Part shown: in pieces, positions 1-64,000 of the stretch | Layout: every line of letters begins with the position of its first letter | Numbering within the stretch: position 1 is the first letter of the stretch | From: a virus | Lineage: Duplodnaviria; Caudoviricetes | Virus record (IMG/VR): IMGVR_UViG_3300044471_000009 | Span: 25,968 to 89,967 of that record | Length of the DNA: 64,000 bases | Strand: one strand, 5' to 3' | The notes under the pieces: generated by a model | What the model saw: only the letters and a program-made list of their open reading frames with translations | What the model was told of the DNA's origin: nothing | The model's database searches: none | Translations under genes and position numbers: made by a program

Positions 1-125
1 AGATGTCTTTTGCTTTTCACGAATGGGTTGGAATTGCAGCAGGCGACGAAGCGCGGCTGGCTGTCCGCGACGAAATCAACACTGAAGCCTTGGTCGCAAA
101 GTTCGGCCCTTTGGGGTCGAAGTAG
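1..125 (+). CDS. Partial CDS (open at window edge), C-terminus of putative tail assembly chaperone (gpG-like)
   Basis: Frame 3 reads ...EALVAKFGPLGSK* to TAG 123-125, with a slippery heptamer just before the stop. Confidence 0.55.
   Translation, partial: MSFAFHEWVGIAAGDEARLAVRDEINTEALVAKFGPLGSK
107..113 (+). other. Putative -1 ribosomal frameshift site C-CCT-TTG
   Basis: X XXY YYZ heptamer in the correct phase; the -1 frame is open from 86 to 523. Confidence 0.6.
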
Positions 126-160
126 CCCGCGCCGATGTCTGGTATCGCAAAACAGAGAGC

Positions 161-523
161 TTGCGTAACAGCGATTCATTCTGGCGGATGGTTGACCGTC
201 CGCCGCATGACGAAAGACATGCTCTGCTGATAGATACAGTAAACGAGTGGAAAGAAAATATTTTCGGCACACTCTGGAAGTATTTGGGCGAATACAAGCA
301 GTATCCAGATTGGCTGCGCAGAGGGATTGTAGCGGCATATATAGCTTTTCGTGACGAAGCGCAGCGGATAAACAGGGTTGAATATGTCGAGGACGCAAGG
401 GGCGGTAAAGCTGAGGTTGACGCAATGGACAAGTGGATTTGCAAGCATTATCCTTCCGGCTTTGATGAAAAGAATTGCGGATTCGCCGAATTCTCCCGCC
501 TGCTTGATGAATACCCCGTATGA
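161..523 (+). CDS. Tail assembly chaperone gpT-like extension, probably made as a frameshift fusion
   Basis: Only a TTG start with no clear RBS; YPDWLRRGIVAAYIAFRDE resembles gpT-type helical C-termini. Confidence 0.5.
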   Translation: MRNSDSFWRMVDRPPHDERHALLIDTVNEWKENIFGTLWKYLGEYKQYPDWLRRGIVAAYIAFRDEAQRINRVEYVEDARGGKAEVDAMDKWICKHYPSGFDEKNCGFAEFSRLLDEYPV

Positions 524-1551
524 ATCAGGCGCAAAGAAAACGGCTCGCAGCGTTTGCCTCGCGGAAAGCGATTGGACAAACCCGCAGCCTGCTGTATGTC
601 GAAGGGCAGTCTATAGAGATACCTACGGGCAGGTTAAGCTCGAAAACCGTCCTCAAGGCAATTAGGTCATGGACAGTAGATGCGTACCGGAAACCAGCGA
701 AAAGGGAATCTGACAAAAATGTTAGACTTGCAGACCATGACGCGGTTTTTGTATGGCAAGGTTTTGATCAGTTTGGTGTCAGAGCTGCGCTGCCGGTGCG
801 CGATGCTTTCCTTATTGACGGCGGCAGAGGTGAAATCTGGCAAATCACTCATGTCAAGCCGATTGAAACGTTTGATGCGTTATACACCGTCACTTGCAAG
901 CCTTTTTTCAACCTTGAGCTGTCGAATTCTTATGAAACTGAAGCGTCTGCTGGCATTGGAATATCGGCATCAGCAAGTTTCAGCGTCACTGACCTCATCT
1001 TCATCCGCCCGCCAGCCAGCCATGCCAGCGTTGATCTCAGCGCGGACTGGCAAACCGTTCCCTTTTCTGTTTTTGGCCCCCCGCCCGCGCTGCAAGGCGA
1101 CGTGCGAACCGCTTGCATTTCCTCCGTGCAGGCGGTGGGGGCATCTTGCATCGAATTTGAATTACAGCGCAGCGTTGAACCGGAGGGCGGCAAGGTCTGG
1201 GAGCGCGTGGAGTCTGGCTTTGCTCAAATCAACGGGTGGGGATATTGCCGCATGGTCTGGAGCGATGAGCCTCCACGGATTGCTCAGGGCGACTTGCTCA
1301 GGTACAAGGTCAGGGCAAGGCTTGTTTCAGGGTATGCGAGGATTTTCAATCCAGAGTTTACCATCAAGGTTGAGATGATAGTTCAGATTACACCGATAAG
1401 GATTAGAGATATTGATCTTCCTGCATCTGCCGACCTTAAAGGTGTTTTGCGATATAGAGAAGATAAGGACGGAGCTAAGTCGCAGACGCAGCAATGCGTC
1501 AAGAATTCTGATGGTGAATATGTCTGGGTTGACATATTCTTTTTTGAATAA
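520..1551 (+). CDS. Virion protein: head-closure/adaptor-like N-terminus fused to a beta-sandwich domain
   Basis: 343 aa; DAFLIDGGRGEIWQITHVKP resembles head-tail joining proteins; C-terminal domain resembles those in 4225-5292 and 5295-6932. Confidence 0.45.
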   Translation: MNQAQRKRLAAFASRKAIGQTRSLLYVEGQSIEIPTGRLSSKTVLKAIRSWTVDAYRKPAKRESDKNVRLADHDAVFVWQGFDQFGVRAALPVRDAFLIDGGRGEIWQITHVKPIETFDALYTVTCKPFFNLELSNSYETEASAGIGISASASFSVTDLIFIRPPASHASVDLSADWQTVPFSVFGPPPALQGDVRTACISSVQAVGASCIEFELQRSVEPEGGKVWERVESGFAQINGWGYCRMVWSDEPPRIAQGDLLRYKVRARLVSGYARIFNPEFTIKVEMIVQITPIRIRDIDLPASADLKGVLRYREDKDGAKSQTQQCVKNSDGEYVWVDIFFFE

Positions 1552-1568
1552 CAAAAATGAGTTAAATA

Positions 1569-2030
1569 ATGGCAAAGATTCATTCAGCGGATAAGTTTCT
1601 AACTCTGAACGCAAACCGTGACATCGCGGCCCTTGGCGAAGCGCTCTACGCTGTCAATGGCATCGTCGCCTGCGACGGAAGCGGCGTACTCAGCGCAAGC
1701 AGCGGTGTGGCAGGATTTGATACGTCTGCTTTACACACTAACACTGGCTCCGAGATTTCCGCGCTGACCGCAAAGACTGCTCCAGTTGGCGCAGATATGC
1801 TGGTGATCGAGGACAGTGAAGACACTAACGCAAAGAAAAAACTAACGATTACTGCGCTTTCCGGCTTGCTCAACTCGATAGGTGAAAATACAGACGCTGC
1901 ATCAGCGTCTAACGTATGGACGCTCCGTCGGTCAACGACTGCAACAACCGCAAGCCTTGACGTGTGTATGCCAACAGGCGCGTCCACTTACGCTTGGACA
2001 AGCATCGTAACCCAAGACTGGACAGCGTAA
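1569..2030 (+). CDS. Putative minor virion/fibre protein
   Basis: 153 aa, Ala/Ser/Thr/Gly-rich, within the structural operon. Confidence 0.5.
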   Translation: MAKIHSADKFLTLNANRDIAALGEALYAVNGIVACDGSGVLSASSGVAGFDTSALHTNTGSEISALTAKTAPVGADMLVIEDSEDTNAKKKLTITALSGLLNSIGENTDAASASNVWTLRRSTTATTASLDVCMPTGASTYAWTSIVTQDWTA

Positions 2031-2080
2031 CATTCAACAGCCTGCTCGTTATTATGAAGAGCAGGCTTAGGAGATGAAAC

Positions 2081-3835
2081 ATGGCAGAAATAATTGATGC
2101 AGATTTTATAAAGCAAAGGCTTTCAGGAGTATCACCTGAGCATTGCATTAGAAAATCAGACTTGACAAAAGAATCAGCTTCAGATGCAGAATCAACATCA
2201 TATATATCTCCTGCCTCTGTTTTTGTCAAAGAGACTGGCAGGACATATATTTTCGACCCTGCCAGCACTGCCGCCCGCGACGGCAGGAGCGTCTTGACTC
2301 CTGCGGGCGGCGGGCGGCTACTGGCGACAAAAACAGGCAGCGATGACGTTGAAATCCCGAAGATTGGCACACCTGACCACCAGAGTTTGACGCAATCCCT
2401 GCAAGTTGGGTTGTCAACTGGGGCTTGTAATGGCAACCTTGTAACAGACGCAGGTAGTGGTGCAATCAATATCGCTTCCGGCGAAGGTATGATCAGGGTT
2501 GCCAATTCATCCGATTCTGAAATTTTTGCGTTTCGATGGCCAGCGGTCAATGGCGTTACAATACCGCTGAATAGCGCAAGATACGTCGGCGTTGAGTACA
2601 ATAGTGGCAGCCCGCAGGCTGTTGTAAGAACTACAAATAACTGGAACGGACAGACTGAATTTCAGGCCGCTACGGTAGTGAATGAAGGTGGAACTCTACA
2701 TATTCTAAATAATCCGCAGGAAACGTGCGATGGTGTCCAGAAGATATTCCATAGGCTAATCGAAACACAGCCTTTTCAGTTCGCCGAGAGGCTTGGCGGC
2801 GGCAGATTTTCCGAAGTAGGGACAAGGAACTTATCCATGTCTCCATGTGAATTTTATGATGGATTGAATGAATTTCCAATCACAATAAAGAACACGAGCA
2901 CTGGCGACACTTTTGACGCTTACTACGGCAGCTTTACAAAGATTGCGGCTCAAACGCAATGGGATAACCAAAATTATGATAACGCAGGAACATTGACAGC
3001 GTTATCTGCAAACAGATATGGAGTGCATTGGCTCTATATCGAGATGGATGATTCATTCGCGCTTGTTTACGGACAAGGAAATTACACTACAATTTCAGAC
3101 GCTGAGGCTGCTCTTCCTCCTGCATCATTGCCGCTTCGCCTATCACTCGGATCGAGGCTTGCCGCAAAGCTGATATTCCAGAAAGGCGCAGCTTCGGCAA
3201 TCCAGATTGAGAGTGCGTTTGATACGCAGTTCCAGAGCGGGATGCCTGCGTCCCATAGCGACTTGACCAACATCCTCGGCAACGGCCCCTACCACCTTAG
3301 CGAAGCCGAGCGCGACGTAGTTGCTCTGTATCGAGGCAGCGGCACGACATCAAGCCGCAACGCGCTGACAGGGCTTGCAGTAGGCCAGACTTGGTACAAC
3401 ACAGACAGGTCAACGGTAGAGACGTATAATGGTACTGTATGGCTCTCGCCCGGCGTTTGTCAAATGACAAACCGCGCAGCGGTGGCGTTGACTGAAGGAA
3501 TGACAGTAAAGCTCAACGAGAGCTTTAGCTCTGCCGTAACGCGCAGCACTGAGTTTAACGAGCCGATCTTCGGGATTGTCGTTGACGGCGGCTCGGATGG
3601 CGCAGAAGTCACTGTCACTGTTAGCGGTGTTTGGAACGTACTGGTATTAGGCTCTGCTGTTGTAGGGGTTGGTGACTGGCTCGCGACGCACAGCACTGAT
3701 GGCATTAGCTATGTGGCATATACGGGTCCTTATCCAGCAAACACAGCGCATTCTCAAGCACTCGTCGCTTCATCCGCAGGAGGAAACAGGCTTGTCAAAG
3801 CGATGGTCGGCATTAGTCAGCATCACGAGGCGTAA
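2081..3835 (+). CDS. Putative fibre/decoration protein
   Basis: 584 aa with GGAG RBS; DPASTAARDGRSVLTPAGGGRL resembles a fibre anchor; C-terminus resembles cement/DUF2190 folds. Confidence 0.5.
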   Translation: MAEIIDADFIKQRLSGVSPEHCIRKSDLTKESASDAESTSYISPASVFVKETGRTYIFDPASTAARDGRSVLTPAGGGRLLATKTGSDDVEIPKIGTPDHQSLTQSLQVGLSTGACNGNLVTDAGSGAINIASGEGMIRVANSSDSEIFAFRWPAVNGVTIPLNSARYVGVEYNSGSPQAVVRTTNNWNGQTEFQAATVVNEGGTLHILNNPQETCDGVQKIFHRLIETQPFQFAERLGGGRFSEVGTRNLSMSPCEFYDGLNEFPITIKNTSTGDTFDAYYGSFTKIAAQTQWDNQNYDNAGTLTALSANRYGVHWLYIEMDDSFALVYGQGNYTTISDAEAALPPASLPLRLSLGSRLAAKLIFQKGAASAIQIESAFDTQFQSGMPASHSDLTNILGNGPYHLSEAERDVVALYRGSGTTSSRNALTGLAVGQTWYNTDRSTVETYNGTVWLSPGVCQMTNRAAVALTEGMTVKLNESFSSAVTRSTEFNEPIFGIVVDGGSDGAEVTVTVSGVWNVLVLGSAVVGVGDWLATHSTDGISYVAYTGPYPANTAHSQALVASSAGGNRLVKAMVGISQHHEA

Positions 3836-3901
3836 ACAAAACGATGGCCTTATAAAATCTGTTTGAAATCATGCCCTATATAATCCCAAACACCACAGCA
3901 G

Positions 3902-3914
3902 CCCCCCCCCCCCC
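3902..3914. repeat. Intergenic poly-C13 tract
   Basis: Direct reading of the sequence. Confidence 0.9.
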
Positions 3915-3925
3915 AGACCGTTTCC

Positions 3926-3947
3926 GCCGCCCCCTCGCTGGGGCGGC
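3926..3947. other. GC hairpin GCCGCCCC-N6-GGGGCGGC
   Basis: Perfect 8-bp stem with no U-tail. Confidence 0.6.
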
Positions 3948-3958
3948 ATGGTGAAAAG

Positions 3959-4198
3959 ATGGAAAAATCGAGAAAAAGAGAAGCATTTGAAGCGATTGCG
4001 TTGGTGGCTTGGACAATGTTTTTCGGCGGCGCGGGCATTGTTTTGGAGCGTTATCATACCAACGGAGAGTTGGCCACCGCAGCCGCAGCACTGTCTGTCG
4101 TCAAGAGCGAGGCTGAGATCAGCAAAATCGACCTTGTCGCCGCGCAGGAAGGGCGTGAGGCCGCAAGGTGGCGGATGATGGAATCGGAGCAGCTCTGA
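3959..4198 (+). CDS. Small membrane protein
   Basis: 79 aa; one hydrophobic segment AIALVAWTMFFGGAGIVL followed by a helical tail. Confidence 0.5.
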   Translation: MEKSRKREAFEAIALVAWTMFFGGAGIVLERYHTNGELATAAAALSVVKSEAEISKIDLVAAQEGREAARWRMMESEQL

Positions 4199-4224
4199 TT
4201 TTCAATGAAAAAACGAGGAAATAA

Positions 4225-5292
4225 ATGTCATTCATAGTTCGACCGCTTTCAACACCTGCCCCGCAGGTTGTCACTGGAACATATTCCGTGCTTTCAGGCT
4301 CCGATGTAATTATCGAGGCCACGGGAAATGCAACAGGTAAACTCAAACTGAAATACAACTTCAGTTTTGCGTGTCCAGCCGCCGAATCAGGTGCTGTGAT
4401 GTGCAAGCTACAATACAGCTTGCAACCTTCTGGCCTTGCGGCGAGCTGGCAGACGTTATCAACAGCTAACTGCCCTGTTAAAATAACAGCAGGCCAACCT
4501 TTTCGTGCCGATATTGGCGGGCCGCATACGCTTCTAAGCGGCATTCCCGCTGGATATGAGCTGCAATACCGAGTAATGATCGCGCTTGGAGCTGACAGCG
4601 GCCCGGTTACGGTTTATGACAGTTCATCGTCTCCATCGTTTCACATTGACGTTGCGCAGGGAGAAAGCAACATCGGCGTGATCAAGATTTACGCCCTCAC
4701 TGCCGTAGGCGTATCTGCCGAAGCATGGGGTGGCGTGGCTATTTTAATGAAAGCCGATGCAGCGGTAGGGGTTTCCGCTGAAGCGTTTGGTGGCGTGGCA
4801 ACCTTGACGAGAGCTGATGCCGCGGTTGGTATTTCCGCTGAGGTTTTCACAGACCATACTGACCCGATCAGAATCAAGCCGCCGCAGGTCACGGAGCCTG
4901 TCGTTCAGGCTCTTAAAGCTGATTGGAAGGCTATTAGCGGGACAACTATCTTGATTGAGGAAAGGGTTGCTGGGTGGCTTCCTCATTACGCTGCGCTCTC
5001 GTTTCATGTGCCATGCAAAGCAACAGGGACAAGCGGAGGCGAAGCAGATTTCAAGGTTATGCGCTCGGTTGACGATGGCGCGTGGGTTGATGTTATTCTG
5101 GCTGTTGATTCTTGGAGCGGTACCGAGGGGGTAGCGGTGCTTGAGTGGACGATAGACCAGACAGCAGGAATCGCAGCAAACACATCTGTGCGTTATCGCT
5201 TGTACGGAAGATTTGCAGCGGCAGGACATGAGGTGGAAGTCAACAGCACCGGGAAGCCCGGCGCAACATACAAACCGGACTTTGAGGTATAA
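4225..5292 (+). CDS. Virion accessory protein: two beta-sandwich domains joined by 20-aa repeats
   Basis: 355 aa with GAGGA RBS; internal duplication visible in the translation. Confidence 0.6.
   Translation: MSFIVRPLSTPAPQVVTGTYSVLSGSDVIIEATGNATGKLKLKYNFSFACPAAESGAVMCKLQYSLQPSGLAASWQTLSTANCPVKITAGQPFRADIGGPHTLLSGIPAGYELQYRVMIALGADSGPVTVYDSSSSPSFHIDVAQGESNIGVIKIYALTAVGVSAEAWGGVAILMKADAAVGVSAEAFGGVATLTRADAAVGISAEVFTDHTDPIRIKPPQVTEPVVQALKADWKAISGTTILIEERVAGWLPHYAALSFHVPCKATGTSGGEADFKVMRSVDDGAWVDVILAVDSWSGTEGVAVLEWTIDQTAGIAANTSVRYRLYGRFAAAGHEVEVNSTGKPGATYKPDFEV
4702..4848 (+). repeat. Degenerate 60-nt tandem repeat (about 2.5 copies)
   Basis: Units start at 4702, 4762 and 4822 and encode AVG(V/I)SAEAxGGVAxLxxADA. 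Confidence 0.85.
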
Positions 5293-5294
5293 AA

Positions 5295-6932
5295 ATGGCT
5301 ACAAGGAACCAGTCAGACGCAATCCGTCAAGAGCTTAACGGAACTTGGCAGCAGATCAGCGGCGCGTTCAACTTCTCATACACTTCGATTGCAGGATTTC
5401 CAAGGCTGCTGCTGCATCACGGCGGCTGGCTGCGTGTGCTTGCTGCTTCCGGTTCAATTCTTTGGCTGAAGCCGGAATATCAAGTTGACGGCGGAACATG
5501 GGCTGACTCCGGCTCTGGCCCTGATGGACTTAAGCTGACATTCCCTGACGGCAAAGATGGTCTTGTTCCTTTGCAATGCAATCGCCCGTGCTTCCCGACA
5601 GCTTATCCAGCCGGAACAGTGATCAATACGCGAGTAATGGCAAAATGCAGCGGATCTGTTGTTCTGTGTGACAGTCTGCTTGTTCCGCAGGCCGAAGCTG
5701 TCAAAACGTGGATGCAAAGCGATTCCTATCAATGGAACGAGGCTGAGGATGACCCTGCTGGATTGGCAATCCTAAAAATAGGCTCTCCTGCGGGAACCGG
5801 GGCTGCATGGACTGCATCAAATACTAACGTTCAGCTTGTTCCTTTATCTGGAAACAGATTCGCATGGCACAGCAGGAATTCTGATGTTGGAAGGACAAAG
5901 ACTGATACAGTTGTCGGGCAGGTTGATTCAGCAGGCGGCTTCTCTTTCGGAGCTATTTCAGTCCAAGACAACCACGCATCGTCATCATTGTCTTCAAATA
6001 CCTACTGCGTAGTTCCAATTGGGAACGGTAAGTTTGCAAGATACAGGACAAATCCAACGTCTTTTGATATCTACGACTGTGGGTCGTCAGGACTCGTTCC
6101 AAGCCTTGCGGCTACGGCGCAAGGGTCTGTTTCGACTTTAAGCTATGGCTGCAAAGACTCTTTAATGTGTGACGAATCGCATTTAGCTTTATTGCCTGAC
6201 TACTTAGGGTCATTCCCTGGTTACTATAACGTTCTGTATATATATAGCATCAATAACGTGTCGAATGCTGTTGGGGCTGAATTTGTAACCAATAGCATTT
6301 GGAGCGATACTGGACGTGTACTTTATGGAACTCCTGCTCCTTTCGCAGGATGTAGCGCGAGTGGCGGCTTTCTTGTGTCAGGAGCGACGGCTGTTAATGG
6401 GGCAAGTGTTGAGATGTCTATATCTTATGTAAACAAGACATCAGGCTCCGCAAGTAAGTTTACGTGTGCAGACGCGACTGGAAAGCCAATCGCAATTCAT
6501 TGTCAACCAGACGGTAAGTTTGCGATTGCTTATATAATCCCAACAGGAGCAGTAAGGGTTCGCTGTGGGGTTCTCGCTGGATCGTCAATAACATTTGGCG
6601 GATATTTTGATTATGCAGATGGGTCAATTTTAATGACCGACTCGTTTCACGAAGCAAGTATCAAATCTGACAACGCAGGTGAATTTGTTTTATGCTTACA
6701 GGACAGAACGAGCAATACAACTCAATGTATTGCGTTTAGCACTGATGGTTCAACCGTTTCTTGCGCAGATACAACAGGAATATCTTACACTAAAGGTTCT
6801 GTTGTTATGACGCTAATTAGCACCGGGTTCGCTGGCAAATATGTCTTTGGAAATTACGGCGCATCTGGAAGTACAGATTTTCCAGATGCAAGCGAGCGTT
6901 ATACGTCAATGATAGAAGTAGCTGATTTATAA
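5295..6932 (+). CDS. Putative receptor-binding/tail appendage protein
   Basis: 545 aa; shared N-terminal beta-sandwich plus a Ser/Gly/Thr-rich, probably all-beta C-terminus. Confidence 0.5.
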   Translation: MATRNQSDAIRQELNGTWQQISGAFNFSYTSIAGFPRLLLHHGGWLRVLAASGSILWLKPEYQVDGGTWADSGSGPDGLKLTFPDGKDGLVPLQCNRPCFPTAYPAGTVINTRVMAKCSGSVVLCDSLLVPQAEAVKTWMQSDSYQWNEAEDDPAGLAILKIGSPAGTGAAWTASNTNVQLVPLSGNRFAWHSRNSDVGRTKTDTVVGQVDSAGGFSFGAISVQDNHASSSLSSNTYCVVPIGNGKFARYRTNPTSFDIYDCGSSGLVPSLAATAQGSVSTLSYGCKDSLMCDESHLALLPDYLGSFPGYYNVLYIYSINNVSNAVGAEFVTNSIWSDTGRVLYGTPAPFAGCSASGGFLVSGATAVNGASVEMSISYVNKTSGSASKFTCADATGKPIAIHCQPDGKFAIAYIIPTGAVRVRCGVLAGSSITFGGYFDYADGSILMTDSFHEASIKSDNAGEFVLCLQDRTSNTTQCIAFSTDGSTVSCADTTGISYTKGSVVMTLISTGFAGKYVFGNYGASGSTDFPDASERYTSMIEVADL

Positions 6933-7327
6933 TGAGCAACTTCACAGACTTCCTCCTGTCCGCCGCAGATTCAGCGGAAAAGCATGTGGCCGAAGTGCAT
7001 CAAGCTGGAGCAATGGCCGGGCATCAAGCTGTTGTTGACAGCAGCAGGGTATGGTCGGGCCACATGCGCGGCGGGCATAAGATGACCATAGGCGAACCGC
7101 CTTCCGGGTCAAACCCCCGTCCGGCAGGGGCGCAGAAGGGTGAGTTCGGATACCCTGATCTGCCTGTTGACGTTATTGAGCAAATCAAGGCTGGCGACAC
7201 ATCAACGACGTACACAAACGTGCCGTATGCGCCGGGCTGGGAAGTGAAGCAGCCGATGTATGAGCCAGGGAGGATTGCCGCTGAAGATGCGATAGAACGG
7301 AAAATGAAGGAGGGAGCGTATGAGTGA
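6932..7327 (+). CDS. Neck/tail completion protein (HK97 gp10-like)
   Basis: RVWSGHMRGGHKMTIGEP...GDTSTTYTNVPYA matches the PVDTG-R/NNxPYA pattern; lies upstream of the terminator gene. Confidence 0.7.
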   Translation: MSNFTDFLLSAADSAEKHVAEVHQAGAMAGHQAVVDSSRVWSGHMRGGHKMTIGEPPSGSNPRPAGAQKGEFGYPDLPVDVIEQIKAGDTSTTYTNVPYAPGWEVKQPMYEPGRIAAEDAIERKMKEGAYE

Positions 7328-7739
7328 CTTCGAGCTGATTGAAGACGCGGCTATAAAAGCTGCAAAGGAGCTGCTGGCTGGCTGGCCGACAGGTGAGGTT
7401 CCGATTAAATGGAAAAACGAGCTTGATTGGCAAAGCGGGAGTGCGAGATGCAGGGAAAGCGGCGTTCCGTGGATAGAAGCTGAGAACATTCAGGCCACAG
7501 CAACGCAGGCTGCAATTTACTCAAGCAAGCAGTCTGCAAAAGGATTCGTCAGGTTCGCTATCAATGTGCAACATGGAACAGGAGACGGCGTATTGAGAAC
7601 GATAATGAATGACTTTAACAAGAGGTTCGTCGGCAAGGCTGTTGGAAACATATATTTCCTTACATCTCACCCGCGACCATCTGAAAGCGAAGCTGAGTAT
7701 TTTGTCAAGAATTTTGACGTGAACTACGAATACATTTAA
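7320..7739 (+). CDS. Tail terminator protein (DUF4128-like)
   Basis: 139 aa; PIKWKNE...PWI...GTG pattern; position before the tail tube gene. Confidence 0.65.
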   Translation: MSDFELIEDAAIKAAKELLAGWPTGEVPIKWKNELDWQSGSARCRESGVPWIEAENIQATATQAAIYSSKQSAKGFVRFAINVQHGTGDGVLRTIMNDFNKRFVGKAVGNIYFLTSHPRPSESEAEYFVKNFDVNYEYI

Positions 7740-7749
7740 GGAGACGGCT

Positions 7750-9336
7750 ATGGCTGTTGCGGTAACAAGGGGCGCGAATACCAAGATATATTTCGCAAAA
7801 ATGGAGCCGGGCGACCCGTATGATGTCGTACCGGCAGGCAAGCAGTTCGTCTTTTGCAGCACGGGAACTGCCGAAGCGTTCACGCTGGACGCGAAGCCAA
7901 TACTGACAGAAAGTAAACGGCAGGCTAAGGACGGCGGAAAGGGCGTTGCATCTGTGTCTGGCTGGACACGTGAAGGCTCGTGGACGCTTGATTTTGCGCC
8001 ATATTCAATTGCCGAGGATTGGATTTGGCAGTCGGTATTCCGTATGGGCAAGAAGCTGGTAAACATTACAGGGGCTGTCTATACGGCGGCAACAGGCACG
8101 ATCAGCTTTGCGGCGGCATCCGAAAAACCAGTCGTAGCCGAAGCTCAGTCTGTTAATTTCCAGTCGGCAAGCGTTGCATGGCACGGGATTCCACGAATCA
8201 TGGTGCCGACCGCTACTATCAACGTTTACAAGCTGTATCCGGCTCCGGCTGCTGACTACACTTTCATTGCCGGAACTCCAGTTCCATCGCTGATTCAGGG
8301 TGGAGTGCAATATCTTAACGCAAGTATGATCGACCCGTTTGAGATTGTGTCTGAAAAATGGAGAGAGAAAGCAGGCGTTGCAGGCACAAGCATTGAAGGT
8401 GCCGTTATTGACAAAACGGCTGGCACTATTGACTTCACTGGGGTTGACGACGCAGCCCGTCCTTGGGGTATTCGCAATTACAGGCCATACTGGATAAATG
8501 GAGCTGCAATCACAGTTGGCCCGCCTGCAACAAACAATAATGGGTATTATTACCTGACAGAGACAGCTACGGCTGGCATTTACACAATGTCCCCGCCGCC
8601 ACAGGCCAATGAAACTCTGCCTGCAACAGCTAAGCTGCATGGAGATGTTTTTGCCGACCTTCAAACACCATTCGAGATGTACGTCATGGTTCACGACGAA
8701 AATCTCAATGTTAGGAAATACTTGACCGGTGTGCAGGTTGTGTCTGTTGACCTCAAGAAAGCTCTGAAAACCACAGAGCCAATGGCGTTTAACTACCGCT
8801 GGACTTACGAAATCACCAAGGAGAACGGAGACACCTTCGGTGAGGTGCTGATCGGCAAGGAGAAAGAGTATGAAGCATTTGTGACCGGCTTTGACCCGCT
8901 CGATTCGACACGCCGCAGTGATGGAATGCTTGTTATTAACAGCGGAGACAGCACTGCAAGCTGCACACTGATCAGCTTCGGCGTTACAGTGACAAGAACC
9001 ATTGAAGAGGATAACGCGATTTACAAAGAGGCCGCTTGCGGATACAGCGACACTGACATTGCGGCTGCGGTTGCGCTTGAGGCTCGAAGGAGTGATTTGC
9101 TTTGGGAAACATGGATGGAAGAAAGAACCAAAGTTCCAATCCTCTGCACAACACGCAACATGCCTGGCGACAGTATATTCTACGGCATCTCTTTGCCGCA
9201 GGTGTCCACAAACGGCGCAGACACTCCAATTAAGATCGGAGCTTGCACAACCACAGTCACCGCTGTGGGTGAATGCGTTGAGCCGACCAACATTCGCTGC
9301 GAGCTGCATCGCGTTCGCGGGTACGTCCCGGCATAA
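7750..9336 (+). CDS. Major tail tube protein with inserted domains
   Basis: 528 aa between terminator and tape measure; two GAVxxxxxGTIxF inserts and an NNNG motif. Confidence 0.7.
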   Translation: MAVAVTRGANTKIYFAKMEPGDPYDVVPAGKQFVFCSTGTAEAFTLDAKPILTESKRQAKDGGKGVASVSGWTREGSWTLDFAPYSIAEDWIWQSVFRMGKKLVNITGAVYTAATGTISFAAASEKPVVAEAQSVNFQSASVAWHGIPRIMVPTATINVYKLYPAPAADYTFIAGTPVPSLIQGGVQYLNASMIDPFEIVSEKWREKAGVAGTSIEGAVIDKTAGTIDFTGVDDAARPWGIRNYRPYWINGAAITVGPPATNNNGYYYLTETATAGIYTMSPPPQANETLPATAKLHGDVFADLQTPFEMYVMVHDENLNVRKYLTGVQVVSVDLKKALKTTEPMAFNYRWTYEITKENGDTFGEVLIGKEKEYEAFVTGFDPLDSTRRSDGMLVINSGDSTASCTLISFGVTVTRTIEEDNAIYKEAACGYSDTDIAAAVALEARRSDLLWETWMEERTKVPILCTTRNMPGDSIFYGISLPQVSTNGADTPIKIGACTTTVTAVGECVEPTNIRCELHRVRGYVPA

Positions 9337-9338
9337 GC

Positions 9339-12300
9339 ATGGAAGCACTCCGCCTTATAGTCCAAAGCGACCCGACAGGCGAACTGGCGAAATTCCGCCG
9401 TTCTCTTTCAGAAACTGTCAAGCCTGTTCAACTGCTTGAGGGGTCGCTCCATCTTGTCAATGCGGAGTTAGGAACGCTCACTGGAAGGCTGGCGGCATCC
9501 GCTGCCGCGGTGTCTTCCAGTGGCCTTTCTGCTCTCTCTGGAATCGCCAAGGACTCTGCCGACGCGATTTTGAAACAAGCGCAGGCAGAGCGGGAGCTGG
9601 CACAGGCGGCAAGAGAGAGCGAAGCGGCAAGAAAGCTGTCGTTGGCCGCTGATAAAGAGGCTTCCGCTGCGGTCGTTGAGCATCAGCGGGCAGTTCAGGC
9701 TGATCTTGCGTCGAGCCGTGAAGCCGTCAAACTAACAAAAGATAGAGCAGATGCGGCAAGGGCGGAAATATCTCTGCAAAGGGAAGCGGCTGCGCAGCTC
9801 AGGGATAAATACAAGGACGAAATAGCTGCGGCAAACGCAGCAAAGGCTAAATCTTCCGCAGAGAAAGAAGGGTACGCAGCAGCACGTGAACTGGCGGCTG
9901 CTGAGAGAGAATTGGCCACCGCTGAGAAAGAACGGGCTGCGGCGGCTAGTATTTTGAAACTTGCTGAAGGTCAGTTGTTGCAAGATCAGGCAAACGCAAG
10001 ATCAATCAACGACAAAACAAAAATACTTGAAGAAACGGAAGCAATCAAAGCTAAAACCAAGGCAGAGATAGACCTGAAGAATGCTCAAGCAAAAATAGAT
10101 GACACTGCAAAGAAAACCGACATATCAAATGAGATAGCCCAGTTACAGGCAAAAAAAGACTTAGAAGTGCAGGAGCAACTCGCTCTGGTTGCGATCAATC
10201 TTGAGAGGGAGAGGGCGATTCAGCTTGTTGCGCAAGAGAAGGCAGCTACGGCTGGCATTATCAGGGTTACGGACGCTGCCGCTATCAAGGAGGAGGCGGC
10301 AGCGAAAATAGAAAGTGCAAGAGCTGCCGAAGAAGAAGCAAAGAAGGATGAGCTTGCGGCCACGGCTAAAGATCGTCTTGCAATAAGTGCAAACAAGGCA
10401 GCGAAAAGCCAGCTCGATCTTGAGCAGGCTGCAATTAGGCTGAATAAGGCAAAAGAGCAGGAAGCCGCCCGTGCTGCAAAGCAGTTGACAGATGCGGACA
10501 GATTTGTCCAGTCTCTTGACAAGGAAATACTTTCGCTACGCAACCAGATAGCTGTAATTGATCTCGGAGAGGCTGGATTCAAGCGGTATGAGGCTGCTGT
10601 TTCAGGCGCAGGCTCGGCGGCTGAGTCGCAAATAAATGAATGGGAGAAGCTGAAAAACAAGCTGCAAGAACTGAAACAAGCACAGGAAGATCAAGCAAGA
10701 AAATTAGCCGAGGAAAAATCTGCCCGTGATGGACTGCTGTCTGGTATCCGGCAAGAAATTACTGCACTGAACGAGGAAAAGATAGCTGTTGAGCAAGGCG
10801 CAGCAGCTCTGTTGACACACAAGGCCGCTGCTCTTGGGTTGACTAATGAAGTGAAGCCGCTGGCCGCAGAGCTGTTGCAGCTTCAGCAGGCTTTGAAACA
10901 ATCTCAAGCCGACAAGGCTGCCCGTGACTATCAAGCCTTCGCCGCAGCCATGCCAGTAGCGGCAGAAGGTGTAAAAAAGGTTGAGGCTGAGCTTGCTGGT
11001 ATAGCTGGCAAAGCAGATAAAGGCGGCGCAGCTTTGAGTAGAATGGTCATTGCAAAACAGTCAATGGAGCTGCTGCGGCTTGAAGCTGTATCGCTTGAAA
11101 AACAGCTTGAGTTGTTACCAAAAGGCTCCAATGAGGCGCGGGCTGCATTGACGCGACTGGCGCAGATTGAGCTGGCCAGCGGAAAGCTGTCTGGCGAGAT
11201 CAGCAAGATTAGCAATTCACTGTCTGGCGTAAAGGAGCAAAAAAGCGGGATTGACGGCGTTTCGCAAAGTATCTCTCAGCTTGTTTCTGGCGTTGGAATG
11301 CTTGTTTCTGCTGTTGGCGGGCTGTCAATTTTCAAGAAAGGAATAGGAGAAGCGTTTGAATTTAACAAAACGATAGAGTCCTCGCAGATAGGTGTCGCCG
11401 CTCTGATCAGAACTTTCGACAAGTCATTGCCGGAAGGTGCCGATAGGATGGCTAAGTCAATGAAAATGGCAAGCGAGGTTCAGGGCCAGCTTCAGATTGA
11501 AAACATGAAGACCATAGCCACTTACGATCAGCTACTAAGAGCATTTCAAGAGGGTGCTGGCCCCGCTCTTGCCGCAGGATTCTCCACTGATCAAGTTGTA
11601 AAATTCTCCTCTGCGATTGCAAAAACAGCAGGTGTTTTGCGGCAGCCTCTTGACCAGATTGGGCAAGAAATGCGGACAATAATGGAAGGAGTTATTGACA
11701 AAAACGCACGTATCGGGAAAACGCTTAAACTTACAAACGAAACAATAAAAGAATGGCAGGCCCAGGGGCCAGACTTTTTCTTTGCAAAGTTAATGAACGC
11801 GATGAAAGAGTTCGCGTTAGCTGGCGAAGGAATGGCTAACTCTTTTGAAGGTGCTTTTTCAAACTTGAAGGATATTGTCCAGAAAGCACTTGGAGAAGGG
11901 CTTGAAGGTGTTTTCTCTGGAACAACGCAAGGCATTATAAAACTTCAGAAAGCACTGGTTACTATAGATGAGAAAACGGCAGAATTCAAATTCAAAGACG
12001 AAATAACAAATGCGCTCAGGGAAGTTGATGCTGAAATATCAGGCTTCATATCGTCGATAACAGCTCAAGATTTGTCTGGATACATAAAGACTGCCGCAAA
12101 CACAGGCAAGGCCGTCCTTGAATCTCTGGTCGAGATCGGAAAGGCGGGGAAATTCATCGTTGACAACCTTGGCCCGGCATTCCCGGTGCTTGCAAAAGCT
12201 GGATTCTGGATAGCTACCATAGGTGGCCCTGCGCTTACGGCGGCTGGAAGTCTTGGCATATTCAAGCTGGCGCTGAAAGGCTTTGGCAAGGAAGGCGCAA

Positions 12301-15281
12301 AAGAGGCTGCGGAAGAGACTGCAAAACTTGGAATATCTTTTTCTAGCCTATTGACAAAATCATTTACTCTAAAAGAAGCCATCGGAGGAATCAAGGAGTC
12401 TGTCACCTCAGTTGCAGCTTCTATGGTTGCAGGCGCAGGAAGAGCTTCGGAGTTGGCACTTGCTTACGGGTCATCTGCTATCGGGCTTGGAATCTTTGCA
12501 GCTGGAGCTTATGCAGTCATTGACGCATCAGAAAAGATGCTGAAGGCCCAAGATGAAGAACTTGCCGCCCAGAAACGTAATAGCGACATGCACAGTAAAG
12601 AGGTATCCAATTATGAAAAAATAAAGCAAGAAACAGGCATTGTAGTAAGTAATTACAAGGACATGCAATCTGAGTTTAAAAAATATGGAGTAACCATTGA
12701 TAGCGTATCAGGAAAGTATGTAACTGCCGCAAAAGCAACCGAGCTTTCTGCCCAACGAGAAAGGGAAGCTGTAGAGAAAACAGAGCAGGCTCACAAGGAT
12801 AATCAAAAAGTAATAGATGAATACAAGCAAGGCAAGATCAGGCTGTTTGAAATCGGCACTGAAATAAACAAAACAAAGGAGATTGTCAAGGCCTTCGGTC
12901 CGTCAACTGACATTGGAAGGGCAGCTCTTGAGAAATTCACACAGCTTGATTTCGAGAAAGGAAAACTTGGAGATAGCCTTAAAAAAACAGAGGAGAAACT
13001 TGAAAAAGCTGGAATAACATCAGAAGAAATGGCGAGATACGCAGAGCAGGCTGGGCTTTCGGCGGAAGCAGCCTCCACCGGCGTTTCCAGCCTCGGCAAG
13101 AGCGCGTCCGAAGTGTCCGCCGCAGGTGTGAACAATCTAAATACCGGTCTCGATCAAACAAAAATTAAGGCTGGCGAAGCGAATTCAGCTCTCGCCAGCA
13201 TGGCGGGTGCAAAAACACCTTCTGCCCCCACCGGCGGAGCGGTAGTATTTGCCGGGACTGCCGACATTGACATTGAGCCGTACAGGAGAAAGGCGGATGA
13301 GTTGCGATCAATGGCGGCTTCACTTGATGAAGCTATTTCAGGGAAGTCAAATGTAACATCTTCTGAGTTTAGCGCATTGGTTGGTCAGTTATCTGAGGTG
13401 CAGCGGGAGTATAAAAAAGCCCAAGCTGAACTTGAAAAACAGCAGGGTCTTAATAGTCTCAACGGGAAGTTAAGAGAGACGCGCTCTGAGTTATCGCAAA
13501 CCCGCCAAGTTTTATCCGATGGCAAGCTGGTGATAGATTTTGACCCCACTGCCACATCTGCACTGCAAGGGCAGGTGCAGGCATTAAATGATGCCAAGCT
13601 CGCTGCCGGGGCTATGGGCGAAGGTTTTGAGTACGCCAACGGCGTTTTGGTAAACGCCAGCCCCGCCGCTCAGGCTGCAAAGTCAGCATACGACAGCCTG
13701 CGTGACAGCAGCGGCAACATCAAAACTGAATGGAAAGAGATTGGTGGGGTCTGGAAAGAAGTGCTTCCAAACGGAAAAGTCCTGCTCGATGAAGTTGATG
13801 CCAAAGCGAAAGCCAGCCTTAGCTCTGCTGGGCAGCTTGGCCCGGCGATTTCCGAAGGCATGAACGGGGCTGCCGGAGCTATCAAGGGGGCCACGGAAGA
13901 GGCGGACAAGCTGGCATCCGCTGCCGGTTCAGCTAAGTTTGACGAGCTTATATCTTCGATGGCTGGGCTTGATCAGGTGCGTGAAAAGATAAAGCTTACC
14001 GAAACGCAAGCCAAGCTGCTTGGCATCGAAACGGCGGCTGGCAAGCAGAAAATGATGGAGATGTTCAGCCTGCAAGGCGCAGAGACAGTATTGCAGGACA
14101 AGGTCAAGGAGCTGCATGATGGAATCTATAATGCAGGAAAAGAAGCCGAAGATGCCGCAAAAAAGATCAAGAGCCTTGGCGAGGAAGTAAAGCAAGCTGC
14201 CGGTAATTTTAATCAGCTTGAATCGCTTAAAGGATTTGGCAATATTGTTTCAGGGCTGAAGGAGGGGGCAGCTTCGGTGGCAAACAGTGCCGCTGAAGCA
14301 AGCATCACAAAGCTGACGCAGACGATGGCTGTATCCAAAGCCCTCAAGGACGAAATTAGCAGCCTTGAGAAATACATCGAAGCGGTAGGCCCGGCCTCAG
14401 CAGAAGGACAGGCAGCCCTTGCTAAACTGATAACAGCGCAAGGGCTTGAGAGCGAAGCGCAGAGGAAAGTTTCCGAGCTTAAAGCAGAGGTAGAGTCTCT
14501 TGCAACTGTCATCAGTTCAACAGCAGACTTGAAGCTGCTGTCAGCCGCAGAAGGAACGAAAGACATCATGAGCCAGATTAACAGCGAGGTTTCCGCGATA
14601 GCTGGCAGCATCTCTGATTCTTCGGTTGAAAAACTTGCATCAGCTATGTCCGTGGCGGATGCGCTTAAAAAACAAGTCGATTCGCTGAAAAAATACATAG
14701 ATGATGTAGGGGCATCATCGGAAGAAGGAAGGAAGGCTCTGAAGCAGCTCCTTGAGGCTGAAGGAGCGAGCGATATTGCGCAAAAGAAACTTGAGGCGTT
14801 GCGTAATGAGGCGAAAGGGTTTACCGAGGAAGTTAATAAGATAAAAGAGTTTGGAAAAATAGAAACTGGAACATTTACTTCCACCTCAAAATCTCCGCAG
14901 TCTATGTCGGACGCTGAACTCGACAAGACGATAGAGTCAAATTTAGCAATAAAACGAGTACTTGAGTCTCAAGATAACGTTTCCGCTAAATTAGTTGGCC
15001 CGCAGGGGGACGCTTACGCAGATGAAAAGTTCAAAAGATTAATGGATAAACTGATTGCACGCACAGAAGAATCGACAAGGCTCATGCGGCGAGGCACCAC
15101 AGCAACTGCATCTGCTGGCGGAACTGAATCCGGCAGAGCGTCGACAACTGCATCTACGACAGCAGGGCAACAGGTCTCTGTGCAGCCTGCGCAGGTGACA
15201 AATATTACATATAACAACTACGCCGTGCCTGTGGACGCACGGACAGAAAAGCAAAGCAATAGGCGGAGGGCGCAGGCGTGA
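9339..15281 (+). CDS. Tail tape measure protein
   Basis: 1980 aa, Ala/Glu/Lys-rich helical with a central hydrophobic stretch; canonical position. Confidence 0.9.
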   Translation: MEALRLIVQSDPTGELAKFRRSLSETVKPVQLLEGSLHLVNAELGTLTGRLAASAAAVSSSGLSALSGIAKDSADAILKQAQAERELAQAARESEAARKLSLAADKEASAAVVEHQRAVQADLASSREAVKLTKDRADAARAEISLQREAAAQLRDKYKDEIAAANAAKAKSSAEKEGYAAARELAAAERELATAEKERAAAASILKLAEGQLLQDQANARSINDKTKILEETEAIKAKTKAEIDLKNAQAKIDDTAKKTDISNEIAQLQAKKDLEVQEQLALVAINLERERAIQLVAQEKAATAGIIRVTDAAAIKEEAAAKIESARAAEEEAKKDELAATAKDRLAISANKAAKSQLDLEQAAIRLNKAKEQEAARAAKQLTDADRFVQSLDKEILSLRNQIAVIDLGEAGFKRYEAAVSGAGSAAESQINEWEKLKNKLQELKQAQEDQARKLAEEKSARDGLLSGIRQEITALNEEKIAVEQGAAALLTHKAAALGLTNEVKPLAAELLQLQQALKQSQADKAARDYQAFAAAMPVAAEGVKKVEAELAGIAGKADKGGAALSRMVIAKQSMELLRLEAVSLEKQLELLPKGSNEARAALTRLAQIELASGKLSGEISKISNSLSGVKEQKSGIDGVSQSISQLVSGVGMLVSAVGGLSIFKKGIGEAFEFNKTIESSQIGVAALIRTFDKSLPEGADRMAKSMKMASEVQGQLQIENMKTIATYDQLLRAFQEGAGPALAAGFSTDQVVKFSSAIAKTAGVLRQPLDQIGQEMRTIMEGVIDKNARIGKTLKLTNETIKEWQAQGPDFFFAKLMNAMKEFALAGEGMANSFEGAFSNLKDIVQKALGEGLEGVFSGTTQGIIKLQKALVTIDEKTAEFKFKDEITNALREVDAEISGFISSITAQDLSGYIKTAANTGKAVLESLVEIGKAGKFIVDNLGPAFPVLAKAGFWIATIGGPALTAAGSLGIFKLALKGFGKEGAKEAAEETAKLGISFSSLLTKSFTLKEAIGGIKESVTSVAASMVAGAGRASELALAYGSSAIGLGIFAAGAYAVIDASEKMLKAQDEELAAQKRNSDMHSKEVSNYEKIKQETGIVVSNYKDMQSEFKKYGVTIDSVSGKYVTAAKATELSAQREREAVEKTEQAHKDNQKVIDEYKQGKIRLFEIGTEINKTKEIVKAFGPSTDIGRAALEKFTQLDFEKGKLGDSLKKTEEKLEKAGITSEEMARYAEQAGLSAEAASTGVSSLGKSASEVSAAGVNNLNTGLDQTKIKAGEANSALASMAGAKTPSAPTGGAVVFAGTADIDIEPYRRKADELRSMAASLDEAISGKSNVTSSEFSALVGQLSEVQREYKKAQAELEKQQGLNSLNGKLRETRSELSQTRQVLSDGKLVIDFDPTATSALQGQVQALNDAKLAAGAMGEGFEYANGVLVNASPAAQAAKSAYDSLRDSSGNIKTEWKEIGGVWKEVLPNGKVLLDEVDAKAKASLSSAGQLGPAISEGMNGAAGAIKGATEEADKLASAAGSAKFDELISSMAGLDQVREKIKLTETQAKLLGIETAAGKQKMMEMFSLQGAETVLQDKVKELHDGIYNAGKEAEDAAKKIKSLGEEVKQAAGNFNQLESLKGFGNIVSGLKEGAASVANSAAEASITKLTQTMAVSKALKDEISSLEKYIEAVGPASAEGQAALAKLITAQGLESEAQRKVSELKAEVESLATVISSTADLKLLSAAEGTKDIMSQINSEVSAIAGSISDSSVEKLASAMSVADALKKQVDSLKKYIDDVGASSEEGRKALKQLLEAEGASDIAQKKLEALRNEAKGFTEEVNKIKEFGKIETGTFTSTSKSPQSMSDAELDKTIESNLAIKRVLESQDNVSAKLVGPQGDAYADEKFKRLMDKLIARTEESTRLMRRGTTATASAGGTESGRASTTASTTAGQQVSVQPAQVTNITYNNYAVPVDARTEKQSNRRRAQA

Positions 15282-15685
15282 GCATTCTTGAGAAAGACGG
15301 GTACGTAGTTGATCTTGGAACTGAAGATTTTGATTCCGGCAGCCCTGATATTGCTATGGTTCAAACTATCCAATACACATCAGGAGCGAACCGTACAGCA
15401 AGCGACACGCATACCGTGACATGGCCTAAATCCTACACAAGATATGAGGTGAAATTCAGCGAGATAACGGCAGCTCAGTTCGCAGCATTTAAGTACCTAT
15501 TTGAAACGCTTACAATTGGATATAAAAACACATGCAATTACACCGACGATGAAGGTGTCACGCTGGCAATAAGAATAGACGGAACGCCGGATGTGAAGCA
15601 TCTTGGCAAGAGGATTGTTGCTGGCGGAGTTGGCCTTGTAAACACATATTCGCTTTCCTTTTGGAGAGAGACCTATAATCCATGA
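15278..15685 (+). CDS. Distal tail protein (Dit/gpM-like)
   Basis: 135 aa overlapping the tape measure stop codon; synteny. Confidence 0.6.
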   Translation: MSILEKDGYVVDLGTEDFDSGSPDIAMVQTIQYTSGANRTASDTHTVTWPKSYTRYEVKFSEITAAQFAAFKYLFETLTIGYKNTCNYTDDEGVTLAIRIDGTPDVKHLGKRIVAGGVGLVNTYSLSFWRETYNP

Positions 15686-18618
15686 GAAACCTGCCTTCAG
15701 ATTTCATAGCTGCGGTCAACGCCGACGACGCTCCTGTTTCGATGCTCGTTTTAAAACTGGAAAGCGGGGATGTCAAGTTTTCAGACGGTCTTTATGGCGA
15801 AGGGCTGCCATACATCGAAAACATCAGCGAAGAGCAGGACGGCGGCAGCTTTGAAAACTACTTGAGCAGGGGAAACCTTGAAACATGCAAGCTATCTGTA
15901 ACGCTGATTTATTCCGACCTGTCTCGATCAACCATCCATAGCGTAATATCTGAGCTGCAATCAATGTCAGCAGATAATTTACGATGTAGGGCCGAATTGT
16001 GGAAGAAATTTGTTGACATAGATGGGAACGACACATGCGCTCCCCTGCTTTGGAATGTGTATGCTGTACAGGACAATTCTGAAAATTTTGCTTGCCGCGA
16101 AGATCAAATGCTTTTTCCGCTTGAGCTGATCACGCTTCCAGGCAGCGAAAATCAGAAACTTTCGATCACGAACGACCCGGAAAAATCTTACGATTATGTA
16201 ATAGGCAAAGCTGAAGGGCTGTCGTTGCAGTTGATGGAAGAAGAATCAAGCAAGTGGACAGAGCTGATCGGCGACGAAGACGGCAACGAGGTTACGGCGG
16301 AATACACGGGCTTGATCAGAGTTAAGGATGCGTCAAAACTGCGTTTAGGCTACCATTTGATCAATGGGGAGTACGTTTATCTGTCGAGGGCCAGTGCGGG
16401 CTATATGCGCCTTTCACAACGCGGAAGCAGTCTTACTGAGCCGCAAAAACACAGCAGTGGCAGCAGAATATTCCCGTCTGGCGCGGTATTTAAATACGCG
16501 GTTTGCTTGCCAGTGGGAAGTTTCGACAAGCTGCGCACAAGCAACGAGATAGACGTTTATGATGATGACGGGGACGGCAACACTACTGAGTACCGCGATC
16601 TCTACAGCGGAGGAAACGAAGATTTAAGGCCAGGCTTAAATCCAGCTCAAATATGGTTTGATGACAGGATGCCGTTCCTGTGGAAAGATCAGGAAAACCA
16701 GATTGACGATAAGGTTTTTTATGGAACATTTTCTGGGTTCAGCGACGCAACTATGGTTGAATATTCTATTGATGTTAATGTAGAAAATGGAAAACCAAGG
16801 ATAAAAATACCATTCCAGGCTTTCAGTCTTCCTTCAACAGATATATGGTACAGGGACACAACAATCCCCGTACCGGCCATGCCCAGTGAAAGCTCTTATG
16901 GTGCAAGTCAGAATATAATTGACAACACTGGATATTTCAGTGTTTCACAACAGACTGGCGAGTACGACGGAACCGATTACGAAGGGTGCAGCTTGACATC
17001 GACTGCGTACCGCGAGTTTAGGATTAACGGTACTTGCCCTGCTGGAGAAATCGGGTGGACAATTGCCGCCCCAGATTTGCCTGAAGATGAAGGTTTTTTT
17101 GCATACGCTCCTCCTCACTATTGGGCGATAGTGCTGCAATCCGTTGTAACATCAAATATGGATTTCAGTATAAGGATAAGCCAAGTAGATCAATATGGAA
17201 ACGAGGGGACGATTCTGTCTTCGACATTCCTTGGAAAGGTTTTAGGAGGAGAGTTCGTACATACTTGCAACTACACAAACAGCAACGTACTTTCCGGTTT
17301 TAACATAAATTCATACAACAGAAGGATAAAAATAGCCCTAACATGCCTCGACAAGGGCGCAGACAGTAATTCTTACGCATTTGTCAGGATTGGTGGGAGA
17401 AGCGCATATTCAGACAAGATACACTATGGAATGGCTATGTTTTGGAGATATTATGACAATGCTCCATCAGCGTGGCTGTCAAGCATATTCGGAAAAAACC
17501 TTAGCAGTCGAGGTGTTTTTATCTCGGCCAAGGCTAAAATAAAAGGTAAAATAAAAAATACCAATGACTTCTCGACAGGAACGCTGAAAATTTTAGATGG
17601 AGCTACGGAAAAATATTCAACGTCTGTAACGGACGGGTCTGAAATAGATACGACCATAGAGCTTTCCGCTGCAACATGGGGAGACCTGTCAAGCACAACT
17701 GTAAAAGTTGTCATGCAGCTTGACTACCTTGGAAAAGTAGAGGGCGATGCGTGGAAGGGCGTTCCGAGAATAGCTGGCGAGGCTGGATTCGACTTCGACG
17801 GCGGAATCCAATGGCTCTTGACATACACAAGCACCACGCTTGACGGCTTGCAAGTAAACTACGCAGATACGCTTTATGTTGACGCTGTTTCAACGCGCGG
17901 GGCAGACTGGACACCTGCGCGGGCTGTGCAATATCTTGCCGCTGATCACACTTCATGGGCCGGATTGATTGACACAGACAGCTTTGGCGCAAGGCACGAT
18001 GAATTCGCTGCCGCTGGGCATTTCCTCAACGGCACTATCTCTGGCAGTTCAGGCTCTCAGGATGCGATAAGGACTGTTCTCAAAGAAGGATTGGCTGGTT
18101 TGAATTACCCGCTCGGCAAAATAACGATGTACTCATACTTGACCGATCTTGCGACTACCGTGCCAGCTAAATCGCTGATGAGTGTCGTGCGGCCTGACCG
18201 TGAGTCGTTCCCGAATCGCGGATTCATGCCGTCAGCAAACGAAATGCGATCTAACCGTATGTTTTTTCGATGGAACAAGAACTTGTCAACCGGAAAATAT
18301 GACGGAAATGTAATAAAATCAGACGGGACGGTGTTTCTAAATGACCAAGTTGTAACCTTTGAACTTGTAAAATCTGACACAATTGGAAATTCCGTTGCAA
18401 ATTTCTTGTGGAATTTGTGGAAATATGGTTATATTATACAAGATTGTGAGTATCCGGCGGTGGCTTTGGCGATTGAGAAGCATGACATGATCACGAGTTT
18501 TTCAATGTCTGATGATGACGAAACAAAGAACTTCATCGCAGTTTCGTGTTCTCAAACGCATGAGTCGGCAAAGGCGAGGCGCGGGCTTTCCGCTAAAATA
18601 ATAATGATCAAGAGGTGA
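15682..18618 (+). CDS. Tail tip hub/central fibre protein
   Basis: 978 aa after Dit, with an aromatic-rich central insertion. Confidence 0.65.
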   Translation: MRNLPSDFIAAVNADDAPVSMLVLKLESGDVKFSDGLYGEGLPYIENISEEQDGGSFENYLSRGNLETCKLSVTLIYSDLSRSTIHSVISELQSMSADNLRCRAELWKKFVDIDGNDTCAPLLWNVYAVQDNSENFACREDQMLFPLELITLPGSENQKLSITNDPEKSYDYVIGKAEGLSLQLMEEESSKWTELIGDEDGNEVTAEYTGLIRVKDASKLRLGYHLINGEYVYLSRASAGYMRLSQRGSSLTEPQKHSSGSRIFPSGAVFKYAVCLPVGSFDKLRTSNEIDVYDDDGDGNTTEYRDLYSGGNEDLRPGLNPAQIWFDDRMPFLWKDQENQIDDKVFYGTFSGFSDATMVEYSIDVNVENGKPRIKIPFQAFSLPSTDIWYRDTTIPVPAMPSESSYGASQNIIDNTGYFSVSQQTGEYDGTDYEGCSLTSTAYREFRINGTCPAGEIGWTIAAPDLPEDEGFFAYAPPHYWAIVLQSVVTSNMDFSIRISQVDQYGNEGTILSSTFLGKVLGGEFVHTCNYTNSNVLSGFNINSYNRRIKIALTCLDKGADSNSYAFVRIGGRSAYSDKIHYGMAMFWRYYDNAPSAWLSSIFGKNLSSRGVFISAKAKIKGKIKNTNDFSTGTLKILDGATEKYSTSVTDGSEIDTTIELSAATWGDLSSTTVKVVMQLDYLGKVEGDAWKGVPRIAGEAGFDFDGGIQWLLTYTSTTLDGLQVNYADTLYVDAVSTRGADWTPARAVQYLAADHTSWAGLIDTDSFGARHDEFAAAGHFLNGTISGSSGSQDAIRTVLKEGLAGLNYPLGKITMYSYLTDLATTVPAKSLMSVVRPDRESFPNRGFMPSANEMRSNRMFFRWNKNLSTGKYDGNVIKSDGTVFLNDQVVTFELVKSDTIGNSVANFLWNLWKYGYIIQDCEYPAVALAIEKHDMITSFSMSDDDETKNFIAVSCSQTHESAKARRGLSAKIIMIKR

Positions 18619-18621
18619 TAG

Positions 18622-18846
18622 ATGAGTACAGAGACGCAAAAAGGTTCTATCAAAATGGCGGCAGGCCACGAAGGTGTTGGTCGTGGGGGAAGCCAGATTG
18701 AGATCGCTCCGGGTGTTTTCGGGGACATCGAAGAGCTGAAAAGATCGGTAGAAGCGGCAGAGGCAACGGGGGCGAGAGCTATCTTTTTCCCTGAAGCTGA
18801 AGCCAAGGTATCATTCACAATGCCTAACGGCGAGAGGGTAGAATAA
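18622..18846 (+). CDS. Hypothetical protein
   Basis: 74 aa, tightly packed in the operon. Confidence 0.55.
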   Translation: MSTETQKGSIKMAAGHEGVGRGGSQIEIAPGVFGDIEELKRSVEAAEATGARAIFFPEAEAKVSFTMPNGERVE

Positions 18847-18847
18847 C

Positions 18848-19264
18848 ATGCCAGTTTCAACAGGAGTTGTCCTTGATTTTGAGCTTGCAAAAGCAATGAT
18901 TAGGGGCGAATTTAACGGGTTCAACAAAATGGAATTCGGAACCTCTGACGCTGCGGTTGCGTTTACATCTCCGCAAGTAATTCAGGGTGCCGCTCCAGCG
19001 GGGTATCCGACCATCAACATTAACCCGGCACCGCTTGACATTGCTTCAGATATTGACGGTTGGCCCGGAGTTGAGTATTCTGGAATTGACACGACAACAA
19101 TTACGGCAGACCCGATTGACATGAAAGAGACGGTGTTCTCTAATACTGGAGCTGCAACAAGGCACAATGCAAGAGCCTTGTTTGCTTTGTACAATATTCC
19201 CGCCGGGGCAAGCGGGCTTGCAGGTGCTATTCGGCTCTATGGGCGCGGGATCGCTCTCCCGTAG
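18848..19264 (+). CDS. Hypothetical (possible tail tip) protein
   Basis: 138 aa, operon packing. Confidence 0.55.
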   Translation: MPVSTGVVLDFELAKAMIRGEFNGFNKMEFGTSDAAVAFTSPQVIQGAAPAGYPTININPAPLDIASDIDGWPGVEYSGIDTTTITADPIDMKETVFSNTGAATRHNARALFALYNIPAGASGLAGAIRLYGRGIALP

Positions 19265-19294
19265 TCAAGAAAATAAAACATCCAGCTCTGAAAC

Positions 19295-19699
19295 ATGAGT
19301 TGGAAAGGAGGATTTGAAATGCTTAATGAAGCGGTTAAAAAGCTAAAAGCGTGGATTGTACGTGAAAATGTCGATTCTTTTACTCTCTTGCTGTCGAAAT
19401 ATTCTAGAGAGATTGATGATTTAGCAATCTCTCTAGAATCAAGAATCAAGCAGCTCGAAGCTGCTGAGAAGTCGCGTAAAGACGCGCTCGAATCAATGGT
19501 TTCCATCGAAGGGGTTGAGGTAGATACATTGGTATGCGATGACTGCGTTTCGATGCGGCTTGAGATGAATGCGCTGCGGAGTGCTGCTGACGAAATGAAA
19601 GCACGGCTTGATGCTCTTGAGACTGCCGGGAAGGGCGGCGTAGATTACAAACCAAAGCGCGGGAGGAGAAAAAGCGATGCGAAAGAACTGGTTGCCTGA
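19295..19699 (+). CDS. Coiled-coil hypothetical protein
   Basis: 134 aa with heptad pattern; the start may be at 19319 after GGAGG. Confidence 0.55.
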   Translation: MSWKGGFEMLNEAVKKLKAWIVRENVDSFTLLLSKYSREIDDLAISLESRIKQLEAAEKSRKDALESMVSIEGVEVDTLVCDDCVSMRLEMNALRSAADEMKARLDALETAGKGGVDYKPKRGRRKSDAKELVA

Positions 19700-20531
19700 A
19701 ATTGCTGCGCTGCTTGCCGTTGCTGCCATTGCTGGCCTTGCTGTAAACTACACAAACAGCAGCGATGTTGAGTCAGCGCAAAGCAGAGAGGCTGCCTGCG
19801 TTTCAGGCGCAAGGTCGATGCAGATAGAGCTTGATCAGGCCAAGAAAAGCCTTCAGGTCGTTAGTGAAGAGAAAGTCGCAGCAGAGCACAGGTTGATCGA
19901 AGCGGAAAGCCACACGCTGGAGCTGAAAAGACAGCTCGACGACATGCAGGCTGTAAAAGATACGCTCGGTGAAATAGTTGACGCAGTGAAGAAAAGCAAC
20001 AAAAAGGCCAAGGCTCAAAAGTTGCTGCCTTCAACTCGCCCTGTCCCGCAGCATGAGAAAGCAGTGCCAATTCCAGCCGAGCCTGAACCGGAAAAGGAAG
20101 GCGAGACAACGGCTGCTGGTTATGCAGAAAGAATGGTTGAGTCTCTGAACAAGGTGCGCAGGGAGCACCTTGTGGGGCCGGTCACGTGGTCAAACGAACT
20201 CTCTGAAGCGGCAGGCGTGTGGGGACGGGAGCTGATCAAGAATGGCTGCACTTTGAAGCATGACCCAGCAACGAAGCATGGAGAGAATCTGGCAAAGGGT
20301 CGCAGCACACCTGAAGCTGCGGTAGCGGCGTGGGCTGAAGAAGAAAAGGACTATGACTACAGCAGCAACACCTGCGCCGATGGCAAGGTTTGCGGTCACT
20401 ACACGCAGGTTGTCTGGGAAAACACTACCGAGGTGGGCTGCCAGCAGTATGATTGCCCCACCGACAAGCAGCCGGTGCTTGTATGTAGGTTTTTTCCTGC
20501 TGGTAATTTCATTGGCGAAAAACCTTACTGA
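19677..20531 (+). CDS. Membrane-anchored CAP/SCP (PR-1-like) domain protein
   Basis: N-terminal TM and coiled coil; HGENLA...AWAEEEKDYDYSSNTC...CGHYTQVVW...EVGC is the CAP signature. Confidence 0.85.
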   Translation: MRKNWLPEIAALLAVAAIAGLAVNYTNSSDVESAQSREAACVSGARSMQIELDQAKKSLQVVSEEKVAAEHRLIEAESHTLELKRQLDDMQAVKDTLGEIVDAVKKSNKKAKAQKLLPSTRPVPQHEKAVPIPAEPEPEKEGETTAAGYAERMVESLNKVRREHLVGPVTWSNELSEAAGVWGRELIKNGCTLKHDPATKHGENLAKGRSTPEAAVAAWAEEEKDYDYSSNTCADGKVCGHYTQVVWENTTEVGCQQYDCPTDKQPVLVCRFFPAGNFIGEKPY

Positions 20532-20540
20532 AGGATAAAT

Positions 20541-21071
20541 ATGCTTATTGATAAGATGTATGGTCAAGAACGGATTGAAAGTATCCGAAAATATCTTGAT
20601 TACCTTGAAAATCACTTGGAAAATGTCCGTCTTGCATTTGATCAAGTTAGCAAGGCTTGCAGTGAAATGTGGTGGATTAAGGATGATGTATCTTGGCATA
20701 CGTTGCGTCAAGACGTGTGTGAGCACGACATATCTAAATTCAGTGCTGATGAATTTATTCAGTACGTAGAGGCATTCTATCCAGACAGGCATGTGGATGA
20801 ACAAAAAGCCAGGGCATCCCTTGCTGCTGCGTGGGAGCATCACAAGGCCAACAATCTCCATCATCACGAATCAGCAACTTGCGATCTTGACCTTGTCCAT
20901 ATGGTAATCGACTGGACAGCGATGGGGTATAAATTCGGAGACACAGCCGAGCTTTTCTATCGTAAACACGCAGCAGAGATGAATTTTAGTGATGCACAGG
21001 TGGATTTCTTGAATGAAATTTTCACCTGTATCGCAAAGCGCACAGCAGAGATGACTAAAGTGAAGGATTGA
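20541..21071 (+). CDS. HD-like protein (DUF5662-like)
   Basis: HLENV...HDISKFS.DEF...AWEHHK.NN.HH...MVIDW pattern. Confidence 0.7.
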   Translation: MLIDKMYGQERIESIRKYLDYLENHLENVRLAFDQVSKACSEMWWIKDDVSWHTLRQDVCEHDISKFSADEFIQYVEAFYPDRHVDEQKARASLAAAWEHHKANNLHHHESATCDLDLVHMVIDWTAMGYKFGDTAELFYRKHAAEMNFSDAQVDFLNEIFTCIAKRTAEMTKVKD

Positions 21072-21075
21072 GACC

Positions 21076-21279
21076 GTGAAGGAATTAGTTGATAAACTGC
21101 TTGCCGAGCAGGATGAATTGATCGGAAAGACGAAAAAGCTGAAGTCTTTTATCGGCACTGATGTTTACGAAAAAACGCTTTCTGGTAAGCATAAAATCCT
21201 GCTGCGTAAACAGCTTGAAGCAATGCTTGCCTATCGAGATGTACTTGACGAAAGAATCGAAGACCTGGAGGGGTTATGA
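21076..21279 (+). CDS. Small helical protein (crAss001_48-like)
   Basis: EQDEL..K..KL..FI...LL..QL.AM..Y..VL.ERI pattern. Confidence 0.65.
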   Translation: MKELVDKLLAEQDELIGKTKKLKSFIGTDVYEKTLSGKHKILLRKQLEAMLAYRDVLDERIEDLEGL

Positions 21280-21731
21280 AACGTATCAAGAGTGCAGGTT
21301 GTCTGCAAATCGGTATAGCCTTGGCAGTCGTGCTGCTTCTCTCTGCCTGCGCTGCTGAAAAACGTGCGCCGCAAAACCACACGCTGCCTGACGACACGGT
21401 GTATATTGCGGAAAGCAAGGTTGCCGAGATGAAAATAACCGCCCCGGCAGAGTTAGGGTTCATGGTGAAAGGTGCCTGTGCTGGGGCTGCCTGCGGATTA
21501 CTTGCTCAGGTTGAAGTCAAGCCTGTTCCTGCTGTTGCTCAATGCTCCTTTCCTGCCGACAAGCCCGCACCTGAACCTGCTGTTGATCGACAGGCCGGAG
21601 CTACGCCCGCTGCTGATGGTAACGATAACGTGGACAATGTGAAGCAGGAAGAGAAGGAGTCCTCTCCCGTCGGGGCCTATCGGCAACCGGCCCATCGAGC
21701 AGTGCCGGAATATGAAAGGCGTAATAAATGA
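21276..21731 (+). CDS. Lipoprotein (possible o-spanin)
   Basis: Lipobox LLLSA-C; Pro-rich; adjacent to the hydrolase gene. Confidence 0.55.
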   Translation: MKRIKSAGCLQIGIALAVVLLLSACAAEKRAPQNHTLPDDTVYIAESKVAEMKITAPAELGFMVKGACAGAACGLLAQVEVKPVPAVAQCSFPADKPAPEPAVDRQAGATPAADGNDNVDNVKQEEKESSPVGAYRQPAHRAVPEYERRNK

Positions 21732-22405
21732 AGGCAATCGCCCTCCTGCTCATCCTCTTCACCCCTTGCGCGGCATCAGCTTACCCTTCTCTGGCGGTTA
21801 CTGATGCCGCGCTTGCTTATGGGCAGGGCAGGGGAGAGGGAGCAGCAGACAGGGGATTTGTTGAAGCAGTTGAAGCTATGTCCGCAACTCTGGCTGTAGA
21901 ATGTTACAAAGATGACAAGATTTGCGCTGAATACGTTTCAAATGTCATCCTATGGCGAAGACTCTTGGCATCCGATACAGCAGGAGTGGAGTTTTCAGTT
22001 CGACAGATAGTTGAAACGCCAATGCAGTTCAGTGGCCTGAAGCTGTCACCATTACTGCGTGACCCTGTTGAAATGGCTGTAAGGATGGCCTTTTTCCGCT
22101 CGATTGCTGCCGATGCGATAAATGGAGGGCTTGATGGAAAATACCCGCCTATGACGCATTATGCCCGCAAAGAAGCGATGCCTAAAACTGCATGGGGCAG
22201 GGCCGCGTTGAAGAAAGAAAAGCTCATCCATTTACGGGACGGTCACGTTTTTGTTGTAGGGCCATTGCCTTTCCGTCAGCCAAAGGGTGCGAGTGATGCA
22301 AACAAGCTACTAAGCTGGAACAGGTGCATAGAGCTTAACGGCGATCTGATGGCGGAAATGTTTCCGTCGTGTCAGTCGAAGACATGCAGGATAGCGACGA
22401 GGTGA
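21728..22405 (+). CDS. Secreted cell-wall hydrolase, SleB/Hydrolase_2-like (putative endolysin)
   Basis: Signal peptide; TLAVEC...VSNVILWRR...IVETPMQFSG...THY resembles SleB motifs. Confidence 0.6.
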   Translation: MKAIALLLILFTPCAASAYPSLAVTDAALAYGQGRGEGAADRGFVEAVEAMSATLAVECYKDDKICAEYVSNVILWRRLLASDTAGVEFSVRQIVETPMQFSGLKLSPLLRDPVEMAVRMAFFRSIAADAINGGLDGKYPPMTHYARKEAMPKTAWGRAALKKEKLIHLRDGHVFVVGPLPFRQPKGASDANKLLSWNRCIELNGDLMAEMFPSCQSKTCRIATR

Positions 22406-22595
22406 TACAGCTTCCAATTAACAAGTAGCCAGAAGCCGTCCACTGTCGAAACTCTTTATTCCACACCCATGATTGGTATGGATATTTAAAATCCCATTCC
22501 TTTATCTTTGCTTTCATTTCTTCTTCTGAATCAAAGAAAATAAAAGGGCTTCTGGCTCCAGCGTCAAGCCTGAGAGTCAATCCGGCTACCATCAA
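22335..22595 (-). CDS. Hypothetical protein
   Basis: GGAGG RBS; overlaps the endolysin 3' end convergently. Confidence 0.45.
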   Translation of the reverse strand: MMVAGLTLRLDAGARSPFIFFDSEEEMKAKIKEWDFKYPYQSWVWNKEFRQWTASGYLLIGSCITSSLSCMSSTDTTETFPPSDRR

Positions 22596-22633
22596 TTCCC
22601 TCCTTCAATATACGGCACCAGCTCTTCTTTTGA

Positions 22634-22924
22634 TTAATCATTACCAGAGCCTTCCAGAACCCCCGCATTTTGCATCATATCTCTTGCTATAGCTGATGCG
22701 AAATCTTCAGTGCATGTATCTATCTCTTGTTTCATTCTTTTATAGCTTGGTATCATCAGGCAAACCTGAATCCTGCATTGCGACTTAACTAAGCGAGGGA
22801 AAGAATCCCAAGTGAATCCTTCGCCTCTATATTTTACGTTAATCATAGATGAAAAAAAACTACTTACAGTTGCGTAGCAAATAAGCTGTATCTTTATCCG
22901 CATGTTTTGAGATAACATCTTCAT
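22634..22924 (-). CDS. Hypothetical protein
   Basis: 96 aa, ATGA-coupled. Confidence 0.5.
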   Translation of the reverse strand: MKMLSQNMRIKIQLICYATVSSFFSSMINVKYRGEGFTWDSFPRLVKSQCRIQVCLMIPSYKRMKQEIDTCTEDFASAIARDMMQNAGVLEGSGND

Positions 22925-23304
22925 TGTTCTCTCCCTTGCATTGTGGCCTCAATGTACGGCATCAACTCTTCCCTAAATTCACCTGCAAACTTCCCGGCCA
23001 AACACATCTCAGCAGCAGCCTTCGCCTCTACCAACATTCCAGCATTGTGCGCAAGGTGAGCTGCGCTGCGGTACAGGATTGACGTAGTTGGCTCAAGTTC
23101 TTCGCGGATTTGGTCTGCATGGTCAGCAGCCCTAATTTCTGCTTCGTAGCTTCTCTGAAAAAGACGCTTTAGGTATTCTCCGTCATCCTTGTCAATTTCA
23201 CTATCTTTGCTTTTCATGCTGAAGGCTATTTCAGCCGTATCCACAGCCTTGTCATGCAGAAAATAAACGTACTCAGCAAGGTCTTCTTCGCTTATGAATG
23301 GCAT
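22921..23304 (-). CDS. Hypothetical helical protein
   Basis: Start re-called at MPFISEEDL after GGAG. Confidence 0.55.
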   Translation of the reverse strand: MPFISEEDLAEYVYFLHDKAVDTAEIAFSMKSKDSEIDKDDGEYLKRLFQRSYEAEIRAADHADQIREELEPTTSILYRSAAHLAHNAGMLVEAKAAAEMCLAGKFAGEFREELMPYIEATMQGREQ

Positions 23305-23305
23305 T

Positions 23306-23485
23306 CTATTCTCCTTCGCAATATTTATCGTATGCTTCCTGCCCATCTTCTTCCAGTAGAGCGGCAGCCTCTTCTCCTCCTGTCTCTCTGACAATATCCC
23401 ACAACGCAGAAGAATAGTCGTGGCTATCGGCGAAATAGATAGCGGATACTGCTGCCTTCAATACTTTGCTGCACTTTTCGCACAT
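23306..23485 (-). CDS. Hypothetical protein
   Basis: Start re-called at MCEKCSK after GAGGAG. Confidence 0.55.
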   Translation of the reverse strand: MCEKCSKVLKAAVSAIYFADSHDYSSALWDIVRETGGEEAAALLEEDGQEAYDKYCEGE

Positions 23486-23486
23486 T

Positions 23487-23822
23487 TTATTCTCCTCTTG
23501 ATTGCGGTAATCTCTGCTCAAGCCCAATAAAAACAGACACCTTGTTCGGAATTGCAAGCCGTATTTTTTCGCATATCCACGCCGGAATTACGTGCCACTT
23601 TTTCTTTGTTATGATAGCGTAGTTTAGATCAGGATGATAATACCCATATCCGTAAAATAAGCCTGCGCAACAGCGGCTTGAATTCAGAAAGCTATGGTCT
23701 TTATACCAAACTTCAGAACCTATGATTTCCTTTACCGTGGCTGGAACTGTAGACTTTTTATTTATTAACCTTCCGTAAAAGCAGGTAACATAAACTTTAT
23801 CGCCAGCTTTAATCTTAATCAT
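23487..23822 (-). CDS. Hypothetical protein
   Basis: 111 aa, operon packing. Confidence 0.5.
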   Translation of the reverse strand: MIKIKAGDKVYVTCFYGRLINKKSTVPATVKEIIGSEVWYKDHSFLNSSRCCAGLFYGYGYYHPDLNYAIITKKKWHVIPAWICEKIRLAIPNKVSVFIGLEQRLPQSRGE

Positions 23823-24222
23823 GTTTTATTTTCCTTGCGTAATCGCTTGCAATAGCAGGAATGCAAAACCCATCAGGAGGCAAAGCGTCAACAGGTATGC
23901 TGTTAAAATCTAACTCAGCTACGAATGAAACCTTTCCGCTTATATTTATGTCATACACATGCACATTCCCAACATTCAAGCATTCGCGTAACGGAAGATT
24001 GCCTTCAGCCAACTGAACCGCTCTGCTTTCGGATATAGGGACATAAAGATACCTTTCGTTGCCACCGTCTTCGTAGTAAATGAAATAGTTTAGATACAAG
24101 TCGTTTCCGATTGTAGAAATAAAAAGCAGCGGAAAGTCATACTCCATTAATGTTAGGAATCTCTGCCCGACACTGAAAACGCTTGGGTCTTTTTCCGTGT
24201 AATCTTTCCAGTTGAAAACCAT
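23815..24222 (-). CDS. DUF6575-like protein
   Basis: EYDFPLLF...YL...YLYVPISESR...L..G.LPLRE pattern; start re-called at MVFNW. Confidence 0.55.
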   Translation of the reverse strand: MVFNWKDYTEKDPSVFSVGQRFLTLMEYDFPLLFISTIGNDLYLNYFIYYEDGGNERYLYVPISESRAVQLAEGNLPLRECLNVGNVHVYDINISGKVSFVAELDFNSIPVDALPPDGFCIPAIASDYARKIKHD

Positions 24223-24617
24223 AGCGATTCCTAAATTTTTAGTTGTCAAGATAAATAGCTTGCAAGGCTGAAAAATGCCGGTACTTTCCCGGCTGTCAGC
24301 ATTTTCATCGCCTATCGCTGGCATCTCCCCGATTTCGCCCGTCTGCCATCCGCGCCATCCATTTAGGCGATGGACTCCTTGCAGCTTATTGTAATATGGT
24401 CGCTACTCACCATTTTGCGCCTTACATGCACCCGACCTTTTCTGGTAGCGCAGCGGGTTGTTTTTTTTGTTCTAACAAAAACGGCTTGCCTAATTTTTTT
24501 ATGCCGGTGCGCCGCAACACCGGCCCGGTGCCTAACCGGAATCCCGATCAACCATCAAGATCGGGCGAGAACACACAGGCAGGCAGCATCAGGCATCACT
24601 GTGATGAAGCAAAAAAA

Positions 24618-24796
24618 ACGATCAGGCAGGGTTTTAACCTGCACGGCAACATTTAACTTCCTGTCAATTCAGGCGCGTACATTCAAGGCTTTTTTAAAAG
24701 CATACGCCTTGCTTGCTCCAAGTCCAAGCAAGGGTTGCTGTCATGTCGTTGCCACGTAACCCACAAACATGCGTCTATCTATTCCGCCACTGATCG
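24618..24796 (-). ncRNA. tRNA-Leu-scaffold RNA with a 109-nt variable arm
   Basis: Acceptor CGATCAG/CTGATCG, D arm TG-GCG-GAATAGATAGA-CGC, T arm GCAGG-TTAAAAC-CCTGC, variable arm closed by GGCAAC/GTTGCC, then a T8 tract. Confidence 0.75.
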
Positions 24797-24803
24797 AGAA
24801 CCC

Positions 24804-24974
24804 TTAAAACAAACTAATAAAATATCTAACCGCCACTGTCCATGCCCACGGAGGAAAGCAGAAGGCCAAGACCCATCCCCACCCATGCGACAATGCTGTT
24901 CCAAAAATCCATAATACAACCAGCAGTGCCGTTAGTGGGGAGTTTGTGTTTACTGTAAAACCTACCTGCTTCAT
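24804..24974 (-). CDS. Small membrane protein (56 aa, below the ORF-track cutoff)
   Basis: Hand translation MKQVGFTVNTNSPLTALLVVLWIFGTALSHGWGWVLAFCFPPWAWTVAVRYFISLF. Confidence 0.65.
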   Translation of the reverse strand: MKQVGFTVNTNSPLTALLVVLWIFGTALSHGWGWVLAFCFPPWAWTVAVRYFISLF

Positions 24975-24977
24975 AGT

Positions 24978-25262
24978 TTACCCCCTTGCGCATCCGTAGA
25001 ACAAATCAACTTCCGCTTGCTTCGTGAAATCATACCGCCCCAAAACCTGCTCTGGAACCTTTTCAACCTTGTATTCACTGATGTATCTGCGGGCGATAGC
25101 GTTGTAGCACATATTTTTCAAGCTGCCGGTCAATGCTCCGCGCAGCACCTCCTGAAGCCTCTCTTCAGCGTCGGCCTCAGACTTGGCAATAAGGCGGCAC
25201 CAGAAATCTTTTTCACCGTCTTTCTTGATTATATCACATTGATACCACTCGAATTCGTCCAT
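24978..25262 (-). CDS. Hypothetical protein
   Basis: 94 aa, operon packing. Confidence 0.55.
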   Translation of the reverse strand: MDEFEWYQCDIIKKDGEKDFWCRLIAKSEADAEERLQEVLRGALTGSLKNMCYNAIARRYISEYKVEKVPEQVLGRYDFTKQAEVDLFYGCARG

Positions 25263-25289
25263 GATTCACCCATCTCGATGTTAATATTC

Positions 25290-25326
25290 AAAAAAAACCG
25301 CTGATTTGCCAGGCGGGTTCAGCGGT
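25290..25326 (-). terminator. Intrinsic terminator
   Basis: ACCGCTGA/TCAGCGGT stem followed by T8 on the minus strand. Confidence 0.7.
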
Positions 25327-25342
25327 AAACCTTTGCAGGCCC

Positions 25343-25765
25343 TCACGCAACTGGCGTAGGGTCAACTTCAACTATGGCATCTCCATCTTCCCAGTTGCAC
25401 CATGAACACTGCCCACTTGAAACGTTCGGGCCATAGTTTTCCTTCTGGCAAGCTGGACATCTAACGAGGAACAAATTTCCCTTGCCGTCTCTGAAATTTG
25501 GCTCCTTCACGTCATATCTTTTCTGTTTTTCGGCTGCCATCACTTGAAGCAGCCTGTCCATTCCCTCCTCAAGCCGCTCGACTTCTTCTTTCATCGACTC
25601 AAGCCGTCCTAATAGCCATTCAACGCGACTGCTGGGGCGATTACTGAAGTTGTAATCTTTCGACTTAGACAGGTTATCCGGCAAAAGCTCTCTGAGTCGA
25701 CCAAACTCTTGTTGCAAATCAATTGTAGTCACATCCCATCCCTTGCTAAAAATCCCATTCAACAT
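25343..25765 (-). CDS. Hypothetical protein with C-terminal Zn ribbon
   Basis: CPAC...CSWC. Confidence 0.55.
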   Translation of the reverse strand: MLNGIFSKGWDVTTIDLQQEFGRLRELLPDNLSKSKDYNFSNRPSSRVEWLLGRLESMKEEVERLEEGMDRLLQVMAAEKQKRYDVKEPNFRDGKGNLFLVRCPACQKENYGPNVSSGQCSWCNWEDGDAIVEVDPTPVA

Positions 25766-25906
25766 GCAGGCCGTTCGCTACTCCGGCTTGACGGTTTCCC
25801 TATCTCTCTTACCCTCGGCCTTTATAGTCGTGGTGCGCACTAAAAGAAGCCGACTATTTGCCCGCGTGTCTGCTTTCCACGCCGCTGCATGTTGAATGGG
25901 AAAAAA

Positions 25907-26140
25907 TTACTCGATTCTTTTTTTGCACCACGATCTAAATGCAGCTGTAGTGCAATTTCCCTCGTATCCGACAGGATACGGGCCTCTCTTTTTCGCTGTC
26001 AATTTATATCTAAGACAATCTTCATTTTCTTGGCTATCATATAGCTTGAACTCAGGCCCAATCCCTATCACCTCCCGCTCTCCTCCTTTTTCGTCTGAAT
26101 AAACACCTCCGACCTCAATCTTGAAATCTTTTTTCTTCAT
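25907..26140 (-). CDS. Hypothetical protein
   Basis: Start re-called at MKKKDFKIEVGG after GGAGA. Confidence 0.6.
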   Translation of the reverse strand: MKKKDFKIEVGGVYSDEKGGEREVIGIGPEFKLYDSQENEDCLRYKLTAKKRGPYPVGYEGNCTTAAFRSWCKKRIE

Positions 26141-26449
26141 GGTTAATCTCCAAAAAACAGGGCCGCAAACTTTATACCATCTTTCACCGGGGAAGGCTTG
26201 ACGGCAGGCTTGCGGCCCTGCGAGTTTATTTTCTTTTTTTGTCGCCTTCCCCAAGGTTCTTTTACCACTATACAGCCTATCCTGCCCGCTGTCAACAGCT
26301 AATCGTCATACTCCCAAGAAAAATTCAGCCAGATGAAAAGCCATGCAAAGTAGCCGAACTGCTTGCTGAAAACTGGGCGTTTCTGCCATTTGGCGAGTGG
26401 CATGAGCCTGACCTTGAACGACAAGCCTATCTTGCGCCGCTTTTGCGTT

Positions 26450-27535
26450 TCATTCATTTCCAAACACCTCCGGCCACCGCTTTGCAAACTCTTCCCGCAG
26501 CGGAATCATCACTTCGCGCATGGATGGCTCTGCCGCCTTTGAGCAGCGCAGCTTGAAGATGTGTCGCCACTGCTCTAAATTGGCGTAAATAATGAGTTCC
26601 GTCTTGCAAGAATTGGGCAGCACGGTACGGGCTTCCTGTGGGCTTGCGCCGTAACCTATCATTGTCAGGTACGCTTTCTCAGTCGACCTGCACTGGTTAT
26701 ACCATGCCCAATACCTCTCTGTATATGTATCTTCTTGATTCAAATGCCTCCACTGCGGACAATCTTTGGCAAAATTGTACTCTTCTTTCTTAGTGTCGCA
26801 GGGCCTTTCGACGCATAGGTTACATGGCTGCGAGGATTCAGGAAGAAACGCACTCGGCCTAATAAAAGTTACTTCATTGCCGAATTTCCCAGAGGCATAA
26901 TTGCAGTAACGTTGTGAGGTTTGCAATATAGCCATAGCTCTGTGGCGACAAATCTCGTGGCTTATTGCGCGATTTACAATGAACTTGACCGCGATGTGGC
27001 GGTGCTTGGCCAGCAAGTCCGCAGGCAGCCGCTCCACCTCTTCCAGAGGCACTTTGCGGACAGTTATGCTGGACATGATCAATTTGCATTCCAGCGTGAT
27101 GTCATCAAAGAAATACGGGTGTTGCTTGCGGAGCAGTGCGCAGGCAGCCAAAACTACGCCGCACTGCTCCGGGTCACCGATTAACATCTCTCGCCATGCC
27201 CGGATGCTGCCAGTAATCAGCATCCGAACCCTGTCCGCGCCAGACGACCTATCTTCATTTGGCGTAACTTTAGAAAGCTGAAGATATTTAGGAATCGTTT
27301 CGAGAAAATCGAAATAATCCCAAGAGTCACAATTGACCTCCAGTGTCACAACGCCCATTTCTAAAACCGAATTGTGGCCGCTTTTAATCGCCTTCTCGAC
27401 AAACGGCAAGGCCGACTCCGGCGTGATGCGGTCTTCGCTCTTGTAGCAGATGCGCCCGCAATGCTCGATGCGAACGGGAAGGCTCTGCTGGTCGAGATGG
27501 TCAAGAATTTCAAAGGATGCAGGAACTATCTTCAT
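26450..27535 (-). CDS. thyX: FAD-dependent thymidylate synthase (long form)
   Basis: GHNSVLE, SHEICRHR...SQRYCNY, EARTVLPNSCKTE and PSMREV motifs. Confidence 0.92.
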   Translation of the reverse strand: MKIVPASFEILDHLDQQSLPVRIEHCGRICYKSEDRITPESALPFVEKAIKSGHNSVLEMGVVTLEVNCDSWDYFDFLETIPKYLQLSKVTPNEDRSSGADRVRMLITGSIRAWREMLIGDPEQCGVVLAACALLRKQHPYFFDDITLECKLIMSSITVRKVPLEEVERLPADLLAKHRHIAVKFIVNRAISHEICRHRAMAILQTSQRYCNYASGKFGNEVTFIRPSAFLPESSQPCNLCVERPCDTKKEEYNFAKDCPQWRHLNQEDTYTERYWAWYNQCRSTEKAYLTMIGYGASPQEARTVLPNSCKTELIIYANLEQWRHIFKLRCSKAAEPSMREVMIPLREEFAKRWPEVFGNE

Positions 27536-27864
27536 TTTTTCTCTCCTTCGTTGAGTTCGTTTTCCAAAAGACTGCTATACCCAGCAATGTCGTGCCAATG
27601 ATCTACGTGGTCTTGGTTTCCGCTCAACACCCTTCCGATCTTATGGACAATCATCTCCAATGCTTCCTTTTGCTGATCAGACAGCATCTCCCAGTTTTTC
27701 GATTCACGCATAGCTTTTTTCAATGCCTGTGCGCATTTGGCATGGTCTTTGAACAAGCCGTGCGTGGCAGCTCTTTCCCTCAGGGTGTCCTTAACTGATT
27801 GCATGTCCTTCTCCATGTATATTTTTTCGCATTTTCTATGCATATCACCATGACGCGCATACAA
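27532..27864 (-). CDS. DUF6378-like protein
   Basis: L.ERAATHG.F...EALEMI.HKIGR...DHWHDIAGY pattern. Confidence 0.7.
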   Translation of the reverse strand: MYARHGDMHRKCEKIYMEKDMQSVKDTLRERAATHGLFKDHAKCAQALKKAMRESKNWEMLSDQQKEALEMIVHKIGRVLSGNQDHVDHWHDIAGYSSLLENELNEGEKK

Positions 27865-27873
27865 ATTGCCATT

Positions 27874-28221
27874 TTACCACCATCTGCAATGAAAGCCGAC
27901 TCCAACTATCCACACCACACCGGCAGCAAGGATAGCCCAGCCTGCCAGTCTGCACAGAAACCGCTCCCTCTGTGCCTGCTTGTCAACCACGTCCTTGACG
28001 CACCTTGAGCAAAGATCGTCCTTACTTAAAGCCTCGAAATATCCCAGCGGCCCGCTGCATTTTGTGCAGCGTAAATCCGAATCGACCGATGAAGCAAAGT
28101 GCGCTTTACAAGCAAGTGCTCCCTGGCCGCGTATGTCGCCTGACCATACGCACTTCCTTTTCTTCATTCCTGCTGTCGGGCCGTTTACGCATTGGCCGCA
28201 AGTTATTCTTTCTTCGCTCAT
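27874..28221 (-). CDS. Cys-rich protein with C-terminal TM
   Basis: CGQC, CTKC and CSRC plus a hydrophobic tail. Confidence 0.55.
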   Translation of the reverse strand: MSEERITCGQCVNGPTAGMKKRKCVWSGDIRGQGALACKAHFASSVDSDLRCTKCSGPLGYFEALSKDDLCSRCVKDVVDKQAQRERFLCRLAGWAILAAGVVWIVGVGFHCRWW

Positions 28222-28251
28222 CGCTTATTCTCCTTCATCTTTGCTCCTGCC

Positions 28252-28416
28252 TTAAAACCATATCCAGAAAAACACAGATACAATGCACCCAAAAAAAGAA
28301 AGCGCGTTTATAGCATCCAATGCAAGCGGAGGCTTGCCGCTGTATTGCGAGCCTGCAATTCCAGACCAAACCCATACAGTAAAAAAAGAGAGTATCAACT
28401 TGGTATTCAAATCCAT
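28252..28416 (-). CDS. Small two-TM protein (54 aa)
   Basis: Hand translation MDLNTKLILSFFTVWVWSG...IVSVFFWIWF with AGGAG RBS. Confidence 0.55.
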   Translation of the reverse strand: MDLNTKLILSFFTVWVWSGIAGSQYSGKPPLALDAINALSFFGCIVSVFFWIWF

Positions 28417-28524
28417 TTCACGGCTCCTGTTTTATCCATTCCCGGCACGGCCCATCCGCGCCGGGTGCTGATTAACATCTGGCTGCTCATGGGGCGGCGG
28501 ACTTTCACCGCCGCAGCCTACGCC

Positions 28525-29145
28525 CTATTTCTTCTCGAATCCATCGCACTCTTGATACTCAGGCTGGTAGCCGCAGGTCGAATATTGCCTTCCGCACTCT
28601 GAGCAGATTTCCGGCTGCTCATCTCCTTTCGGCTCTTCGCCCAGAGCGGTCAAATCTTCCCGCACGTCACGCCATTCCTGTTCCGTTTCGCGCCCTACGC
28701 ACTCGCCATCATTTTCAGGTGAATGGACGCAGGTTGCATGGCTGTTTATGCAGCCGTTACAGCATTCCGGCTCGTTGCGTTCACCTTTGGTTGCAACCAG
28801 CTTCGGCTCCCACGCATCGCGCCTGCTACTAATTGGGTCAACCAGATCAACATGCGCCGGGCCGAACATCTTTGCAACCAGCTCTTGAGTTCCGCCTGTG
28901 CCAACGGCATCCTGCTTTGCAGTCGGCAGGTACAGCTTTTGGCAGGCTGTTTTAAGCAGCACTTCACGCCCTTCCTTCTCGTGCAGCGCTGAAGCCAGCT
29001 CACATACCATAGCTGCCGCACGCAACGCACCGGCTGCCGTGTATAGCTCGTCTGGGTGGCAGCCTAATCTATCAGGGAATACGCCAGCAAGTACGTCCGT
29101 AGCAAGTTTCACCTGCGAAACAGTCAGTCCGAACTTCTCTTTCAC
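28525..29145 (-). CDS. Hypothetical protein, Cys-rich C-terminus
   Basis: 206 aa, coupled to the HU stop codon. Confidence 0.55.
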   Translation of the reverse strand: MKEKFGLTVSQVKLATDVLAGVFPDRLGCHPDELYTAAGALRAAAMVCELASALHEKEGREVLLKTACQKLYLPTAKQDAVGTGGTQELVAKMFGPAHVDLVDPISSRRDAWEPKLVATKGERNEPECCNGCINSHATCVHSPENDGECVGRETEQEWRDVREDLTALGEEPKGDEQPEICSECGRQYSTCGYQPEYQECDGFEKK

Positions 29146-29420
29146 TTTCCGCCTCCGTTCACAGCTTTCTTGAGCGGCTGAAATGCACGGAACTTGACAG
29201 CTTTCGTGGACGGAATGTCCATCGTTTCGCCAGTTTTCGGATTGCGTCCTTTTCTCGCAGCTCTCGTTGTCACGCTGAGCTTGCCAATACCATGAAAGGT
29301 AATATCACGCCCATTCGCCAATGTCTCAGTCATCTCGGCAAGCAATGCCCTATATGCTGCCTCAGCCATTTTCTTGCTTCCAACCACTTCTTCCAGCTTG
29401 TTAATCAATACGCTCTTCAT
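29142..29420 (-). CDS. hup: HU/IHF-family DNA-bending protein
   Basis: ITFHGIGKLSV..RAARKGRNPKTGETMDIP...VKFR signature. Confidence 0.95.
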   Translation of the reverse strand: MKSVLINKLEEVVGSKKMAEAAYRALLAEMTETLANGRDITFHGIGKLSVTTRAARKGRNPKTGETMDIPSTKAVKFRAFQPLKKAVNGGGK

Positions 29421-29480
29421 TTCACTTCCTCCAAAAAATTAGCGCGTCATGCGCATTTTTAGTAGCTTGCACTACCAGTT

Positions 29481-29654
29481 TCACCACCAAACCTCAATCA
29501 TACCACTCCCCCACATCGCTTCGATGGCCAGCTTGCCTTGCTCTTCTTCTGTCAAGGTCTTCCATTCTTCAACAGAGCATATCTCAAACTCGCACTCGCT
29601 TCCCACCCGGTCGGTTTTTACTGTCCCCATGACCACGCCATCTTCAACCTTCAT
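29481..29654 (-). CDS. Small acidic protein (57 aa)
   Basis: Hand translation MKVEDGVVMGTVKTDRVGSECEFEIC...; GGAGG RBS. Confidence 0.55.
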   Translation of the reverse strand: MKVEDGVVMGTVKTDRVGSECEFEICSVEEWKTLTEEEQGKLAIEAMWGSGMIEVWW

Positions 29655-29898
29655 TTATTACCTCCTTTCCCTTGCCGTCTCCGGCTATGCAGACTTCATC
29701 CTGCATTTTAATTAACTTTGCCTGCTGCTCCCTTCGCCACTGATCAAGAGCTAAACTGACTGCTCCACTTACAGTCATTCCAAGACTTTTGGCAATTTCT
29801 GTAAATGGCACGCGCAGGCTTCTCTTGGCTTGTATAGTCCAGCGATCAGGCTCTTCTCTGGCTGTTTTCGGCTTGACTGGTTTTTTTTTTGTTGCCAT
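29644..29898 (-). CDS. Possible ribbon-helix-helix DNA-binding protein
   Basis: FTEIAKSLGMTVSGAVSLALDQW; start re-called at MATKKK. Confidence 0.45.
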   Translation of the reverse strand: MATKKKPVKPKTAREEPDRWTIQAKRSLRVPFTEIAKSLGMTVSGAVSLALDQWRREQQAKLIKMQDEVCIAGDGKGKEVINEG

Positions 29899-29919
29899 AA
29901 TCTCCCTAGTTTCTGTTTT

Positions 29920-29944
29920 CCGCCGTGTCAAAGCAACACGGCGG
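29920..29944. terminator. Hairpin at the end of the 674/137-aa gene pair
   Basis: CCGCCGTGT-N7-ACACGGCGG, 9-bp stem. Confidence 0.5.
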
Positions 29945-29963
29945 TGATTTCTTTGGTTACTTC

Positions 29964-30377
29964 CTACATCTCGCCGATCATCTTTCGCAGTTCATCCAGC
30001 GAAAGATTCATGAGAGTCTCGCCCTCTTTCTGGTCAAGAATACCTTGCATCTGCTGTTTCTTTGCTGCTTTTTCACAGCGCGATTGCTCTTCCTTCTGCT
30101 CGGCCAATCGCACATTGATGATGCGCTTTACGATTTCAAATCGCAGCGAATCCTCCGGCTCCACAGCAGCTTTATCGGCATTGACAAAGCTAATTTGAAC
30201 ATCATCTCTCAGTTTGACATGCAGTGCTTTTGCGATGTCGTCAAGATTGACCTTGCCGTTACTGCTGGTTAGCGGCAGTCTCCACAGGTCTGTGACATTC
30301 AGCAGTCCTTTAGTGGTCTCGAACATCAGATTTAAACGACTTGCTTTCTCGAACATTTGATCAGACATGACTTTCAT
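29964..30377 (-). CDS. Conserved phage protein, partner of the 674-aa protein
   Basis: MFEKASR..L.FET.KG.L.V.DLW.LPL...NLDDIAK pattern, recalled from diverse phages. Confidence 0.7.
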   Translation of the reverse strand: MKVMSDQMFEKASRLNLMFETTKGLLNVTDLWRLPLTSSNGKVNLDDIAKALHVKLRDDVQISFVNADKAAVEPEDSLRFEIVKRIINVRLAEQKEEQSRCEKAAKKQQMQGILDQKEGETLMNLSLDELRKMIGEM

Positions 30378-30389
30378 TACTCCTGTTGA

Positions 30390-32414
30390 TTAGATATTAA
30401 CCTGCAAAGTGCGAGTGAATGCACCGGTTACACGAACTAAAACGCTGCTGCGCTGAGTCAGTGAAAACCCAAGGCCGCTTAATTGCTCATCAGATTTTCC
30501 AGTCTTCACTTTTGCGCCGACCATCTCAAGCACCTTTCTGTGCGGCGTTAAAGACTCTTTCAGGAACTCGTTGTAAAACCCCCGCGCCTCTCCTTCGTTG
30601 ATACATCCGTTCAGCATGAAGAACACATGCTTGTTACCTATGCCGCTCTCGCCCCAGTAATTCGGCGAGTACATGATAGCATCAACTCTTGCGTACTGCA
30701 TAGTCTTCAAGCCCCAAGCATCCTTTGAAGCTGTAGTTGATGGCAGTTTTGGCTCAACGGTTACAAACCCACCTTTAATATGCAGAACTGCCACTTCTAC
30801 GCTCTCGTTACTCCGCAAACCCTTATCATAAGCAAAGCTATGCACAATACCGCCAACCTCTATCTCCACTTCAAAACCGATACCATCCGAACGACGATTA
30901 TAGTTGTTTACGGAGAGACGGTAAGCACCATCTCGCATAGTTTTGATATTCTCGTAGAAGATGTTCTCAACCGGATGTGGGCGCGGGCCATCTGCTCCGT
31001 TTGCATCCACATCCAACATCCCTCCGTTGCCCGAAAGCTGGCGGCGGCAACGCCAATAAACTGTACAGCCAGTTGGCTCTTGCATGTGGAGATCAAGATC
31101 ATCAGAGTATTCCCATGCCAACCGGCAGCAAACCTCGCCAGTAACGTTGCCCCCTGCTGCCTTTACCCGCTCTTTGATTGAGTCTGCGAAGTTGCCGTTG
31201 TATGACCAACTAAAGGCGTTGCCCCATTTAAACATCAGCTCCGTTGTGGGATCACTTGGCGCAACCAGAGATACAAGATTGTTGAGGTGCTTATTTTCTA
31301 CCAGCACCTCAACCGTTGATGCCGTTGGAATGACCTTAGTGATAAACTCATCAATTCCGATCTGCTCAACATTTGAGGAGACCTTGGCTTTCTTGGCTGA
31401 ATCATTGATCAGGGAGTCAAACACGTCATGGTTGATAACCTTCTTTATTGACCGATCAGCGAACAGAATTTCATTCACGCTGATGTCACCCAGCGTCGCG
31501 TACCGTCGCTCAAGCGCAGATGTCATGCCAAGCTCTGCAATCTTCTCCTTCGCTGCGGCAATCATCTTTGGTGTGACTAAGGCTGTTGGGCGTTTGTAAT
31601 TCGCTGGAGCCACCACTTGCTCGTAAGCCCGTACAGCTTGATCGATCTCTTTACCATCGCTCAAGTCAATAAGCAGCGTCCCAATTGCGGTATTGCGAAT
31701 GCGCAATATAGAGCCGCTGGTCTTCAGTTTTGGATGCGCAGAATACCATATCGCTAATTCCCGTTGGCTATCCGACAGCTCAATAAACCAATTCTTGCAA
31801 GTCAGAAAAGCATTCAACGCAAATTTATGCTCTTCTCCGCGATACAGCGAGTTCTGAGCAATCAGCTCAAGCACGGTCTCTACTGATTCAAGAGACAGTT
31901 CATTCAGGCTGCGCTTGAACACGTCGAAATCTGCGCGTGTCTGGCTTAACATGGAGCCTGCGTCACGAATAACGCATGAAGCTGGAATGTTCACATGGAA
32001 ATGATAATAAGTATGAACACCATCTACAAGCTGCTCGAAAGACTTCTCTTGTCCAGCTACCGGCTGGTCGTGAGTGAAAATATTTGCAATTGCTTTGCTT
32101 TTCACGTAAGCGGAAAGCGCATCGGCAACAGCTTGATATTCGTCATCAACGCGAATATCCCAGATGCTTTGCAGCTTGTAGCCTTCTTCGTCTTTGATGA
32201 TAGCGACGGCATTCCCGACAGCACGAATGAAACCCTTACAGCAAGAGCAGTCATGCTCAGTCCGCTCGCGGTAAATTGGATTGGTTCCAGCAGGAAACGC
32301 TCCGAGGTAAGTTTCAATGATGCCATCTCGGTCGGTGCCGGTGCGGAACATTGGGTACTGCTGCATGTCTGCAAACTGCTTTGCAACTGCTCTGGAAAAC
32401 TTCTGGAAATTCAT
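30390..32414 (-). CDS. Conserved phage protein with HDCSCC motif and YfaP/DUF2135-like domain
   Basis: RTEHDCSCCKGFIR; RLAWEYSDDLDLH...LDVDANG...PVENIF. Confidence 0.7.
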   Translation of the reverse strand: MNFQKFSRAVAKQFADMQQYPMFRTGTDRDGIIETYLGAFPAGTNPIYRERTEHDCSCCKGFIRAVGNAVAIIKDEEGYKLQSIWDIRVDDEYQAVADALSAYVKSKAIANIFTHDQPVAGQEKSFEQLVDGVHTYYHFHVNIPASCVIRDAGSMLSQTRADFDVFKRSLNELSLESVETVLELIAQNSLYRGEEHKFALNAFLTCKNWFIELSDSQRELAIWYSAHPKLKTSGSILRIRNTAIGTLLIDLSDGKEIDQAVRAYEQVVAPANYKRPTALVTPKMIAAAKEKIAELGMTSALERRYATLGDISVNEILFADRSIKKVINHDVFDSLINDSAKKAKVSSNVEQIGIDEFITKVIPTASTVEVLVENKHLNNLVSLVAPSDPTTELMFKWGNAFSWSYNGNFADSIKERVKAAGGNVTGEVCCRLAWEYSDDLDLHMQEPTGCTVYWRCRRQLSGNGGMLDVDANGADGPRPHPVENIFYENIKTMRDGAYRLSVNNYNRRSDGIGFEVEIEVGGIVHSFAYDKGLRSNESVEVAVLHIKGGFVTVEPKLPSTTASKDAWGLKTMQYARVDAIMYSPNYWGESGIGNKHVFFMLNGCINEGEARGFYNEFLKESLTPHRKVLEMVGAKVKTGKSDEQLSGLGFSLTQRSSVLVRVTGAFTRTLQVNI

Positions 32415-32480
32415 GGTTGCTCTCTCTGGTTTGATTTTGCTATCTGCGGCCTTGATGCCGATTTATTTTCAACTGAAATG

Positions 32481-32509
32481 AATATACCCTCTTTCCGAAA
32501 CGCTGTAAA
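32481..32509 (-). promoter_or_regulatory. Sigma-70-type promoter
   Basis: TTTACA-17-TATATT upstream of the 32414 start. Confidence 0.6.
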
Positions 32510-32516
32510 CAATTAT

Positions 32517-34439
32517 TTAAGTTTTTTTAAAGAAAAGTTTACTCGCATTGCAACCGCTTGAAACTCCGTTGATTTGCACACGCTTTGGCGCAGAAATAAC
32601 CAGCTCCCGCGCCGCTCTCGTGACCGCAACATATCCAAGCCGATACAGCTCTTGCATCCCGGCTTGATCTTCATCGCCACGCGGCCAAATACCTTCAACC
32701 GCGCCGATCAGGAAGACGTATTTATATTCCAAGCCCTTAACTGAATGGACAGTTGAAACGACAACTTTTTCGGCAGCCTCTTCTTCGCTCGCTGAATGCT
32801 CAAGGCTGATCGCGTCAAGAAAAGCGGTCAGCGAATCATATCTGCCTGCCGCTTCGCAAAGCTGCTCAAGGTCTTTGATGCGCCTATCCGCAGCATCGTA
32901 CCGGTTTGCTGCAATCAGCTTGAGCCATTCTGCCGCAGCACGCACTATCTCCTGCACTAACTGCCTATCATCATCTGCGACTAAAAACATCTCTATTAAC
33001 GCAGAAACAAGGGCTTCTCCGATATGTTTATTCTCACCTTTCGGCTCATATCTGCATATTCCAAACCATCCAGATTTAACTTCTTTTTGCAATGACTCTG
33101 AATACTGAGTAAATGCAGATATTACCTTTTCCGTCCCTTTCGTCCCGTCTCCAAGTCCACACTTTGCAGGGATAGAAAATACCCTGCGCCACGCCGCAAT
33201 ATCCCCGGCATCTGCTATGCGCACCCTCACAAACGCCGCGAGGTCTTTTACGCATTGCATTTTAGCTAACTGCATACCGCCGAGTTTGATAAAGCCTATC
33301 CGCCGCTCGGAAAGCCGCATTTCGACATGCCTCGAATACACCCCGCTTTTTGACATGACGCAAATTTGCTCCGGGTCAACGCCGCTACCGATCAAATCTG
33401 AAATTCTACGAACAACCTGCTCTGCTTCATCTTCGTCGCTCCATGGCCTCCAATATTCCGGCTCTTTGCCTGATGTGCCGGAGCGCAGGCTCTTTGGCCT
33501 GCCGACCCCGGCATGAACTGAAAGCTCATTGGCGAGCGCAAGAATCTGATCGGTGGAGCGGTAGTTTTGATCGAGGGTGAACAGCAACGCGCCGGGGAAC
33601 ATCTTGCTGAAGTTGATGATCGAGCTGACCTCCGCCCCTCGAAACGCATAGATGCTTTGGCACGGGTCGCCCACCGCGTAAATCATTGCGCCCATTCCAG
33701 CCAAGGCAAGCAAGATATCTGTCTGCGTCTGATTAACGTCCTGATACTCATCAACCAGCACACGCGCCGGTATTTCATCAGCTTTCAGCAATCCAGACCG
33801 CAGCAGCAACAGCAGGAAGTCCAGTAAATCATCAAAATCAAGCTCGCCAGTTTCGCGCTTCCCTGCCCGATACTGCTCCGCCACGGCTTCAGCAATCTCG
33901 GCGCATTTCTTGGCAACTATCTGGCCGACTGGAACACGGCGATTTGCTGATGCTGAAATCGCCTCTTGCAGCTTATTCGCTGTCGGCAGCTCTGCCGCCT
34001 CGTCTTCCGGCAGTGTTTTGACAATTTTCTTGATGCGGGAAACAGCTTCCGATGTGTCAATAATTCCGCGCATTTCCGGCATCCACGCTGCCGCCGCTGT
34101 TTCTTCCGCGATCAGCTCTGCGCCGGAATCAACCTTGGCCTTCAGCGTGACGGCAGCTTGCCGAATGAGCCGTGCTGCGAGCGAATGGAATGTTCCTGCC
34201 GCTCCAACCTTGTTTGCAAGCGGATGCTGGCTGGAAGCCCGCTTAACCATATCTCCGCCAGCAAGGTTGGTAAAAGTCAAGAGCCAAATCTTTCCCGGCT
34301 CAATTCCGCTGTCGAGCAGACGGACAAGCCGGGCCGCGATGACAGAAGTCTTGCCTGTGCCTGCGCCTGAATCGACAAGGGCGTGGCGATTCATGGAGCA
34401 TGAGACCGCTGCGAGCTGCTCGGCGTTAAGGTTGTACAT
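32517..34439 (-). CDS. uvrD: UvrD/PcrA-like SF1 helicase
   Basis: SGAGTGKT, LLTFTN, VDEYQD, VGDPCQSIYAFRGA, STVHSVKGLE and YVAVTRA. Confidence 0.93.
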   Translation of the reverse strand: MYNLNAEQLAAVSCSMNRHALVDSGAGTGKTSVIAARLVRLLDSGIEPGKIWLLTFTNLAGGDMVKRASSQHPLANKVGAAGTFHSLAARLIRQAAVTLKAKVDSGAELIAEETAAAAWMPEMRGIIDTSEAVSRIKKIVKTLPEDEAAELPTANKLQEAISASANRRVPVGQIVAKKCAEIAEAVAEQYRAGKRETGELDFDDLLDFLLLLLRSGLLKADEIPARVLVDEYQDVNQTQTDILLALAGMGAMIYAVGDPCQSIYAFRGAEVSSIINFSKMFPGALLFTLDQNYRSTDQILALANELSVHAGVGRPKSLRSGTSGKEPEYWRPWSDEDEAEQVVRRISDLIGSGVDPEQICVMSKSGVYSRHVEMRLSERRIGFIKLGGMQLAKMQCVKDLAAFVRVRIADAGDIAAWRRVFSIPAKCGLGDGTKGTEKVISAFTQYSESLQKEVKSGWFGICRYEPKGENKHIGEALVSALIEMFLVADDDRQLVQEIVRAAAEWLKLIAANRYDAADRRIKDLEQLCEAAGRYDSLTAFLDAISLEHSASEEEAAEKVVVSTVHSVKGLEYKYVFLIGAVEGIWPRGDEDQAGMQELYRLGYVAVTRAARELVISAPKRVQINGVSSGCNASKLFFKKT

Positions 34440-35031
34440 TTTGATTCACGGCAAGGCTTTCGACGTAGCGTTTTGCATCCGTGTCGCTGTTAGATTCATG
34501 CCATCCCAATTCAACTTCGGCTTTATATCTTGCCAATATTGCATCGTGCTTGCAATCGCCACGATATAAATACAAATGCTTTGATTTTATCATTATAGTT
34601 GCCCTCCATAGTGTTCTGTCTTTATGAACTCCTGTTATTCCAGACTTATTTGTATTCATCCTCCTCCTGTTCCTTGCGTTATACATGCTATTAACGCTGC
34701 GCAAATTTAACCACCTATTATCAGTTCTATCTCTGTTGATATGATCAATCTCGTCAGGGATTATCCCTGTCATATATAGAAACGAAAGCCTATGTGCCGC
34801 ATACTCAACATAATCTATTGTTATTTTTATATACCCACCGCCGCCCTTGTTTTCACATCCAGCAACGCAACCGGTGATAGCACGCCTCCTTGACTCTCTC
34901 CATGTAAAAAACCCGGTATCAGGATTGTATTCAAGCAATTCCTTCAGCCTCTCCTGCGTTAATCCTGTGTTCATTTCTGCTCTCCAGTTGCCCATCCATT
35001 CGACCGGGCTGTGTTTTTTCCGGGCCGCCAA
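34426..35031 (-). CDS. HNH homing endonuclease with AP2-like C-terminus
   Basis: LTQERLKELLEYNPDTG...IDHINRDRTDNRW.NLR...SGITGV; likely start MNTG. Confidence 0.85.
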   Translation of the reverse strand: MAARKKHSPVEWMGNWRAEMNTGLTQERLKELLEYNPDTGFFTWRESRRRAITGCVAGCENKGGGGYIKITIDYVEYAAHRLSFLYMTGIIPDEIDHINRDRTDNRWLNLRSVNSMYNARNRRRMNTNKSGITGVHKDRTLWRATIMIKSKHLYLYRGDCKHDAILARYKAEVELGWHESNSDTDAKRYVESLAVNQNVQP

Positions 35032-35072
35032 ATGCGGCCCGGCATCGCTATGCTCTCCTCTCGACCAGCAGC

Positions 35073-35375
35073 TTAACCAGCTTGATTCATTCGACTTTCA
35101 AGCCTTTTCAGCTTGTTTAGCCGCCACCTTGCAACCTCCTCCTCTATGTCAAGATGCAAAATCATTTGCTCAAGCATTATCTGCACATCTGCAATTTCTT
35201 CTGCTATTTCCCTCCCCCTGTCTCTGCCCTGAAAGAAATGCCGTGCCAGTTCTGCGGCCAGCTCGCCCATTTCGCCCATGCACTGAGCTGCTTGGTTCTT
35301 GACTCCGTAATGCTCGACAGCTTGTAGTAGGATTTTTTTAGTCCACAGCCTTCTCGTTGTCATCCATATCTCCAT
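35073..35375 (-). CDS. MazG-like nucleotide pyrophosphohydrolase
   Basis: QCMGEMGEL...IAEEIADVQIMLEQM. Confidence 0.8.
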   Translation of the reverse strand: MEIWMTTRRLWTKKILLQAVEHYGVKNQAAQCMGEMGELAAELARHFFQGRDRGREIAEEIADVQIMLEQMILHLDIEEEVARWRLNKLKRLESRMNQAG

Positions 35376-35703
35376 TGGTTAGCTTTTCCTTGAGTGGGCA
35401 GTCTTTTTCGCCGAGAAGACCGTCAATAAAACACTTCATTCGCGGGTGCCTACAGAACTCATTGCTGACAAGACCAATGAAATTGCGTTGCGCCTTGTGG
35501 CCGCCGTATTGACATGTGCCAGTTGCTGATTTGGAGCACGGATAAATCTTCATCGCCATCGCCTCGCCTCCTGATTGTTTCGTAACACCCTCTAAAACGC
35601 TCATATTGCCGCCTCCTTTGCGTCCATTTCCTCGATAGCCTTCCGGTACATTATCTCCCCGCGCTGCGCTTTTTGCAGCGTTTCTGCGCAAAACAGATGC
35701 CAC
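35338..35703 (-). CDS. Hypothetical Cys-containing protein (start uncertain)
   Basis: ORF track; the likely start is MSVLEG. Confidence 0.4.
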   Translation of the reverse strand: MASVLRRNAAKSAARGDNVPEGYRGNGRKGGGNMSVLEGVTKQSGGEAMAMKIYPCSKSATGTCQYGGHKAQRNFIGLVSNEFCRHPRMKCFIDGLLGEKDCPLKEKLTNGDMDDNEKAVD

Positions 35704-35807
35704 TCCTTGTTTGGTTCTGAAGCAATCGCAAGGACAGCGCGGGGAATGATCAATTCAGACAGGGCGCGGAGTGCTTGTTTAGTGGCTTTCATATCTGCAC
35801 CCACCAT
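35601..35807 (-). CDS. Hypothetical protein
   Basis: 68 aa, operon packing. Confidence 0.45.
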   Translation of the reverse strand: MVGADMKATKQALRALSELIIPRAVLAIASEPNKEWHLFCAETLQKAQRGEIMYRKAIEEMDAKEAAI

Positions 35808-36517
35808 CTTCCGCCGTGGCCCGGATAATCAAGGCATCTCCACGCTGTTCCTGTTGGCTTGTGAATCCCAGCCATTTCCCTGTGCCAGTGACCGAAAAAC
35901 CACTGTTTAGGTTTGAATTTGATGAGCATCTGTTCAAGGGCAAAACGGTTTCCGTCGTTTATCTTCTCGAAAGTGCCATCAACTCCAAAGCAATTCGGGC
36001 AGGTATGACTGATAACAATATCAATCTTGCATTCGAGGTTAAAACATCTCTCGAATTCCGCTTGAGAAATATTTTCCTCTGAAAACCAATCATGTCCAGC
36101 AGTCCGCATGTTCTTGTCAACTGATGCCGCGCCGCCAAAGAAAAGGACATTTCTTCCGTCCGGCAAAGCCAAGACACTCCCCCTTGAAGCGTGAAACACA
36201 TTGCCGTACATCCGATGAATCATTCCGTCCTGAATCAAAACAGGATGCTGCTCATGGTTGCCATCGCAGAAATAAACACTGGAGATTCCAGTTTTCAATC
36301 CTTTGTGCGCCCACTTCTTTTGCAGCCCGTAAAGCACTGGCCTTTTCGTCTCAAGCGCAGGCCACCACCCAAAGTCACCGCATTGCAAAATGATTTTAGG
36401 CCGCTTGCTTGCAATCAATGCGTTCAGCTTTCCCCAGTCGCCGTGTAAATCTCCAATTGCGATAATCATGTCTTCACCAAGGCCCAAAAATTGTTCTTTC
36501 ATGATAGAAGGTTGCAA
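35789..36517 (-). CDS. Calcineurin-like metallophosphoesterase
   Basis: GDLHG, QCGDFG, DGNHE, ISHTCP and FGHWH motifs. Confidence 0.9.
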   Translation of the reverse strand: MQPSIMKEQFLGLGEDMIIAIGDLHGDWGKLNALIASKRPKIILQCGDFGWWPALETKRPVLYGLQKKWAHKGLKTGISSVYFCDGNHEQHPVLIQDGMIHRMYGNVFHASRGSVLALPDGRNVLFFGGAASVDKNMRTAGHDWFSEENISQAEFERCFNLECKIDIVISHTCPNCFGVDGTFEKINDGNRFALEQMLIKFKPKQWFFGHWHREMAGIHKPTGTAWRCLDYPGHGGRWWVQI

Positions 36518-37775
36518 ATACAGTTCCGGTAGGCCCGTCCTTCTGCTTTGCGACTATTATTTCAGTCCTGCGTTTTTCTATGTCATCGGTTATATTTTTG
36601 TTATAAACAGAATCCCTGTAAAGAAAGAGAATAACGCTTGCATCCTGCTCTATCTGTCCGCTCTCCCTCAGATCAGACATATTCGGACGCTTGTCAACCC
36701 TTTCCTCTACCTTGCGACTTAACTGCGAAAGAGCTATAACGCAAACGCCAAGCTCTTTCGCAAGAATCTGTAAGCCTCTGCTTACCTCGCTCACTTCCTC
36801 ATATCTATTTTTTGACTTTTCGGTTGACGCAAGCTGCAAATAGTCAACAAATAGTATGTCAAGCCCGTGTTTGTCTTTTAACATCCTTGCCCTGCTCTTT
36901 ATCTGCTCTATGGAAAGACCAGGGGTTTCGTCTATCCATATTTTTTTATTTGCAGATTCCATGCAAGCCTTATCTATCTCGCCGCTCTTGCCATGTACCC
37001 GCCCAGCTCTCAAGTCATGCAGTCCAATGCCGGACAAGCTGGCCAGCACCCTTGTAGCTAAACTTACAGCCGTTGTTTCAAGGGAAAAGAAACCAACCTT
37101 CCCTCCAGATGCCAAGGCCATTGTCATTGCCAAGGCGGTCTTCCCTATGCTCGGTCTCGCCGCAAGGATAACAAGTGATCCCGGAACAAGCCCTGATGTC
37201 ATTTTATCGAGAACCGGAATGCCGGACGGAAGCCCAATAATTCCGCTTGGATTTTTAGATGCCTCTAAAATACGTTCCTTGGCATCAATAGACGCATCTC
37301 CGAGCGTAACCCAACTGGATACCGTCCCCGTGGAAAGAATGCGCCTAATGTCATTCTCGTGCTGCTGACAAGCATCGTGGTCTCCAGCCATGATGCGATG
37401 GTATGTTGAGGCGCATTTTTCGGCTATTGCCCGCGAAACCGCTTTCTCCCGGATAATCCCAGCATGATGCACCAACATTCCCGTGAACGGAATAACATCG
37501 GTAAGTTGCGTCACATATACAACCCCGCCAGCCTTTTCCAGCTTTCCGTGATCTCTCAGCCAGTCAGTTACGGAAACTAAATCATGCGGGCGATTACTCC
37601 GCGAGAGAGCTATTGCCGCCTCAAAGATTAGCTTATGGCGGTCTGAATAGAAATCTTCCGCTGCAAGCAGCCCCTCTATTTTGCTCATTGCCTTGTCATT
37701 AATCAGCAACGTTCCAAGAAGCGTCGCCTCGGCCTGAAAGTTATTAGGCTTGGCATCTTTACTGTTGTTCATCAT
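36474..37775 (-). CDS. dnaB: Replicative helicase
   Basis: AARPSIGKT, FVDYLQL, SQLSR, DLRESGQIEQDA and KQKDGPTG. Confidence 0.95.
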   Translation of the reverse strand: MMNNSKDAKPNNFQAEATLLGTLLINDKAMSKIEGLLAAEDFYSDRHKLIFEAAIALSRSNRPHDLVSVTDWLRDHGKLEKAGGVVYVTQLTDVIPFTGMLVHHAGIIREKAVSRAIAEKCASTYHRIMAGDHDACQQHENDIRRILSTGTVSSWVTLGDASIDAKERILEASKNPSGIIGLPSGIPVLDKMTSGLVPGSLVILAARPSIGKTALAMTMALASGGKVGFFSLETTAVSLATRVLASLSGIGLHDLRAGRVHGKSGEIDKACMESANKKIWIDETPGLSIEQIKSRARMLKDKHGLDILFVDYLQLASTEKSKNRYEEVSEVSRGLQILAKELGVCVIALSQLSRKVEERVDKRPNMSDLRESGQIEQDASVILFLYRDSVYNKNITDDIEKRRTEIIVAKQKDGPTGTVFATFYHERTIFGPW

Positions 37776-38793
37776 TTTCTCCGTTTTCTGTTGAAATAAT
37801 CCCGAATGCTGTTGTCCCTATAGGGCATGTCCTTGGCGGCGCTACTGCACCATGAGGTGCGCCAAACAATGACTTTTGCACCCCCCCCTGGCTGTACTTG
37901 CCTTCCAGAACCTTTGCCATGTTGGTCTGGTTTATCAGCCAGTCAATGTCAGCCATAAACCTCTTCCCTCCTGAAGACGGCTCAACTTCTCCCATCAGCC
38001 AAGGACATTTCTTTACTGTTTTGAAATACTCCTCCCACCATTCAATGGTCTGGCTTTCATCTGTTTCATTCCATCTTGCTTTCAGGTGCCTGCCTCTGCT
38101 TTCTGTCCATCTCTTCACCCTTGGCAGTTGAGGGCAAAGGATTTTATGATACAGGTCGATTATCTTCTGGTGAGGGCAGTTTGGTGGCACTGGCTTTTCA
38201 GGATGATCATCATTGACTGCTCTTGACTGGTCGAGCTGTTGCTGATCAACCGCTTCTTCTCCTTCTTCACCGGTTCCCCCTATGGGGGGCAGGGGGGTAG
38301 TTGGTAGTTTATCTCTTTCACTCTCTATATCTCTTTCTATAGTAGTGTCCAGTATCCTGCTCTGTACCTGTACCGATACCTGCTCTGCACCTGTATCGCA
38401 CCTGCCCTGTACCTGTTCACCTTGATCATCTAAGCTATTGATATTTATCATCCGTACCTGTCTTGTACCTGCTCTGTACCTGCTCTGTACCTGTACCGAT
38501 ACCTGCTCTGTACCTGTATCAGTACCTGTCCTTTTTACTGGATGTATCTTTCCAAGCAAAAACCTTCCCTTGCTTCCGGTTATCTCTGCGGAAGCATTAG
38601 ACAAAAACGTGCGCACCTTTGTTCGGCTCCACGTCCACATCTCAGCATATCCTGCCACGCTTGCATCGTTTCCCTCCCAGTAATCAAGCTGAAGGGAATA
38701 CATTGCCTCCAGCTCGGTGTACGGCCTGTCCTTTGGCAGAAACTTAGCGAGGTGCCTTGATATGCCCATCCATCCCCCAAGGCCGGTGTTCAT
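37759..38793 (-). CDS. Replication initiator (lambda O/replisome-organiser-like)
   Basis: Upstream of dnaB; internal DNA repeats; PTTPLPPIGG linker; ADIDWLIN..NMAKVLEGKY C-terminus. Confidence 0.8.
   Translation of the reverse strand: MNTGLGGWMGISRHLAKFLPKDRPYTELEAMYSLQLDYWEGNDASVAGYAEMWTWSRTKVRTFLSNASAEITGSKGRFLLGKIHPVKRTGTDTGTEQVSVQVQSRYRAGTRQVRMININSLDDQGEQVQGRCDTGAEQVSVQVQSRILDTTIERDIESERDKLPTTPLPPIGGTGEEGEEAVDQQQLDQSRAVNDDHPEKPVPPNCPHQKIIDLYHKILCPQLPRVKRWTESRGRHLKARWNETDESQTIEWWEEYFKTVKKCPWLMGEVEPSSGGKRFMADIDWLINQTNMAKVLEGKYSQGGVQKSLFGAPHGAVAPPRTCPIGTTAFGIISTENGENDEQQ
38356..38531. repeat. Iteron clusters, putative replication origin
   Basis: 32-nt exact repeat at 38356 and 38479, many TACCTG cores, AT-rich spacer 38421-38452. 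Confidence 0.75.
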
Positions 38794-38975
38794 CTTTTTG
38801 TCATCCTCGAAATGAACTCTTCTTTCCCGCGCTTCAGTTTTGACAGGTACAGCTCAATACCCTTCCTTACCACTTCCTGCGCAACAACATCCTCTTCTGT
38901 TGCCAAGATATTTATCAGCTTGTGCAGATCATGGTCTGAAAAAGCAACCATCTTGTATTTTTGTCTTTGTTCCAT
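38790..38975 (-). CDS. Ribbon-helix-helix-like regulator
   Basis: YKMVAFSDHDLHKLINILATEEDVVAQEVVRKGIELYL; start re-called at MEQR. Confidence 0.55.
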   Translation of the reverse strand: MEQRQKYKMVAFSDHDLHKLINILATEEDVVAQEVVRKGIELYLSKLKRGKEEFISRMTKR

Positions 38976-39009
38976 TTCCCCTTCTCGGTGTTTTGTTGAA
39001 TATTTCAAT

Positions 39010-39038
39010 ATTATAATCAAAAAAGAAGAAACATGCAA
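39010..39038 (-). promoter_or_regulatory. Sigma-70 promoter of the replication operon
   Basis: TTGCAT-17-TATAAT, followed by a TTGAA-N3-TTCAA palindrome. Confidence 0.7.
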
Positions 39039-39040
39039 CC

Positions 39041-39064
39041 AAAAAGAGCCGGATTCGCACCGGC
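39041..39064 (-). terminator. Intrinsic terminator
   Basis: GCCGG-TGCGAAT-CCGGC then TCTTTTT. Confidence 0.6.
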
Positions 39065-39089
39065 CCATGCTTTTTTATCGCGCCGCCAG

Positions 39090-39278
39090 CTACATTATTG
39101 CCGGAATAATCTTTGTGCCAACCGGCAGTTGCAGGCCGTTGGACTTTAAGGTTTTGCACCTCTTGCAGCGCAAGTTACCCTTCTTTTCCTGCGCCCGGCA
39201 AACCAGCAGCAAAGATTCGATACTGCTTACTTTTGCTCCCTTGCACTGACAGGGCCACACGCGGTTCTGGCGGCTCAT
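39090..39278 (-). CDS. Small Cys-rich protein
   Basis: CQC...CKRC. Confidence 0.45.
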   Translation of the reverse strand: MSRQNRVWPCQCKGAKVSSIESLLLVCRAQEKKGNLRCKRCKTLKSNGLQLPVGTKIIPAIM

Positions 39279-39580
39279 AATCCTTTAGCCTCCATCTCTG
39301 AGAATATCCTTGCCTCTATCTGCTCAACAGTGCCTTTCATCTTTGGCCACAGTTTCTTTATCCACGAAGCTGGGACATAGGCGTGGCCGCGCTCATGAAG
39401 CACTGTCTGCTCTTCGTTGATTGCAAACAACTGAACCATCATTTCCGACTCTCCGGTTCCAGCAGCGGGCAGATAGACCTCCTTCTCTTCAGGATGATAT
39501 GCGGCTTTGCGCATGTATAGCGGTATTTTCTGGCCTTTCGGGTTCGCTACGGTTGTCCAGTAGATCAGTTGCCTTGGCAT
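39275..39580 (-). CDS. Hypothetical protein
   Basis: 101 aa. Confidence 0.55.
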   Translation of the reverse strand: MPRQLIYWTTVANPKGQKIPLYMRKAAYHPEEKEVYLPAAGTGESEMMVQLFAINEEQTVLHERGHAYVPASWIKKLWPKMKGTVEQIEARIFSEMEAKGL

Positions 39581-39631
39581 TTTCTTGCTCTCGTTAGTTT
39601 TGGTTGCGGGCCAGCTTCCCAGCCCGGTGGT

Positions 39632-40201
39632 TTAGCTGATGAACGTTTCGCCTTTGTTTCCGAGTATCGCGCCTTCGCAGGCTGCCGTCAATTCAAGCAG
39701 CTCCCTTACCCTCTGCCATAGCCAGCCATCAAGCGGAATAGTGAAACATAGCTTTGCTGACTGAGTAAAAATTCTGGTTTTCGACCCAACAATACCAGCA
39801 AGCTCTTCTTCAAAGAAGGTGAACACATCTACTTGTCGCACCTCTCCCTTTGGCACTTCCGCTATCGAGTCGGCACTGTTGGTGTTCTTTGGCTCCCAGA
39901 GGATAGGAGTCCTGAATTCACACATGTGCAGCCCAGCGGAAACGTCGTAAGATGCAGCATGTTCCATCGGTGGAAGAAAACATCCTTCGCACTTATCGCT
40001 ACAAAGCCCTTGTTTCTTGCCGTAGCAATTTTCCGAACACAGATGAACATAAAGTACGGTTATTTCCGTGCCGTCTGTCGGAGCTGTGGCCATCGGCTGC
40101 CAGTTGTCATATTTTGAGTGCATTTTTTTCGGTGTTTTTTTGTTGAATTGTCCAACTGTAAAAAATCTTTTTACAGTTGGAATTGTGGCCTGGTTACTCA
40201 A
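39632..40201 (-). CDS. Hypothetical protein with WQPMATAPTDGT (DUF551-like) motif
   Basis: 189 aa. Confidence 0.5.
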   Translation of the reverse strand: MSNQATIPTVKRFFTVGQFNKKTPKKMHSKYDNWQPMATAPTDGTEITVLYVHLCSENCYGKKQGLCSDKCEGCFLPPMEHAASYDVSAGLHMCEFRTPILWEPKNTNSADSIAEVPKGEVRQVDVFTFFEEELAGIVGSKTRIFTQSAKLCFTIPLDGWLWQRVRELLELTAACEGAILGNKGETFIS

Positions 40202-41123
40202 ACATTTCGTCCGGCAGGCTGTGGCCCTCAGGCGGCACTCCGCCGTTGATTATCGCTTCGATCTGCATTGGCGACAGGCCGATTTTAAGTGCCTTGGCGA
40301 TGGCAAGGCATTCGGCGGCTGATTTGAGGTTAGGGAAAAATGGTTTCAAGATATCGCAAAAAATAGTTATCGGTTCATCGCAAAGATCATTTTTTCCGTC
40401 TATCAGCATAATCGCTGCGCACTCATCAGGTGAATCATTTCCTAACGTAGGTGCCATGTATGCGCCAATGACCCATCCTGTTCCTCTCTCCAGCGAGTTC
40501 TTGAATATAGCCCGCACCTGCTCACCTCTCGACAGCGGCCCATGCAACCATTCTGGTAATCCATCCGGCAGCGGCCTGGTTCGTGGCCTGGGCTTCTGCA
40601 CGCTGGCGGAATTGCTGTTTCTGGTTATATTCCAGATGTCAAGCTGTTTTTCAGTAGGTTTTGACACTGTTCCGAGGTTTGTTTCTTGGCAGACCTCGGC
40701 TTGAGCATCCTTGCTGGCTATCTTTTCGTCCGCTTTCGCCTTCTCTTCTCTTTCCGGCGTTGACTCCTGATCTTTTTTTGACGGCCTGTCAAGACTGATT
40801 CGTAATGACTCTTCATCGAAAAGCATAGTTTTGATATGAAGATCAAGATAGTTGGCATCGCCAAAGTCATCCTTGATTGCTTCAGCGAATTTGATACACC
40901 CTCCTGTCATTGCCTGCCTTCCGCCTGACTTTTTTCGTAGCTTAACCGTAAACTCGTCCATCTTTGGAGCTATTGATTCTTTGTAGAATCGCATAGTGAT
41001 GTATTTTTCTTCGATTGCTACAGCGACCCAAGCCCATCCAAAAACTCCGAGATGCTTAGTTGTCAACTTTGGCACATAAATCGCCCCACTTCTGGCTATT
41101 GTAATGACATGTTTAGATTTCAT
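40194..41123 (-). CDS. Hypothetical protein, possible AbrB/MraZ-like N-terminus
   Basis: ITIARSGAIYVPK. Confidence 0.45.
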   Translation of the reverse strand: MKSKHVITIARSGAIYVPKLTTKHLGVFGWAWVAVAIEEKYITMRFYKESIAPKMDEFTVKLRKKSGGRQAMTGGCIKFAEAIKDDFGDANYLDLHIKTMLFDEESLRISLDRPSKKDQESTPEREEKAKADEKIASKDAQAEVCQETNLGTVSKPTEKQLDIWNITRNSNSASVQKPRPRTRPLPDGLPEWLHGPLSRGEQVRAIFKNSLERGTGWVIGAYMAPTLGNDSPDECAAIMLIDGKNDLCDEPITIFCDILKPFFPNLKSAAECLAIAKALKIGLSPMQIEAIINGGVPPEGHSLPDEMFE

Positions 41124-41195
41124 CGCATTTCCTCCATGCTTGTTACTCTCGGCATTAAGCCGGGAGAGTTTTGTTTAGTTAAATCAGGTAGTTGG

Positions 41196-41615
41196 CTAAA
41201 ACGGGCAATCCTCGCCCATGCTACTTGCTCCACCACTCCGTGGCGTGTATCCGCCTTGCGCCCCCCCCCAATCGCTCCTCTCGCCACCTCCGCCTTTCCC
41301 GCCCAGCATTTCCATTTCCTTTGCGATAATCTCGGTTGTCCAGCGGTCTTTGCCGTCTTTATCCTGCCATTTGCGGGTTTCCATTTTCCCTGAAATGTAA
41401 ACCTTGTCACCTTTATGAAGATATTGGTTGCATATCTCAGCCAGCTTGTTCCATACAACCACGTTGACAAATTCGGCCTTCTCCACCTTGTTTCCCTGCT
41501 TATCAGTGTACTTCTCGTTGCAAGCGATGGAAAACGAGGCAACCGCTGCGCCGGATGGCGTGTGCTTCAGCTCAACATCTTTGGTGAGATTTCCGATGAA
41601 ATTGCACTGGTTCAT
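41196..41615 (-). CDS. ssb: Single-stranded DNA-binding protein
   Basis: MNQCNFIGNLTKDVEL...KGDKVYISGKMETRKW...Gly-rich tail ending DCPF. Confidence 0.95.
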   Translation of the reverse strand: MNQCNFIGNLTKDVELKHTPSGAAVASFSIACNEKYTDKQGNKVEKAEFVNVVVWNKLAEICNQYLHKGDKVYISGKMETRKWQDKDGKDRWTTEIIAKEMEMLGGKGGGGERSDWGGAQGGYTPRSGGASSMGEDCPF

Positions 41616-42061
41616 TTGTTTTTCTCCTGCTGTTGTTGTTTTGCGGTTAAAGTCCGCAGCTTAATGCTTACGCTGGATTTTGCTCCAGCTTCAGCCCATT
41701 TTTTGGTTGCAAAAACGCCGACAACCAGCTTGTCATCCGTGAAAACTATTCCGTTCATGCAATCAAAATAAAACTTGATCGCGTTGTCAATATCCGGCTT
41801 CGAGCTGTGAAAAGCCGGTGCGCTTGCTCTTGGCGTTCCATCCGCCTTAACCTGCGAAACCGGCCTTTCCGTGACGAAGCGTATATGGCAAACGCAAGGC
41901 GTGTCTATCATGCTCCACCCGTTTTTTCGCATCTGCATCGCCATTTCAGCCTTGACAGAGTTTTTCAGCTTCTCCTGCGGGTCATAAGTTTTCCTGCCGT
42001 TGCTGCGGTGCCGCATCTTGCCAACCGGCTTCATGCCAAGGATTATCTTGATCATCATCAA
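41612..42061 (-). CDS. rusA: Holliday junction resolvase
   Basis: KPDIDNAIKFYFDCMNGIVFTDDKLVV. Confidence 0.9.
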   Translation of the reverse strand: MMMIKIILGMKPVGKMRHRSNGRKTYDPQEKLKNSVKAEMAMQMRKNGWSMIDTPCVCHIRFVTERPVSQVKADGTPRASAPAFHSSKPDIDNAIKFYFDCMNGIVFTDDKLVVGVFATKKWAEAGAKSSVSIKLRTLTAKQQQQEKNK

Positions 42062-42339
42062 TAAATATCCTCACTGCAAAGCCGCCCTTCGTCTCCGCTA
42101 TCCGTCCACGGGAATAGCTGCCCAGCTTGCTTTGCAATCCAGTACGCTTCTGCTCTATCGACAAACTGCGTGACTGACTGAGTCCCCGGCCCTGCTGATT
42201 CGATTGCGATAAATCCCTGCTCATCGCCCGCTTTTGGTATTCCGAGCAGCGCAATCATAAAATCATCGTAATGCCTTGCGCCGAGCGCAATCCTGTTTCC
42301 GCGCCGAATAGCAGCGCAGACTATGCGTTTTGCCGTCAT
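42058..42339 (-). CDS. Conserved phage protein
   Basis: IVCAAI...GARH.D...EQGF...FVDR.EA..IA..AGQ...L.SEDIY. Confidence 0.65.
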   Translation of the reverse strand: MTAKRIVCAAIRRGNRIALGARHYDDFMIALLGIPKAGDEQGFIAIESAGPGTQSVTQFVDRAEAYWIAKQAGQLFPWTDSGDEGRLCSEDIY

Positions 42340-42698
42340 AACCTTCCGCTCTCCTTCAATGCTTGAAGCTGCTCTTCTTCCCAGCTTCCGAGTTTTACGT
42401 CACAGAGTTTCACGCGCGGCCCTAATCCTTTAGCAGCAAAACCAACCTGCTGCATGGCCTCTCCTCCCGCATCAGCGGGCCTGCTGCGGCGACTGCATTT
42501 TACTGAGCAGTATTTTGAGCCGGGTCGCTTAAATGCCGTTTCTCCGCACTTCGCGCAGGTAATTTCCACCAGAGTTCGCCTGAAGTTTTTTTTATGACAT
42601 TCCTTGCAGCTTGGCTTTAAGGAAACTCTATCTGGCTTCAAATAAAAACAACTTGTTGGTTTTTCTATTCCGCATTTGCTGCATATTTTTGTCACCAT
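42336..42698 (-). CDS. Zn-finger protein
   Basis: CSKC, CKEC, CAKC and YCS..C. Confidence 0.6.
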   Translation of the reverse strand: MVTKICSKCGIEKPTSCFYLKPDRVSLKPSCKECHKKNFRRTLVEITCAKCGETAFKRPGSKYCSVKCSRRSRPADAGGEAMQQVGFAAKGLGPRVKLCDVKLGSWEEEQLQALKESGRL

Positions 42699-42701
42699 TC
42701 T

Positions 42702-43148
42702 TCAATCCGCTCCTATTTGCTTTTTAATAAACAAAACCAGCCTGTCCGCCTCGTTCATCGCTGCGCCATTCTCCTCTTGCGGGTCAATCAAGTCGATGAT
42801 GCTGTTGACATATTCTAAGATTTCATCTATTGCCGACAGCTTCCAATAATTCGCAGTGCAGTCTCTCAACTCAATCAAAAGATATTGAGCAAGCCTTGCT
42901 GTGCAGCACGGGTCGCTGCAAAACAGCTCTGATGATTTTAACTCATATTCTATAATTTTGCAATGACTCATTGCTCTGCTTTTTAATTTTTTATAATCTC
43001 CAGACAGAGGCCATGAATTTATTTTCTCTTGAGTCAAATTAAGCATTGCAATTGATAGTTCCTCTGTAATTGCATCTGATATAATATTGATAGCGCAATT
43101 TGCAACTATTGACATAATTGTTAAAGCGTTGACATCGGCTTTGCTCAT
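42702..43148 (-). CDS. Hypothetical helical protein
   Basis: 148 aa. Confidence 0.5.
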   Translation of the reverse strand: MSKADVNALTIMSIVANCAINIISDAITEELSIAMLNLTQEKINSWPLSGDYKKLKSRAMSHCKIIEYELKSSELFCSDPCCTARLAQYLLIELRDCTANYWKLSAIDEILEYVNSIIDLIDPQEENGAAMNEADRLVLFIKKQIGAD

Positions 43149-43215
43149 CTTGCTCTCCTTTTATATGGGCGGCCCAGTGCCGCCCGGTGGTTATTTACTG
43201 GCAATCAATAGATCG

Positions 43216-44169
43216 CTATTCGCGCTCGTTTCTGTAAAGCGCAAACTTCCTGTTATAATCCACGCAGACATCAAGGCAGTTGCTTGCGCAGATGGTGTCA
43301 TTGGTGCAATCGTGATTTCTATACCAATCTTCCCTTTCTTTCCGCATTGTAGCGGACACTGGCCCAATTGGATTTCCTCCCTCACGCATGTAAATAATGC
43401 ACGGGTAATGATCTGCACCCATCACGGCCATGTCGTCAAGCACCAATCCACATCTCTTCTCAGGGCATCCTCTAACGGGCTTCCCGTTGCAAAGGTTAGC
43501 TTCCCGGTATTTCAGAATAGGATACTTATCAAGCAGCTCAGGGCTTATTGAAATAGATGGCAGCTTGCATCCTGCTTGAGCGGCAGGGATTACTCTGATA
43601 TCAGAGACCCCAAGTGAATCGGCAAAGCCTATTATTTCTTCTGTTCTGCTTGCATTATCAGCAGTTAGCACAACGCCAACGGTCACGTAAGCCTCTTTCG
43701 ATATCCATCTGATATTCTCGATAACAGTTCCCCATGCGCCCTTCACTCCTCCAGACATCCTATCGCCGTCCTCGGCGCAACAGGCATCAAGCGAGATGGA
43801 AAAGTCATCCACTCCAGCTAAAAGCAAATCTTTGTACTTTTTAGCTGGAGCTGACCCATTCGTTGACAATGCACATCGCTTAACACCTCTTTTGCGTGAC
43901 AAACGAACAAGGTCTTCCAATCCATGATACAAGGTTGGCTCTCCACCGGAGAAGCGAATATTTTGAAGGCCATGATCACCCCATATATTCACAATGTTCA
44001 TTGCATCTTCAATTGGTATATCAGAACCGCCCACGGAACGGCAGTATGGACACTTGAAGTTGCACCTGCTGGATAAAATCAATTCGCACCTTGACAGCGG
44101 AGATGATGCACTGGCGTTTTTTGCCCGCTCATCTGATAACGTGTAAAATCCTATTTTCGACAGGTTCAT
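43216..44169 (-). CDS. Radical SAM protein
   Basis: CNFKCPYC (CxxxCxxC), FSGGEPT and LSTNG; C-terminal Cys cluster. Confidence 0.92.
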   Translation of the reverse strand: MNLSKIGFYTLSDERAKNASASSPLSRCELILSSRCNFKCPYCRSVGGSDIPIEDAMNIVNIWGDHGLQNIRFSGGEPTLYHGLEDLVRLSRKRGVKRCALSTNGSAPAKKYKDLLLAGVDDFSISLDACCAEDGDRMSGGVKGAWGTVIENIRWISKEAYVTVGVVLTADNASRTEEIIGFADSLGVSDIRVIPAAQAGCKLPSISISPELLDKYPILKYREANLCNGKPVRGCPEKRCGLVLDDMAVMGADHYPCIIYMREGGNPIGPVSATMRKEREDWYRNHDCTNDTICASNCLDVCVDYNRKFALYRNERE

Positions 44170-44224
44170 AGTATTTACCTTTCTTGTGATATTGTTAATA
44201 GATGCAATACAGGTTGATCTGATG

Positions 44225-44539
44225 CTACTTGCTGGCAGTCATTTTGATGCGCAGCTTGTCTATCACCGGCTGCACTTCTTTTTCGTAGTTCCAGATCGGG
44301 CAGCCAGCGAGTGGAGTGGCGTAGCTTGTCTTCCCCGGGTAGCGGTCATGAATATCGCCGCCTGTCCACATGCAGACCTTTACGCAGCCGAATTTCCTGT
44401 TCCCGATGAAGTTACACAGCTCGCTTGCATGTTCATCGTCTGCGTACCACGACGCACATACCGGAAGCCCGTCAATTTTGTACCTCTTGACCGGCAGACC
44501 TACCTCTTCAGATTCCCTCTTGTGGTCTTCGTATGCCAT
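44225..44539 (-). CDS. Cys-containing hypothetical protein
   Basis: Start re-called at MAYEDHK. Confidence 0.5.
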   Translation of the reverse strand: MAYEDHKRESEEVGLPVKRYKIDGLPVCASWYADDEHASELCNFIGNRKFGCVKVCMWTGGDIHDRYPGKTSYATPLAGCPIWNYEKEVQPVIDKLRIKMTASK

Positions 44540-44559
44540 TTTTTTGCTCTTGGTTTTGG

Positions 44560-44928
44560 TTATCTGTTTGCCAGCTCGATTACAACGCGCCGATGGCATT
44601 CTGCGCCAAGCGGGCAGGAGCAGGCTACCGGCCTGTTGCGCAGCAACGAAATGCTCGACAGAATTATCTGCTTCTGGACGCGGAGTTTTTCGTAGTTCCA
44701 TGTTACAGCATCCATGTCAAGGCGATATATTCCAAACTTTTTATACCAGCCGGGGAATATACTGCTGCACACGTTCTCCGGTTCCCAGTCTGTCGTTAGC
44801 CATAGCCGGTATTCATTGGCTGTCGGGAACGGGTTACCGTACTTTGACGGCCTCATAACGTTTACGCATCCCGGTGGCATCTTGGAACCACTGAAGCGAT
44901 TCCACTGGACTTCGAGGTTTTTAAGCAT
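44560..44928 (-). CDS. DUF4326-like protein
   Basis: RPSKYGNPF...L....VACSCP....CH..V..ELAN. Confidence 0.75.
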   Translation of the reverse strand: MLKNLEVQWNRFSGSKMPPGCVNVMRPSKYGNPFPTANEYRLWLTTDWEPENVCSSIFPGWYKKFGIYRLDMDAVTWNYEKLRVQKQIILSSISLLRNRPVACSCPLGAECHRRVVIELANR

Positions 44929-45122
44929 TTGCCCCCTCCTTTTCGTGCAGGTTTCCTGTTGTCGCTCTTGATGATAATTAACTTGCCAAGGTTTGCGCCT
45001 GTTGCCTCTTTCTCTGTGCGCCTAATTCTGTTTGCAAGCATCCTTACATCCTGTTCATTTCTTGCACGACATTTGTAAACAAAGTTGTCGTGGCTTAAAA
45101 AGTAGAATCTGTGTATGTTCAT
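44862..45122 (-). CDS. Hypothetical protein
   Basis: 86 aa. Confidence 0.4.
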   Translation of the reverse strand: MNIHRFYFLSHDNFVYKCRARNEQDVRMLANRIRRTEKEATGANLGKLIIIKSDNRKPARKGGGKCLKTSKSSGIASVVPRCHRDA

Positions 45123-45418
45123 GCCAGCCTCTCTTGATTGTCAGTAAACTCTTCTCTCGCATTGTCGCAGCAGCATGGCGTTCCGCTCTCATCCGCCTCC
45201 CATGCGTTGCCGCAGAAAGAGCATACATCTTCATATTCTCTTTCTATGCAGAGCGACACTGCATCTTGAGACCTGTGATCTCGGATAAAATCATTGAATT
45301 CGGCAGCCCATGATTCACAGTATTCTGCAATGGCATCCACTCCTCCCTGCTTGACGTAGAATGGAATTCTTGGCATGTCGCAAGAAATGTTGATATCGAC
45401 TAACACCTTTTTCTTCAT
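45119..45418 (-). CDS. Hypothetical protein, first gene under sigma-54 module A
   Basis: 99 aa, GAGGA RBS, CSFC...CCD. Confidence 0.6.
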   Translation of the reverse strand: MKKKVLVDINISCDMPRIPFYVKQGGVDAIAEYCESWAAEFNDFIRDHRSQDAVSLCIEREYEDVCSFCGNAWEADESGTPCCCDNAREEFTDNQERLA

Positions 45419-45480
45419 AGCATCCTCTTGTTATTTTGTTTTTTTTGGCCCTATGCCTTTTCCTGCTCTATCATTAATAA

Positions 45481-45612
45481 AGCAAAACTCATGCCAGTTT
45501 TATTGAAATAAAAATATCAAGCGAAACTGCATGTTTACAAAATTCACAGCTCAAAATTAGTACAAACTTTAGAACAAAGTTTAAAATGTTGAATTTAATA
45601 ATTTGAACTTTA
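45481..45612 (-). promoter_or_regulatory. Sigma-54 module A
   Basis: TGGCAT-GAGTT-TTGCT at 45496-45481; enhancer AAAGTTCAAA...TTTAAACTTT at about 45612-45560. Confidence 0.8.
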
Positions 45613-45655
45613 CCAGGCCCGACGTTGTGAGTGTAGCTGGTAACGTCGGGCCTGG
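45613..45655. terminator. 14-bp perfect hairpin
   Basis: CCAGGCCCGACGTT-N15-AACGTCGGGCCTGG after the 45664 stop. Confidence 0.6.
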
Positions 45656-45663
45656 ATTGATCT

Positions 45664-46425
45664 TTACTGCTGTGCAGGCGGCTCGGTGCTTGATTCAGCG
45701 GGCTGCTCGGTTTCTATTGGCGACAAAGGCTGCTTTTTTTCCGTTGACTCTGTGCTTTCTTTAATCCACTTTTCGCAGCCTGCAAACAACTGACACGCTG
45801 TTTTGCAGTGCGTTTCCGTTACCTTGCACATCCATTGCGGATTATCGCATTCGATGCCAGCATTGAGCCTTTCCTGCGTAGCCTTGAATGCAGCTCCAAG
45901 TCGATTGGTTTTTACATCGGCAGGGAGCGAAGAGAACCTTGACTTGATGTTTTCTATGTCCTTGCCGGTACAGGCTTGAGAGATCAACGAAAGGGCTTCT
46001 TTGACAGATTCCTCGGTGCCGTCCTTGATTACCAGCGGGGAAACTTTCCACACCCCGCGTTTTCCGCGTGTCATGATATACGACACGTTTAAGTCTTTCG
46101 TTATTCCTTCTGCGTGTGAAATCCTAACCCCTCCTGATTTTATACCTCCGCCAAGGTTCATCCCTTCATCCTTATTGAGATACAGCGTGATTCTTTTGCC
46201 TATCCAGTTTTTCGAGTCGCCACCATAGAGGCCAACGAGAACTCTACGCATCGTTAGGCATGGCTTAAAAGGCTTGTGACCTCCTTCCAGCTTTACAGTC
46301 AACGGCTGCTCTCCGCTTGTCACTGCAACAGCGGCTATCTTTACCGTTACCGGGCCTGCTGAAAAATCATCGCAGTTTAGCTGGTCTGACTTGATGCTGA
46401 TTATTGTTTTCATTATATCACTCAT
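45664..46425 (-). CDS. Conserved phage protein, putative ssDNA-binding/annealing partner of the exonuclease
   Basis: KSDQLN.DD...GP.TV.I...KPFKPC.TMRRVL...GG.RISH pattern; coupled to the exonuclease gene. Confidence 0.55.
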   Translation of the reverse strand: MSDIMKTIISIKSDQLNCDDFSAGPVTVKIAAVAVTSGEQPLTVKLEGGHKPFKPCLTMRRVLVGLYGGDSKNWIGKRITLYLNKDEGMNLGGGIKSGGVRISHAEGITKDLNVSYIMTRGKRGVWKVSPLVIKDGTEESVKEALSLISQACTGKDIENIKSRFSSLPADVKTNRLGAAFKATQERLNAGIECDNPQWMCKVTETHCKTACQLFAGCEKWIKESTESTEKKQPLSPIETEQPAESSTEPPAQQ

Positions 46426-47254
46426 TTTCGCTGTCTCCTTCTGATGGAATTATCTCTACATCGCTGTAGTCTTCGAGTGGAATCAAATCAGGGTATCTAT
46501 GATCGTTTTCGCTGCCGTGTAGCCAGTTATGCTCTGCTTCCGCAATCTTCCGTCTTCCGCGCTCGATGAAAGAAGGGAACGCCATGAACACCATGATCGT
46601 ATATGGAGCCTGATTCGATATTGCAATTATGTAATAATTTTCAACATCGAATCCACAGGCAGCGGCAGCCTGCATATACCACGCGGCCTGAATATCGTAA
46701 CCATACCTGTCCGCCGCTCGAAAGAAAGAGCCTTGGTCTTCAGCTCTCGTTGTCTTTACATCTGCGATATACCTTCCAGCAGTTGCCCTGCCGTCAAGCC
46801 GCGCTTTGCATTTCCCGAACCCGCTTCCATATTCAAGATTATGCGAATCAAAGAATAGACTCTCTTCTTTTTCGTCGCATCCAAGAATTAGCCCCCTCGC
46901 CAGTTCGTGAGACATTGCAGAGGCGGTCATGGCATCGGCTTCAGCTTTCTCTTTCGCGGTGATGTAATATTCGGAGGGATTATCTGCTTGGAATTGATTC
47001 CACCATTCGCCATTCCTGACAACCTTTACCTCTTTGCCTTTGTTGTCAATCCGTGTTTCAGGGACAACGACCAACTTGCTGTAGTCATCAGGTTCAAGCA
47101 ACGCCATGTGGCAAAAAGTTCCGCCGTTCATTGACTTGCTTGATTTCTCTTTAAGTCCAGATTGATACAGCGTCCAGTCTCTTTTTGACTTATAAAGCTG
47201 CATAATCTGCGATGATGACATTGCGTTGATGCTGTGATATTCAGCGGCTTTCAT
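46418..47254 (-). CDS. RecE/exonuclease VIII-like PD-(D/E)xK nuclease (DUF3799-like)
   Basis: EYH...AMSSS...GT..H...LEP...KCKARLD...IADVKTT...YGYDIQAAWY. Confidence 0.85.
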   Translation of the reverse strand: MKAAEYHSINAMSSSQIMQLYKSKRDWTLYQSGLKEKSSKSMNGGTFCHMALLEPDDYSKLVVVPETRIDNKGKEVKVVRNGEWWNQFQADNPSEYYITAKEKAEADAMTASAMSHELARGLILGCDEKEESLFFDSHNLEYGSGFGKCKARLDGRATAGRYIADVKTTRAEDQGSFFRAADRYGYDIQAAWYMQAAAACGFDVENYYIIAISNQAPYTIMVFMAFPSFIERGRRKIAEAEHNWLHGSENDHRYPDLIPLEDYSDVEIIPSEGDSENE

Positions 47255-47305
47255 CTGCTCTCCTTTTGCTTGTTTTGGCCCGACAACGCGCCGGGCTAAT
47301 CTTAA

Positions 47306-47593
47306 CTACGGCTTCCATTCGGTCACGGTTTTTCCGTCCTGGCTTACAATGCCAACTTCGACCATCCCGCCGCCTATTAAGGCGATTATCATCGGCTCCT
47401 TTGCTAACTTGCCATATCCAGTATCAACTCGTAGCTTCCCTCCTGCTGTCATAGCTGCCTGAATCAAAACCCTTTCGTGCACAGTCCGCCCTATACCTGT
47501 TTTAGCGTCAAGCCAAGAGTCAAGCCTTGCAAGGTAGAATCGCAGTATCCTGATGAATCTATTCATTGCTTTCCTCTCCACCCGCATCCACAC
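47306..47593 (-). CDS. Hypothetical protein
   Basis: 95 aa. Confidence 0.45.
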   Translation of the reverse strand: MWMRVERKAMNRFIRILRFYLARLDSWLDAKTGIGRTVHERVLIQAAMTAGGKLRVDTGYGKLAKEPMIIALIGGGMVEVGIVSQDGKTVTEWKP

Positions 47594-48234
47594 CTCTCAA
47601 TCGGCAAATAAACGCCGTCCACCTGATCGCTCCCGCTCGCATCTCCGCAAGCCGGGCAAGTCCTTGCTGCTGCCCATTGCTCATCAGCCAACACCTGCGC
47701 CGCATCAGCCAGCTCCTGCACGGTCAGCCGCCTGTAGTCGCCGCCCCACCGGCAGCCGGGCGTTTCGCACCGCTGAAACTCAAGCTGGCCGAGCCGGTTA
47801 GCCGAGTGAACGCCGTAATATCGGGCATTCATGCAGCCGCAGCCGCAGGGCTCGCCTGCGTCCCATTTGTCAGCCGGATAGATGCTGCCGCATCTGCTGC
47901 ACACCATGCGCGTCTCGCGGTGCAGCGTGTGCTTGCCGCAGTCAGGGCAGGTCACTGCCTCAACGTTTTGCGCAATCCACTGCGTCAGGCAGGACAGACC
48001 GCGGCCTTTGATGATCTGCTTGGCCAGTTCGGCGGCGGTGTGGATGTGCGGGCGGTGGGACGGGAAGCCGTTAGTGTGGAGCCAGTTTTGCAGCTCCTCT
48101 GCGCTCATACAGGAGTCCTGATCCGCGCTACTTTGTGGGCAAAACTTGCAATCCCCTTGATCGCAATGTCCATATTCAGTGAGGCAGCCCAGCACGTCAT
48201 ACGCCTTTCCCGCCTGCTCTTGCAACTTGCTCAT
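47563..48234 (-). CDS. Multi-Zn-ribbon protein
   Basis: Numerous CxxC motifs. Confidence 0.55.
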   Translation of the reverse strand: MSKLQEQAGKAYDVLGCLTEYGHCDQGDCKFCPQSSADQDSCMSAEELQNWLHTNGFPSHRPHIHTAAELAKQIIKGRGLSCLTQWIAQNVEAVTCPDCGKHTLHRETRMVCSRCGSIYPADKWDAGEPCGCGCMNARYYGVHSANRLGQLEFQRCETPGCRWGGDYRRLTVQELADAAQVLADEQWAAARTCPACGDASGSDQVDGVYLPIERCGCGWRGKQ

Positions 48235-48514
48235 CTCTCCACCTCCTTGTGGTCTCGGTTATTTTGTCTTCTGCGGCCTGTGAAATCACTCGCATCCGCT
48301 CTTCAATCTGCCGGATTGCCTCTCGCATTCCGGCAGACTCTTTGCGATGGTCAAATTCCCTGTCGGGCATCTTGACTCCTGATGCGTTCGCGGGCCAGTC
48401 TTAGCGCGGCATCGTCAGCGGCCTGCTGTTTCTCCTGCTTCTTGGCTTCACGCTGGGCGGCCAGTTGGGCTACAGCATCTTGCAGCCAGCTTGGCTTCTG
48501 TCTTTCGTGTTCAA

Positions 48515-48823
48515 TCATTTCGGCTCCTCCTGCGGTCCTTGCTTGATCTTCAGCGTTTTTCCGCCAGTTCCGGCCTTTCCGCCAACCTGCTCAAGTCCCA
48601 TGCTGTCCAGCAAATCCCATACAAGCTGATTGCTGCGCTCCCCCTGAAAGCATTGAGGTGCGAGTTCCGGCAGCTTGGCGTAAGCTGGATTCAGAAACTT
48701 CCCTTTGCCGGTTCGCAGCTTCACCGCCCCGTCGTTTTCGATAGCCGCTCCCCTCAGGAGCCACGCCATCGCAATTATCTGGCAATGCCGGGCTTCTGGC
48801 TTTGCGTGTGGTATTATTTTCAT
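48515..48823 (-). CDS. Hypothetical protein
   Basis: 102 aa. Confidence 0.5.
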   Translation of the reverse strand: MKIIPHAKPEARHCQIIAMAWLLRGAAIENDGAVKLRTGKGKFLNPAYAKLPELAPQCFQGERSNQLVWDLLDSMGLEQVGGKAGTGGKTLKIKQGPQEEPK

Positions 48824-48850
48824 CTATGCCTTTTGGTTTTGGTTTTAATC

Positions 48851-49036
48851 TTAATAGATAGCATTCCAGATACCTTTTGCTACACCTGAAGCTGTTATCG
48901 AAACTATCGCACCGATCATCATCTTGTAAGGAACGGCAATATCTTTCAATGGCCCTTCCATGCAGGCCCAACACGCAACGACCCATGATGGATAAAAAAT
49001 TACAAGCAAAAGCAATGCGTACAGGATAGACTTCAT
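48851..49036 (-). CDS. Small membrane protein
   Basis: 61 aa, two hydrophobic segments, preceded by the hairpin-leader repeat. Confidence 0.6.
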   Translation of the reverse strand: MKSILYALLLLVIFYPSWVVACWACMEGPLKDIAVPYKMMIGAIVSITASGVAKGIWNAIY

Positions 49037-49043
49037 TTATTTT

Positions 49044-49082
49044 CTCCATTCAGGTTTTCCCGGCCCGATGCAGGCTGGGAGT
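49044..49082 (-). repeat. Hairpin + CTGAATGGAG leader, copy 1
   Basis: TCCCAGCC-TGCATC-GGGCCGGGAAAACCTGAATGGAG. Confidence 0.7.
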
Positions 49083-49093
49083 TTATCGGCGAT

Positions 49094-49894
49094 TTAGTCT
49101 TGACCGGTCAGCAGCTTGATGGCGTATTTTGCTCGCTCTATCAGCTCGATAACTGGATATTCTTCTTCCGTTTCAGCAGCGATAATGTCCACCAGTGCGC
49201 CGTGAGCTGCTTTGATTTTTCGGTCAACGCTTGCTGTTTCCTTACGCAGCTGGTTGACCTCACTCCTTGCCTGATCTTTCGCGGAATCCACATTGTAAGC
49301 CAGTTTTGACAGCAGCGACATGACAACAGGGCTTTCGTGCAGATTTAGGGCCGTAAACTCTTCGTTTACCATTTCCTGCCTTGCTCTGGATGTTGGCTTT
49401 TTTGTCAGCGCATCCAGAGCGTCTGCGAATCCTTGTCCAGCTTTTCCGTGCAGCCGAAGCACTTCGGCCTTAATCTCGTCGGCGATGGTCTTGTCGCCGG
49501 TACGCTCTTTATTTTTTTCCATTTTTGTCTCCTCTTTGCTAATAAAAACATCACCGTCAATAACGGTAACAGATTCACTGCCTTGCATCCTGATTTCGTT
49601 GACCGTTACCGAGCCGGTGCCGGAGCAGCTATTACCCTTGCCTTGGATTTGCTGAGAAACAACAGTTCTGCTCTTGCCGTCTTCAGAGTACGTCACCACC
49701 ACGTTTTCGTTGCTTTTTATTGCTGGGCTTTGATCGCCAGCTGTGCTGATACAGACCTTGTCTCCGCCCACATTGTCGCCTCCGCCTGACATTACTTGCT
49801 GCACTATGGTGTTGACCTGACTGGCTATGGCGTTTTTTCCGTGCGCAACGCTCATGTCTTTGCTTCCTGTGAAGTAGTTGATAAGGGTTTTCAT
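49094..49894 (-). CDS. Hypothetical protein, first gene under sigma-54 module B
   Basis: 266 aa, AGGAG RBS; Gly/Ser/Val-rich N-half and coiled C-half. Confidence 0.65.
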   Translation of the reverse strand: MKTLINYFTGSKDMSVAHGKNAIASQVNTIVQQVMSGGGDNVGGDKVCISTAGDQSPAIKSNENVVVTYSEDGKSRTVVSQQIQGKGNSCSGTGSVTVNEIRMQGSESVTVIDGDVFISKEETKMEKNKERTGDKTIADEIKAEVLRLHGKAGQGFADALDALTKKPTSRARQEMVNEEFTALNLHESPVVMSLLSKLAYNVDSAKDQARSEVNQLRKETASVDRKIKAAHGALVDIIAAETEEEYPVIELIERAKYAIKLLTGQD

Positions 49895-50058
49895 GATTCG
49901 TTCTCCTGTTGGTTTCTATCTACGGCCCGCTTGCCGCTCTTCATCGTGAGTACATCTTACCACGTTCAAGCGGTCTATGCAAGACCAAAATCGGGGGTGA
50001 TAGACCGTTTTGTGTTTTTTTTTATTTTCACCGCATTCACTCTTGCTGCTTTTGCACA

Positions 50059-50190
50059 TGCAAAACGTATGCCAGATTCAGTATAATAAAATATTAAGCA
50101 AATTAAGTAACTTGTAAAAATCAAGGTTTCGGATTAGTGCAGTTTTTTATACAAAGTTCAAATTTTTGATTCAAGATTTTGTAATTGAGA
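50059..50190 (-). promoter_or_regulatory. Sigma-54 module B
   Basis: TGGCAT-ACGTT-TTGCA at 50074-50059; enhancer ...TTTGAACTTTGTAT at about 50190-50148. Confidence 0.8.
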
Positions 50191-50396
50191 AGGAATTGGG
50201 GGTCGGATGAGTTTTTTTTGACTATGCGAAATGAAACCTTGGGAAAATAACCGATATGGTGTAAAATGCGAAAAACGGCCCCTGGAAGGGCTTCGGCTGT
50301 GCAGAATCAGACCGCCGTATTGGAATTTGACAGGAATGGTGCAGTGTTACGATGTAGGTGATGACGTGTAGAGATAGCTGTAGGTGTGTTTTCAAA

Positions 50397-50427
50397 GCAG
50401 GCCGGTTGACTCCGGCCTGCTTTTTTT
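50397..50427 (+). terminator. Intrinsic terminator
   Basis: GCAGGCCGG-TTGACT-CCGGCCTGC then T7. Confidence 0.75.
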
Positions 50428-50644
50428 GTTTGCGGCAAGCTGGTTAGCTGCCCGGCAGTTCGCACTGTATATATAGCGTTGTCGAAAATGCACAGAAACG
50501 GGCTGAATTTCAACGATAGCTCGCCGGGGTGATAGGTTATAGGCGTTCATGTGCCGGAAGGGGCTTGCTGGGCAATTTGCGGCGTTTCGACGGAACAGGC
50601 AATCCTGCCTGTTTAAACTGTTCCCTGAAACTTTTTTTTGCTTA

Positions 50645-50689
50645 ACCTTAATTTTTTTTCTTTACACAGACAAAAAATTAAGGTATAGT
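50645..50689 (+). promoter_or_regulatory. Sigma-70 promoter with operator-like inverted repeat, copy 1
   Basis: TTTACA-17-TATAGT inside ACCTTAATTTTTT-N14-AAAAAATTAAGGT. Confidence 0.8.
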
Positions 50690-50734
50690 TATTTTATCAG
50701 CAGCACAGACCACTAAAAAAAACCGGGGAACACC

Positions 50735-51445
50735 ATGAACGCAACAATCCACAGAGCAAACGAGATCAGAAAAGAAGCAGCGGTAAAGTTCGGCGGAAAG
50801 CCCGGTGATTACAGTTTAAAAATCGCCTGCGAAATGGCGAAAAACGGAGAAAAAATCATGAACAGCAAGACGATCAATGCAAGGAGTGAGAGGGGCCAGG
50901 ATTTTGAATTTGAGATCGCCGACGGAAAGATTGTGGCGGCAACAGTGATCAGCCTGACAAGAGGGCCGCTGCTGATAGATAGCCCCTGTCTTTCAGGGTC
51001 AATGTTGGACGGCAAGGTCGCGGGAGAAGATGGCAGGAGCATCAGGATATGTGTTGGATTCCGCGCCGCTACGGTGAAAGAGATACGGGCAGCCATCGAG
51101 CATAGCCAGCCCGCAGAACCGGAAGTCACCGAAACAATACCGGGGTTGACAGCCTTGCGCAAAGCCAGAGACAAACGCGGCTACGAGCACGAGATGCTGA
51201 TGCGGGCAATTGACAGCGGAAGCAGCAGATGCCCAAAACAGACTGTCACCGACGCGCAGGTTGAGGCTCTGGAGGCTCAGTACCCGGCAGCCGTAGCGTA
51301 TCTCCGGGCCGAGAGTTACGAGCAAGCGTCGAACCTGAACAAGTATTCCGCCGGACGCAAGGCCAAGGAGCTGTTACTCTCCAGCGGCAGCGTGGAGCGG
51401 GCTAATGAGATAATGGACAACTGGCTGCCAGCGTATTGCGATTGA
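50735..51445 (+). CDS. Early hypothetical protein
   Basis: 236 aa; RANEIRKEAAVKFGGK N-terminal module. Confidence 0.7.
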   Translation: MNATIHRANEIRKEAAVKFGGKPGDYSLKIACEMAKNGEKIMNSKTINARSERGQDFEFEIADGKIVAATVISLTRGPLLIDSPCLSGSMLDGKVAGEDGRSIRICVGFRAATVKEIRAAIEHSQPAEPEVTETIPGLTALRKARDKRGYEHEMLMRAIDSGSSRCPKQTVTDAQVEALEAQYPAAVAYLRAESYEQASNLNKYSAGRKAKELLLSSGSVERANEIMDNWLPAYCD

Positions 51446-51457
51446 TTTACAGATAAC

Positions 51458-51502
51458 TTCCCCAGCCCAATTGCGGGCCGGGGGAATATAAACTGAATGG
51501 AG
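51458..51502 (+). repeat. Hairpin + AACTGAATGGAG leader, copy 2
   Basis: TTCCCCAGCCC-AATTGC-GGGCCGGGGGAATATAAACTGAATGGAGG. Confidence 0.7.
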
Positions 51503-51787
51503 GGCATAATGGATGTAAATATCTACCCGGAACTGGAAGCAACCCCCCTTATCGTACGGTCACCATACGGGACAGTAAAGCTTAAGTACACCCCAAAGCA
51601 TGAGAATTTCTGGGGAATGATAGTAAAAGGCGCATGGGTTGCAATCATGATTGACGGAGAATACAAAGGCAAGTCAGAAAGTCATCATCACCACGGATGG
51701 TGCGTCAGTCACCTGCTCTCCGCGTGTGCATCAATGTCTGCGGTCAAGCTGGTGCAGGACGCGCTGGCAGCAAGAGGGCTTGCATAA
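51497..51787 (+). CDS. Hypothetical protein
   Basis: 96 aa; the start may be 51509. Confidence 0.6.
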   Translation: MEGIMDVNIYPELEATPLIVRSPYGTVKLKYTPKHENFWGMIVKGAWVAIMIDGEYKGKSESHHHHGWCVSHLLSACASMSAVKLVQDALAARGLA

Positions 51788-51800
51788 CAATTGACTTAAC

Positions 51801-51824
51801 GCCACCCAAGCGCGCTTGGGTGGC
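51801..51824. repeat. Perfect 24-bp palindrome
   Basis: GCCACCCAAGCG-CGCTTGGGTGGC. Confidence 0.9.
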
Positions 51825-51834
51825 AAGGGTAGCC

Positions 51835-52233
51835 ATGAAGGCGACGATAGGGTTGGAATTATTCGGCGACAATGTTAGGAAGATGTATTCTTTCTACAGC
51901 AACATGCTGGATGAGGTTGCTTTTGGCCTTGGCAGACACATAACGGCAGGTTGTTTCAGTAATTCTTCATGGGTTGCTGAGATAACAGGGTTTAGTGACA
52001 AGTACAAGTATGAGAGGGCATTTCTTTCATACAAAAAGGATTACAGCATGGCAAACTCGAAAGGAAGCAGGGGTGTTTACGTGTGGTATATCCTTGAGTC
52101 TGGAAAGTATTACGATATAAAAAGTCAATACAGTCACAGGAGCCACAACAGGTATTTCGCAAAAGTGTCGAGTTGTGGCGATATAGTAAAGGTAGAAGAA
52201 GAGGAGGTTGTGTCATGGCTAAGAAGCCGATAG
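51835..52233 (+). CDS. Conserved protein upstream of the IbrA-like gene
   Basis: SWVAEITG...KY...R.FL...DYS.ANSKGSRGV..WY.L..G..Y pattern. Confidence 0.65.
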   Translation: MKATIGLELFGDNVRKMYSFYSNMLDEVAFGLGRHITAGCFSNSSWVAEITGFSDKYKYERAFLSYKKDYSMANSKGSRGVYVWYILESGKYYDIKSQYSHRSHNRYFAKVSSCGDIVKVEEEEVVSWLRSR

Positions 52234-53414
52234 GGATAAATGTTCTTGAGGCTGCCAAGAGAAGAATTTCACTGGTTTTCGATGATTTTCCACGCATCTA
52301 TATCAGCTTCAGCGGAGGGAAAGATAGTGCAGTTATGATGCACTTAGTGATGGATGAGGCGATTAGGAGAAAGCGAAGAGTCGGTGTTCTGTTTATCGAT
52401 CTTGAGGCACAGTATAAATTTACAATTGATCATGTCAGATCAATGTATAATCTGTACGCAGAGCACATTGAACCATACTGGATTGCTCTTCCAATCCATC
52501 TTAGAAATGCTGTGAGTCAATATGAGCCGCAGTGGGTATGCTGGGAGGCAGACCGCAAGGCTGATTGGGTTCGCCAGCCTGAATCCGTAAGCATTACAGA
52601 CGAAACTAAATTCCCATTTTTCAGACATGCCATGGAATTTGAAGAGTTTGTTCCAGAGTTTGGCAAATGGTTTGCTGGCGACAAACTCTGCGCCTGCTTT
52701 GTCGGGATAAGATCAGATGAAAGCCTTAATCGATACCGAACCATTGCCAGCAGAAAGAAAAGCACATTCGAGAATCGACAATGGATGACATGGTGCGGGG
52801 GCTGCCTTTACAATGTCTACCCGATCTATGATTGGCGCACGGAAGATATATGGACATATTTCGGCAAAACAGGAAAGCCGTACAACCGGCTCTACGACCG
52901 TATGCACCAGGCAGGGCTGACTATCCATCAGGCAAGGATATGCCAGCCATACGGTGACGATCAGCGCAAGGGACTTTGGCTGTTTCACATTATCGAGCCG
53001 GAGACTTGGGGGAAAATAGTTGCTCGCGTGAATGGTGCTAACCAAGGAGCGTTGTATTGCAACACATCAGGCAATGTGCTTGGGTATAGAGGAATTACTA
53101 AGCCAGAGGGATTGACATGGAGAGAATTTGCCAACCGGCTATTGTCTTCCATGCCTGAACGTGCCGCCGACCAATATCGCAATAAAATTGCAGTGTTCCT
53201 TAAATGGTACACCGTAAGAGGCTATCCTGACGGCATACCTGATGAGGGGCCGATGACTGACAAGGGGATACCGAGCTGGACTCGAATTTGCAAGGCTCTG
53301 TTGCGTAATGACTATTGGTGCAAGGGGTTGTCATTCTCCCAAAACAAAACAACGGCGTTTGATAAATATCAAAAAATAATGAAGAAAAGGAGGCAGGAAT
53401 GGGGCTTGATCTGA
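52215..53414 (+). CDS. ibrA: IbrA/YbdN-like PAPS-reductase-fold protein (DUF3440)
   Basis: PP-loop ISFSGGKDS, FIDLEAQY, GIRSDESLNR, YPIYDW, RICQPYGDDQRKGL; start after GAGGAGG. Confidence 0.88.
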   Translation: MAKKPIGINVLEAAKRRISLVFDDFPRIYISFSGGKDSAVMMHLVMDEAIRRKRRVGVLFIDLEAQYKFTIDHVRSMYNLYAEHIEPYWIALPIHLRNAVSQYEPQWVCWEADRKADWVRQPESVSITDETKFPFFRHAMEFEEFVPEFGKWFAGDKLCACFVGIRSDESLNRYRTIASRKKSTFENRQWMTWCGGCLYNVYPIYDWRTEDIWTYFGKTGKPYNRLYDRMHQAGLTIHQARICQPYGDDQRKGLWLFHIIEPETWGKIVARVNGANQGALYCNTSGNVLGYRGITKPEGLTWREFANRLLSSMPERAADQYRNKIAVFLKWYTVRGYPDGIPDEGPMTDKGIPSWTRICKALLRNDYWCKGLSFSQNKTTAFDKYQKIMKKRRQEWGLI

Positions 53415-54055
53415 TCATTAAAGGACTTGTCGATGATATCGACCGTAAGTTCTCCGAGCTGGCAGCTCTCGATGACGAAGCGCGAATCGAAGTCATAAAC
53501 GAGATTCGCAAGAGGTTGCGAGAGTATTCGCCGATGAAAAGGGAGCCGGTTGACTGCGTGCTGTGGGTAAAGGGAGAAGATTTACATGCCAATGATTACA
53601 ACCCAAACAGCGTAGCTCCGCCTGAAATGCGGCTGCTTCAACTGTCGATCATGTCTGACGGATATACGCAACCTATCGTTGCGTGGCCAGACGGAAATGA
53701 CTCGTTCGAGGTTGTCGATGGTTTTCACCGAAACAGGGTGGGCAAGGAAGTAGGGGCTGTAAAAAAGCGCACAATGGGTCGCCTGCCAATTGCAGTTATC
53801 AATACTGAGCGTACTGGCAAGGAAGACCGCATCGCAGCCACGATCAGGCACAATCGAGCACGCGGAAAACATCAAGTCGATGCAATGGCAGAAATAGTTG
53901 TCGATTTAAGCCGCCGCAATTGGAGCGATGAAAAAATCGCTCAGGAGTTAGGCATGGAGCCAGACGAAGTGCTTAGACTTAAACAGATAACCGGATTAGC
54001 CGAGCTTTTTGCCGATAGAGAATTCTCTGAAGCGTGGGAAGTATCCAATGACTGA
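53399..54055 (+). CDS. ibrB: IbrB/YbdM-like ParB-N domain protein
   Basis: ANDYNPNSVAPPEMRLL..SI..DGYTQPIV...VVDGFHR...TIRHNRARGKH. Confidence 0.9.
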   Translation: MGLDLIIKGLVDDIDRKFSELAALDDEARIEVINEIRKRLREYSPMKREPVDCVLWVKGEDLHANDYNPNSVAPPEMRLLQLSIMSDGYTQPIVAWPDGNDSFEVVDGFHRNRVGKEVGAVKKRTMGRLPIAVINTERTGKEDRIAATIRHNRARGKHQVDAMAEIVVDLSRRNWSDEKIAQELGMEPDEVLRLKQITGLAELFADREFSEAWEVSND

Positions 54056-54066
54056 CTCTTTATGTC

Positions 54067-54112
54067 TTTCCCGGCCCGTTATTGGGCCGGGAAATCTTAA
54101 CTGAATGGAGAG
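54067..54112 (+). repeat. Hairpin + AACTGAATGGAG leader, copy 3
   Basis: TTTCCCGGCCC-GTTATT-GGGCCGGGAAA-TCTTAACTGAATGGAGAGG. Confidence 0.75.
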
Positions 54113-54115
54113 GCA

Positions 54116-54406
54116 ATGCCAAAACAACCAAAAACCCCGGAAGCTCGTGCCGCCCTTGCAACGAGCATTGTCTACGAAATGCTCGCCAAGGCACTTGACA
54201 GCCCGGACAAGACCTACGGCATACGATACCCGGACGGCGGGTTCAGGTCTATCTATACCCGCCTCGTTGCCTTGACCGGCGAGCGCGGCAAGTGGGATGC
54301 GCTCGAAAGCGTTGGCCTGATGCTTATCGAAGAAAACGGCAAGCCGCAGGCGGTTAAGGTGGTGACGGAGATGAAGAAAGAGCCTATGCGGTGGAATCCT
54401 ATATAG
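54116..54406 (+). CDS. Hypothetical protein
   Basis: 96 aa. Confidence 0.6.
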   Translation: MPKQPKTPEARAALATSIVYEMLAKALDSPDKTYGIRYPDGGFRSIYTRLVALTGERGKWDALESVGLMLIEENGKPQAVKVVTEMKKEPMRWNPI

Positions 54407-54495
54407 CAGATGCGCCGCATGTTCAACTGCCCAGTCTGTTTACAATTGCGGGCTGGGCAGCTCTATAGATTTGCGTTTCAATCTTATTTTTTTTT

Positions 54496-54544
54496 CTATA
54501 CCTTAACTTTTTCTCTTGCACCTGACAAAAATTTAAGGTATAGT
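54496..54544 (+). promoter_or_regulatory. Sigma-70 promoter with operator-like inverted repeat, copy 2
   Basis: TTGCAC-17-TATAGT inside CTATACCTTAA...TTAAGGTATAG. Confidence 0.8.
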
Positions 54545-54599
54545 CTCTGTATAAGATTTGAGCGGCAATCAAGCCGAAATAAAAACACCGGAGAGCAAA

Positions 54600-56672
54600 A
54601 TGAAAAGAGAGACCCCGAACGCAAAAAGAAGAGCGGTATCAATTAGCCCGTCAAGCAAAAACCACATGACAGCTACAATCAGAAGGGGCTTTGCTCTTCT
54701 GATTGAAAATGGACTGACACAGGGGGCGATTGGCCGGATTAGCTACAAGATAGAGGTTGAGGGTGGTACCTACAAAGGAGTTACAGCAAGGCGTGAATCT
54801 AATGATTATGGGGTCATGGAAACAAAGATAGACAAGTACGAATTCACCGCTTCATTTGTTGGCGAAGAGGCAAATGGCGTTGAAGTTGCCGCAGCCGAAG
54901 ACGCTGCGGTTGTTTCCGATGAGCAAGTAGCCGAGAAAGACACTTTGACAGTGGAAAATGCGCATACCGCATACACAGTAGAAGACAAGACTCACCCGGA
55001 ATATGGATTCAGACTATTTAACTACCAAGACCAGCCAATGAACGATGGCAAGAAACCACTAAGCAGCATTGGCACCGGAAGCAACGGCAAGGTGATTTTT
55101 GAAAGCGAATATCACCTCTACAGGATAGTGCACACGCGGGCTGATGTTGGTTTGAAAGACAATCAGGCCAGCAAGACCGAAGCAGCAAAGGTAAACTTCA
55201 GCACAGGCAAAGTCGCTGAAGAGTCCGCGCCTGACTACCGCGACAAGGAAATCCTCATCACCATGCACTGTCCGGTCAAGGGTCACAAGGTGGCGCGGCT
55301 TGTAAGCATGAATATGTTTTCAATCCCGGACTACAACGCCGACGAAGGCTGGGAGTGCAACATAATAACTAAGGACGAAGACAAGAGGGTGGAGCTGATC
55401 AAGCGATGGATAGACGAGCGGGCGAATGAGCAGCATGAGTCAAACCTTGAGTTTGTGAAATACGAAATTGTCGAAGAGGGGGTTTTTGCAGAGCGGGACT
55501 TAAACGGGCAGCTTAGGCTGGAAGCTGAAAAGCATGATTGTGAGGAACGCGATGTCAAAGTTGGGGATGTTGTCAGTAGCCGCACAGATGTAAACAGGCT
55601 CGGCCTAAGAGTTGAAACAACATGTACTGTCAAGCATGTTTTTGACAATGCTCTGCAACTGGAGGAATATTTTGAGCAGGACTGCATTACGGAAAGAAGC
55701 ATGTATGATGCTTTCAAGCCTTTTTATAACTTGGAGCTAAATTTCCACTGCCCGTTATGGCATTGCATTGGAGGCGAAAAGCTATGGCTGTCTTATGATG
55801 ACAAGAGCAAGGTTTACTTGATAACATCATACAGCGACGAGATAAACAAAGATGATGTCATGAACAGGGAAAAGGAATTTAGAAAATTCTCCTTGATTGC
55901 AAAGGAGCTTGGAGCGAAGGCATTTAAGGAAGGGGAGACATGCAAATCCGATCTTGACGATGATTTCAACGCTATGTTAGATCAGGTCAAATTCAAAGGT
56001 TTCAACCTTTCAGATCACTACTTTTTCGGATGGAGCGATGAAAAAGTAGCCTTTGAAGCCAGAAAGAAAGAGTCATTAGCAGCGGATGACACACGCAAGA
56101 AAAGCGATGAGCCTAAAGAGGTGAATGCTGAGGTTGCGGCTGAAGCGGTGCTGGACATCCAAGGGCCGGAAGCGGAGTTGGCTCTCGAATCAGGCATGAC
56201 TATTGATAATCCTGACTATTCATTGCTTGAGGCTAATGGCGTGTGGGGCGGAGAGTTCAGGGGCCAATGGAAATACAAAATACTCCACAAAAGCGCAAGG
56301 TTTTTCAATTCATCAGACAAGTGGCTTGCCATTGGACATGCCGTTGCGGCCTACAACTCTATCCCTATTGCTGACCGGGTTGGAACAAAAGAAGAGGCGT
56401 ACAACAAGATAAATAAAGCAAGATACGACAGGCTGGACGCAATATGGGGCCTCAGCTCTATGGATGAACTTAGCGGCATGATGCAGAAAAGCAAGGCCTT
56501 GAGTGGATCATTGTTTAGCAGCGCACTGAAGGGAATGGACGCAAGGCCATTCAGTGTTGCGAGAAACAGGAGTGTCAGGGATAGACTGAAGGTTGGATAT
56601 GTTGGAGAGACAATAGCAGACCTCGCTTTCTATATGGAAGAGCGGGCGAAGATCGAGGCGATAGTTGAGTAG
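54600..56672 (+). CDS. Large acidic multi-domain early protein
   Basis: About 690 aa; start re-called after GGAGAG; no recognisable motif. Confidence 0.65.
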   Translation: MKRETPNAKRRAVSISPSSKNHMTATIRRGFALLIENGLTQGAIGRISYKIEVEGGTYKGVTARRESNDYGVMETKIDKYEFTASFVGEEANGVEVAAAEDAAVVSDEQVAEKDTLTVENAHTAYTVEDKTHPEYGFRLFNYQDQPMNDGKKPLSSIGTGSNGKVIFESEYHLYRIVHTRADVGLKDNQASKTEAAKVNFSTGKVAEESAPDYRDKEILITMHCPVKGHKVARLVSMNMFSIPDYNADEGWECNIITKDEDKRVELIKRWIDERANEQHESNLEFVKYEIVEEGVFAERDLNGQLRLEAEKHDCEERDVKVGDVVSSRTDVNRLGLRVETTCTVKHVFDNALQLEEYFEQDCITERSMYDAFKPFYNLELNFHCPLWHCIGGEKLWLSYDDKSKVYLITSYSDEINKDDVMNREKEFRKFSLIAKELGAKAFKEGETCKSDLDDDFNAMLDQVKFKGFNLSDHYFFGWSDEKVAFEARKKESLAADDTRKKSDEPKEVNAEVAAEAVLDIQGPEAELALESGMTIDNPDYSLLEANGVWGGEFRGQWKYKILHKSARFFNSSDKWLAIGHAVAAYNSIPIADRVGTKEEAYNKINKARYDRLDAIWGLSSMDELSGMMQKSKALSGSLFSSALKGMDARPFSVARNRSVRDRLKVGYVGETIADLAFYMEERAKIEAIVE

Positions 56673-56688
56673 TTAGCCTGCCCATTCC

Positions 56689-56822
56689 GTACAAAGTTCA
56701 AAATATTGAACACGAAGTTTTGAACTTTGTACTAAAATTTAAACCAAACCAGGCACGTTGTTTTTGCAAGTGCGCAGTTTGCTTGAATATTTTATTTATG
56801 CAAATCTGGCACGGTTTTTGCT
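56689..56822 (+). promoter_or_regulatory. Sigma-54 module C
   Basis: 15-bp inverted repeat GTACAAAGTTCAAAA-N14-TTTTGAACTTTGTAC; TGGCAC-GGTTT-TTGCT at 56807-56822. Confidence 0.85.
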
Positions 56823-56882
56823 TAACAGAGTATATAAAGCAGCGCGGCATGGAGCCAGCAGTGTAAACCAAGGGGAATAAAA

Positions 56883-57146
56883 ATGAGAGCAAGGAAAGTT
56901 CAGATAAACGCCAGTAACAGAGTTATTCAGGACAACGAAAAAGAAGCAGCAAGGAAGCTGCAAGCGACATTAGTCAGGATAGACAAAGGGGAGAGATTTT
57001 TCTTCAATATAACAATCTTAGAAAGCAAGGGGCTGATAAAAGGAATAGGTCATTACCGCAACAATTCATCTGGGAATAGGGAGCGGGTCAATACAACATG
57101 GCACCTGACCGAGAAGGCAAAACAGTTTTGCAGCGTGGTGATTTGA
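56883..57146 (+). CDS. Hypothetical protein, first gene under module C
   Basis: 87 aa. Confidence 0.6.
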   Translation: MRARKVQINASNRVIQDNEKEAARKLQATLVRIDKGERFFFNITILESKGLIKGIGHYRNNSSGNRERVNTTWHLTEKAKQFCSVVI

Positions 57147-57484
57147 TGGCAAAGGGAACATGGGCGAACCGAGAAAGAGAAAGGGCTTTTTCTGGCTTGA
57201 GGAAGGAAATAGAGGCAGCCGATAAGCAACGAGAGCAGGATTTCAAAGCGTCAATTCCGGCTACCTTGGCGAAGAATAAGGAGGAAAAGGAGTTCATGAC
57301 GCAGGTTGCGCTTGGAATCATGGCTAAAATCAAGCCCGGTGACAGCTTGGAATATTTTGGCCTTCCGAATGTGATTGCGGCAAAGATCAATAAAAAGTCA
57401 ATAACAGACAGCAATGGCGAGCGATGGAGTGTTGATTCGCTCAGAGGCATGATTCCAGCGATTAAAAGGAGAACAACGAGATGA
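57146..57484 (+). CDS. Hypothetical protein
   Basis: Start re-called at MAKGTW, overlapping the upstream TGA. Confidence 0.6.
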   Translation: MAKGTWANRERERAFSGLRKEIEAADKQREQDFKASIPATLAKNKEEKEFMTQVALGIMAKIKPGDSLEYFGLPNVIAAKINKKSITDSNGERWSVDSLRGMIPAIKRRTTR

Positions 57485-57987
57485 AAAAGATTGATATAGA
57501 TTGGAAGCATTTACGCAGCACTTGCGGATGGATGCTTAAAGAAAACGCCAGCGTTGATATCATACGCTCGGCAGATGCTATTGAAAATTCGATCAGGAGA
57601 AAAAGGTTATTTGGCAACAAGGATCTTTTTGCAAGCAAATACGCAGGCGGCGCGGAAAACAGAGAGATTCTATTCACTTGTGCGGATGAGTATATTCACG
57701 ATGGAGAAGCCAGCATTGAAGTCAGTGAGATATTCAGCAAACAAATGTCTCGCATTAAGCAGCATGGAATTTTTTCGGCTCTGGAAATTGCGGCAACAGG
57801 TGGCGACAGGAATGTTGATCGAGCGAAAGAGGTTATCGGCAAACACAAGGGCTTGTTGTTTGCTGGCGGAGGCCGTGCAATAGAAACCGCTATTAAAGAG
57901 CTGAAGGAAGAAGGCATGGCCATTAAGTATCGTCGCAAGATTAACGACTACTGGGAAGTCGAGGTCGTTAAAGGGGATACGAAATGA
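57481..57987 (+). CDS. Hypothetical protein
   Basis: 168 aa, ATGA coupling. Confidence 0.6.
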   Translation: MKKIDIDWKHLRSTCGWMLKENASVDIIRSADAIENSIRRKRLFGNKDLFASKYAGGAENREILFTCADEYIHDGEASIEVSEIFSKQMSRIKQHGIFSALEIAATGGDRNVDRAKEVIGKHKGLLFAGGGRAIETAIKELKEEGMAIKYRRKINDYWEVEVVKGDTK

Positions 57988-58397
57988 AAAAGAAAGAAAC
58001 AATCCTGTGTCACACGTTCATCGGCACCGTGCCGCTTGTGGTTGGAAAGAAGTTTCTGTTCGAGGCTGAAGGACAACAGCCGCGCCAGATGTGTGTGGTT
58101 AGGGATTATCCATTTATCTACATGACAAGGTTCCTGATGCCTGGATATGAGGTTATTGATTGCATGTCAGGGTTTATGGTTCCGCACATCGAAAATCATG
58201 CACATGATGCACGGCCAGACAGGATAATTCAGGCTTTTTACGAGAAGATGCAAAGTGGCTGGGTTTCACCTGATCGCATCGCAGCAGTCGTAAAAGATGC
58301 CAAACCTGAAGATGTTAAGTGGTCAGAATCCGAGCTGTCGACTATCCCGTGCGAGGTGAAGACGAAAATAAAACAGGTTTATGGGATATGCCTGTAG
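57984..58397 (+). CDS. Hypothetical protein
   Basis: 137 aa, ATGA coupling. Confidence 0.6.
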   Translation: MKKKETILCHTFIGTVPLVVGKKFLFEAEGQQPRQMCVVRDYPFIYMTRFLMPGYEVIDCMSGFMVPHIENHAHDARPDRIIQAFYEKMQSGWVSPDRIAAVVKDAKPEDVKWSESELSTIPCEVKTKIKQVYGICL

Positions 58398-58422
58398 TTT
58401 TAATCTATCAAGGAGGCTGCAA

Positions 58423-58698
58423 ATGAAAGGCATTGAGGAAGTGACTGCGTACCGCACCAGAGACGGCAAGCTGTTTGCAAATGCAGAAATGGCGGCGATA
58501 CATGCGGAATGGCTTGCCGAGATATACAGGACAGACAAGGATGAGCTGAACCTGATGGTCAAAAACCAGTGCCGCTGTAAACGAGCTATGAAGTACCTGC
58601 GCGGCAAGGAAGCCGCCGCAATGCAGTCAGTGATTGCCAATAGGGCGGCGAGGATAGCTATGCTTATGGAATTTATCAAGAAAGGGAGTGGCGCGTGA
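58423..58698 (+). CDS. Hypothetical protein
   Basis: AGGAGG RBS; MKGIEEVTAYRTRDGKLF. Confidence 0.6.
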   Translation: MKGIEEVTAYRTRDGKLFANAEMAAIHAEWLAEIYRTDKDELNLMVKNQCRCKRAMKYLRGKEAAAMQSVIANRAARIAMLMEFIKKGSGA

Positions 58699-59003
58699 TG
58701 ACCAATATAAAAGTACGTGATGCCGTGCATTGCCTTGTGTGTGGACATATTACCTTTTCTTGCAATTTAAGAAGAGATGGTGATTACACGGTCAGATTTT
58801 CTATGGGCAGAGGGTTGACAATAGAAAATGAAGACGACGCGGGAAATGCTGAAAGTGCCACCAAGGATGGAATACTTGACCTTATCAGGCAAGGCGATTC
58901 AGCTTCTTGGCCGGACTGGAATAGTTTCCTGCTCTACTGGATAGGGCAGGCTGAAGGACAGAGCAGAGGACATGCAAGCTGCATAAGGAATCGCAGTTTA
59001 TGA
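58695..59003 (+). CDS. Hypothetical protein
   Basis: 102 aa. Confidence 0.5.
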   Translation: MMTNIKVRDAVHCLVCGHITFSCNLRRDGDYTVRFSMGRGLTIENEDDAGNAESATKDGILDLIRQGDSASWPDWNSFLLYWIGQAEGQSRGHASCIRNRSL

Positions 59004-59165
59004 ATCTTTACCCACTATAAAAAGTAATCCCGTTTCCTTGCCTCGCAAAACAGCAGGAAACGGGCCTAAATTCAGCGTTTATGGTGGCGGCGGTACGGTT
59101 AGGCGTTGAGGTGGAGAATGGCAACAGAGGGGCGTTTGAGGTGTTTCTTAACTAAAGGAGAAAAA

Positions 59166-59534
59166 ATGATGACAAGAGCAATCCGCAACACGGACGAATT
59201 CGCCGAGCTGCTTGATTTTGTGCAAAGCAGACTAATCCTGCCTGCTGAAGCTGTGCTGCCGGTCGAGCCGGTGGAATGCAAGGAAAACGCTAAGAAGTTC
59301 CACTACACTGGCTCGGAAGTGTTTTTCAAGGATGTGAAATGTATATCTGTTGAAGAGGTGAGGAAGCTGCTGTGTGCCATGAAACATTGCACATCGTCTT
59401 GCTATTACCATGAACTTTTTAGCAAGGCGATGTATGAATTATGCCCAGATGCTTGTGAGGCAGTGGAGGGATTCCTTGCTGAATGGAGCAGCGATGAAGA
59501 TGCTAGAGCTTGTGCAGCAGGACAGCACCGTTGA
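59166..59534 (+). CDS. Hypothetical protein
   Basis: AAGGAG RBS. Confidence 0.55.
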   Translation: MMTRAIRNTDEFAELLDFVQSRLILPAEAVLPVEPVECKENAKKFHYTGSEVFFKDVKCISVEEVRKLLCAMKHCTSSCYYHELFSKAMYELCPDACEAVEGFLAEWSSDEDARACAAGQHR

Positions 59535-59565
59535 TGAGCTAAGGCCATAACCGCTCCCCTCCCGA

Positions 59566-59697
59566 TCAAGTTCAATATTTTGTATTCAATATTTTGCATT
59601 TTGTACAAATTATTGAATTAATCGGAAGGCGTGGTTTTTGTAAGTATGCCATTTTGCTGAAGATTTTATTTTTTGTGAAACTGGCATTCATTTTGCA
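59566..59697 (+). promoter_or_regulatory. Sigma-54 module D
   Basis: Enhancer CAAGTTCAATATTTTGTATTCAA...TTTTGTACAAA; TGGCAT-TCATT-TTGCA at 59682-59697. Confidence 0.8.
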
Positions 59698-59763
59698 TAT
59701 ACCAAGGTAACAACAGTGCGGCAATCGGGCCGCAGAACAAAGAAAACCAGAGCGGAGAGCATC

Positions 59764-59979
59764 ATGGCATCACACAATGCAAAGCAGAGCAGGACAGCGG
59801 AAGCGTACAAAAACGGCCTGCGCGTAAAGGGATTTTCTTCGGCAGCCAGAAAGAGCCTGCTTGACCGCTTTGACTGCGGAACTGATTGGGAGATGCTTGA
59901 GCATGATGTTTTCTTCTTGCCGGGATTGTTCCGCGTCACGGACGTAGCTCTTGCTGAAATAGCCGAAGGGTTGTTTTAG
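59764..59979 (+). CDS. Hypothetical protein, first gene under module D
   Basis: GGAGAG RBS; MASHNAK. Confidence 0.6.
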   Translation: MASHNAKQSRTAEAYKNGLRVKGFSSAARKSLLDRFDCGTDWEMLEHDVFFLPGLFRVTDVALAEIAEGLF

Positions 59980-60012
59980 TCCTTCATGTTACATCTCAAC
60001 CGAAGAAACACC

Positions 60013-60768
60013 ATGAGCGCAGTAACCGCAGCCAAATCCACAATAGACAGGCTCCTGAGCAACGGCAATGCTTCCGCGACAAGCGGATTGATCAGGGTAG
60101 AAGAGGCCGACGAAACTCTTGACGGCAAAGTGCTATGGAAAATATGGTACTACACAGAGTCTTTCAGTGGCACCGGGATCAGCGTCAACTACCGGCGTGA
60201 GGGTAGAGCGTGGATATACACAGTAATGAGTGACGCTACTGATTCAGCGTTCTTCAGCAAGACAGGCACGGCAAGAACGCTGAGAGAGGCCCGTTTGGAA
60301 GCATTGACCGCTATGGTGGCCGGATGCACTGCGCAGGCCGGAAAGGCGGAAAATAGCATCAAGGAAGAGCTGCTGGAGCTGATGCAATGCGACCCAGAGG
60401 CTCCGCTTAAAGCCTTGTTCAAGGACGGCCTTGTTGAGGAAAGAAGATCAGCTTGCGCTGCCACAATCAAAGCTGTGCTTGACTCCGGCCTACTGCCTGA
60501 TGAACTGCGCGACCAGTGGAAGGCCAGGTTGCTTGAACGGCTTGCACTTCGCGAACCAGAAGAGGACGAGGAAATCCCCGGTGGCCTCCTCTGGTTAAAC
60601 CGGTTAGCATCTGAAGGAGACGCTTGGAAAGCATCAAATTATGCTACGCGGGGAGCTGTTTGGTGCCGCTACCACTCCATCCTGGATTTAGCCAAGCACT
60701 ACGCCGCCCTGAACGCTGAGCGCGAACAGCAACACCGCGACCTGCTTGCCCTGATCAACGAGATGTAG
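60013..60768 (+). CDS. Hypothetical protein
   Basis: About 251 aa. Confidence 0.6.
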   Translation: MSAVTAAKSTIDRLLSNGNASATSGLIRVEEADETLDGKVLWKIWYYTESFSGTGISVNYRREGRAWIYTVMSDATDSAFFSKTGTARTLREARLEALTAMVAGCTAQAGKAENSIKEELLELMQCDPEAPLKALFKDGLVEERRSACAATIKAVLDSGLLPDELRDQWKARLLERLALREPEEDEEIPGGLLWLNRLASEGDAWKASNYATRGAVWCRYHSILDLAKHYAALNAEREQQHRDLLALINEM

Positions 60769-60845
60769 CGCAAAGCCTGCCTGCAAGCAAGCAGAAGGCG
60801 AATTTGGCCGACAACTGGCCTTCAAAACTAAAGCGGAGAAATAAC

Positions 60846-61310
60846 ATGTTTTTTTTAATCGCCGAGAAAGCCATTCTTGCAACACCCGACAGCATTGCAA
60901 GATCAGAGAACACAGTTGACATGACCGCAGAGCAGCTTGCGAATGATTACGATACGCAAGTTAAAGCAAAGATGGCAAGTGCTGTGTTTATCAAATCTGA
61001 TTCCTGGTTCCCGTCCGAGCCAAAGTCAAGAGCAGAAAGACTTAGGTTGATGGCGAGCTACCTTGCCGCATTCAAAGATGACGCAGGTGAGAGGCGGGAA
61101 GTGCTTGACTATATATCTGGAAACGGAATGGTGCGGATTCTTTGGCTTGATCAAGCGCAGGCCGCGAAAGAAGACTATCCACCCGCTGGAGACCTTGCCG
61201 CACGGGTGGCTGCTGACTGGCCTCGCCTTGAAGCGCAAATAAAAGGGCGGATAAGAAGGGAACTGTTTGGCCACAGGGATGAGTCGAGCCAGTCCAACAG
61301 CCTGCCTTGA
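60846..61310 (+). CDS. Hypothetical protein
   Basis: GGAGA RBS. Confidence 0.55.
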   Translation: MFFLIAEKAILATPDSIARSENTVDMTAEQLANDYDTQVKAKMASAVFIKSDSWFPSEPKSRAERLRLMASYLAAFKDDAGERREVLDYISGNGMVRILWLDQAQAAKEDYPPAGDLAARVAADWPRLEAQIKGRIRRELFGHRDESSQSNSLP

Positions 61311-61338
61311 CCAAAAAAAAACTAACCGGTAAACCATT

Positions 61339-61749
61339 ATGGACTTGACAAAACCGATCAACCAAGGAAGCTGCATTGACTGCGGCGCGGTGATTCAGCA
61401 GCCAGCAGGTAGCGGCAGACGGCGGGAGAGATGCAAGGCCTGCATCAAGGCACGGGCCTCGCATTACGCCACCAAGTGGAAGGCGACAAAAGCCGCAGAC
61501 GGGAAATGTATTGCTTGCGGGAAAGACAAGGGAGAAGCAGGACTGAGATGTCATCCATGCGCCAGAAAACACGTCGTCTCGAGTCTAAGGTCGCAAGAAA
61601 GGCGCAAGGCAGAGGGAAGGTGTAAATGCGGCGGCATACCGCAGGAAGGGTATGCCTACTGCCCTAAATGCTTGCAGTATTACCGCCAATGGCGCAAGAA
61701 AAACAAGGCAGCCACAGCTGCTTCCAGTGGGATAGCCGAGAGTCTTTAA
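61339..61749 (+). CDS. Tandem Zn-finger protein
   Basis: CIDC, CKAC, CIAC, CHPC, CKC and CPKC; basic. Confidence 0.65.
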   Translation: MDLTKPINQGSCIDCGAVIQQPAGSGRRRERCKACIKARASHYATKWKATKAADGKCIACGKDKGEAGLRCHPCARKHVVSSLRSQERRKAEGRCKCGGIPQEGYAYCPKCLQYYRQWRKKNKAATAASSGIAESL

Positions 61750-61823
61750 AACCAACGCGCCGCACAGCCCACCTGTCCGGCACTCAAAAAAACTGGCTAT
61801 ACCGGCCAAAAGGAGATACGCAA

Positions 61824-62207
61824 ATGGAGCAAACGACAGTTGACACCACTCAGCTAAAGGCAAAGATTGATCAGCTTCGAGCTGAAAAGAAAGAAGCGCA
61901 TGATGCCGTGGCAAGGATCGAATACCAGTTAGATACAAAAGGACGAACTTTCAGGCTCTTCAGCGCAACCGAGGAGGAAAGGGGGTGGTATGGAAAAACG
62001 AAATATGCGCTAAGGAAGCATAAGCAGATGGCGAATGACTTGCAAGTGCAAATCGGAAAGCTAAATGAAGAGCTAAAGAGAGCTGCGCATTTAGAGTATG
62101 AAGCAAGGCGAGAAAAATGCTTTATCGTGATAGCCAAGCGAAAACTTCCACCCGCTGTTTTCGAGGCAATCTTGAACGAGACAATCCAGCAGGTAGGCGC
62201 ACTGTAA
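61824..62207 (+). CDS. Coiled-coil hypothetical protein
   Basis: AGGAGA RBS. Confidence 0.6.
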   Translation: MEQTTVDTTQLKAKIDQLRAEKKEAHDAVARIEYQLDTKGRTFRLFSATEEERGWYGKTKYALRKHKQMANDLQVQIGKLNEELKRAAHLEYEARREKCFIVIAKRKLPPAVFEAILNETIQQVGAL

Positions 62208-62271
62208 GCAAAAGCAAACCAAACGGGCCAGAGATCAGCTCTGGCCCTGAATATGAAGAATGGAGAAGTAA

Positions 62272-62559
62272 ATGATCACCCTGAATTTCTTTTTGGCCCT
62301 GCTTTTAGGCTGGACATCAGCGACTGCAAATACATATTTCACGACGAAATACGGGGGCGATTCCAATATGCTGATCATCCCCGTTGTCCTTATGGCACTT
62401 GCCATCGTGCTTGCGGCCAATGGCGGAGAAATGCAAGGAAGGAAGCAGCAGCAAAAGAATATGATCGAGGCAATGAATAAACAGCAAGAGGTTATCGTTG
62501 CGCAAATGAAAGAGCTTAACTCCAAGCTCAGAGCCAAGGATTCTGCCGAGGGCCGCTAA
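62272..62559 (+). CDS. Two-TM membrane protein with coiled tail
   Basis: Two hydrophobic segments. Confidence 0.6.
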   Translation: MITLNFFLALLLGWTSATANTYFTTKYGGDSNMLIIPVVLMALAIVLAANGGEMQGRKQQQKNMIEAMNKQQEVIVAQMKELNSKLRAKDSAEGR

Positions 62560-62572
62560 CCACCTTCCACCC

Positions 62573-62703
62573 CAAAGTTCAAATTCTTGTATTCAGCTTT
62601 TTAAACTTTGTACAAGAATTTAAACTAATCTGAACAAGCAGTTTTTGCAAACACCTGATTTTACGTGATATTTTTTAGTTTCAAAACTGGCACGACCTTT
62701 GCA
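62573..62703 (+). promoter_or_regulatory. Sigma-54 module E
   Basis: CAAAGTTCAAATTCTTGTA...TTTAAACTTTGTACAAGAATTTAAACT; TGGCAC-GACCT-TTGCA at 62688-62703. Confidence 0.85.
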
Positions 62704-62771
62704 TATACCAAGGTAAAGAATGCGGCAATCAGGCCGCAGAGTAAAAAAGCAAAACAGAGAACGGGGACACA

Positions 62772-63338
62772 ATGAGCCAGAGCATCACAGAAAAAGCGTG
62801 GACGCTTTACAGAGCAGCAGAAGTTAAAGCGGGCCGCAAGTTCACGACAGCCGACCGCAAGGGGAAAAACAGCGAGTGGGCAAAGGCAATGCGCCAGGCA
62901 TACGACGATGTAATGAGAGAGCGCAGGATATCCGCTGTGCAGCACCTCTTGAAGCAAGTGCCAGAATACAGCTACTGGTCTCTTGATCCAGAAAAAAACA
63001 GCGAAGGCAGACGGAGGCAATATAACGAGGTGGTTGACCACAACATGCGCATCATCGCCAAAGCAAGCGAGCGGCCATTGAATCAAAAGCAGGCGGCAGA
63101 AGCAAAGGCATTGGGCTTGAGCGTTAAGGAGTACCGCAACGCAGCAAAATGGGCCAAAGAGAACGGCATGAGCGTTACTGCATGGGAGGACAAAATTAAA
63201 GCAGAGGATGCAGTGCGGAAGAAGGAAGAGCGACAGAAGATGGATGAGCATCCTGCTTGGCTTCCCTCTGAAAACAAGAAAAAGGTTGCTGCAATGCGCG
63301 GCAGATACACAAGGAGGGGATATGCAAGATCATGGTGA
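62772..63338 (+). CDS. Hypothetical protein, first gene under module E
   Basis: 188 aa; KAWTLYR...WAKAMRQAY N-terminal module. Confidence 0.65.
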   Translation: MSQSITEKAWTLYRAAEVKAGRKFTTADRKGKNSEWAKAMRQAYDDVMRERRISAVQHLLKQVPEYSYWSLDPEKNSEGRRRQYNEVVDHNMRIIAKASERPLNQKQAAEAKALGLSVKEYRNAAKWAKENGMSVTAWEDKIKAEDAVRKKEERQKMDEHPAWLPSENKKKVAAMRGRYTRRGYARSW

Positions 63339-63663
63339 TTCGGAAACCAGAGCTGAAACTGAACGCATGAGCAGCTCCGATTTGAGATACATCTGGATGG
63401 TGCTTACTGCTCCTCGGCTGATTAAATCTAAGGCAAGCAGCTTGCACCAGTTTATCGACAGTCTTGAGGCTATGAAAACGCCGGTTCATCAGCGCGGCGA
63501 CTACAAGTTCCTGTGGAAGGCATTGCTTCTGGACTTCCACCCGGAAGATGCGGTCGAACTTTTAAAAAAGCTGCCCGGAATCGAAGTGACAGGCGGCGAG
63601 TTAATGAGTGACGGGACAAGAGTCCCATTGAGCGCGGTTTGGCGTAAAGGAGAAGCAAAATGA
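63322..63663 (+). CDS. Hypothetical protein
   Basis: AGGAGG RBS; start re-called at MQDH. Confidence 0.55.
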   Translation: MQDHGDSETRAETERMSSSDLRYIWMVLTAPRLIKSKASSLHQFIDSLEAMKTPVHQRGDYKFLWKALLLDFHPEDAVELLKKLPGIEVTGGELMSDGTRVPLSAVWRKGEAK

Positions 63664-64000
63664 AGTATGACATCAAAGACGTGGCGGATGGTCATCTTAA
63701 CGGCAAAATCGTTTGGATTTGCGATTATCGCTTTACAGATTTTGCAAACAAGGCAAGCAGGCATGTTGTGCCTCAGCAAGTGCTTGTCAGGAGCAACGAG
63801 GAAACGAAAAAAAGAATTTACTATTCCGAGTCTCACTTCATCGCGCTGAACAGCAAGGGACAGCCGGTTGAGAGCAAGCTAGTATCCCCATTTGACACGA
63901 CCGGATATAGGTCGGAGACAGGTGTGCCGGTTAATGTCTTCGACAACGAGGGGGAATGCAAGGCGTATTATGCCAATCAATGCAGCGAGCTTTTGAGCGG
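63660..64000 (+). CDS. Partial hypothetical protein (runs off the window)
   Basis: ATG at 63660 after GGAGA; MKYDIKDVADGHLNGKIVWICDYRF... stays open to the end. Confidence 0.6.
   Translation, partial: MKYDIKDVADGHLNGKIVWICDYRFTDFANKASRHVVPQQVLVRSNEETKKRIYYSESHFIALNSKGQPVESKLVSPFDTTGYRSETGVPVNVFDNEGECKAYYANQCSELLS

What the first reader, a model, noticed from the sequence alone, without database searches (positions are those of the whole stretch)
24618..24796. tRNA-Leu-shaped RNA with a 109-nt variable arm
Seen (minus strand): perfect 7-bp acceptor stem; D arm nearly identical to bacterial tRNA-Leu (TG GCG GAATAGATAGA CGC vs TG GCG GAATTGGTAGA CGC); degenerate anticodon arm ATGTT-TGTGGGT-TACGT; variable arm closed by GGCAAC/GTTGCC spanning 24753-24645, with inner hairpins (CCTTGCTTG/CAAGCAAGG, CCTG/CAGG); then GT, a 5-bp T arm and a T8 tract. 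There is no encoded CCA, a C1:G72 pair, and both G19 and C56 are A. A 16-codon ORF (MTATLAWTWSKQGVCF, 24744-24694) lies inside the arm. Established: T4 makes stable tRNA-ended RNAs of unknown function, and tmRNA joins a tRNA-like domain to a reading frame. Inference: intact stems with lost decoding features suggest a non-decoding tRNA mimic (decoy for anticodon nucleases, synthetases or RNase P/Z, or a scaffold). tRNA scanners would probably miss it.
Basis: partly seen in the sequence, partly recalled or inferred. Interest (0 to 1): 0.85.

Follow-up and report, generated by a model that had tools for sequence, protein, structure and literature searches.

The report
Phage tRNA look-alike with swappable core
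An uncultured phage carries a gene for a tRNA-shaped RNA that cannot read codons, and its close relatives keep the same tRNA frame at the same spot but hold completely different inner parts, so it is more likely a working tRNA mimic than a dead tRNA gene, though its function is untested.

Summary
On the minus strand at 24796-24618 there is a perfect 7-bp acceptor stem, a tRNA-Leu-type D arm, a weak anticodon-like hairpin, a well-folded 109-nt arm (z -3.2), a 5-bp T stem with a degenerate loop, and then T8. ARAGORN, Rfam and the tRNA model all miss it.

It is neither chance nor a lone relic. Close relatives of this uncultured phage carry two other versions at the same spot, right after a 56-aa gene and before a T run: B (97 nt) and N (133 nt). 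They share only the first 18-26 and last 8-25 bases with the window's version. Contigs 97-98% identical in both flanks carry B, so the stretch between the D loop and the T loop is exchanged as a cassette on a constant frame. A model built from B finds the window element (E 4e-5) and real class II tRNAs.

No version can decode and none encodes CCA, unlike the phage's five real tRNAs. An intron is excluded because the 'exons' differ.

Best reading: a tRNA-derived, non-decoding RNA made at an operon end, closest to T4 species 1 RNA. Function is unproven, and covariation within B is not significant. The scan has noted similar phage tRNA look-alikes on other DNA.

The parts
24790..24796 (-). 5' strand of acceptor stem (CGATCAG), begins 8 nt after the stop of the 56-aa gene
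   Evidence: Identical in all alleles of relatives.
24771..24787 (-). D arm, tRNA-Leu type (GCG, 11-nt loop, CGC); G18 present, position 19 is A
   Evidence: Same spelling as ARAGORN-called tRNA-Leu genes of L008. 25 of 26 bases identical to allele N.
24754..24770 (-). anticodon-like hairpin with a 7-nt loop TGTGGGT; 4 of 5 pairs; no U33
   Evidence: Alleles B and N have a different hairpin with a 7-nt loop at the matching place.
24645..24753 (-). 109-nt arm: three-way junction closed by GGCAAC/GTTGCC
   Evidence: z -3.19. Unique to this record: no match in own genome, loci, IMG/VR or GTDB genomes.
24643..24778 (-). allele-specific cassette (136 nt) that replaces the 55-nt core of allele B
   Evidence: BLAST breakpoints at 24779 and 24642 in 9 related contigs. 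Flanks are 97-98% identical to L038-L041.
24626..24642 (-). T arm GCAGG-TTAAAAC-CCTGC; the stem is kept, the loop has lost C56
   Evidence: Relatives have TTCGAGT or TTTGAGT on the same stem, GCGGG/CCCGC in L031 and CTGGG/CCCAG in L088.
24619..24625 (-). 3' strand of acceptor stem (CTGATCG), directly abutting the T arm
24611..24618 (-). T8 run (first T at the discriminator position); likely transcript end; no CCA
   Evidence: A T-rich run follows the element in every allele.
24804..24974 (-). 56-aa small membrane-type protein gene that the element always follows
   Evidence: (phrog_16613)
24584..24601 (-). conserved hairpin 10 nt after the T run: stem CAGT/GCTG, invariant 10-nt loop GATGCCTGAT
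   Evidence: alignment A2. The loop is invariant in all alleles. The stem changes to TAGC/GCTA (L036) and GGT/GCC (L031).
24694..24744 (-). 16-codon ORF inside the long arm; judged not a gene
   Evidence: Present, but lies wholly inside the allele-specific cassette. No counterpart in alleles B or N.

Best explanation
This is one allele (W) of a polymorphic phage gene for a tRNA-Leu-derived, tRNA-shaped RNA that does not decode. Shown: a constant frame is kept at one genomic position in a small clade of uncultured phages. The frame is a C1:G72 acceptor stem, a Leu-type D arm, a T stem with a 7-nt loop abutting the acceptor, and a T run. Everything between the D loop and the T loop differs completely between three alleles (W 136 nt, B 55 nt, N about 100 nt). 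That stretch has been exchanged between phages that are otherwise 97-98% identical. Inferred: the RNA is transcribed as the tail of the upstream small-gene operon, since no promoter of its own was seen. It probably ends at the T run, where the acceptor helix abuts the U tract. It is probably cut free at C1 by RNase P, because a 7-bp acceptor stacked on a T arm is RNase P's main determinant. It would then persist as a stable tRNA look-alike that works off the ribosome. In that reading the constant frame supplies stability and recognition by tRNA-handling proteins, and the exchangeable inner domain supplies specificity. The most likely role is a bait or sponge in phage-host conflict.
For: All stems of W are intact (acceptor 7/7, D 3/3, T 5/5, arm closure 6/6), although the decoding features are gone. 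Three alleles share position, 5' end and 3' end. W and L038-L041 are 97% (upstream) and 98% (downstream) identical but carry unrelated cores. The five-base T-loop difference sits beyond an identical GCAGGTT, which implies the donor was a diverged homologous element rather than junk. T stem pairs differ between alleles yet stay Watson-Crick: A:T to G:C in L031, and three of five pairs changed in N. Allele B is more conserved than its surroundings: 91-95% identity against 83-89% in the upstream coding flank and 72-84% downstream. A covariance model of B scores W at 28.8 bits (E 4e-5), and scores genuine Ser, Tyr and Leu tRNAs at 20-30 bits. The phage's five real tRNAs all encode CCA and lie 45 kb away. 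The element lies on the coding strand of its block, 8 nt after a stop codon.
Against: No transcript data exist. Within allele B the cloverleaf shows no significant covariation: 1 compensatory pair, 11 unpaired cells, and 198 of 500 shuffles do as well. L037 and L031 carry helix-breaking changes. The comparison across alleles cannot be aligned by tool and rests on only three alleles, two of them single sequences. Allele N is not found by the B model; its 3' hairpin can extend to 8 bp, leaving a 5-bp acceptor. Each allele lacks one of the two D-loop/T-loop contacts, so an L shape is not assured. MFE z-scores of B and N are unremarkable. The high conservation of B could reflect a recent spread by recombination rather than selection. 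The same genome holds several other degenerate tRNA-like pieces, which raises the prior for relics.
Confidence: 0.5

Rival explanations
1. Cis-acting operon end only. An old tRNA-Leu gene has been reduced to a large terminator and 3'-end protecting structure. Only the closing stem, the 3' hairpin and the T run matter. The interior is a tolerated 'loop' that drifts and recombines freely, and has no function in trans.
For: The element starts 8 nt after a stop codon and is always followed by a T run. Only the ends are shared between alleles. In N the 3' hairpin is an 8-bp GC-rich stem five bases from T8. There is no covariation in the inner helices of B.
Against: A terminator needs neither a Leu-type D arm kept in all alleles nor a 7-nt T loop abutting the stem. 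The consensus terminator scan does not call it. The core of B is better conserved than the neighbouring coding sequence. The W core is a significantly stable three-way junction. Each allele keeps a hairpin with a 7-nt loop where the anticodon arm belongs.
Confidence: 0.27
2. Neutral relics. The three versions are decaying pseudo-tRNA genes scarred by insertions and illegitimate recombination, with no function at all.
For: W has lost U33, G19, C56, A73 and CCA. L037 and L031 carry mismatches in the acceptor and T stems. The tRNA cluster of the same genome holds three further CCA-less tRNA-like pieces.
Against: W has perfect stems in four helices. The element sits at the same position in every relative found. 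B evolves more slowly than its flanks. Whole structured cassettes have been replaced, not eroded.
Confidence: 0.15
3. A real decoding tRNA after removal of an insert (intron or processed arm).
For: ARAGORN with introns allowed and its threshold lowered to 90% draws a tRNA-Ser(GGA) with a 91-nt intron over exactly these ends.
Against: That model needs a mismatched anticodon stem, a nearly unpaired variable arm and an intron at 36/37. Rfam finds no group I intron or ribozyme. Relatives with 97-98% identical flanks do not have the same exons. There is no CCA and the discriminator is U, unlike the phage's own tRNAs.
Confidence: 0.03
4. Recombination site: a tRNA-like attachment or cassette-insertion site used by an integrase or a satellite.
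For: Conserved ends flank variable content. Cargo differs further downstream: an RNA ligase, a 127-aa ORF or nothing. TGCCTGAT is repeated 30 nt downstream.
Against: No tyrosine or serine recombinase was found in the record, which is 78% complete. The variable content is short, non-coding and itself arm-like. The 5' pattern gave only chance hits in bacterial metagenome contigs.
Confidence: 0.05

Closest known systems
Bacteriophage T4 species 1 RNA (rnaC; NC_000866 70908-71046), a stable small RNA of unknown role (PMC3014915, PMC9697503)
   Same: Phage-encoded, about 140-180 nt. A T arm sits next to a short stem formed by the 5' and 3' ends, around a large structured inner domain with no usable anticodon arm. 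No known function.
   Different: No sequence similarity. rnaC has a canonical TTCGAAT loop and lies inside the tRNA cluster. This element has a full 7-bp acceptor and a Leu-type D arm, lies 45 kb from the cluster at an operon end, and occurs as exchangeable alleles.
Class II tRNA, specifically bacterial or phage tRNA-Leu (Rfam RF00005)
   Same: Seven-base-pair acceptor, TG, a D arm spelled like tRNA-Leu, a long extra arm, and a 5-bp T stem with a 7-nt loop. The model of allele B hits real Ser, Tyr and Leu tRNAs.
   Different: Not detected by ARAGORN or RF00005. No U33, G19, C56, A73 or CCA. The extra arm is 109 nt, against roughly 13-21 nt in ordinary class II tRNAs (that range is from memory).
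YrlA / bacterial and phage Y RNAs (PMC4201824)
   Same: A non-decoding RNA with a tRNA-like module. M. smegmatis YrlA, which has a 7-bp acceptor-like stem, is cut by RNase P and receives CCA. That precedent underlies the processing proposed here.
   Different: In YrlA the order of the arms relative to the RNA's 5' end differs from a tRNA's, it carries a Ro60-binding helix, and it lies beside a TROVE gene. Here the order is that of a tRNA, there is no Rfam hit and no TROVE gene.
tmRNA tRNA-like domain
   Same: The acceptor and T arm are formed by the two ends, with foreign RNA in between.
   Different: No tmRNA call even at lowered thresholds. A3:U70 instead of G3:U70. Far too short. The small ORF is not conserved.
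tRNAOther, the pseudo-tRNA of Bacillus cereus (PMC3399842), and phage variant tRNAs that counter tRNA-targeting defences (e.g. T5 tRNA-Tyr against a retron, bioRxiv 10.1101/2023.03.15.532788)
   Same: tRNA-derived genes kept for a role other than, or beyond, ordinary decoding. They give a plausible conflict setting.
   Different: Those are near-canonical tRNAs. Only their titles and abstracts were seen here, and no link to any defence system was tested.

Membership tests
Decoding tRNA (Rfam RF00005) | Recognised by tRNA models | tested here: not met
   ARAGORN default found 0 genes in the window. Rfam at gathering and at E<=10 found no tRNA hit. RF00005 at E<=10 on the genome finds 7 places, none of them here.
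Decoding tRNA (Rfam RF00005) | Acceptor, D and T arms in tRNA order and spacing | tested here: met
   descriptor scan
Decoding tRNA (Rfam RF00005) | 5-bp anticodon stem and 7-nt loop with U33 and a purine at 37 | tested here: not met
   Stem has 4 of 5 pairs only in a shifted register, and the loop is TGTGGGT with G33. Allele B has loop GGAGGAG.
Decoding tRNA (Rfam RF00005) | D-loop/T-loop contacts (G18 G19 with U55 C56) | tested here: not met
   Positions 19 and 56 are A in W. B lacks G19 and N lacks U55.
Decoding tRNA (Rfam RF00005) | 3' CCA, as encoded in this phage's own tRNAs | tested here: not met
   All five resident tRNAs end in CCA. The element is followed by T8.
Intron-containing tRNA | Same exons with and without the insert in close relatives | tested here: not met
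   L038-L041 share 97-98% flank identity but only 18 nt at the 5' end and 25 nt at the 3' end of the element.
Intron-containing tRNA | Recognisable self-splicing intron or ribozyme | tested here: not met
   No Rfam match at E<=10.
tmRNA | tmRNA model match, G3:U70, resume codon with conserved tag frame | tested here: not met
   ARAGORN -m found nothing at 60-80% thresholds. The pair is A3:U70. The ORF is absent in other alleles.
YrlA / Y RNA | Rfam model match and a neighbouring Ro60 (TROVE) gene | tested here: not met
   (no hit); PF05731 absent from the record.
T4 species 1-type phage stable RNA | T arm beside a closing stem made of both ends, with a large inner domain instead of an anticodon arm | tested here: met
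   rnaC read and folded, compared.
T4 species 1-type phage stable RNA | Sequence homology to rnaC | tested here: not met
   No match in 50,697 phage records. Model R1 hits T4 tRNA-Leu but not rnaC.
T4 species 1-type phage stable RNA | Accumulates as a stable processed RNA | not testable with these tools
   No expression data were available.
Intrinsic terminator | Stable helix directly followed by a U run | tested here: inconclusive
   The acceptor helix abuts T8, but it closes a multibranch structure, and the consensus scan does not call it.

The most novel reading that the evidence does not exclude
The locus is a tRNA-scaffolded effector RNA with a hypervariable 'business end'. Phages keep a constant tRNA frame that gives stability and access to tRNA-handling proteins. 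They trade structured inner cassettes by recombination, as they trade anti-defence genes. Each cassette would bait or sponge a different host factor, for example a tRNA-targeting nuclease or an RNA-binding immune sensor.
Probability: 0.22. Interest if true: 0.85.

Novelty: new variant of a known kind. Interest (0 to 1): 0.55.

Why it matters
Phage genomes hold many tRNA-like genes that scanners miss or label pseudo. The oldest example, T4 species 1 RNA, still has no known role after fifty years. This locus adds a new kind of evidence. The tRNA frame stays fixed while the inner domain is swapped wholesale between nearly identical phages. That pattern is expected of a module under diversifying selection and not of a dead gene. 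If the pattern holds, it gives a direct experiment: swap the cassettes and score host range or defence sensitivity. That experiment could show what non-decoding tRNA mimics do. It would also provide a natural counterpart to the engineered 'tRNA scaffold' used to express structured RNAs.

Tried and rejected
- **Close or cultured relatives by DNA.** The phage collection gave nothing for W or B. For N it gave only a 41-nt tRNA-Leu-like half in a Bacillus phage.
- **Neighbour proteins in IMG/VR.** These searches gave no relatives. ThyX gave 28 distant loci with no element.
- **Pattern scans.**
  - The shared 18-mer gave 2 chance hits in IMG/VR and 43 chance hits in JGI metagenome contigs. None had the 3' partner.
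  - The W, B and N cores gave no hits in GTDB genomes or IMG/VR.
  - So no donor, host source or further allele was found.
- **Rfam.** Scans of every allele gave nothing.
- **Covariation within allele B.** Not significant.
- **Alignment of T arms across alleles.** MAFFT shifted N by one column, so the pair-counting tool could not be used. The cross-allele pairs were read directly from the sequences.
- **Coding readings.**
  - The plus-strand 129-aa ORF (24370-24759) has no Pfam hit, and its frame is broken in L036 and L037.
  - An in-frame read-through extension of the 56-aa gene exists in B but not in W, which has two extra bases.
- **Phage promoter.** The invariant downstream motif is not repeated in the window.
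- **Attachment site.** No recombinase was found in the record.
- **Link to tRNA repair.** An RNA ligase follows the conserved spacer in some relatives, but it is absent from this genome and from others that carry allele B.

Full report
**The observation.**
Reading the minus strand confirms each feature at the stated coordinates.
- The acceptor stem is perfect: CGATCAG (24796-24790) pairs with CTGATCG (24625-24619), giving C1:G72.
- After TG comes a D arm of GCG, an 11-nt loop and CGC (24787-24771).
- A poor anticodon-like hairpin follows (24770-24754), then a 109-nt arm closed by GGCAAC/GTTGCC (24753-24645).
- GT precedes a T arm with a 5-bp stem and the loop TTAAAAC (24642-24626), and T8 follows the acceptor (24618-24611).
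- There is no CCA, and positions 19 and 56 are both A.

The MFE fold recovers the acceptor, long arm and T arm. The long arm alone is a three-way junction with z -3.19. Default ARAGORN, Rfam at gathering and at E<=10, and the tRNA model run on the whole genome at E<=10 all miss the element. Only ARAGORN with introns allowed and a lowered threshold draws a 'tRNA-Ser(GGA) with a 91-nt intron' over exactly these ends.

**Is it more than chance?**
A descriptor for the bare skeleton is expected 0.7 times per genome of this size. It found one other probable chance match, so the skeleton alone proves little. The D arm spelling matches ARAGORN-called tRNA-Leu genes from a jumbo-phage locus and differs from their Tyr and Ser genes. 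The relatives described below settle the matter.

**Setting.**
The window is part of an 89,967-bp IMG/VR virus record estimated to be 78% complete. Structural genes run on the plus strand up to about 22.4 kb. A minus-strand block with ThyX, helicases, DnaB and a replication initiator runs from about 50 kb down to 22.4 kb.

The element lies on the coding strand of that block. It starts 8 nt after the stop of a 56-aa gene (24804-24974) and opens a 480-nt gap before a 169-aa gene. No promoter-like site precedes it.

The phage has five genuine tRNAs 45 kb away, and all five encode CCA. That cluster also holds three more canonical T arms without CCA.

**Relatives.**
No cultured phage matches. The 94-aa neighbour belongs to a nine-member protein cluster. 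Its contigs (L031-L041, L087, L088) align with the window at 87-97% identity.
- In nine of these contigs the alignment runs to 24779, jumps to 24642, and has 55 nt where the window has 136. L031 and L037 carry the same short version.
- These contigs hold a 97-nt version, allele B. It has the same first 18 nt, the same T stem and acceptor, and a canonical TTCGAGT or TTTGAGT loop, but an unrelated core.
- L088 holds a third version of 133 nt, allele N. It shares 25 of the first 26 nt with the window, including a full Leu-type D arm with GG.
- N also has a hairpin whose loop reads TTCAATT (CAA is a Leu anticodon), a different core and a different T arm, CTGGG/CCCAG.
- Every version is followed by a T-rich run.
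- L038-L041 are 97% identical to the window upstream and 98% downstream, yet carry B.

So the stretch from the D loop to the T loop was exchanged recently. The five changed T-loop bases lie beyond an identical GCAGGTT. This means the donor was a diverged copy of the same kind of element, not random DNA.

**Frame against core.**
Each allele keeps the acceptor (7/7 in W and three B variants, 6/7 in L031, L037 and N). Each keeps the D stem, a hairpin with a 7-nt loop where the anticodon arm belongs, an extra arm, and a 5-bp T stem with a 7-nt loop abutting the acceptor.
- T stem pairs change in a compensatory way: A:T to G:C in L031, and three of five pairs in N.
- B differs by 5-9% between lineages whose upstream coding flank differs by 11-17% and whose downstream spacer differs by 16-28%.
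- A covariance model of B with the cloverleaf scores the window element at 28.8 bits, E 4e-5. It scores real Ser, Tyr and Leu tRNAs, including T4 tRNA-Leu, at 20-30 bits.

There are limits to this evidence.
- Within B the cloverleaf has no significant covariation.
- L037 and L031 carry helix-breaking changes.
- N is not found by the B model.
- W and N are single sequences.

**What it is not.**
- Not an intron-bearing tRNA: sister phages would then share the exons, and they do not. Rfam also sees no intron.
- Not tmRNA: there is no model hit, the pair is A3:U70, and the 16-codon ORF lies wholly inside the W-specific cassette.
- Not YrlA: there is no Rfam hit and no TROVE gene, and in YrlA the order of the arms relative to the 5' end differs from a tRNA's.
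- Not obviously an attachment site: no recombinase was found.
- No conserved coding frame explains the region on either strand.

**Likely mechanism.**
Shown: this is a tRNA-derived frame conserved in position, with exchangeable structured cores, unable to decode. Inferred:
- it is transcribed as the tail of the upstream operon and ends at the T run;
- RNase P releases it at C1, as shown for M. smegmatis YrlA with its 7-bp stem (PMC4201824);
- it then persists as a tRNA look-alike whose inner domain gives specificity.

I put about 0.5 on a functional RNA of this sort. I put about 0.27 on a purely cis-acting operon end, 0.15 on neutral relics, and a few percent each on a spliced tRNA or a recombination site.

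**Comparison with known RNAs.**
The nearest published analogue is T4 species 1 RNA (rnaC). I read and folded it here. It has a canonical T arm next to a short stem made of both ends, around a large inner domain. Its role is still unknown (PMC3014915; PMC9697503). There is no sequence homology, the location differs, and rnaC is not known to be polymorphic in this way. Earlier notes of this scan describe non-decoding tRNA look-alikes in several other phages, so the kind recurs. The new point here is the exchange of cassettes on a fixed frame.

**Verdict.**
This is a new variant of a known kind. Interest is moderate to good, limited by the small allele set and the lack of expression data.

Noticed in passing
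window 24584-24601 (minus); alignment A2: A hairpin 10 nt after the T run has an invariant 10-nt loop GATGCCTGAT in all alleles, including L088. Its stem changes in a compensatory way (CAGT/GCTG, TAGC/GCTA, GGT/GCC). The loop repeats the TGCCTGAT of the T stem/acceptor junction. The motif is not repeated elsewhere in the window.
   Followed up: partly
window 24440-24610 against L031-L037: The spacer after the element is conserved up to a GGCAAGCC hairpin flanked by an A run and a T run. Different cargo follows: an Rnl2-type RNA ligase (PF09414, 47.9 bits) in L031-L033 (and probably L034), a 127-aa ORF in L037, nothing in L036, and about 60 nt plus a DUF6575-like gene in the window. The JGI start of the ligase gene looks too far upstream; an ATG preceded by GGAG lies at L032 position 3743.
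   Followed up: partly
own genome G000 C1:4270-4335 (minus), outside the window: A 66-nt mini tRNA-like lies just after tRNA-Met. Its acceptor has 6 of 7 pairs with C1:G72, its T arm is 17 of 17 identical to that of allele B, it has no anticodon arm and no CCA. No tRNA model finds it.
   Followed up: partly
own genome G000 C1:4899-4966, 5427-5521 and 5182-5264 (minus): Further odd members of the tRNA cluster. One is a CCA-less tRNA-like at 29.6 bits. Another is a 22.7-bit fragment with a canonical T arm followed by TCGTTTG. The third is an 83-nt gene that ARAGORN calls tRNA-Ser(ACU), with an irregular anticodon stem.
   Followed up: no
window 30390-32414 (minus): A 674-aa protein matches phrog_1735 (unknown function) at E 2e-255. 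It is about 50% identical to proteins of Caulobacter phiCbK-like phages and Ralstonia phage RSL1. It matches 515 phage records in all, among them many Salmonella, Klebsiella and Bacillus phages.
   Followed up: no
L097 (Bacillus phage vB_BauS_KLEB27-1, OM654379 63843-63879): An unannotated intergenic stretch reads like the 5' half of a tRNA-Leu(UAA) through the anticodon loop. It has no matching 3' half, and ARAGORN finds no tRNA there.
   Followed up: partly

Follow-up and report, generated by a model that had tools for sequence, protein, structure and literature searches.

Phage genes are classically transcribed by the host RNA polymerase with sigma-70, with phage sigma factors, or by phage polymerases. 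Late transcription in phage T4 relies on the sigma factor gp55, on gp33, and on the sliding clamp gp45, which serves as a mobile enhancer. Promoters of the sigma-54 (RpoN) type have the consensus YTGGCACG-N4-TTGCW, which is said to originate with Barrios et al. 1999, with the −24 GG and the −12 GC exactly one helical turn apart. Among these promoters, glnAp2/NtrC, Pu/XylR, and pspA/PspF are classical enhancer-dependent examples with an intervening bend. Sigma-54 use had been held in the original prediction for the present locus to be rarely described in phages, and indeed no phage sigma-54 promoter regulon was found in the published literature searched. A preprint (10.64898/2026.10.06.757011), the introduction of which also summarizes the T4 promoter classes, reports on Htm (gp204), an AAA+ protein of the phage Mosigvirus AV110 that resembles bacterial enhancer-binding proteins (bEBPs) in its fold and has neither GAFTGA nor HTH; its action on sigma-54 polymerase is only hypothesized, and the preprint contains no description of phage sigma-54 promoters. 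In Pectobacterium phage Q19, gp2 has been called "sigma-54-like", a label that goes back to a weak HHpred match only (PMC7693777).

Here, we analyze a 64,000-nt stretch (the window) of the complete 90-kb genome of an uncultured phage, in which five gene blocks are each headed by a copy of one control cassette that, judged from its sequence, resembles a sigma-54 promoter with its enhancer. The genome is complete in that its last 126 nt are identical to nt 24–149 of its start, and the related contig L014 is collinear across the contig-end junction.

The cores of the five cassettes are exact matches to TGGCAY-N5-TTGCW, all with the coordinates and strands originally predicted: TGGCATGAGTTTTGCT at 45481..45496 (−) in module P45.5, TGGCATACGTTTTGCA at 50059..50074 (−) in P50.0, TGGCACGGTTTTTGCT at 56807..56822 (+) in P56.8, TGGCATTCATTTTGCA at 59682..59697 (+) in P59.7, and TGGCACGACCTTTGCA at 62688..62703 (+) in P62.7. 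These five boxes exceed chance, as dinucleotide shuffles contain 0.41 on average and none of 100 shuffles reached five or more, and the complete record of 89,967 bp has no further exact box. Matches to TGG-N9-TGC, the bare core, are at background (48 observed, 47.6 expected), and the signal therefore lies in the full consensus. All five boxes are intergenic, have the orientation of the next gene, and point into the first gene of a cassette on the same strand, again as predicted. A ribosome-binding site lies between the boxes and these genes, and the start codons follow at 60–68 nt (62 nt for P45.5), except for P50.0, where 164 nt separate the box from the ATG. A near-match at 35687–35702 (−), located inside a small gene and lacking an enhancer, was rejected.

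Each box is embedded in a conserved module of ~165 bp, which consists of three palindromes of the form RTWCAA-N4-TTGWAY, a conserved AT-rich spacer, and the motif AA-N-CTGGCA-N6-TTTGC. The palindromes are centered at −105, −91, and −72, positions that recur in every module as well as in the relative described below, and thus provide three predicted dyad-symmetric activator sites per module in the range ~70–150 bp upstream. The enhancer blocks of P45.5 (45560..45608, −) and P59.7 (59570..59618, +) both have palindromes at −105.5, −91.5, and −72.5, with the first two overlapping in P59.7, while that of P62.7 (62577..62625, +) has them at −104.5, −90.5, and −71.5. The block of P56.8 (56696..56744, +) includes a perfect GTTCAA-N4-TTGAAC palindrome at −104.5, and that of P50.0 (50137..50184, −) is the most degenerate copy, with two palindromes at up to two mismatches (−103.5 and −90.5). 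The phage palindromes deviate from the word RTTCAA-N4-TTGAAY by 0–2 mismatches. Sites with at most one mismatch to this word occur nine times in the whole 90-kb genome, compared to 0.69 in shuffles, and eight of them fall within the five enhancer blocks.

A hidden Markov model built from 11 module copies retrieves only the five modules from the genome (E 1e-40 to 9e-34). Near the start, only AA-N-CTGGCA and TTTGC-N-T are invariant across the 11 copies; the invariant bases include the AA and C at −30, −29, and −27, and the bases between the elements are free. Since the five modules are paralogues, they do not represent five independent events, and the weight rests on this pattern of conservation rather than on their number. 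The spacer element TTTTTGYAAR-N16-RATATT is conserved in all module copies, but the AT-rich spacer fits the IHF consensus WATCAANNNNTTR only loosely. An HU/IHF-family gene at 29142..29420 (−; PHROG_379, E 2.5e-24; atlas neighbors all PF00216 clusters) encodes a possible bender of this spacer.

Relatives were obtained via protein homologues and their contigs; scanning IMG/VR with the module pattern gave chance matches only (L001–L010), and a related-locus search with a 704-aa protein found nothing. In the relative L011/L014, all five modules are retained in synteny, with no sixth module in the next 12 kb. The L011 counterparts are located at 3485(−) for P45.5, 7801(−) for P50.0, 12505+ for P56.8 (which is also kept in L012, at 2447+), 15796+ for P59.7, and 18770+ for P62.7. 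In these orthologous modules, the intervening bases have diverged, with four to five positions differing per pair, whereas the −24 and −12 elements have stayed the same, as has the distance between them. Cases in point are P62.7, where the N5 reads CGACC in the window and TTGGT in L011, such that TGGCA and TTGCA are kept and only one of the six intervening bases is shared, and P50.0, where TACGT corresponds to CGACT. What has been preserved by selection here is thus the elements and their spacing, not the bases in between.

The gene blocks behind the two leftward modules have partly recognizable functions. P50.0 heads a cassette (45664..49894, −) of genes for proteins of 266, 152, 223 (zinc ribbon), 278, and 253 aa. 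The 278-aa protein (46418–47254, −) is an exonuclease VIII-like PDDEXK protein (Pfam DUF3799, E 2.8e-18; PHROG exonuclease VIII, E 6.7e-39), and the 253-aa gene occupies the slot held by RecT in L011, the gene table of which lists YqaJ and RecT at this position. A hairpin with a 14-bp stem (45613..45655, −), just past the stop codon of the 253-aa gene, marks the boundary to module P45.5; it was read from the sequence, as its loop of more than 8 nt left it unflagged by the terminator scan. P45.5 stands at the start of a leftward arm (36474..45418, −; Pfam, PHROGs, and ORF map) that runs from small ORFans through a radical SAM gene (43216–44169, −) and an HNH/Lar-like gene to a DnaB-type helicase gene (36474–37775, −). 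The cassettes had been predicted to be accessory, a description that fails for these two, with their exonuclease VIII-like gene and partner and their DnaB-type helicase, and the best reading is that two of the modules would drive recombination and replication genes, and not only accessory ones.

The three rightward cassettes consist of genes of unassigned family. P56.8 is followed by seven small genes without a Pfam or PHROG family (56883..59534, +), P59.7 by six genes with no family found (59764..62559, +; start read from the sequence), and P62.7 by a cassette, likewise with no family found, that exceeds the window (62772..64000, +) and continues at the start of the circular record. Upstream of them lies a rightward early operon (50735–56672) without a sigma-54 module, which is preceded by the best sigma-70-type promoter of the region, TTTACA-17-TATAGT at 50661..50689 (+). 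The terminator scan found no strong terminator upstream of the rightward modules, so sigma-70 read-through from the early region could also express these cassettes. There are no Rfam matches in 44100–64000.

Six-frame searches of the whole genome gave zero matches to PF00158, PF04552, PF00004, and PF02954; the complete genome thus contains no gene for RpoN, a bEBP, or an AAA+ or HTH_8 protein, and an activator should therefore be supplied by the host. We searched bacterial genomes for TTCAA-N4-TTGAA-N(55-105)-TGGCA-N6-TTGC, using the reversed pattern as the control. Of 339 genomes of the class Aminicenantes, 120 contain the pattern and 0 the control; for Thermodesulfobacteriota, the count is 6 of 201. 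In Aminicenantes, the combination of palindrome and sigma-54 box lies mostly upstream of TonB-dependent receptor genes, and the downstream genes were of this type in 8/9 cases. Among 38 distinct promoters, the palindromes cluster at −101 and −82, with some at −90.5/−71.5, and there are usually two sites 19–20 bp apart. The half-site word and its tandem arrangement upstream of TGGCA-N6-TTGC are thus common to phage and Aminicenantes. One promoter (L151, genome G105) has the three-site layout of P59.7, spaced by 14+18 bp versus 14+19 bp in the phage, while two others (L163 and L170) match the layout of the phage's second and third sites, and BLAST hits from Aminicenantes-class genomes concentrate on the P59.7 enhancer block. 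The repeated enhancer architecture of the original prediction is accordingly present, as three palindromes at fixed upstream positions, and the palindrome is shared with bacteria, where it accompanies sigma-54 boxes.

The Aminicenantes genomes examined encode one rpoN and 12–14 bEBP genes each, with no bEBP gene found adjoining the palindrome promoters. In Binatia-type MAGs, the same word, as a double palindrome, is located between a sigma-54 box and a divergent operon encoding a histidine kinase and an NtrC-type bEBP, an arrangement that shows it to be a true enhancer type of bEBPs; compared to the DNA-binding domain of this bEBP, the best Aminicenantes bEBPs are only 30–35% identical. As a by-product, the census exposes a sigma-54 regulon of TonB-dependent receptor genes that extends across the class Aminicenantes, of which we found no published description in the literature searched.

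The matches listed also include other phyla in which the palindrome accompanies a sigma-54 box, and Aminicenantes is therefore the favored candidate host rather than a result. Other indications are mixed. The phage tRNA region was compared by BLAST with Aminicenantes genomes as the only group covered, and the identities of up to 92% are hard to interpret on their own. The neighbors of the HU/IHF-family protein are mixed across phyla, the DnaB helicase reaches no more than ~39% identity to its counterparts in phages of many hosts, and a homologue of IbrB, carried by a short contig of an Aminicenantes MAG, does not decide the matter. The Binatia-type MAGs, with TTGAACTAATC in common, were set aside as hosts, since their GC content of 0.58–0.60 differs from the phage's ~0.48 and each genome has only one site.

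The sigma-54 reading of the boxes agrees with every sequence test run, including the invariance of AA-N-CTGGCAY-N5-TTGCW in 11 copies, and we infer a sigma-54 dependence, a palindrome-binding protein, a host, and a timing that together suggest the following model. The five boxes would be the core of five paralogous promoter modules, recognized by host RNA polymerase with sigma-54. The holoenzyme would settle on the −24 GG and −12 GC as a closed complex, an AAA+ enhancer-binding protein would occupy the palindromes at −105, −91, and −72, and bending of the AT-rich spacer would bring this activator to the polymerase. The promoter would fire upon ATP hydrolysis by the activator and otherwise be silent. 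Both sigma-54 and the activator would come from the host; as the phage has neither, and its enhancer words are those of the Aminicenantes regulon, the switch is probably borrowed from the host. Five delayed-early units, namely the recombination cassette and the replication arm together with three blocks of unassigned genes, would thereby be plugged into a host activator, and their expression would follow the signal that it reads. We estimate the probability that the modules are delayed-early promoters dependent on host RpoN and a host bEBP at roughly 60%. A more tentative extension, which we regard as possible though doubtful, is that an enhancer of host outer-membrane receptor genes for nutrients was copied as a phage master switch of the cassettes for recombination, replication, and accessory functions, such that infection reads the nutritional or envelope state of the cell via an ATPase activator of the host and the multiplying enhancers drain this activator from the receptor genes.

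The promoters could also be of the sigma-54 type but be served by an unrecognized phage protein, either very divergent or non-AAA+, from the early operon 50735–56672. Most cassette genes, like those of this operon, are without family assignment, the modules are nearly identical, as expected for the sites of one dedicated regulator, and for the phage protein Htm, an AAA+ protein that folds like a bEBP but lacks GAFTGA, an action on sigma-54 polymerase has been proposed (10.64898/2026.10.06.757011). What makes such an activator unlikely is that the complete genome yields zero AAA or PF00158 candidates at E values of up to 1, and that the word and its layout already precede sigma-54 boxes in bacterial chromosomes, which a phage-private regulator leaves unexplained. 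It also counts against this explanation that, to our knowledge, all routes to the opening of sigma-54 complexes use the AAA+ domain of a bEBP.

Alternatively, the modules might bind the host sigma-54 holoenzyme, the activator, or both, but have their main function as a decoy or barrier. With its fifteen activator sites, each genome copy would sequester the host bEBP and thereby silence its receptor genes, or closed complexes parked on the modules would keep the cassettes insulated from one another. Three sites in each of five modules of a replicating genome would suit this role, as would a host regulon of outer-membrane receptors, which phages commonly use as their own receptors. We consider it distinctly unlikely, since every box faces a gene at a normal 60–68 nt with a ribosome-binding site and the modules are located exactly at the cassette heads, whereas a decoy needs neither the full −24/−12 element, nor a fixed enhancer distance, nor a gene-facing orientation. 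Sigma-54 might also not be involved at all, if TTTTTGYAAR-N16-RATATT were a weak sigma-70-type promoter under a palindrome-binding regulator and the TGGCA...TTGC words belonged to the early transcribed region or an operator. The element's conservation in all copies is compatible with this, and the P50.0 spacer passes a sigma-70 scan (TTTACA-16-TAATAT at 50118–50091), but it is the only one of the five to do so, and the region has about as many sigma-70-like matches as expected by chance (23 versus 21). An explanation without sigma-54 is very improbable in our view, as it accounts neither for the invariance of exactly those bases that sigma-54 reads, among them the AA and C at −30, −29, and −27, while the intervening bases vary freely, nor for the coupling of palindrome and TGGCA-N6-TTGC in 120 bacterial genomes with a control of 0.

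If the dependence on host sigma-54 and bEBP holds, delayed-early genes awaiting an ATP-driven enhancer protein of the host would constitute a signal-gated control layer in phage development. The case is unusually testable owing to the completeness of the genome, the small number of modules (five), and an enhancer word that leads to one particular bacterial regulon; the link to Aminicenantes also provides a host prediction for an uncultured phage. The borrowing of a host switch by a phage, which is a probable reading from sequence, has no counterpart in the published phage studies searched.

How the modules compare to known systems depends on the aspect considered. T4 late promoters likewise form a class of phage genes that is silent until ATP-dependent, enhancer-like activation, but T4 uses its own sigma factor and activator and no sigma-54, whereas all protein parts would here be the host's. 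Htm of AV110 is the only link between phages and sigma-54 found in the searchable literature, and the present phage has no such gene. The Aminicenantes receptor promoters share with the phage the half-site word, the tandem palindromes, the distance window to the box, and a preference for TGGCAT; they usually have two sites (−101, −82), whereas the phage has three (−105, −91, −72), and the phage half-sites are more degenerate (TTGTAT, TTAAAC, GTACAA). The likeness to glnAp2/NtrC, Pu/XylR, and pspA/PspF of Proteobacteria comprises the −24 GG and −12 GC with the extended consensus, the two to three dyad activator sites 70–110 bp upstream in fixed helical register, and the AT-rich segment between these sites and the promoter, although the phage word RTWCAA-N4-TTGWAY was matched to no characterized bEBP. 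Unlike these classical promoters, those of the phage come with neither sigma factor nor activator, and a single cassette, present in five copies, heads whole blocks of genes.

Searching the window for the sigma-54-type −24/−12 element TGGCAY-N5-TTGCW returned the five boxes of the original prediction, at 45481–45496 and 50059–50074 on the minus strand and at 56807–56822, 59682–59697, and 62688–62703 on the plus strand. Dinucleotide-preserving shuffles gave a mean of 0.41 matches, and none of 100 shuffles contained five; no additional exact box occurs elsewhere in the 89,967-bp IMG/VR record, of which the window spans bases 25968–89967. The minimal core TGG-N9-TGC by itself is about as frequent as expected (48 observed, 47.6 expected), which places the signal in the full consensus. 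The boxes also point as had been claimed: each faces the next gene on the same strand, with a start codon 60–68 nt downstream (164 nt for the box at 50059–50074) and a Shine-Dalgarno sequence upstream of the start. A sigma-54-like box with one mismatch, TGGCATCTGTTTTGCG at 35687–35702 on the minus strand, falls within a small leftward-arm gene without an enhancer or upstream element, and is probably a chance match or an intragenic binding site.

Alignment of the five sites, together with an 11-copy alignment, identifies the boxes as the 3′ portions of five paralogous modules, named P45.5, P50.0, P56.8, P59.7, and P62.7 by the kb position of the box. With the leading G of the GG as the reference point, every module carries an enhancer block of three 16-bp palindromes, RTWCAA-N4-TTGWAY, centered at about −105, −91, and −72, the first two sharing a two-base overlap; these positions are shared by all modules and by those of a relative. 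There follow a conserved spacer, TTTTTGYAAR-N16-RATATTTTATT, and a promoter core, AA-N-CTGGCAY-N5-TTGCW-T, which also matches the extended sigma-54 consensus (purines at −30/−29, pyrimidine at −27). An HMM built on the module recovers these five copies and no others from the genome, at E-values between 1e-40 and 9e-34. The palindrome RTTCAA-N4-TTGAAY, with at most one mismatch, occurs nine times in the genome versus 0.69 times in shuffles, and eight of the nine sites fall within the five enhancer blocks, which combined make up <1% of the sequence. Downstream of the boxes, the predicted leaders of P59.7 (59717–59734) and P62.7 (62721–62738), both on the plus strand, contain a conserved stem-loop, UGCGGC-loop-GCCGCA, ~20–40 nt past the box, with folding z-scores of −2.1 and −3.5. 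A weaker version is found in P56.8, and the same stem-loop occurs at 15832–15848 and 18805–18822 of the relative contig L011; it may be a 5′ stabilizer or a regulatory hairpin.

Homologues of a 704-residue protein led to two relatives: L011/L014, a JGI contig of 68 kb, and L012, a Logan contig of 3.7 kb. The former keeps all five modules in unchanged order and orientation, with no sixth module in its next 12 kb, and the latter retains the single module that it covers. Among this evidence, the orthologous module pairs carry the most weight. Between P62.7 and its L011 orthologue, five of the six bases separating TGGCA from TTGCA have changed, as have four to five of the intervening bases in P50.0, while neither pair shows any change in the −24 and −12 elements or in the distance between them. 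Such divergence between fixed elements would be expected if a DNA-reading protein touches exactly the −24 and −12 elements.

The modules head blocks of genes on either side of a divergent region at ~50.1–50.7 kb, which parts the leftward from the rightward arm. The last two genes of the P50.0 cassette encode a PDDEXK protein resembling exonuclease VIII and a 253-residue protein, a slot occupied by YqaJ and RecT in the relative, and the long leftward arm behind P45.5 contains a radical SAM gene and, further on, a DnaB-type helicase and a second helicase. The radical SAM protein (43216–44169, minus strand) is ~50% identical to the product of a gene in the 735-kb and 485-kb “uncultured phage” records LR756501 and LR745208. 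For the genes of the rightward cassettes behind P56.8, P59.7, and P62.7, no Pfam or PHROG family was found. The predicted regulon is therefore not confined to accessory genes: besides cassettes of unknown function it takes in genes of DNA metabolism, probably of the delayed-early class. The rightward early operon (50735–56672), which includes a PAPS-reductase/DUF3440 gene, has no module; in front of it lies TTTACA-17-TATAGT (50661–50689), the best match to a sigma-70-type promoter in this region. Within the 660-bp divergent control region there is also a strong GC-rich hairpin (50394–50423; 12-bp stem flanked by T and A runs), which has no called gene and no Rfam match, and looks like a bidirectional terminator.

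The phage does not appear to supply the proteins that such promoters need. When the entire record was searched with profiles in six frames, no Sigma54_activat (PF00158), Sigma54_DBD (PF04552), AAA (PF00004), or HTH_8 (PF02954) domain was found, the latter two even up to E = 1, and the gene tables of the relative list no AAA+ enhancer-binding protein (bEBP). Although the record carries the labels linear and 78% complete, its final 126 nt repeat nucleotides 24–149 exactly, and the relative is collinear across the junction (record 88748–89180 to 1082–1605) with matching distances. The record is therefore a complete genome of ~89.8 kb, either circular or permuted; its first 23–26 nt, an inverted copy, resemble an artefact of assembly. 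With the genome closed, a missing gene is a weak explanation for the absent activator.

The same pairing of enhancer and promoter exists in bacteria. When a single genome from each prokaryote species was scanned for GTTCAA-N4-TTGAA followed after 70–100 nt by TGGCA-N6-TTGC, at least 120 loci emerged, with two conspicuous groups, Binatia-type and Acidobacteriota. Five Binatia-type MAGs (L115, L133, L057, L095, and L109) have a common promoter with two palindromes 32 bp apart and a sigma-54 box, at one such site per genome. Its enhancer word is a double GTTCAA-N4-TTGWAC, and its flank, TTGAACTAATC, is also present in the phage. In the locus L115:984–6617, this promoter drives an operon of desaturase-like, methyltransferase, and DUF2306 genes and is flanked on its other side by a divergent operon encoding a histidine kinase and an NtrC-type bEBP (PF00158, E = 8e-70), a context that points to the palindrome word being a genuine bEBP enhancer type. 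The GC content of these genomes is 58–60%, versus ~48% for the phage.

Acidobacteriota names, many of them Aminicenantes, stand on at least 24 of the 120 matches listed. In the GTDB class containing these Aminicenantes MAGs, 120 of 339 genomes have TTCAA-N4-TTGAA-N(55–105)-TGGCA-N6-TTGC, up to six times per genome, and the reversed pattern used as a control occurs in none of the 339; in a Thermodesulfobacteriota sample, the forward pattern was found in 6 of 201 genomes, the seed included. Of nine downstream genes examined, eight encode TonB-dependent receptor types (CarboxypepD_reg/Plug/beta-barrel), the ninth being a GntR regulator. The tandem RTTCAA-N4-TTGAAY sites and sigma-54 boxes (L138–L185, L151) form a predicted class-wide regulon, mostly ahead of TonB-dependent receptor-type outer-membrane genes; we found no literature on Aminicenantes and sigma-54. 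Across 38 distinct promoters, sites concentrate at −101 and −82, some lying at −90.5/−71.5, the second and third positions of the phage, and in one promoter (L151) there are three, of which the first two overlap, at intervals of 14 + 18 bp compared to 14 + 19 bp in the phage. Most of these bacterial boxes, and three of the five phage boxes, are of the TGGCAT variant. Each genome has one rpoN and 12–14 bEBP genes, and the GC content of most of the Aminicenantes loci (0.39–0.55) is compatible with that of the phage. BLAST of the phage region against the class gave only weak short matches, 7 of 28 on the 55-nt P59.7 enhancer. On a 1.76-kb contig binned in one of the MAGs (L150), the C-terminal portion of an IbrB/ParB-like protein is 76% identical to that of the phage (53399–54055); with a GC content of 0.59 this contig is probably another mobile element, and it was discarded as a host link.

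The arrangement of the motifs, the selective way in which it is conserved, the lack of phage-encoded parts, and the bacterial pairing lead us to infer, with a probability of roughly 0.6, that host sigma-54 and a host activator drive the modules in delayed-early expression; sigma-54 dependence taken alone is somewhat more probable. After injection, the early rightward operon would be transcribed by sigma-70 polymerase, while sigma-54 holoenzyme would occupy the five boxes as closed complexes. A host NtrC-family activator would assemble on the three palindromes and reach the polymerase across the AT-rich spacer, possibly aided in bending by a phage HU/IHF-family protein (29142–29420), and its ATP hydrolysis would open the promoter. 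The recombination/replication arm and the three unknown cassettes would then be expressed in step with host regulator activity.

That the phage instead encodes an unrecognised activator is unlikely given the profile searches of the closed genome, and we consider it less likely still that the sites act as a decoy or insulator. Least probable is that the conserved spacer element is a sigma-70 promoter and the box a mere bystander. The element TTTTTGYAAR-N16-RATATT (56763–56797, and at the equivalent position of each other module) does resemble a weak sigma-70 −35/−10 pair just upstream of −24, but only the P50.0 copy (50118–50091, minus strand) passes a sigma-70 consensus scan, matches of this kind are no more frequent in the region than expected by chance, and this weak reading leaves the coupling of the palindromes to TGGCA-N6-TTGC in bacterial genomes unexplained.

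A search of the full-text literature found no phage sigma-54 promoter regulon. Nearest to one come a weak HHpred match in Pectobacterium phage Q19 that was called “sigma-54-like” (PMC7693777) and a bEBP-like phage AAA+ protein without GAFTGA, described in a preprint (10.64898/2026.10.06.757011). In their −24/−12 elements, in the conservation of these elements and their spacing, and in their upstream palindromes, the modules resemble classical enhancer-dependent sigma-54 promoters. They differ from known cases in two respects: the virus that carries them contributes none of the proteins involved, and copies of one cassette stand at the head of entire blocks of genes. What gives the case its particular value is that a complete small regulon is matched by an identifiable bacterial counterpart.

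Follow-up and report, generated by a model that had tools for sequence, protein, structure and literature searches.

Classical enhancer-dependent sigma-54 promoters, such as glnAp2 with NtrC, pspA with PspF and IHF, Pu with XylR and IHF and norV with its three NorR sites, have a GG-N10-GC core and an absolute need for an AAA+ activator. Phage timing, in the textbook view, is set by phage sigma factors, phage RNA polymerases, anti-terminators or a modified sigma-70 holoenzyme. The FleQ box of Pseudomonas, the 14-bp GTCAAT-N2-ATTGAC, is bound by the Fis-type helix-turn-helix dimer of a sigma-54 activator that acts at sigma-54 promoters and also at sigma-70 promoters, there as a repressor or an activator (PMC10723142). 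In T4 late transcription, the sliding clamp functions as a mobile enhancer-like activator (PMC2988020; PMC7892883). A literature search found no natural phage with enhancer-dependent sigma-54 promoters and no phage-encoded enhancer-binding proteins. Here an uncultured phage is described in which five gene blocks are each headed by a bacterial-style enhancer and a sigma-54 promoter.

The stretch of 64,000 nucleotides analysed, referred to as the window, comprises bases 25,968-89,967 of an 89,967-bp IMG/VR record classed as linear and estimated to be 78% complete. The right end of the record lies inside an open reading frame after cassette E, such that sequence is missing past this cassette. The window contains five modules (A-E) of approximately 135 bp each with none elsewhere in the 90-kb record, and an nhmmer search of the 89,967-bp record with the module profile returned these five copies alone (E 1e-30 to 1e-35). 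All five follow one plan, in which three 16-bp dyads are joined by a conserved AT-rich spacer to a perfect sigma-54 box (Table 1). An earlier note on this DNA had claimed an element of about 55 bp in all five modules, and the five elements were found where it had placed them, each being 49 bp long (48 bp in B). Just 5′ of the first dyad a C-rich tract (consensus approximately CCnCCCCnnTCC) is present at 56675-56690 in module C and in the equivalent flanks of B, D and E; in a by-eye comparison this flank resembles that of one family of Desulfobulbia sRNA promoters (see below).

Table 1. Positions in the window of the five enhancer-promoter modules and of the other features discussed in the text.
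Feature	Positions	Strand	Details
Phage HU/IHF-family gene, 92 aa	29142..29420	-	PF00216, E 3.4e-25; HU and IHF chains in PDB
Module A enhancer	45560..45608	-	dyads 45593-45608, 45579-45594, 45560-45575
Module A sigma-54 -24/-12 box	45481..45497	-	heads leftward replication arm
Protospacer in leader of cassette B	49949..49982	+	31/34 bases against Candidatus Electronema aureum GS CRISPR spacer
Module B enhancer	50137..50184	-	dyads 50169-50184, 50156-50171, 50137-50152; most degenerate copy
Module B sigma-54 box	50059..50075	-	heads recombination cassette
Early sigma-70-type promoter PE1	50632..50700	+	TTTACA-17-TATAGT within inverted repeat
Second early sigma-70-type promoter	54487-54555		near-identical copy of PE1
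Module C enhancer (element first noted)	56696..56744	+	dyads 56696-56711 (perfect), 56710-56725 (weak), 56729-56744
Module C conserved spacer	56762..56794	+	TTTTGCAA, 18 nt, TATTTT
Module C sigma-54 box	56806..56822	+	heads orphan small-gene cassette
Cassette C orphan small genes	56883-59534		behind module C
Module D enhancer	59570..59618	+	dyads 59570-59585, 59584-59599, 59603-59618
Module D sigma-54 box	59681..59697	+	heads orphan cassette
Module E enhancer	62577..62625	+	dyads 62577-62592, 62591-62606, 62610-62625
Module E sigma-54 box	62687..62703	+	heads last cassette

The overlapping inverted repeats first described in the element resolve in each module into three dyads of the 16-bp pattern GTWCAA-N4-TTGWAC, with GTTCAAAATTTTGAAC as the consensus over the modules. 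Relative to the T of TGGCA the dyads start at -112/-98/-79 in A and D, at -111/-97/-78 in C and E and at -110/-97/-78 in B, the offsets differing by no more than 2 bp between modules. The distances to the promoter that had been counted for A to E (113, 111, 112, 113 and 112 nt) were reproduced when measured from the G of site 1 to the first G of GG. With centres at approximately -130, -116 and -97 from the predicted start, the three dyads of each module fall in the range of approximately 80-150 bp upstream of the start that is expected of enhancer sites. Allowing at most one mismatch the dyad was matched 17 times against 2.0 expected, with 16 of the 17 matches within the modules. In a PWM scan of the 90 kb the top 14 matches were all module sites, a ranking that is partly circular since the matrix was built from the same sites.

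The extended box CTGGCAY-N4-TTTGCW was observed five times against an expectation of 0.03. The five boxes have the exact GG-N10-GC spacing and near-consensus flanks of a sigma-54 promoter, and all are intergenic and oriented into the first gene of a cassette, with leaders of approximately 50-155 nt and start codons approximately 78-180 nt past the T of TGGCA. A sixth perfect match to TGGCAY-N5-TTGC, at 35688-35702(-), was dismissed as a chance match, being inside a gene with no dyads upstream.

Pairs of modules are 62-72% identical, and despite this divergence the alignment of the five needs just four gap characters, indicating that the length of the module is constrained. By segment, identity is 71% in the enhancer, 49% in the 16-nt linker, which is free of gaps, 63% in the spacer and 78% in the core. 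A kept length with a drifting sequence is what a looping element requires, and the enhancer-promoter distance is constrained in this way, to which the common descent of the copies may partly contribute. The spacer itself has the same arrangement in all modules, TTTTRYAA, 18-19 nt, (T/G)ATTTT, 12-13 nt and then CTGGCA, at shared offsets. In our reading of the aligned modules this AT-rich spacer departs from the IHF consensus WATCAANNNNTTR. It represents either a site of bending or a weak pair of sigma-70-like hexamers, and the HU/IHF-family protein of the phage could be a candidate for bending it.

The modules divide the gene map. Reading leftward, module A heads genes for a radical SAM protein, RusA, SSB, an O-like initiator, a DnaB-like helicase, more helicases and ThyX, and module B heads a recombination cassette that includes an exonuclease VIII-like PDDEXK protein. 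Reading rightward, modules C, D and E head cassettes of orphan small proteins without a family match, of which cassette E is the last and runs past the end of the contig. The other arm, with the terminase, portal, scaffold and capsid genes, has no modules. The region between B and C encodes IbrA-like and IbrB-like proteins together with proteins lacking a family match, and searches with the early proteins recovered neither a family nor a look-alike that was informative. This activator-less early region is served by the two sigma-70-type promoters, each of which lies within an inverted repeat of approximately 40 bp with no further copies in the record. Because of this gene layout, an order is suggested in which sigma-70 early genes are followed by sigma-54 middle genes.

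A number of smaller features were seen in and around the early region. Alongside the early promoters an XRE-type HTH protein is recorded at L003:1113-1619 (locus label). An apparently non-coding stretch at approximately 50240-50430 (+), between module B and the early promoter, could represent a small RNA; a TTGGGA-17-TAAAAT match is present at 50239-50267, and at the end of the stretch is a strong terminator (50394-50423, followed by a T-run). Downstream of promoters D and E and of the second early promoter a short leader hairpin, GCGGCAATCNGGCCGC, is found (54562-54585, 59718-59741 and 62722-62745).

The earlier note had also stated that the window holds no cognate activator, and this holds for the whole record. 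In six frames no match was found to PF00158, PF14532, PF02954, PF04552, PF00004 or PF04542 (Sigma54_activat, Sigma54_activ_2, HTH_8, the sigma-54 DNA-binding domain, AAA and sigma-70 region 2), nor was any GAFTGA-like peptide or phage sigma factor gene detected in the record, and Sigma54_activat was equally lacking from the rest of the phage record outside the window. As such, a protein combining an AAA+ sigma-54 interaction domain with an HTH is absent from 89,967 bp representing approximately 78% of the genome, a test that is incomplete because of that coverage and because the right end is cut inside a gene. IbrA/IbrB were considered as an unconventional activator and appear unlikely in this role, since a comparison set of 160 homologue loci (1.85 Mb) was without modules, without an excess of sigma-54 boxes and without dyad clusters. 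The proposal that one enhancer type and one activator, encoded elsewhere on the phage or supplied by the host, control all five promoters is supported by the symmetry of the dyads, the kept length, the AT-rich spacer and the lack of an activator gene in 90 kb. For the source of this activator a host protein is given a little under an even chance and a phage gene in the unsequenced part is a real, somewhat less probable possibility, with some other source being improbable.

Relatives of the phage were sought by several routes. A search with the motif pattern gave nothing in viral contigs, and in metagenomes and genomes it gave only unrelated bacterial sigma-54 promoters. No usable relative was obtained by megablast against phages or by related-locus searches with the 704-aa and 253-aa proteins, the portal, P0005 and DnaB. 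The 704-aa protein does have homologues, one of them on a 68-kb contig, and the capsid protein is approximately 40% identical to those of Pseudomonadota siphoviruses.

Indications of the host come from a CRISPR spacer and from thyX. BLAST of the 44-64 kb segment against 301 genomes belonging to the same class as a Desulfobulbaceae genome identified a 34-nt spacer in a CRISPR array (NQJD01000031.1) that aligns end to end with 49949-49982, and in an exact search the sole genome with this spacer was that of the cable bacterium Candidatus Electronema aureum GS. The expected PAM was not found beside the protospacer, and the three mismatches suggest a relative of this phage as the origin of the spacer. 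The phage thyX, at 26450-27535 (-), has nucleotide matches in 248 of the 301 Desulfobulbia genomes, reaching 90% over 181 nt; in a phylum-wide set 13 of 201 genomes were matched, the strong matches being Desulfobulbia, and the gene was probably acquired from the host lineage. Tetranucleotide use shows weak agreement with a Desulfobulbia-type host. A search of 401 Desulfobacterota genomes did not recover the capsid protein, and the IbrA homologues gave no host signal, being spread across many phyla. Taken together, the spacer match and the Desulfobulbia-like thyX DNA point to a host that is probably a cable bacterium or a close relative. This putative host lineage has both sigma-54 promoters and activators, with 32 PF00158 matches in one Desulfobulbaceae genome and 16 perfect sigma-54 boxes in Candidatus Electronema aureum GS, where the reversed control gave 2.

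The same dyad is found at sigma-54 promoters in other bacteria. When one genome per species was scanned for a perfect dyad lying 60-90 bp 5′ of TGGCAY-N5-TTGC, 79 loci were obtained, about half of them in Desulfobacterota. As the scan had no shuffled-motif control, its weight rests on orthologous conservation and on gene contexts. The Desulfobacterota loci have a single dyad at approximately -103 of the sigma-54 promoter. In Desulfobulbia such a promoter drives an RNA of approximately 75 nt, ended by a terminator and carrying a CUCCUUUCUCCU motif, at approximately 20 loci; it has no Rfam match. Its enhancer is a single perfect GTWCAAWWWWTTGWAC at -103, and in five of these genomes a dyad of this type is the only perfect dyad genome-wide. 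In Acidobacteriota-type genomes two to three dyads lie approximately 20 bp apart 5′ of sigma-54-driven TonB-receptor genes, and in one Acidobacteriaceae genome two dyads are placed between a sigma-54-driven catalase gene and a divergent regulator operon encoding a histidine kinase and an NtrC-type regulator. Judged by the RNA, TonB-receptor and catalase contexts, GTWCAA-N4-TTGWAC is a genuine enhancer type in bacteria.

In the best host candidate, dyads at -24/-12 promoters were not found. The genome bearing the CRISPR spacer and four close kin have no sigma-54 promoter with a dyad and no copy of the Desulfobulbia sRNA motif, and the sRNA enhancer was consequently rejected as the native target, both the motif and the pairing of dyad and box being absent from these genomes. 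The five genomes do share one perfect dyad, GTACAATTTATTGTAC, directly 3′ of the TTGAAA-17-TATAAA promoter of a gene for a membrane GGDEF diguanylate cyclase. Its position suggests that GTACAATTTATTGTAC is an operator, recognised by a host factor that shares the DNA specificity of the phage enhancer. No gene of the candidate host lineage could be assigned as a FleQ orthologue, the PF06490 matches there being weak and REC-like.

From the anatomy of the modules, the match statistics, the arrangement of the genes and the lack of an activator gene in 90 kb, all of which are observed directly, we infer by wholly computational means how the element would be bound, how the DNA would loop, when the genes would be expressed and who would supply the activator. 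The 49-bp element is likely to be a looping enhancer (UAS) of a sigma-54 promoter that serves a DNA-binding activator. Its six half-sites, arranged as three GTWCAA-N4-TTGWAC dyads, would accommodate a hexamer, as three dimers, of a DNA-binding AAA+ enhancer-binding protein whose helix-turn-helix is of the Fis type. Bending of the AT-rich spacer, possibly with the HU/IHF-like protein of the phage, would allow the bound ATPase to contact host RNA polymerase-sigma-54 held closed at CTGGCAY-N4-TTTGCW, and ATP hydrolysis would then open the promoter. The five switches would in this manner turn on the middle genes for replication, recombination and the three orphan cassettes, the early region having been expressed beforehand from its sigma-70-type promoters. 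Expression of the phage may be coupled to a host signal. A more far-reaching version is tentative and rather doubtful, namely that the phage has no activator of any kind and appropriates one from cable bacteria or their relatives, a signal-gated enhancer-binding protein that is perhaps the factor binding GTACAATTTATTGTAC; the replication and takeover genes of the phage would then be switched on only when the host filament is in a certain physiological state.

Other readings of the modules have to be weighed against a looping enhancer. The dyads might serve a conventional activator or repressor, not of the AAA+ class, that controls a sigma-70 promoter within the spacer (TTGYAA, 18 nt, TATTTT), the sigma-54-like box then being transcribed leader. 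Both hexamers are conserved at fixed positions in the five modules, a consensus scan reported the pair in B, site 3 would have its centre at around -62 relative to such a start, the position of a class I activator, and in cable-bacterium-like genomes the dyad adjoins a sigma-70-type promoter. The hexamers are however weak, matching at four of six positions each with an 18-nt spacer, and 12 invariant sigma-54 consensus bases would be left in all five leaders for no reason, making this reading unlikely; a weak sigma-70 start could also coexist with the sigma-54 promoter, the two readings being compatible. It is slightly less likely again that only the sigma-54 boxes work, through an activator that has no DNA-binding domain and acts from solution, with the dyads as inherited baggage of a duplicated module. 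That the five copies share ancestry is clear, but at 62-72% identity the half-sites and the module length have been kept and the 16-nt linker has drifted to 49%, and a minimal activator was likewise not found in the record.

The clustering of 16-bp palindromes exactly at cassette borders, in a phage encoding a ParB-like protein and an O-like initiator, would also suit parS-like, iteron-like or recombination sites, used by the ParB-like IbrB, by the initiator or as homology anchors for cassette shuffling. Set against this are the distance and orientation to the sigma-54 box, which are fixed in all five copies, and the 160 IbrA/IbrB homologue loci, in which the palindrome does not recur with the ParB-like gene: dyad matches there number 6.5 per Mb against 133 per Mb in the phage, without clusters, and module matches and an excess of sigma-54 boxes are equally lacking. 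Shuffling at conserved promoters could for its part be a side effect, and we regard sites of these kinds as very improbable, marginally more so than inherited baggage. Least probable is a hairpin of RNA or single-stranded DNA acting, for example, as the terminator of the upstream cassette or as a processing site. Modules C, D and E do fold well (z -5 to -8) and an Rfam miRNA-hairpin match falls on C, but A and B fold no better than shuffles, site 1 pairs with site 2 in C and with site 3 in D and E, and no U-tract follows; since the pairing differs by module and the Rfam match is spurious, the reading as an RNA family or hairpin was rejected. It is the sequence of the half-sites that is conserved and not the fold, which points to a protein-binding site.

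On the reading of the module as a looping enhancer with its sigma-54 promoter, the switch is complete in cis, with enhancer, spacer and promoter, and heads the replication genes, so that the phage cycle would hinge on one ATP-driven activator. Were this activator to come from the host, infection would be tied to a host signal; were it to come from the phage, it would belong to a type not found in the literature search, a phage sigma-54 activator that binds DNA. According to a paper from 2025 the viruses of cable bacteria were still unidentified (PMC12163305), and the contig matched by the Candidatus Electronema aureum GS spacer is a candidate phage of cable bacteria or close relatives.

Compared with the described systems the modules are closest to the classical sigma-54 promoters, which likewise have several dyads approximately 90-140 bp upstream of the start and an AT-rich or bent spacer. 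Unlike these, the phage element occurs in five copies, heads replication, recombination and orphan genes, has no activator gene beside it and has a spacer that does not match the IHF consensus. The FleQ box and the phage dyad are both pseudo-palindromes with a common inner CAA-N4-TTG and an A/T-rich centre, and the position of the host-lineage dyad just after the sigma-70-type promoter of a diguanylate cyclase gene recalls FleQ. The dyad of phage and host is however 16 bp long, its outer GT being displaced outward by one base at either end, and its relation to the FleQ box is one of resemblance and not of membership. While the T4 late machinery is wholly different, consisting of gp55, gp33 and gp45 with neither a -24/-12 promoter nor a fixed DNA site, T4 late transcription and the phage modules would have in common a timing switch in which an energy-dependent activator acts from a distance.
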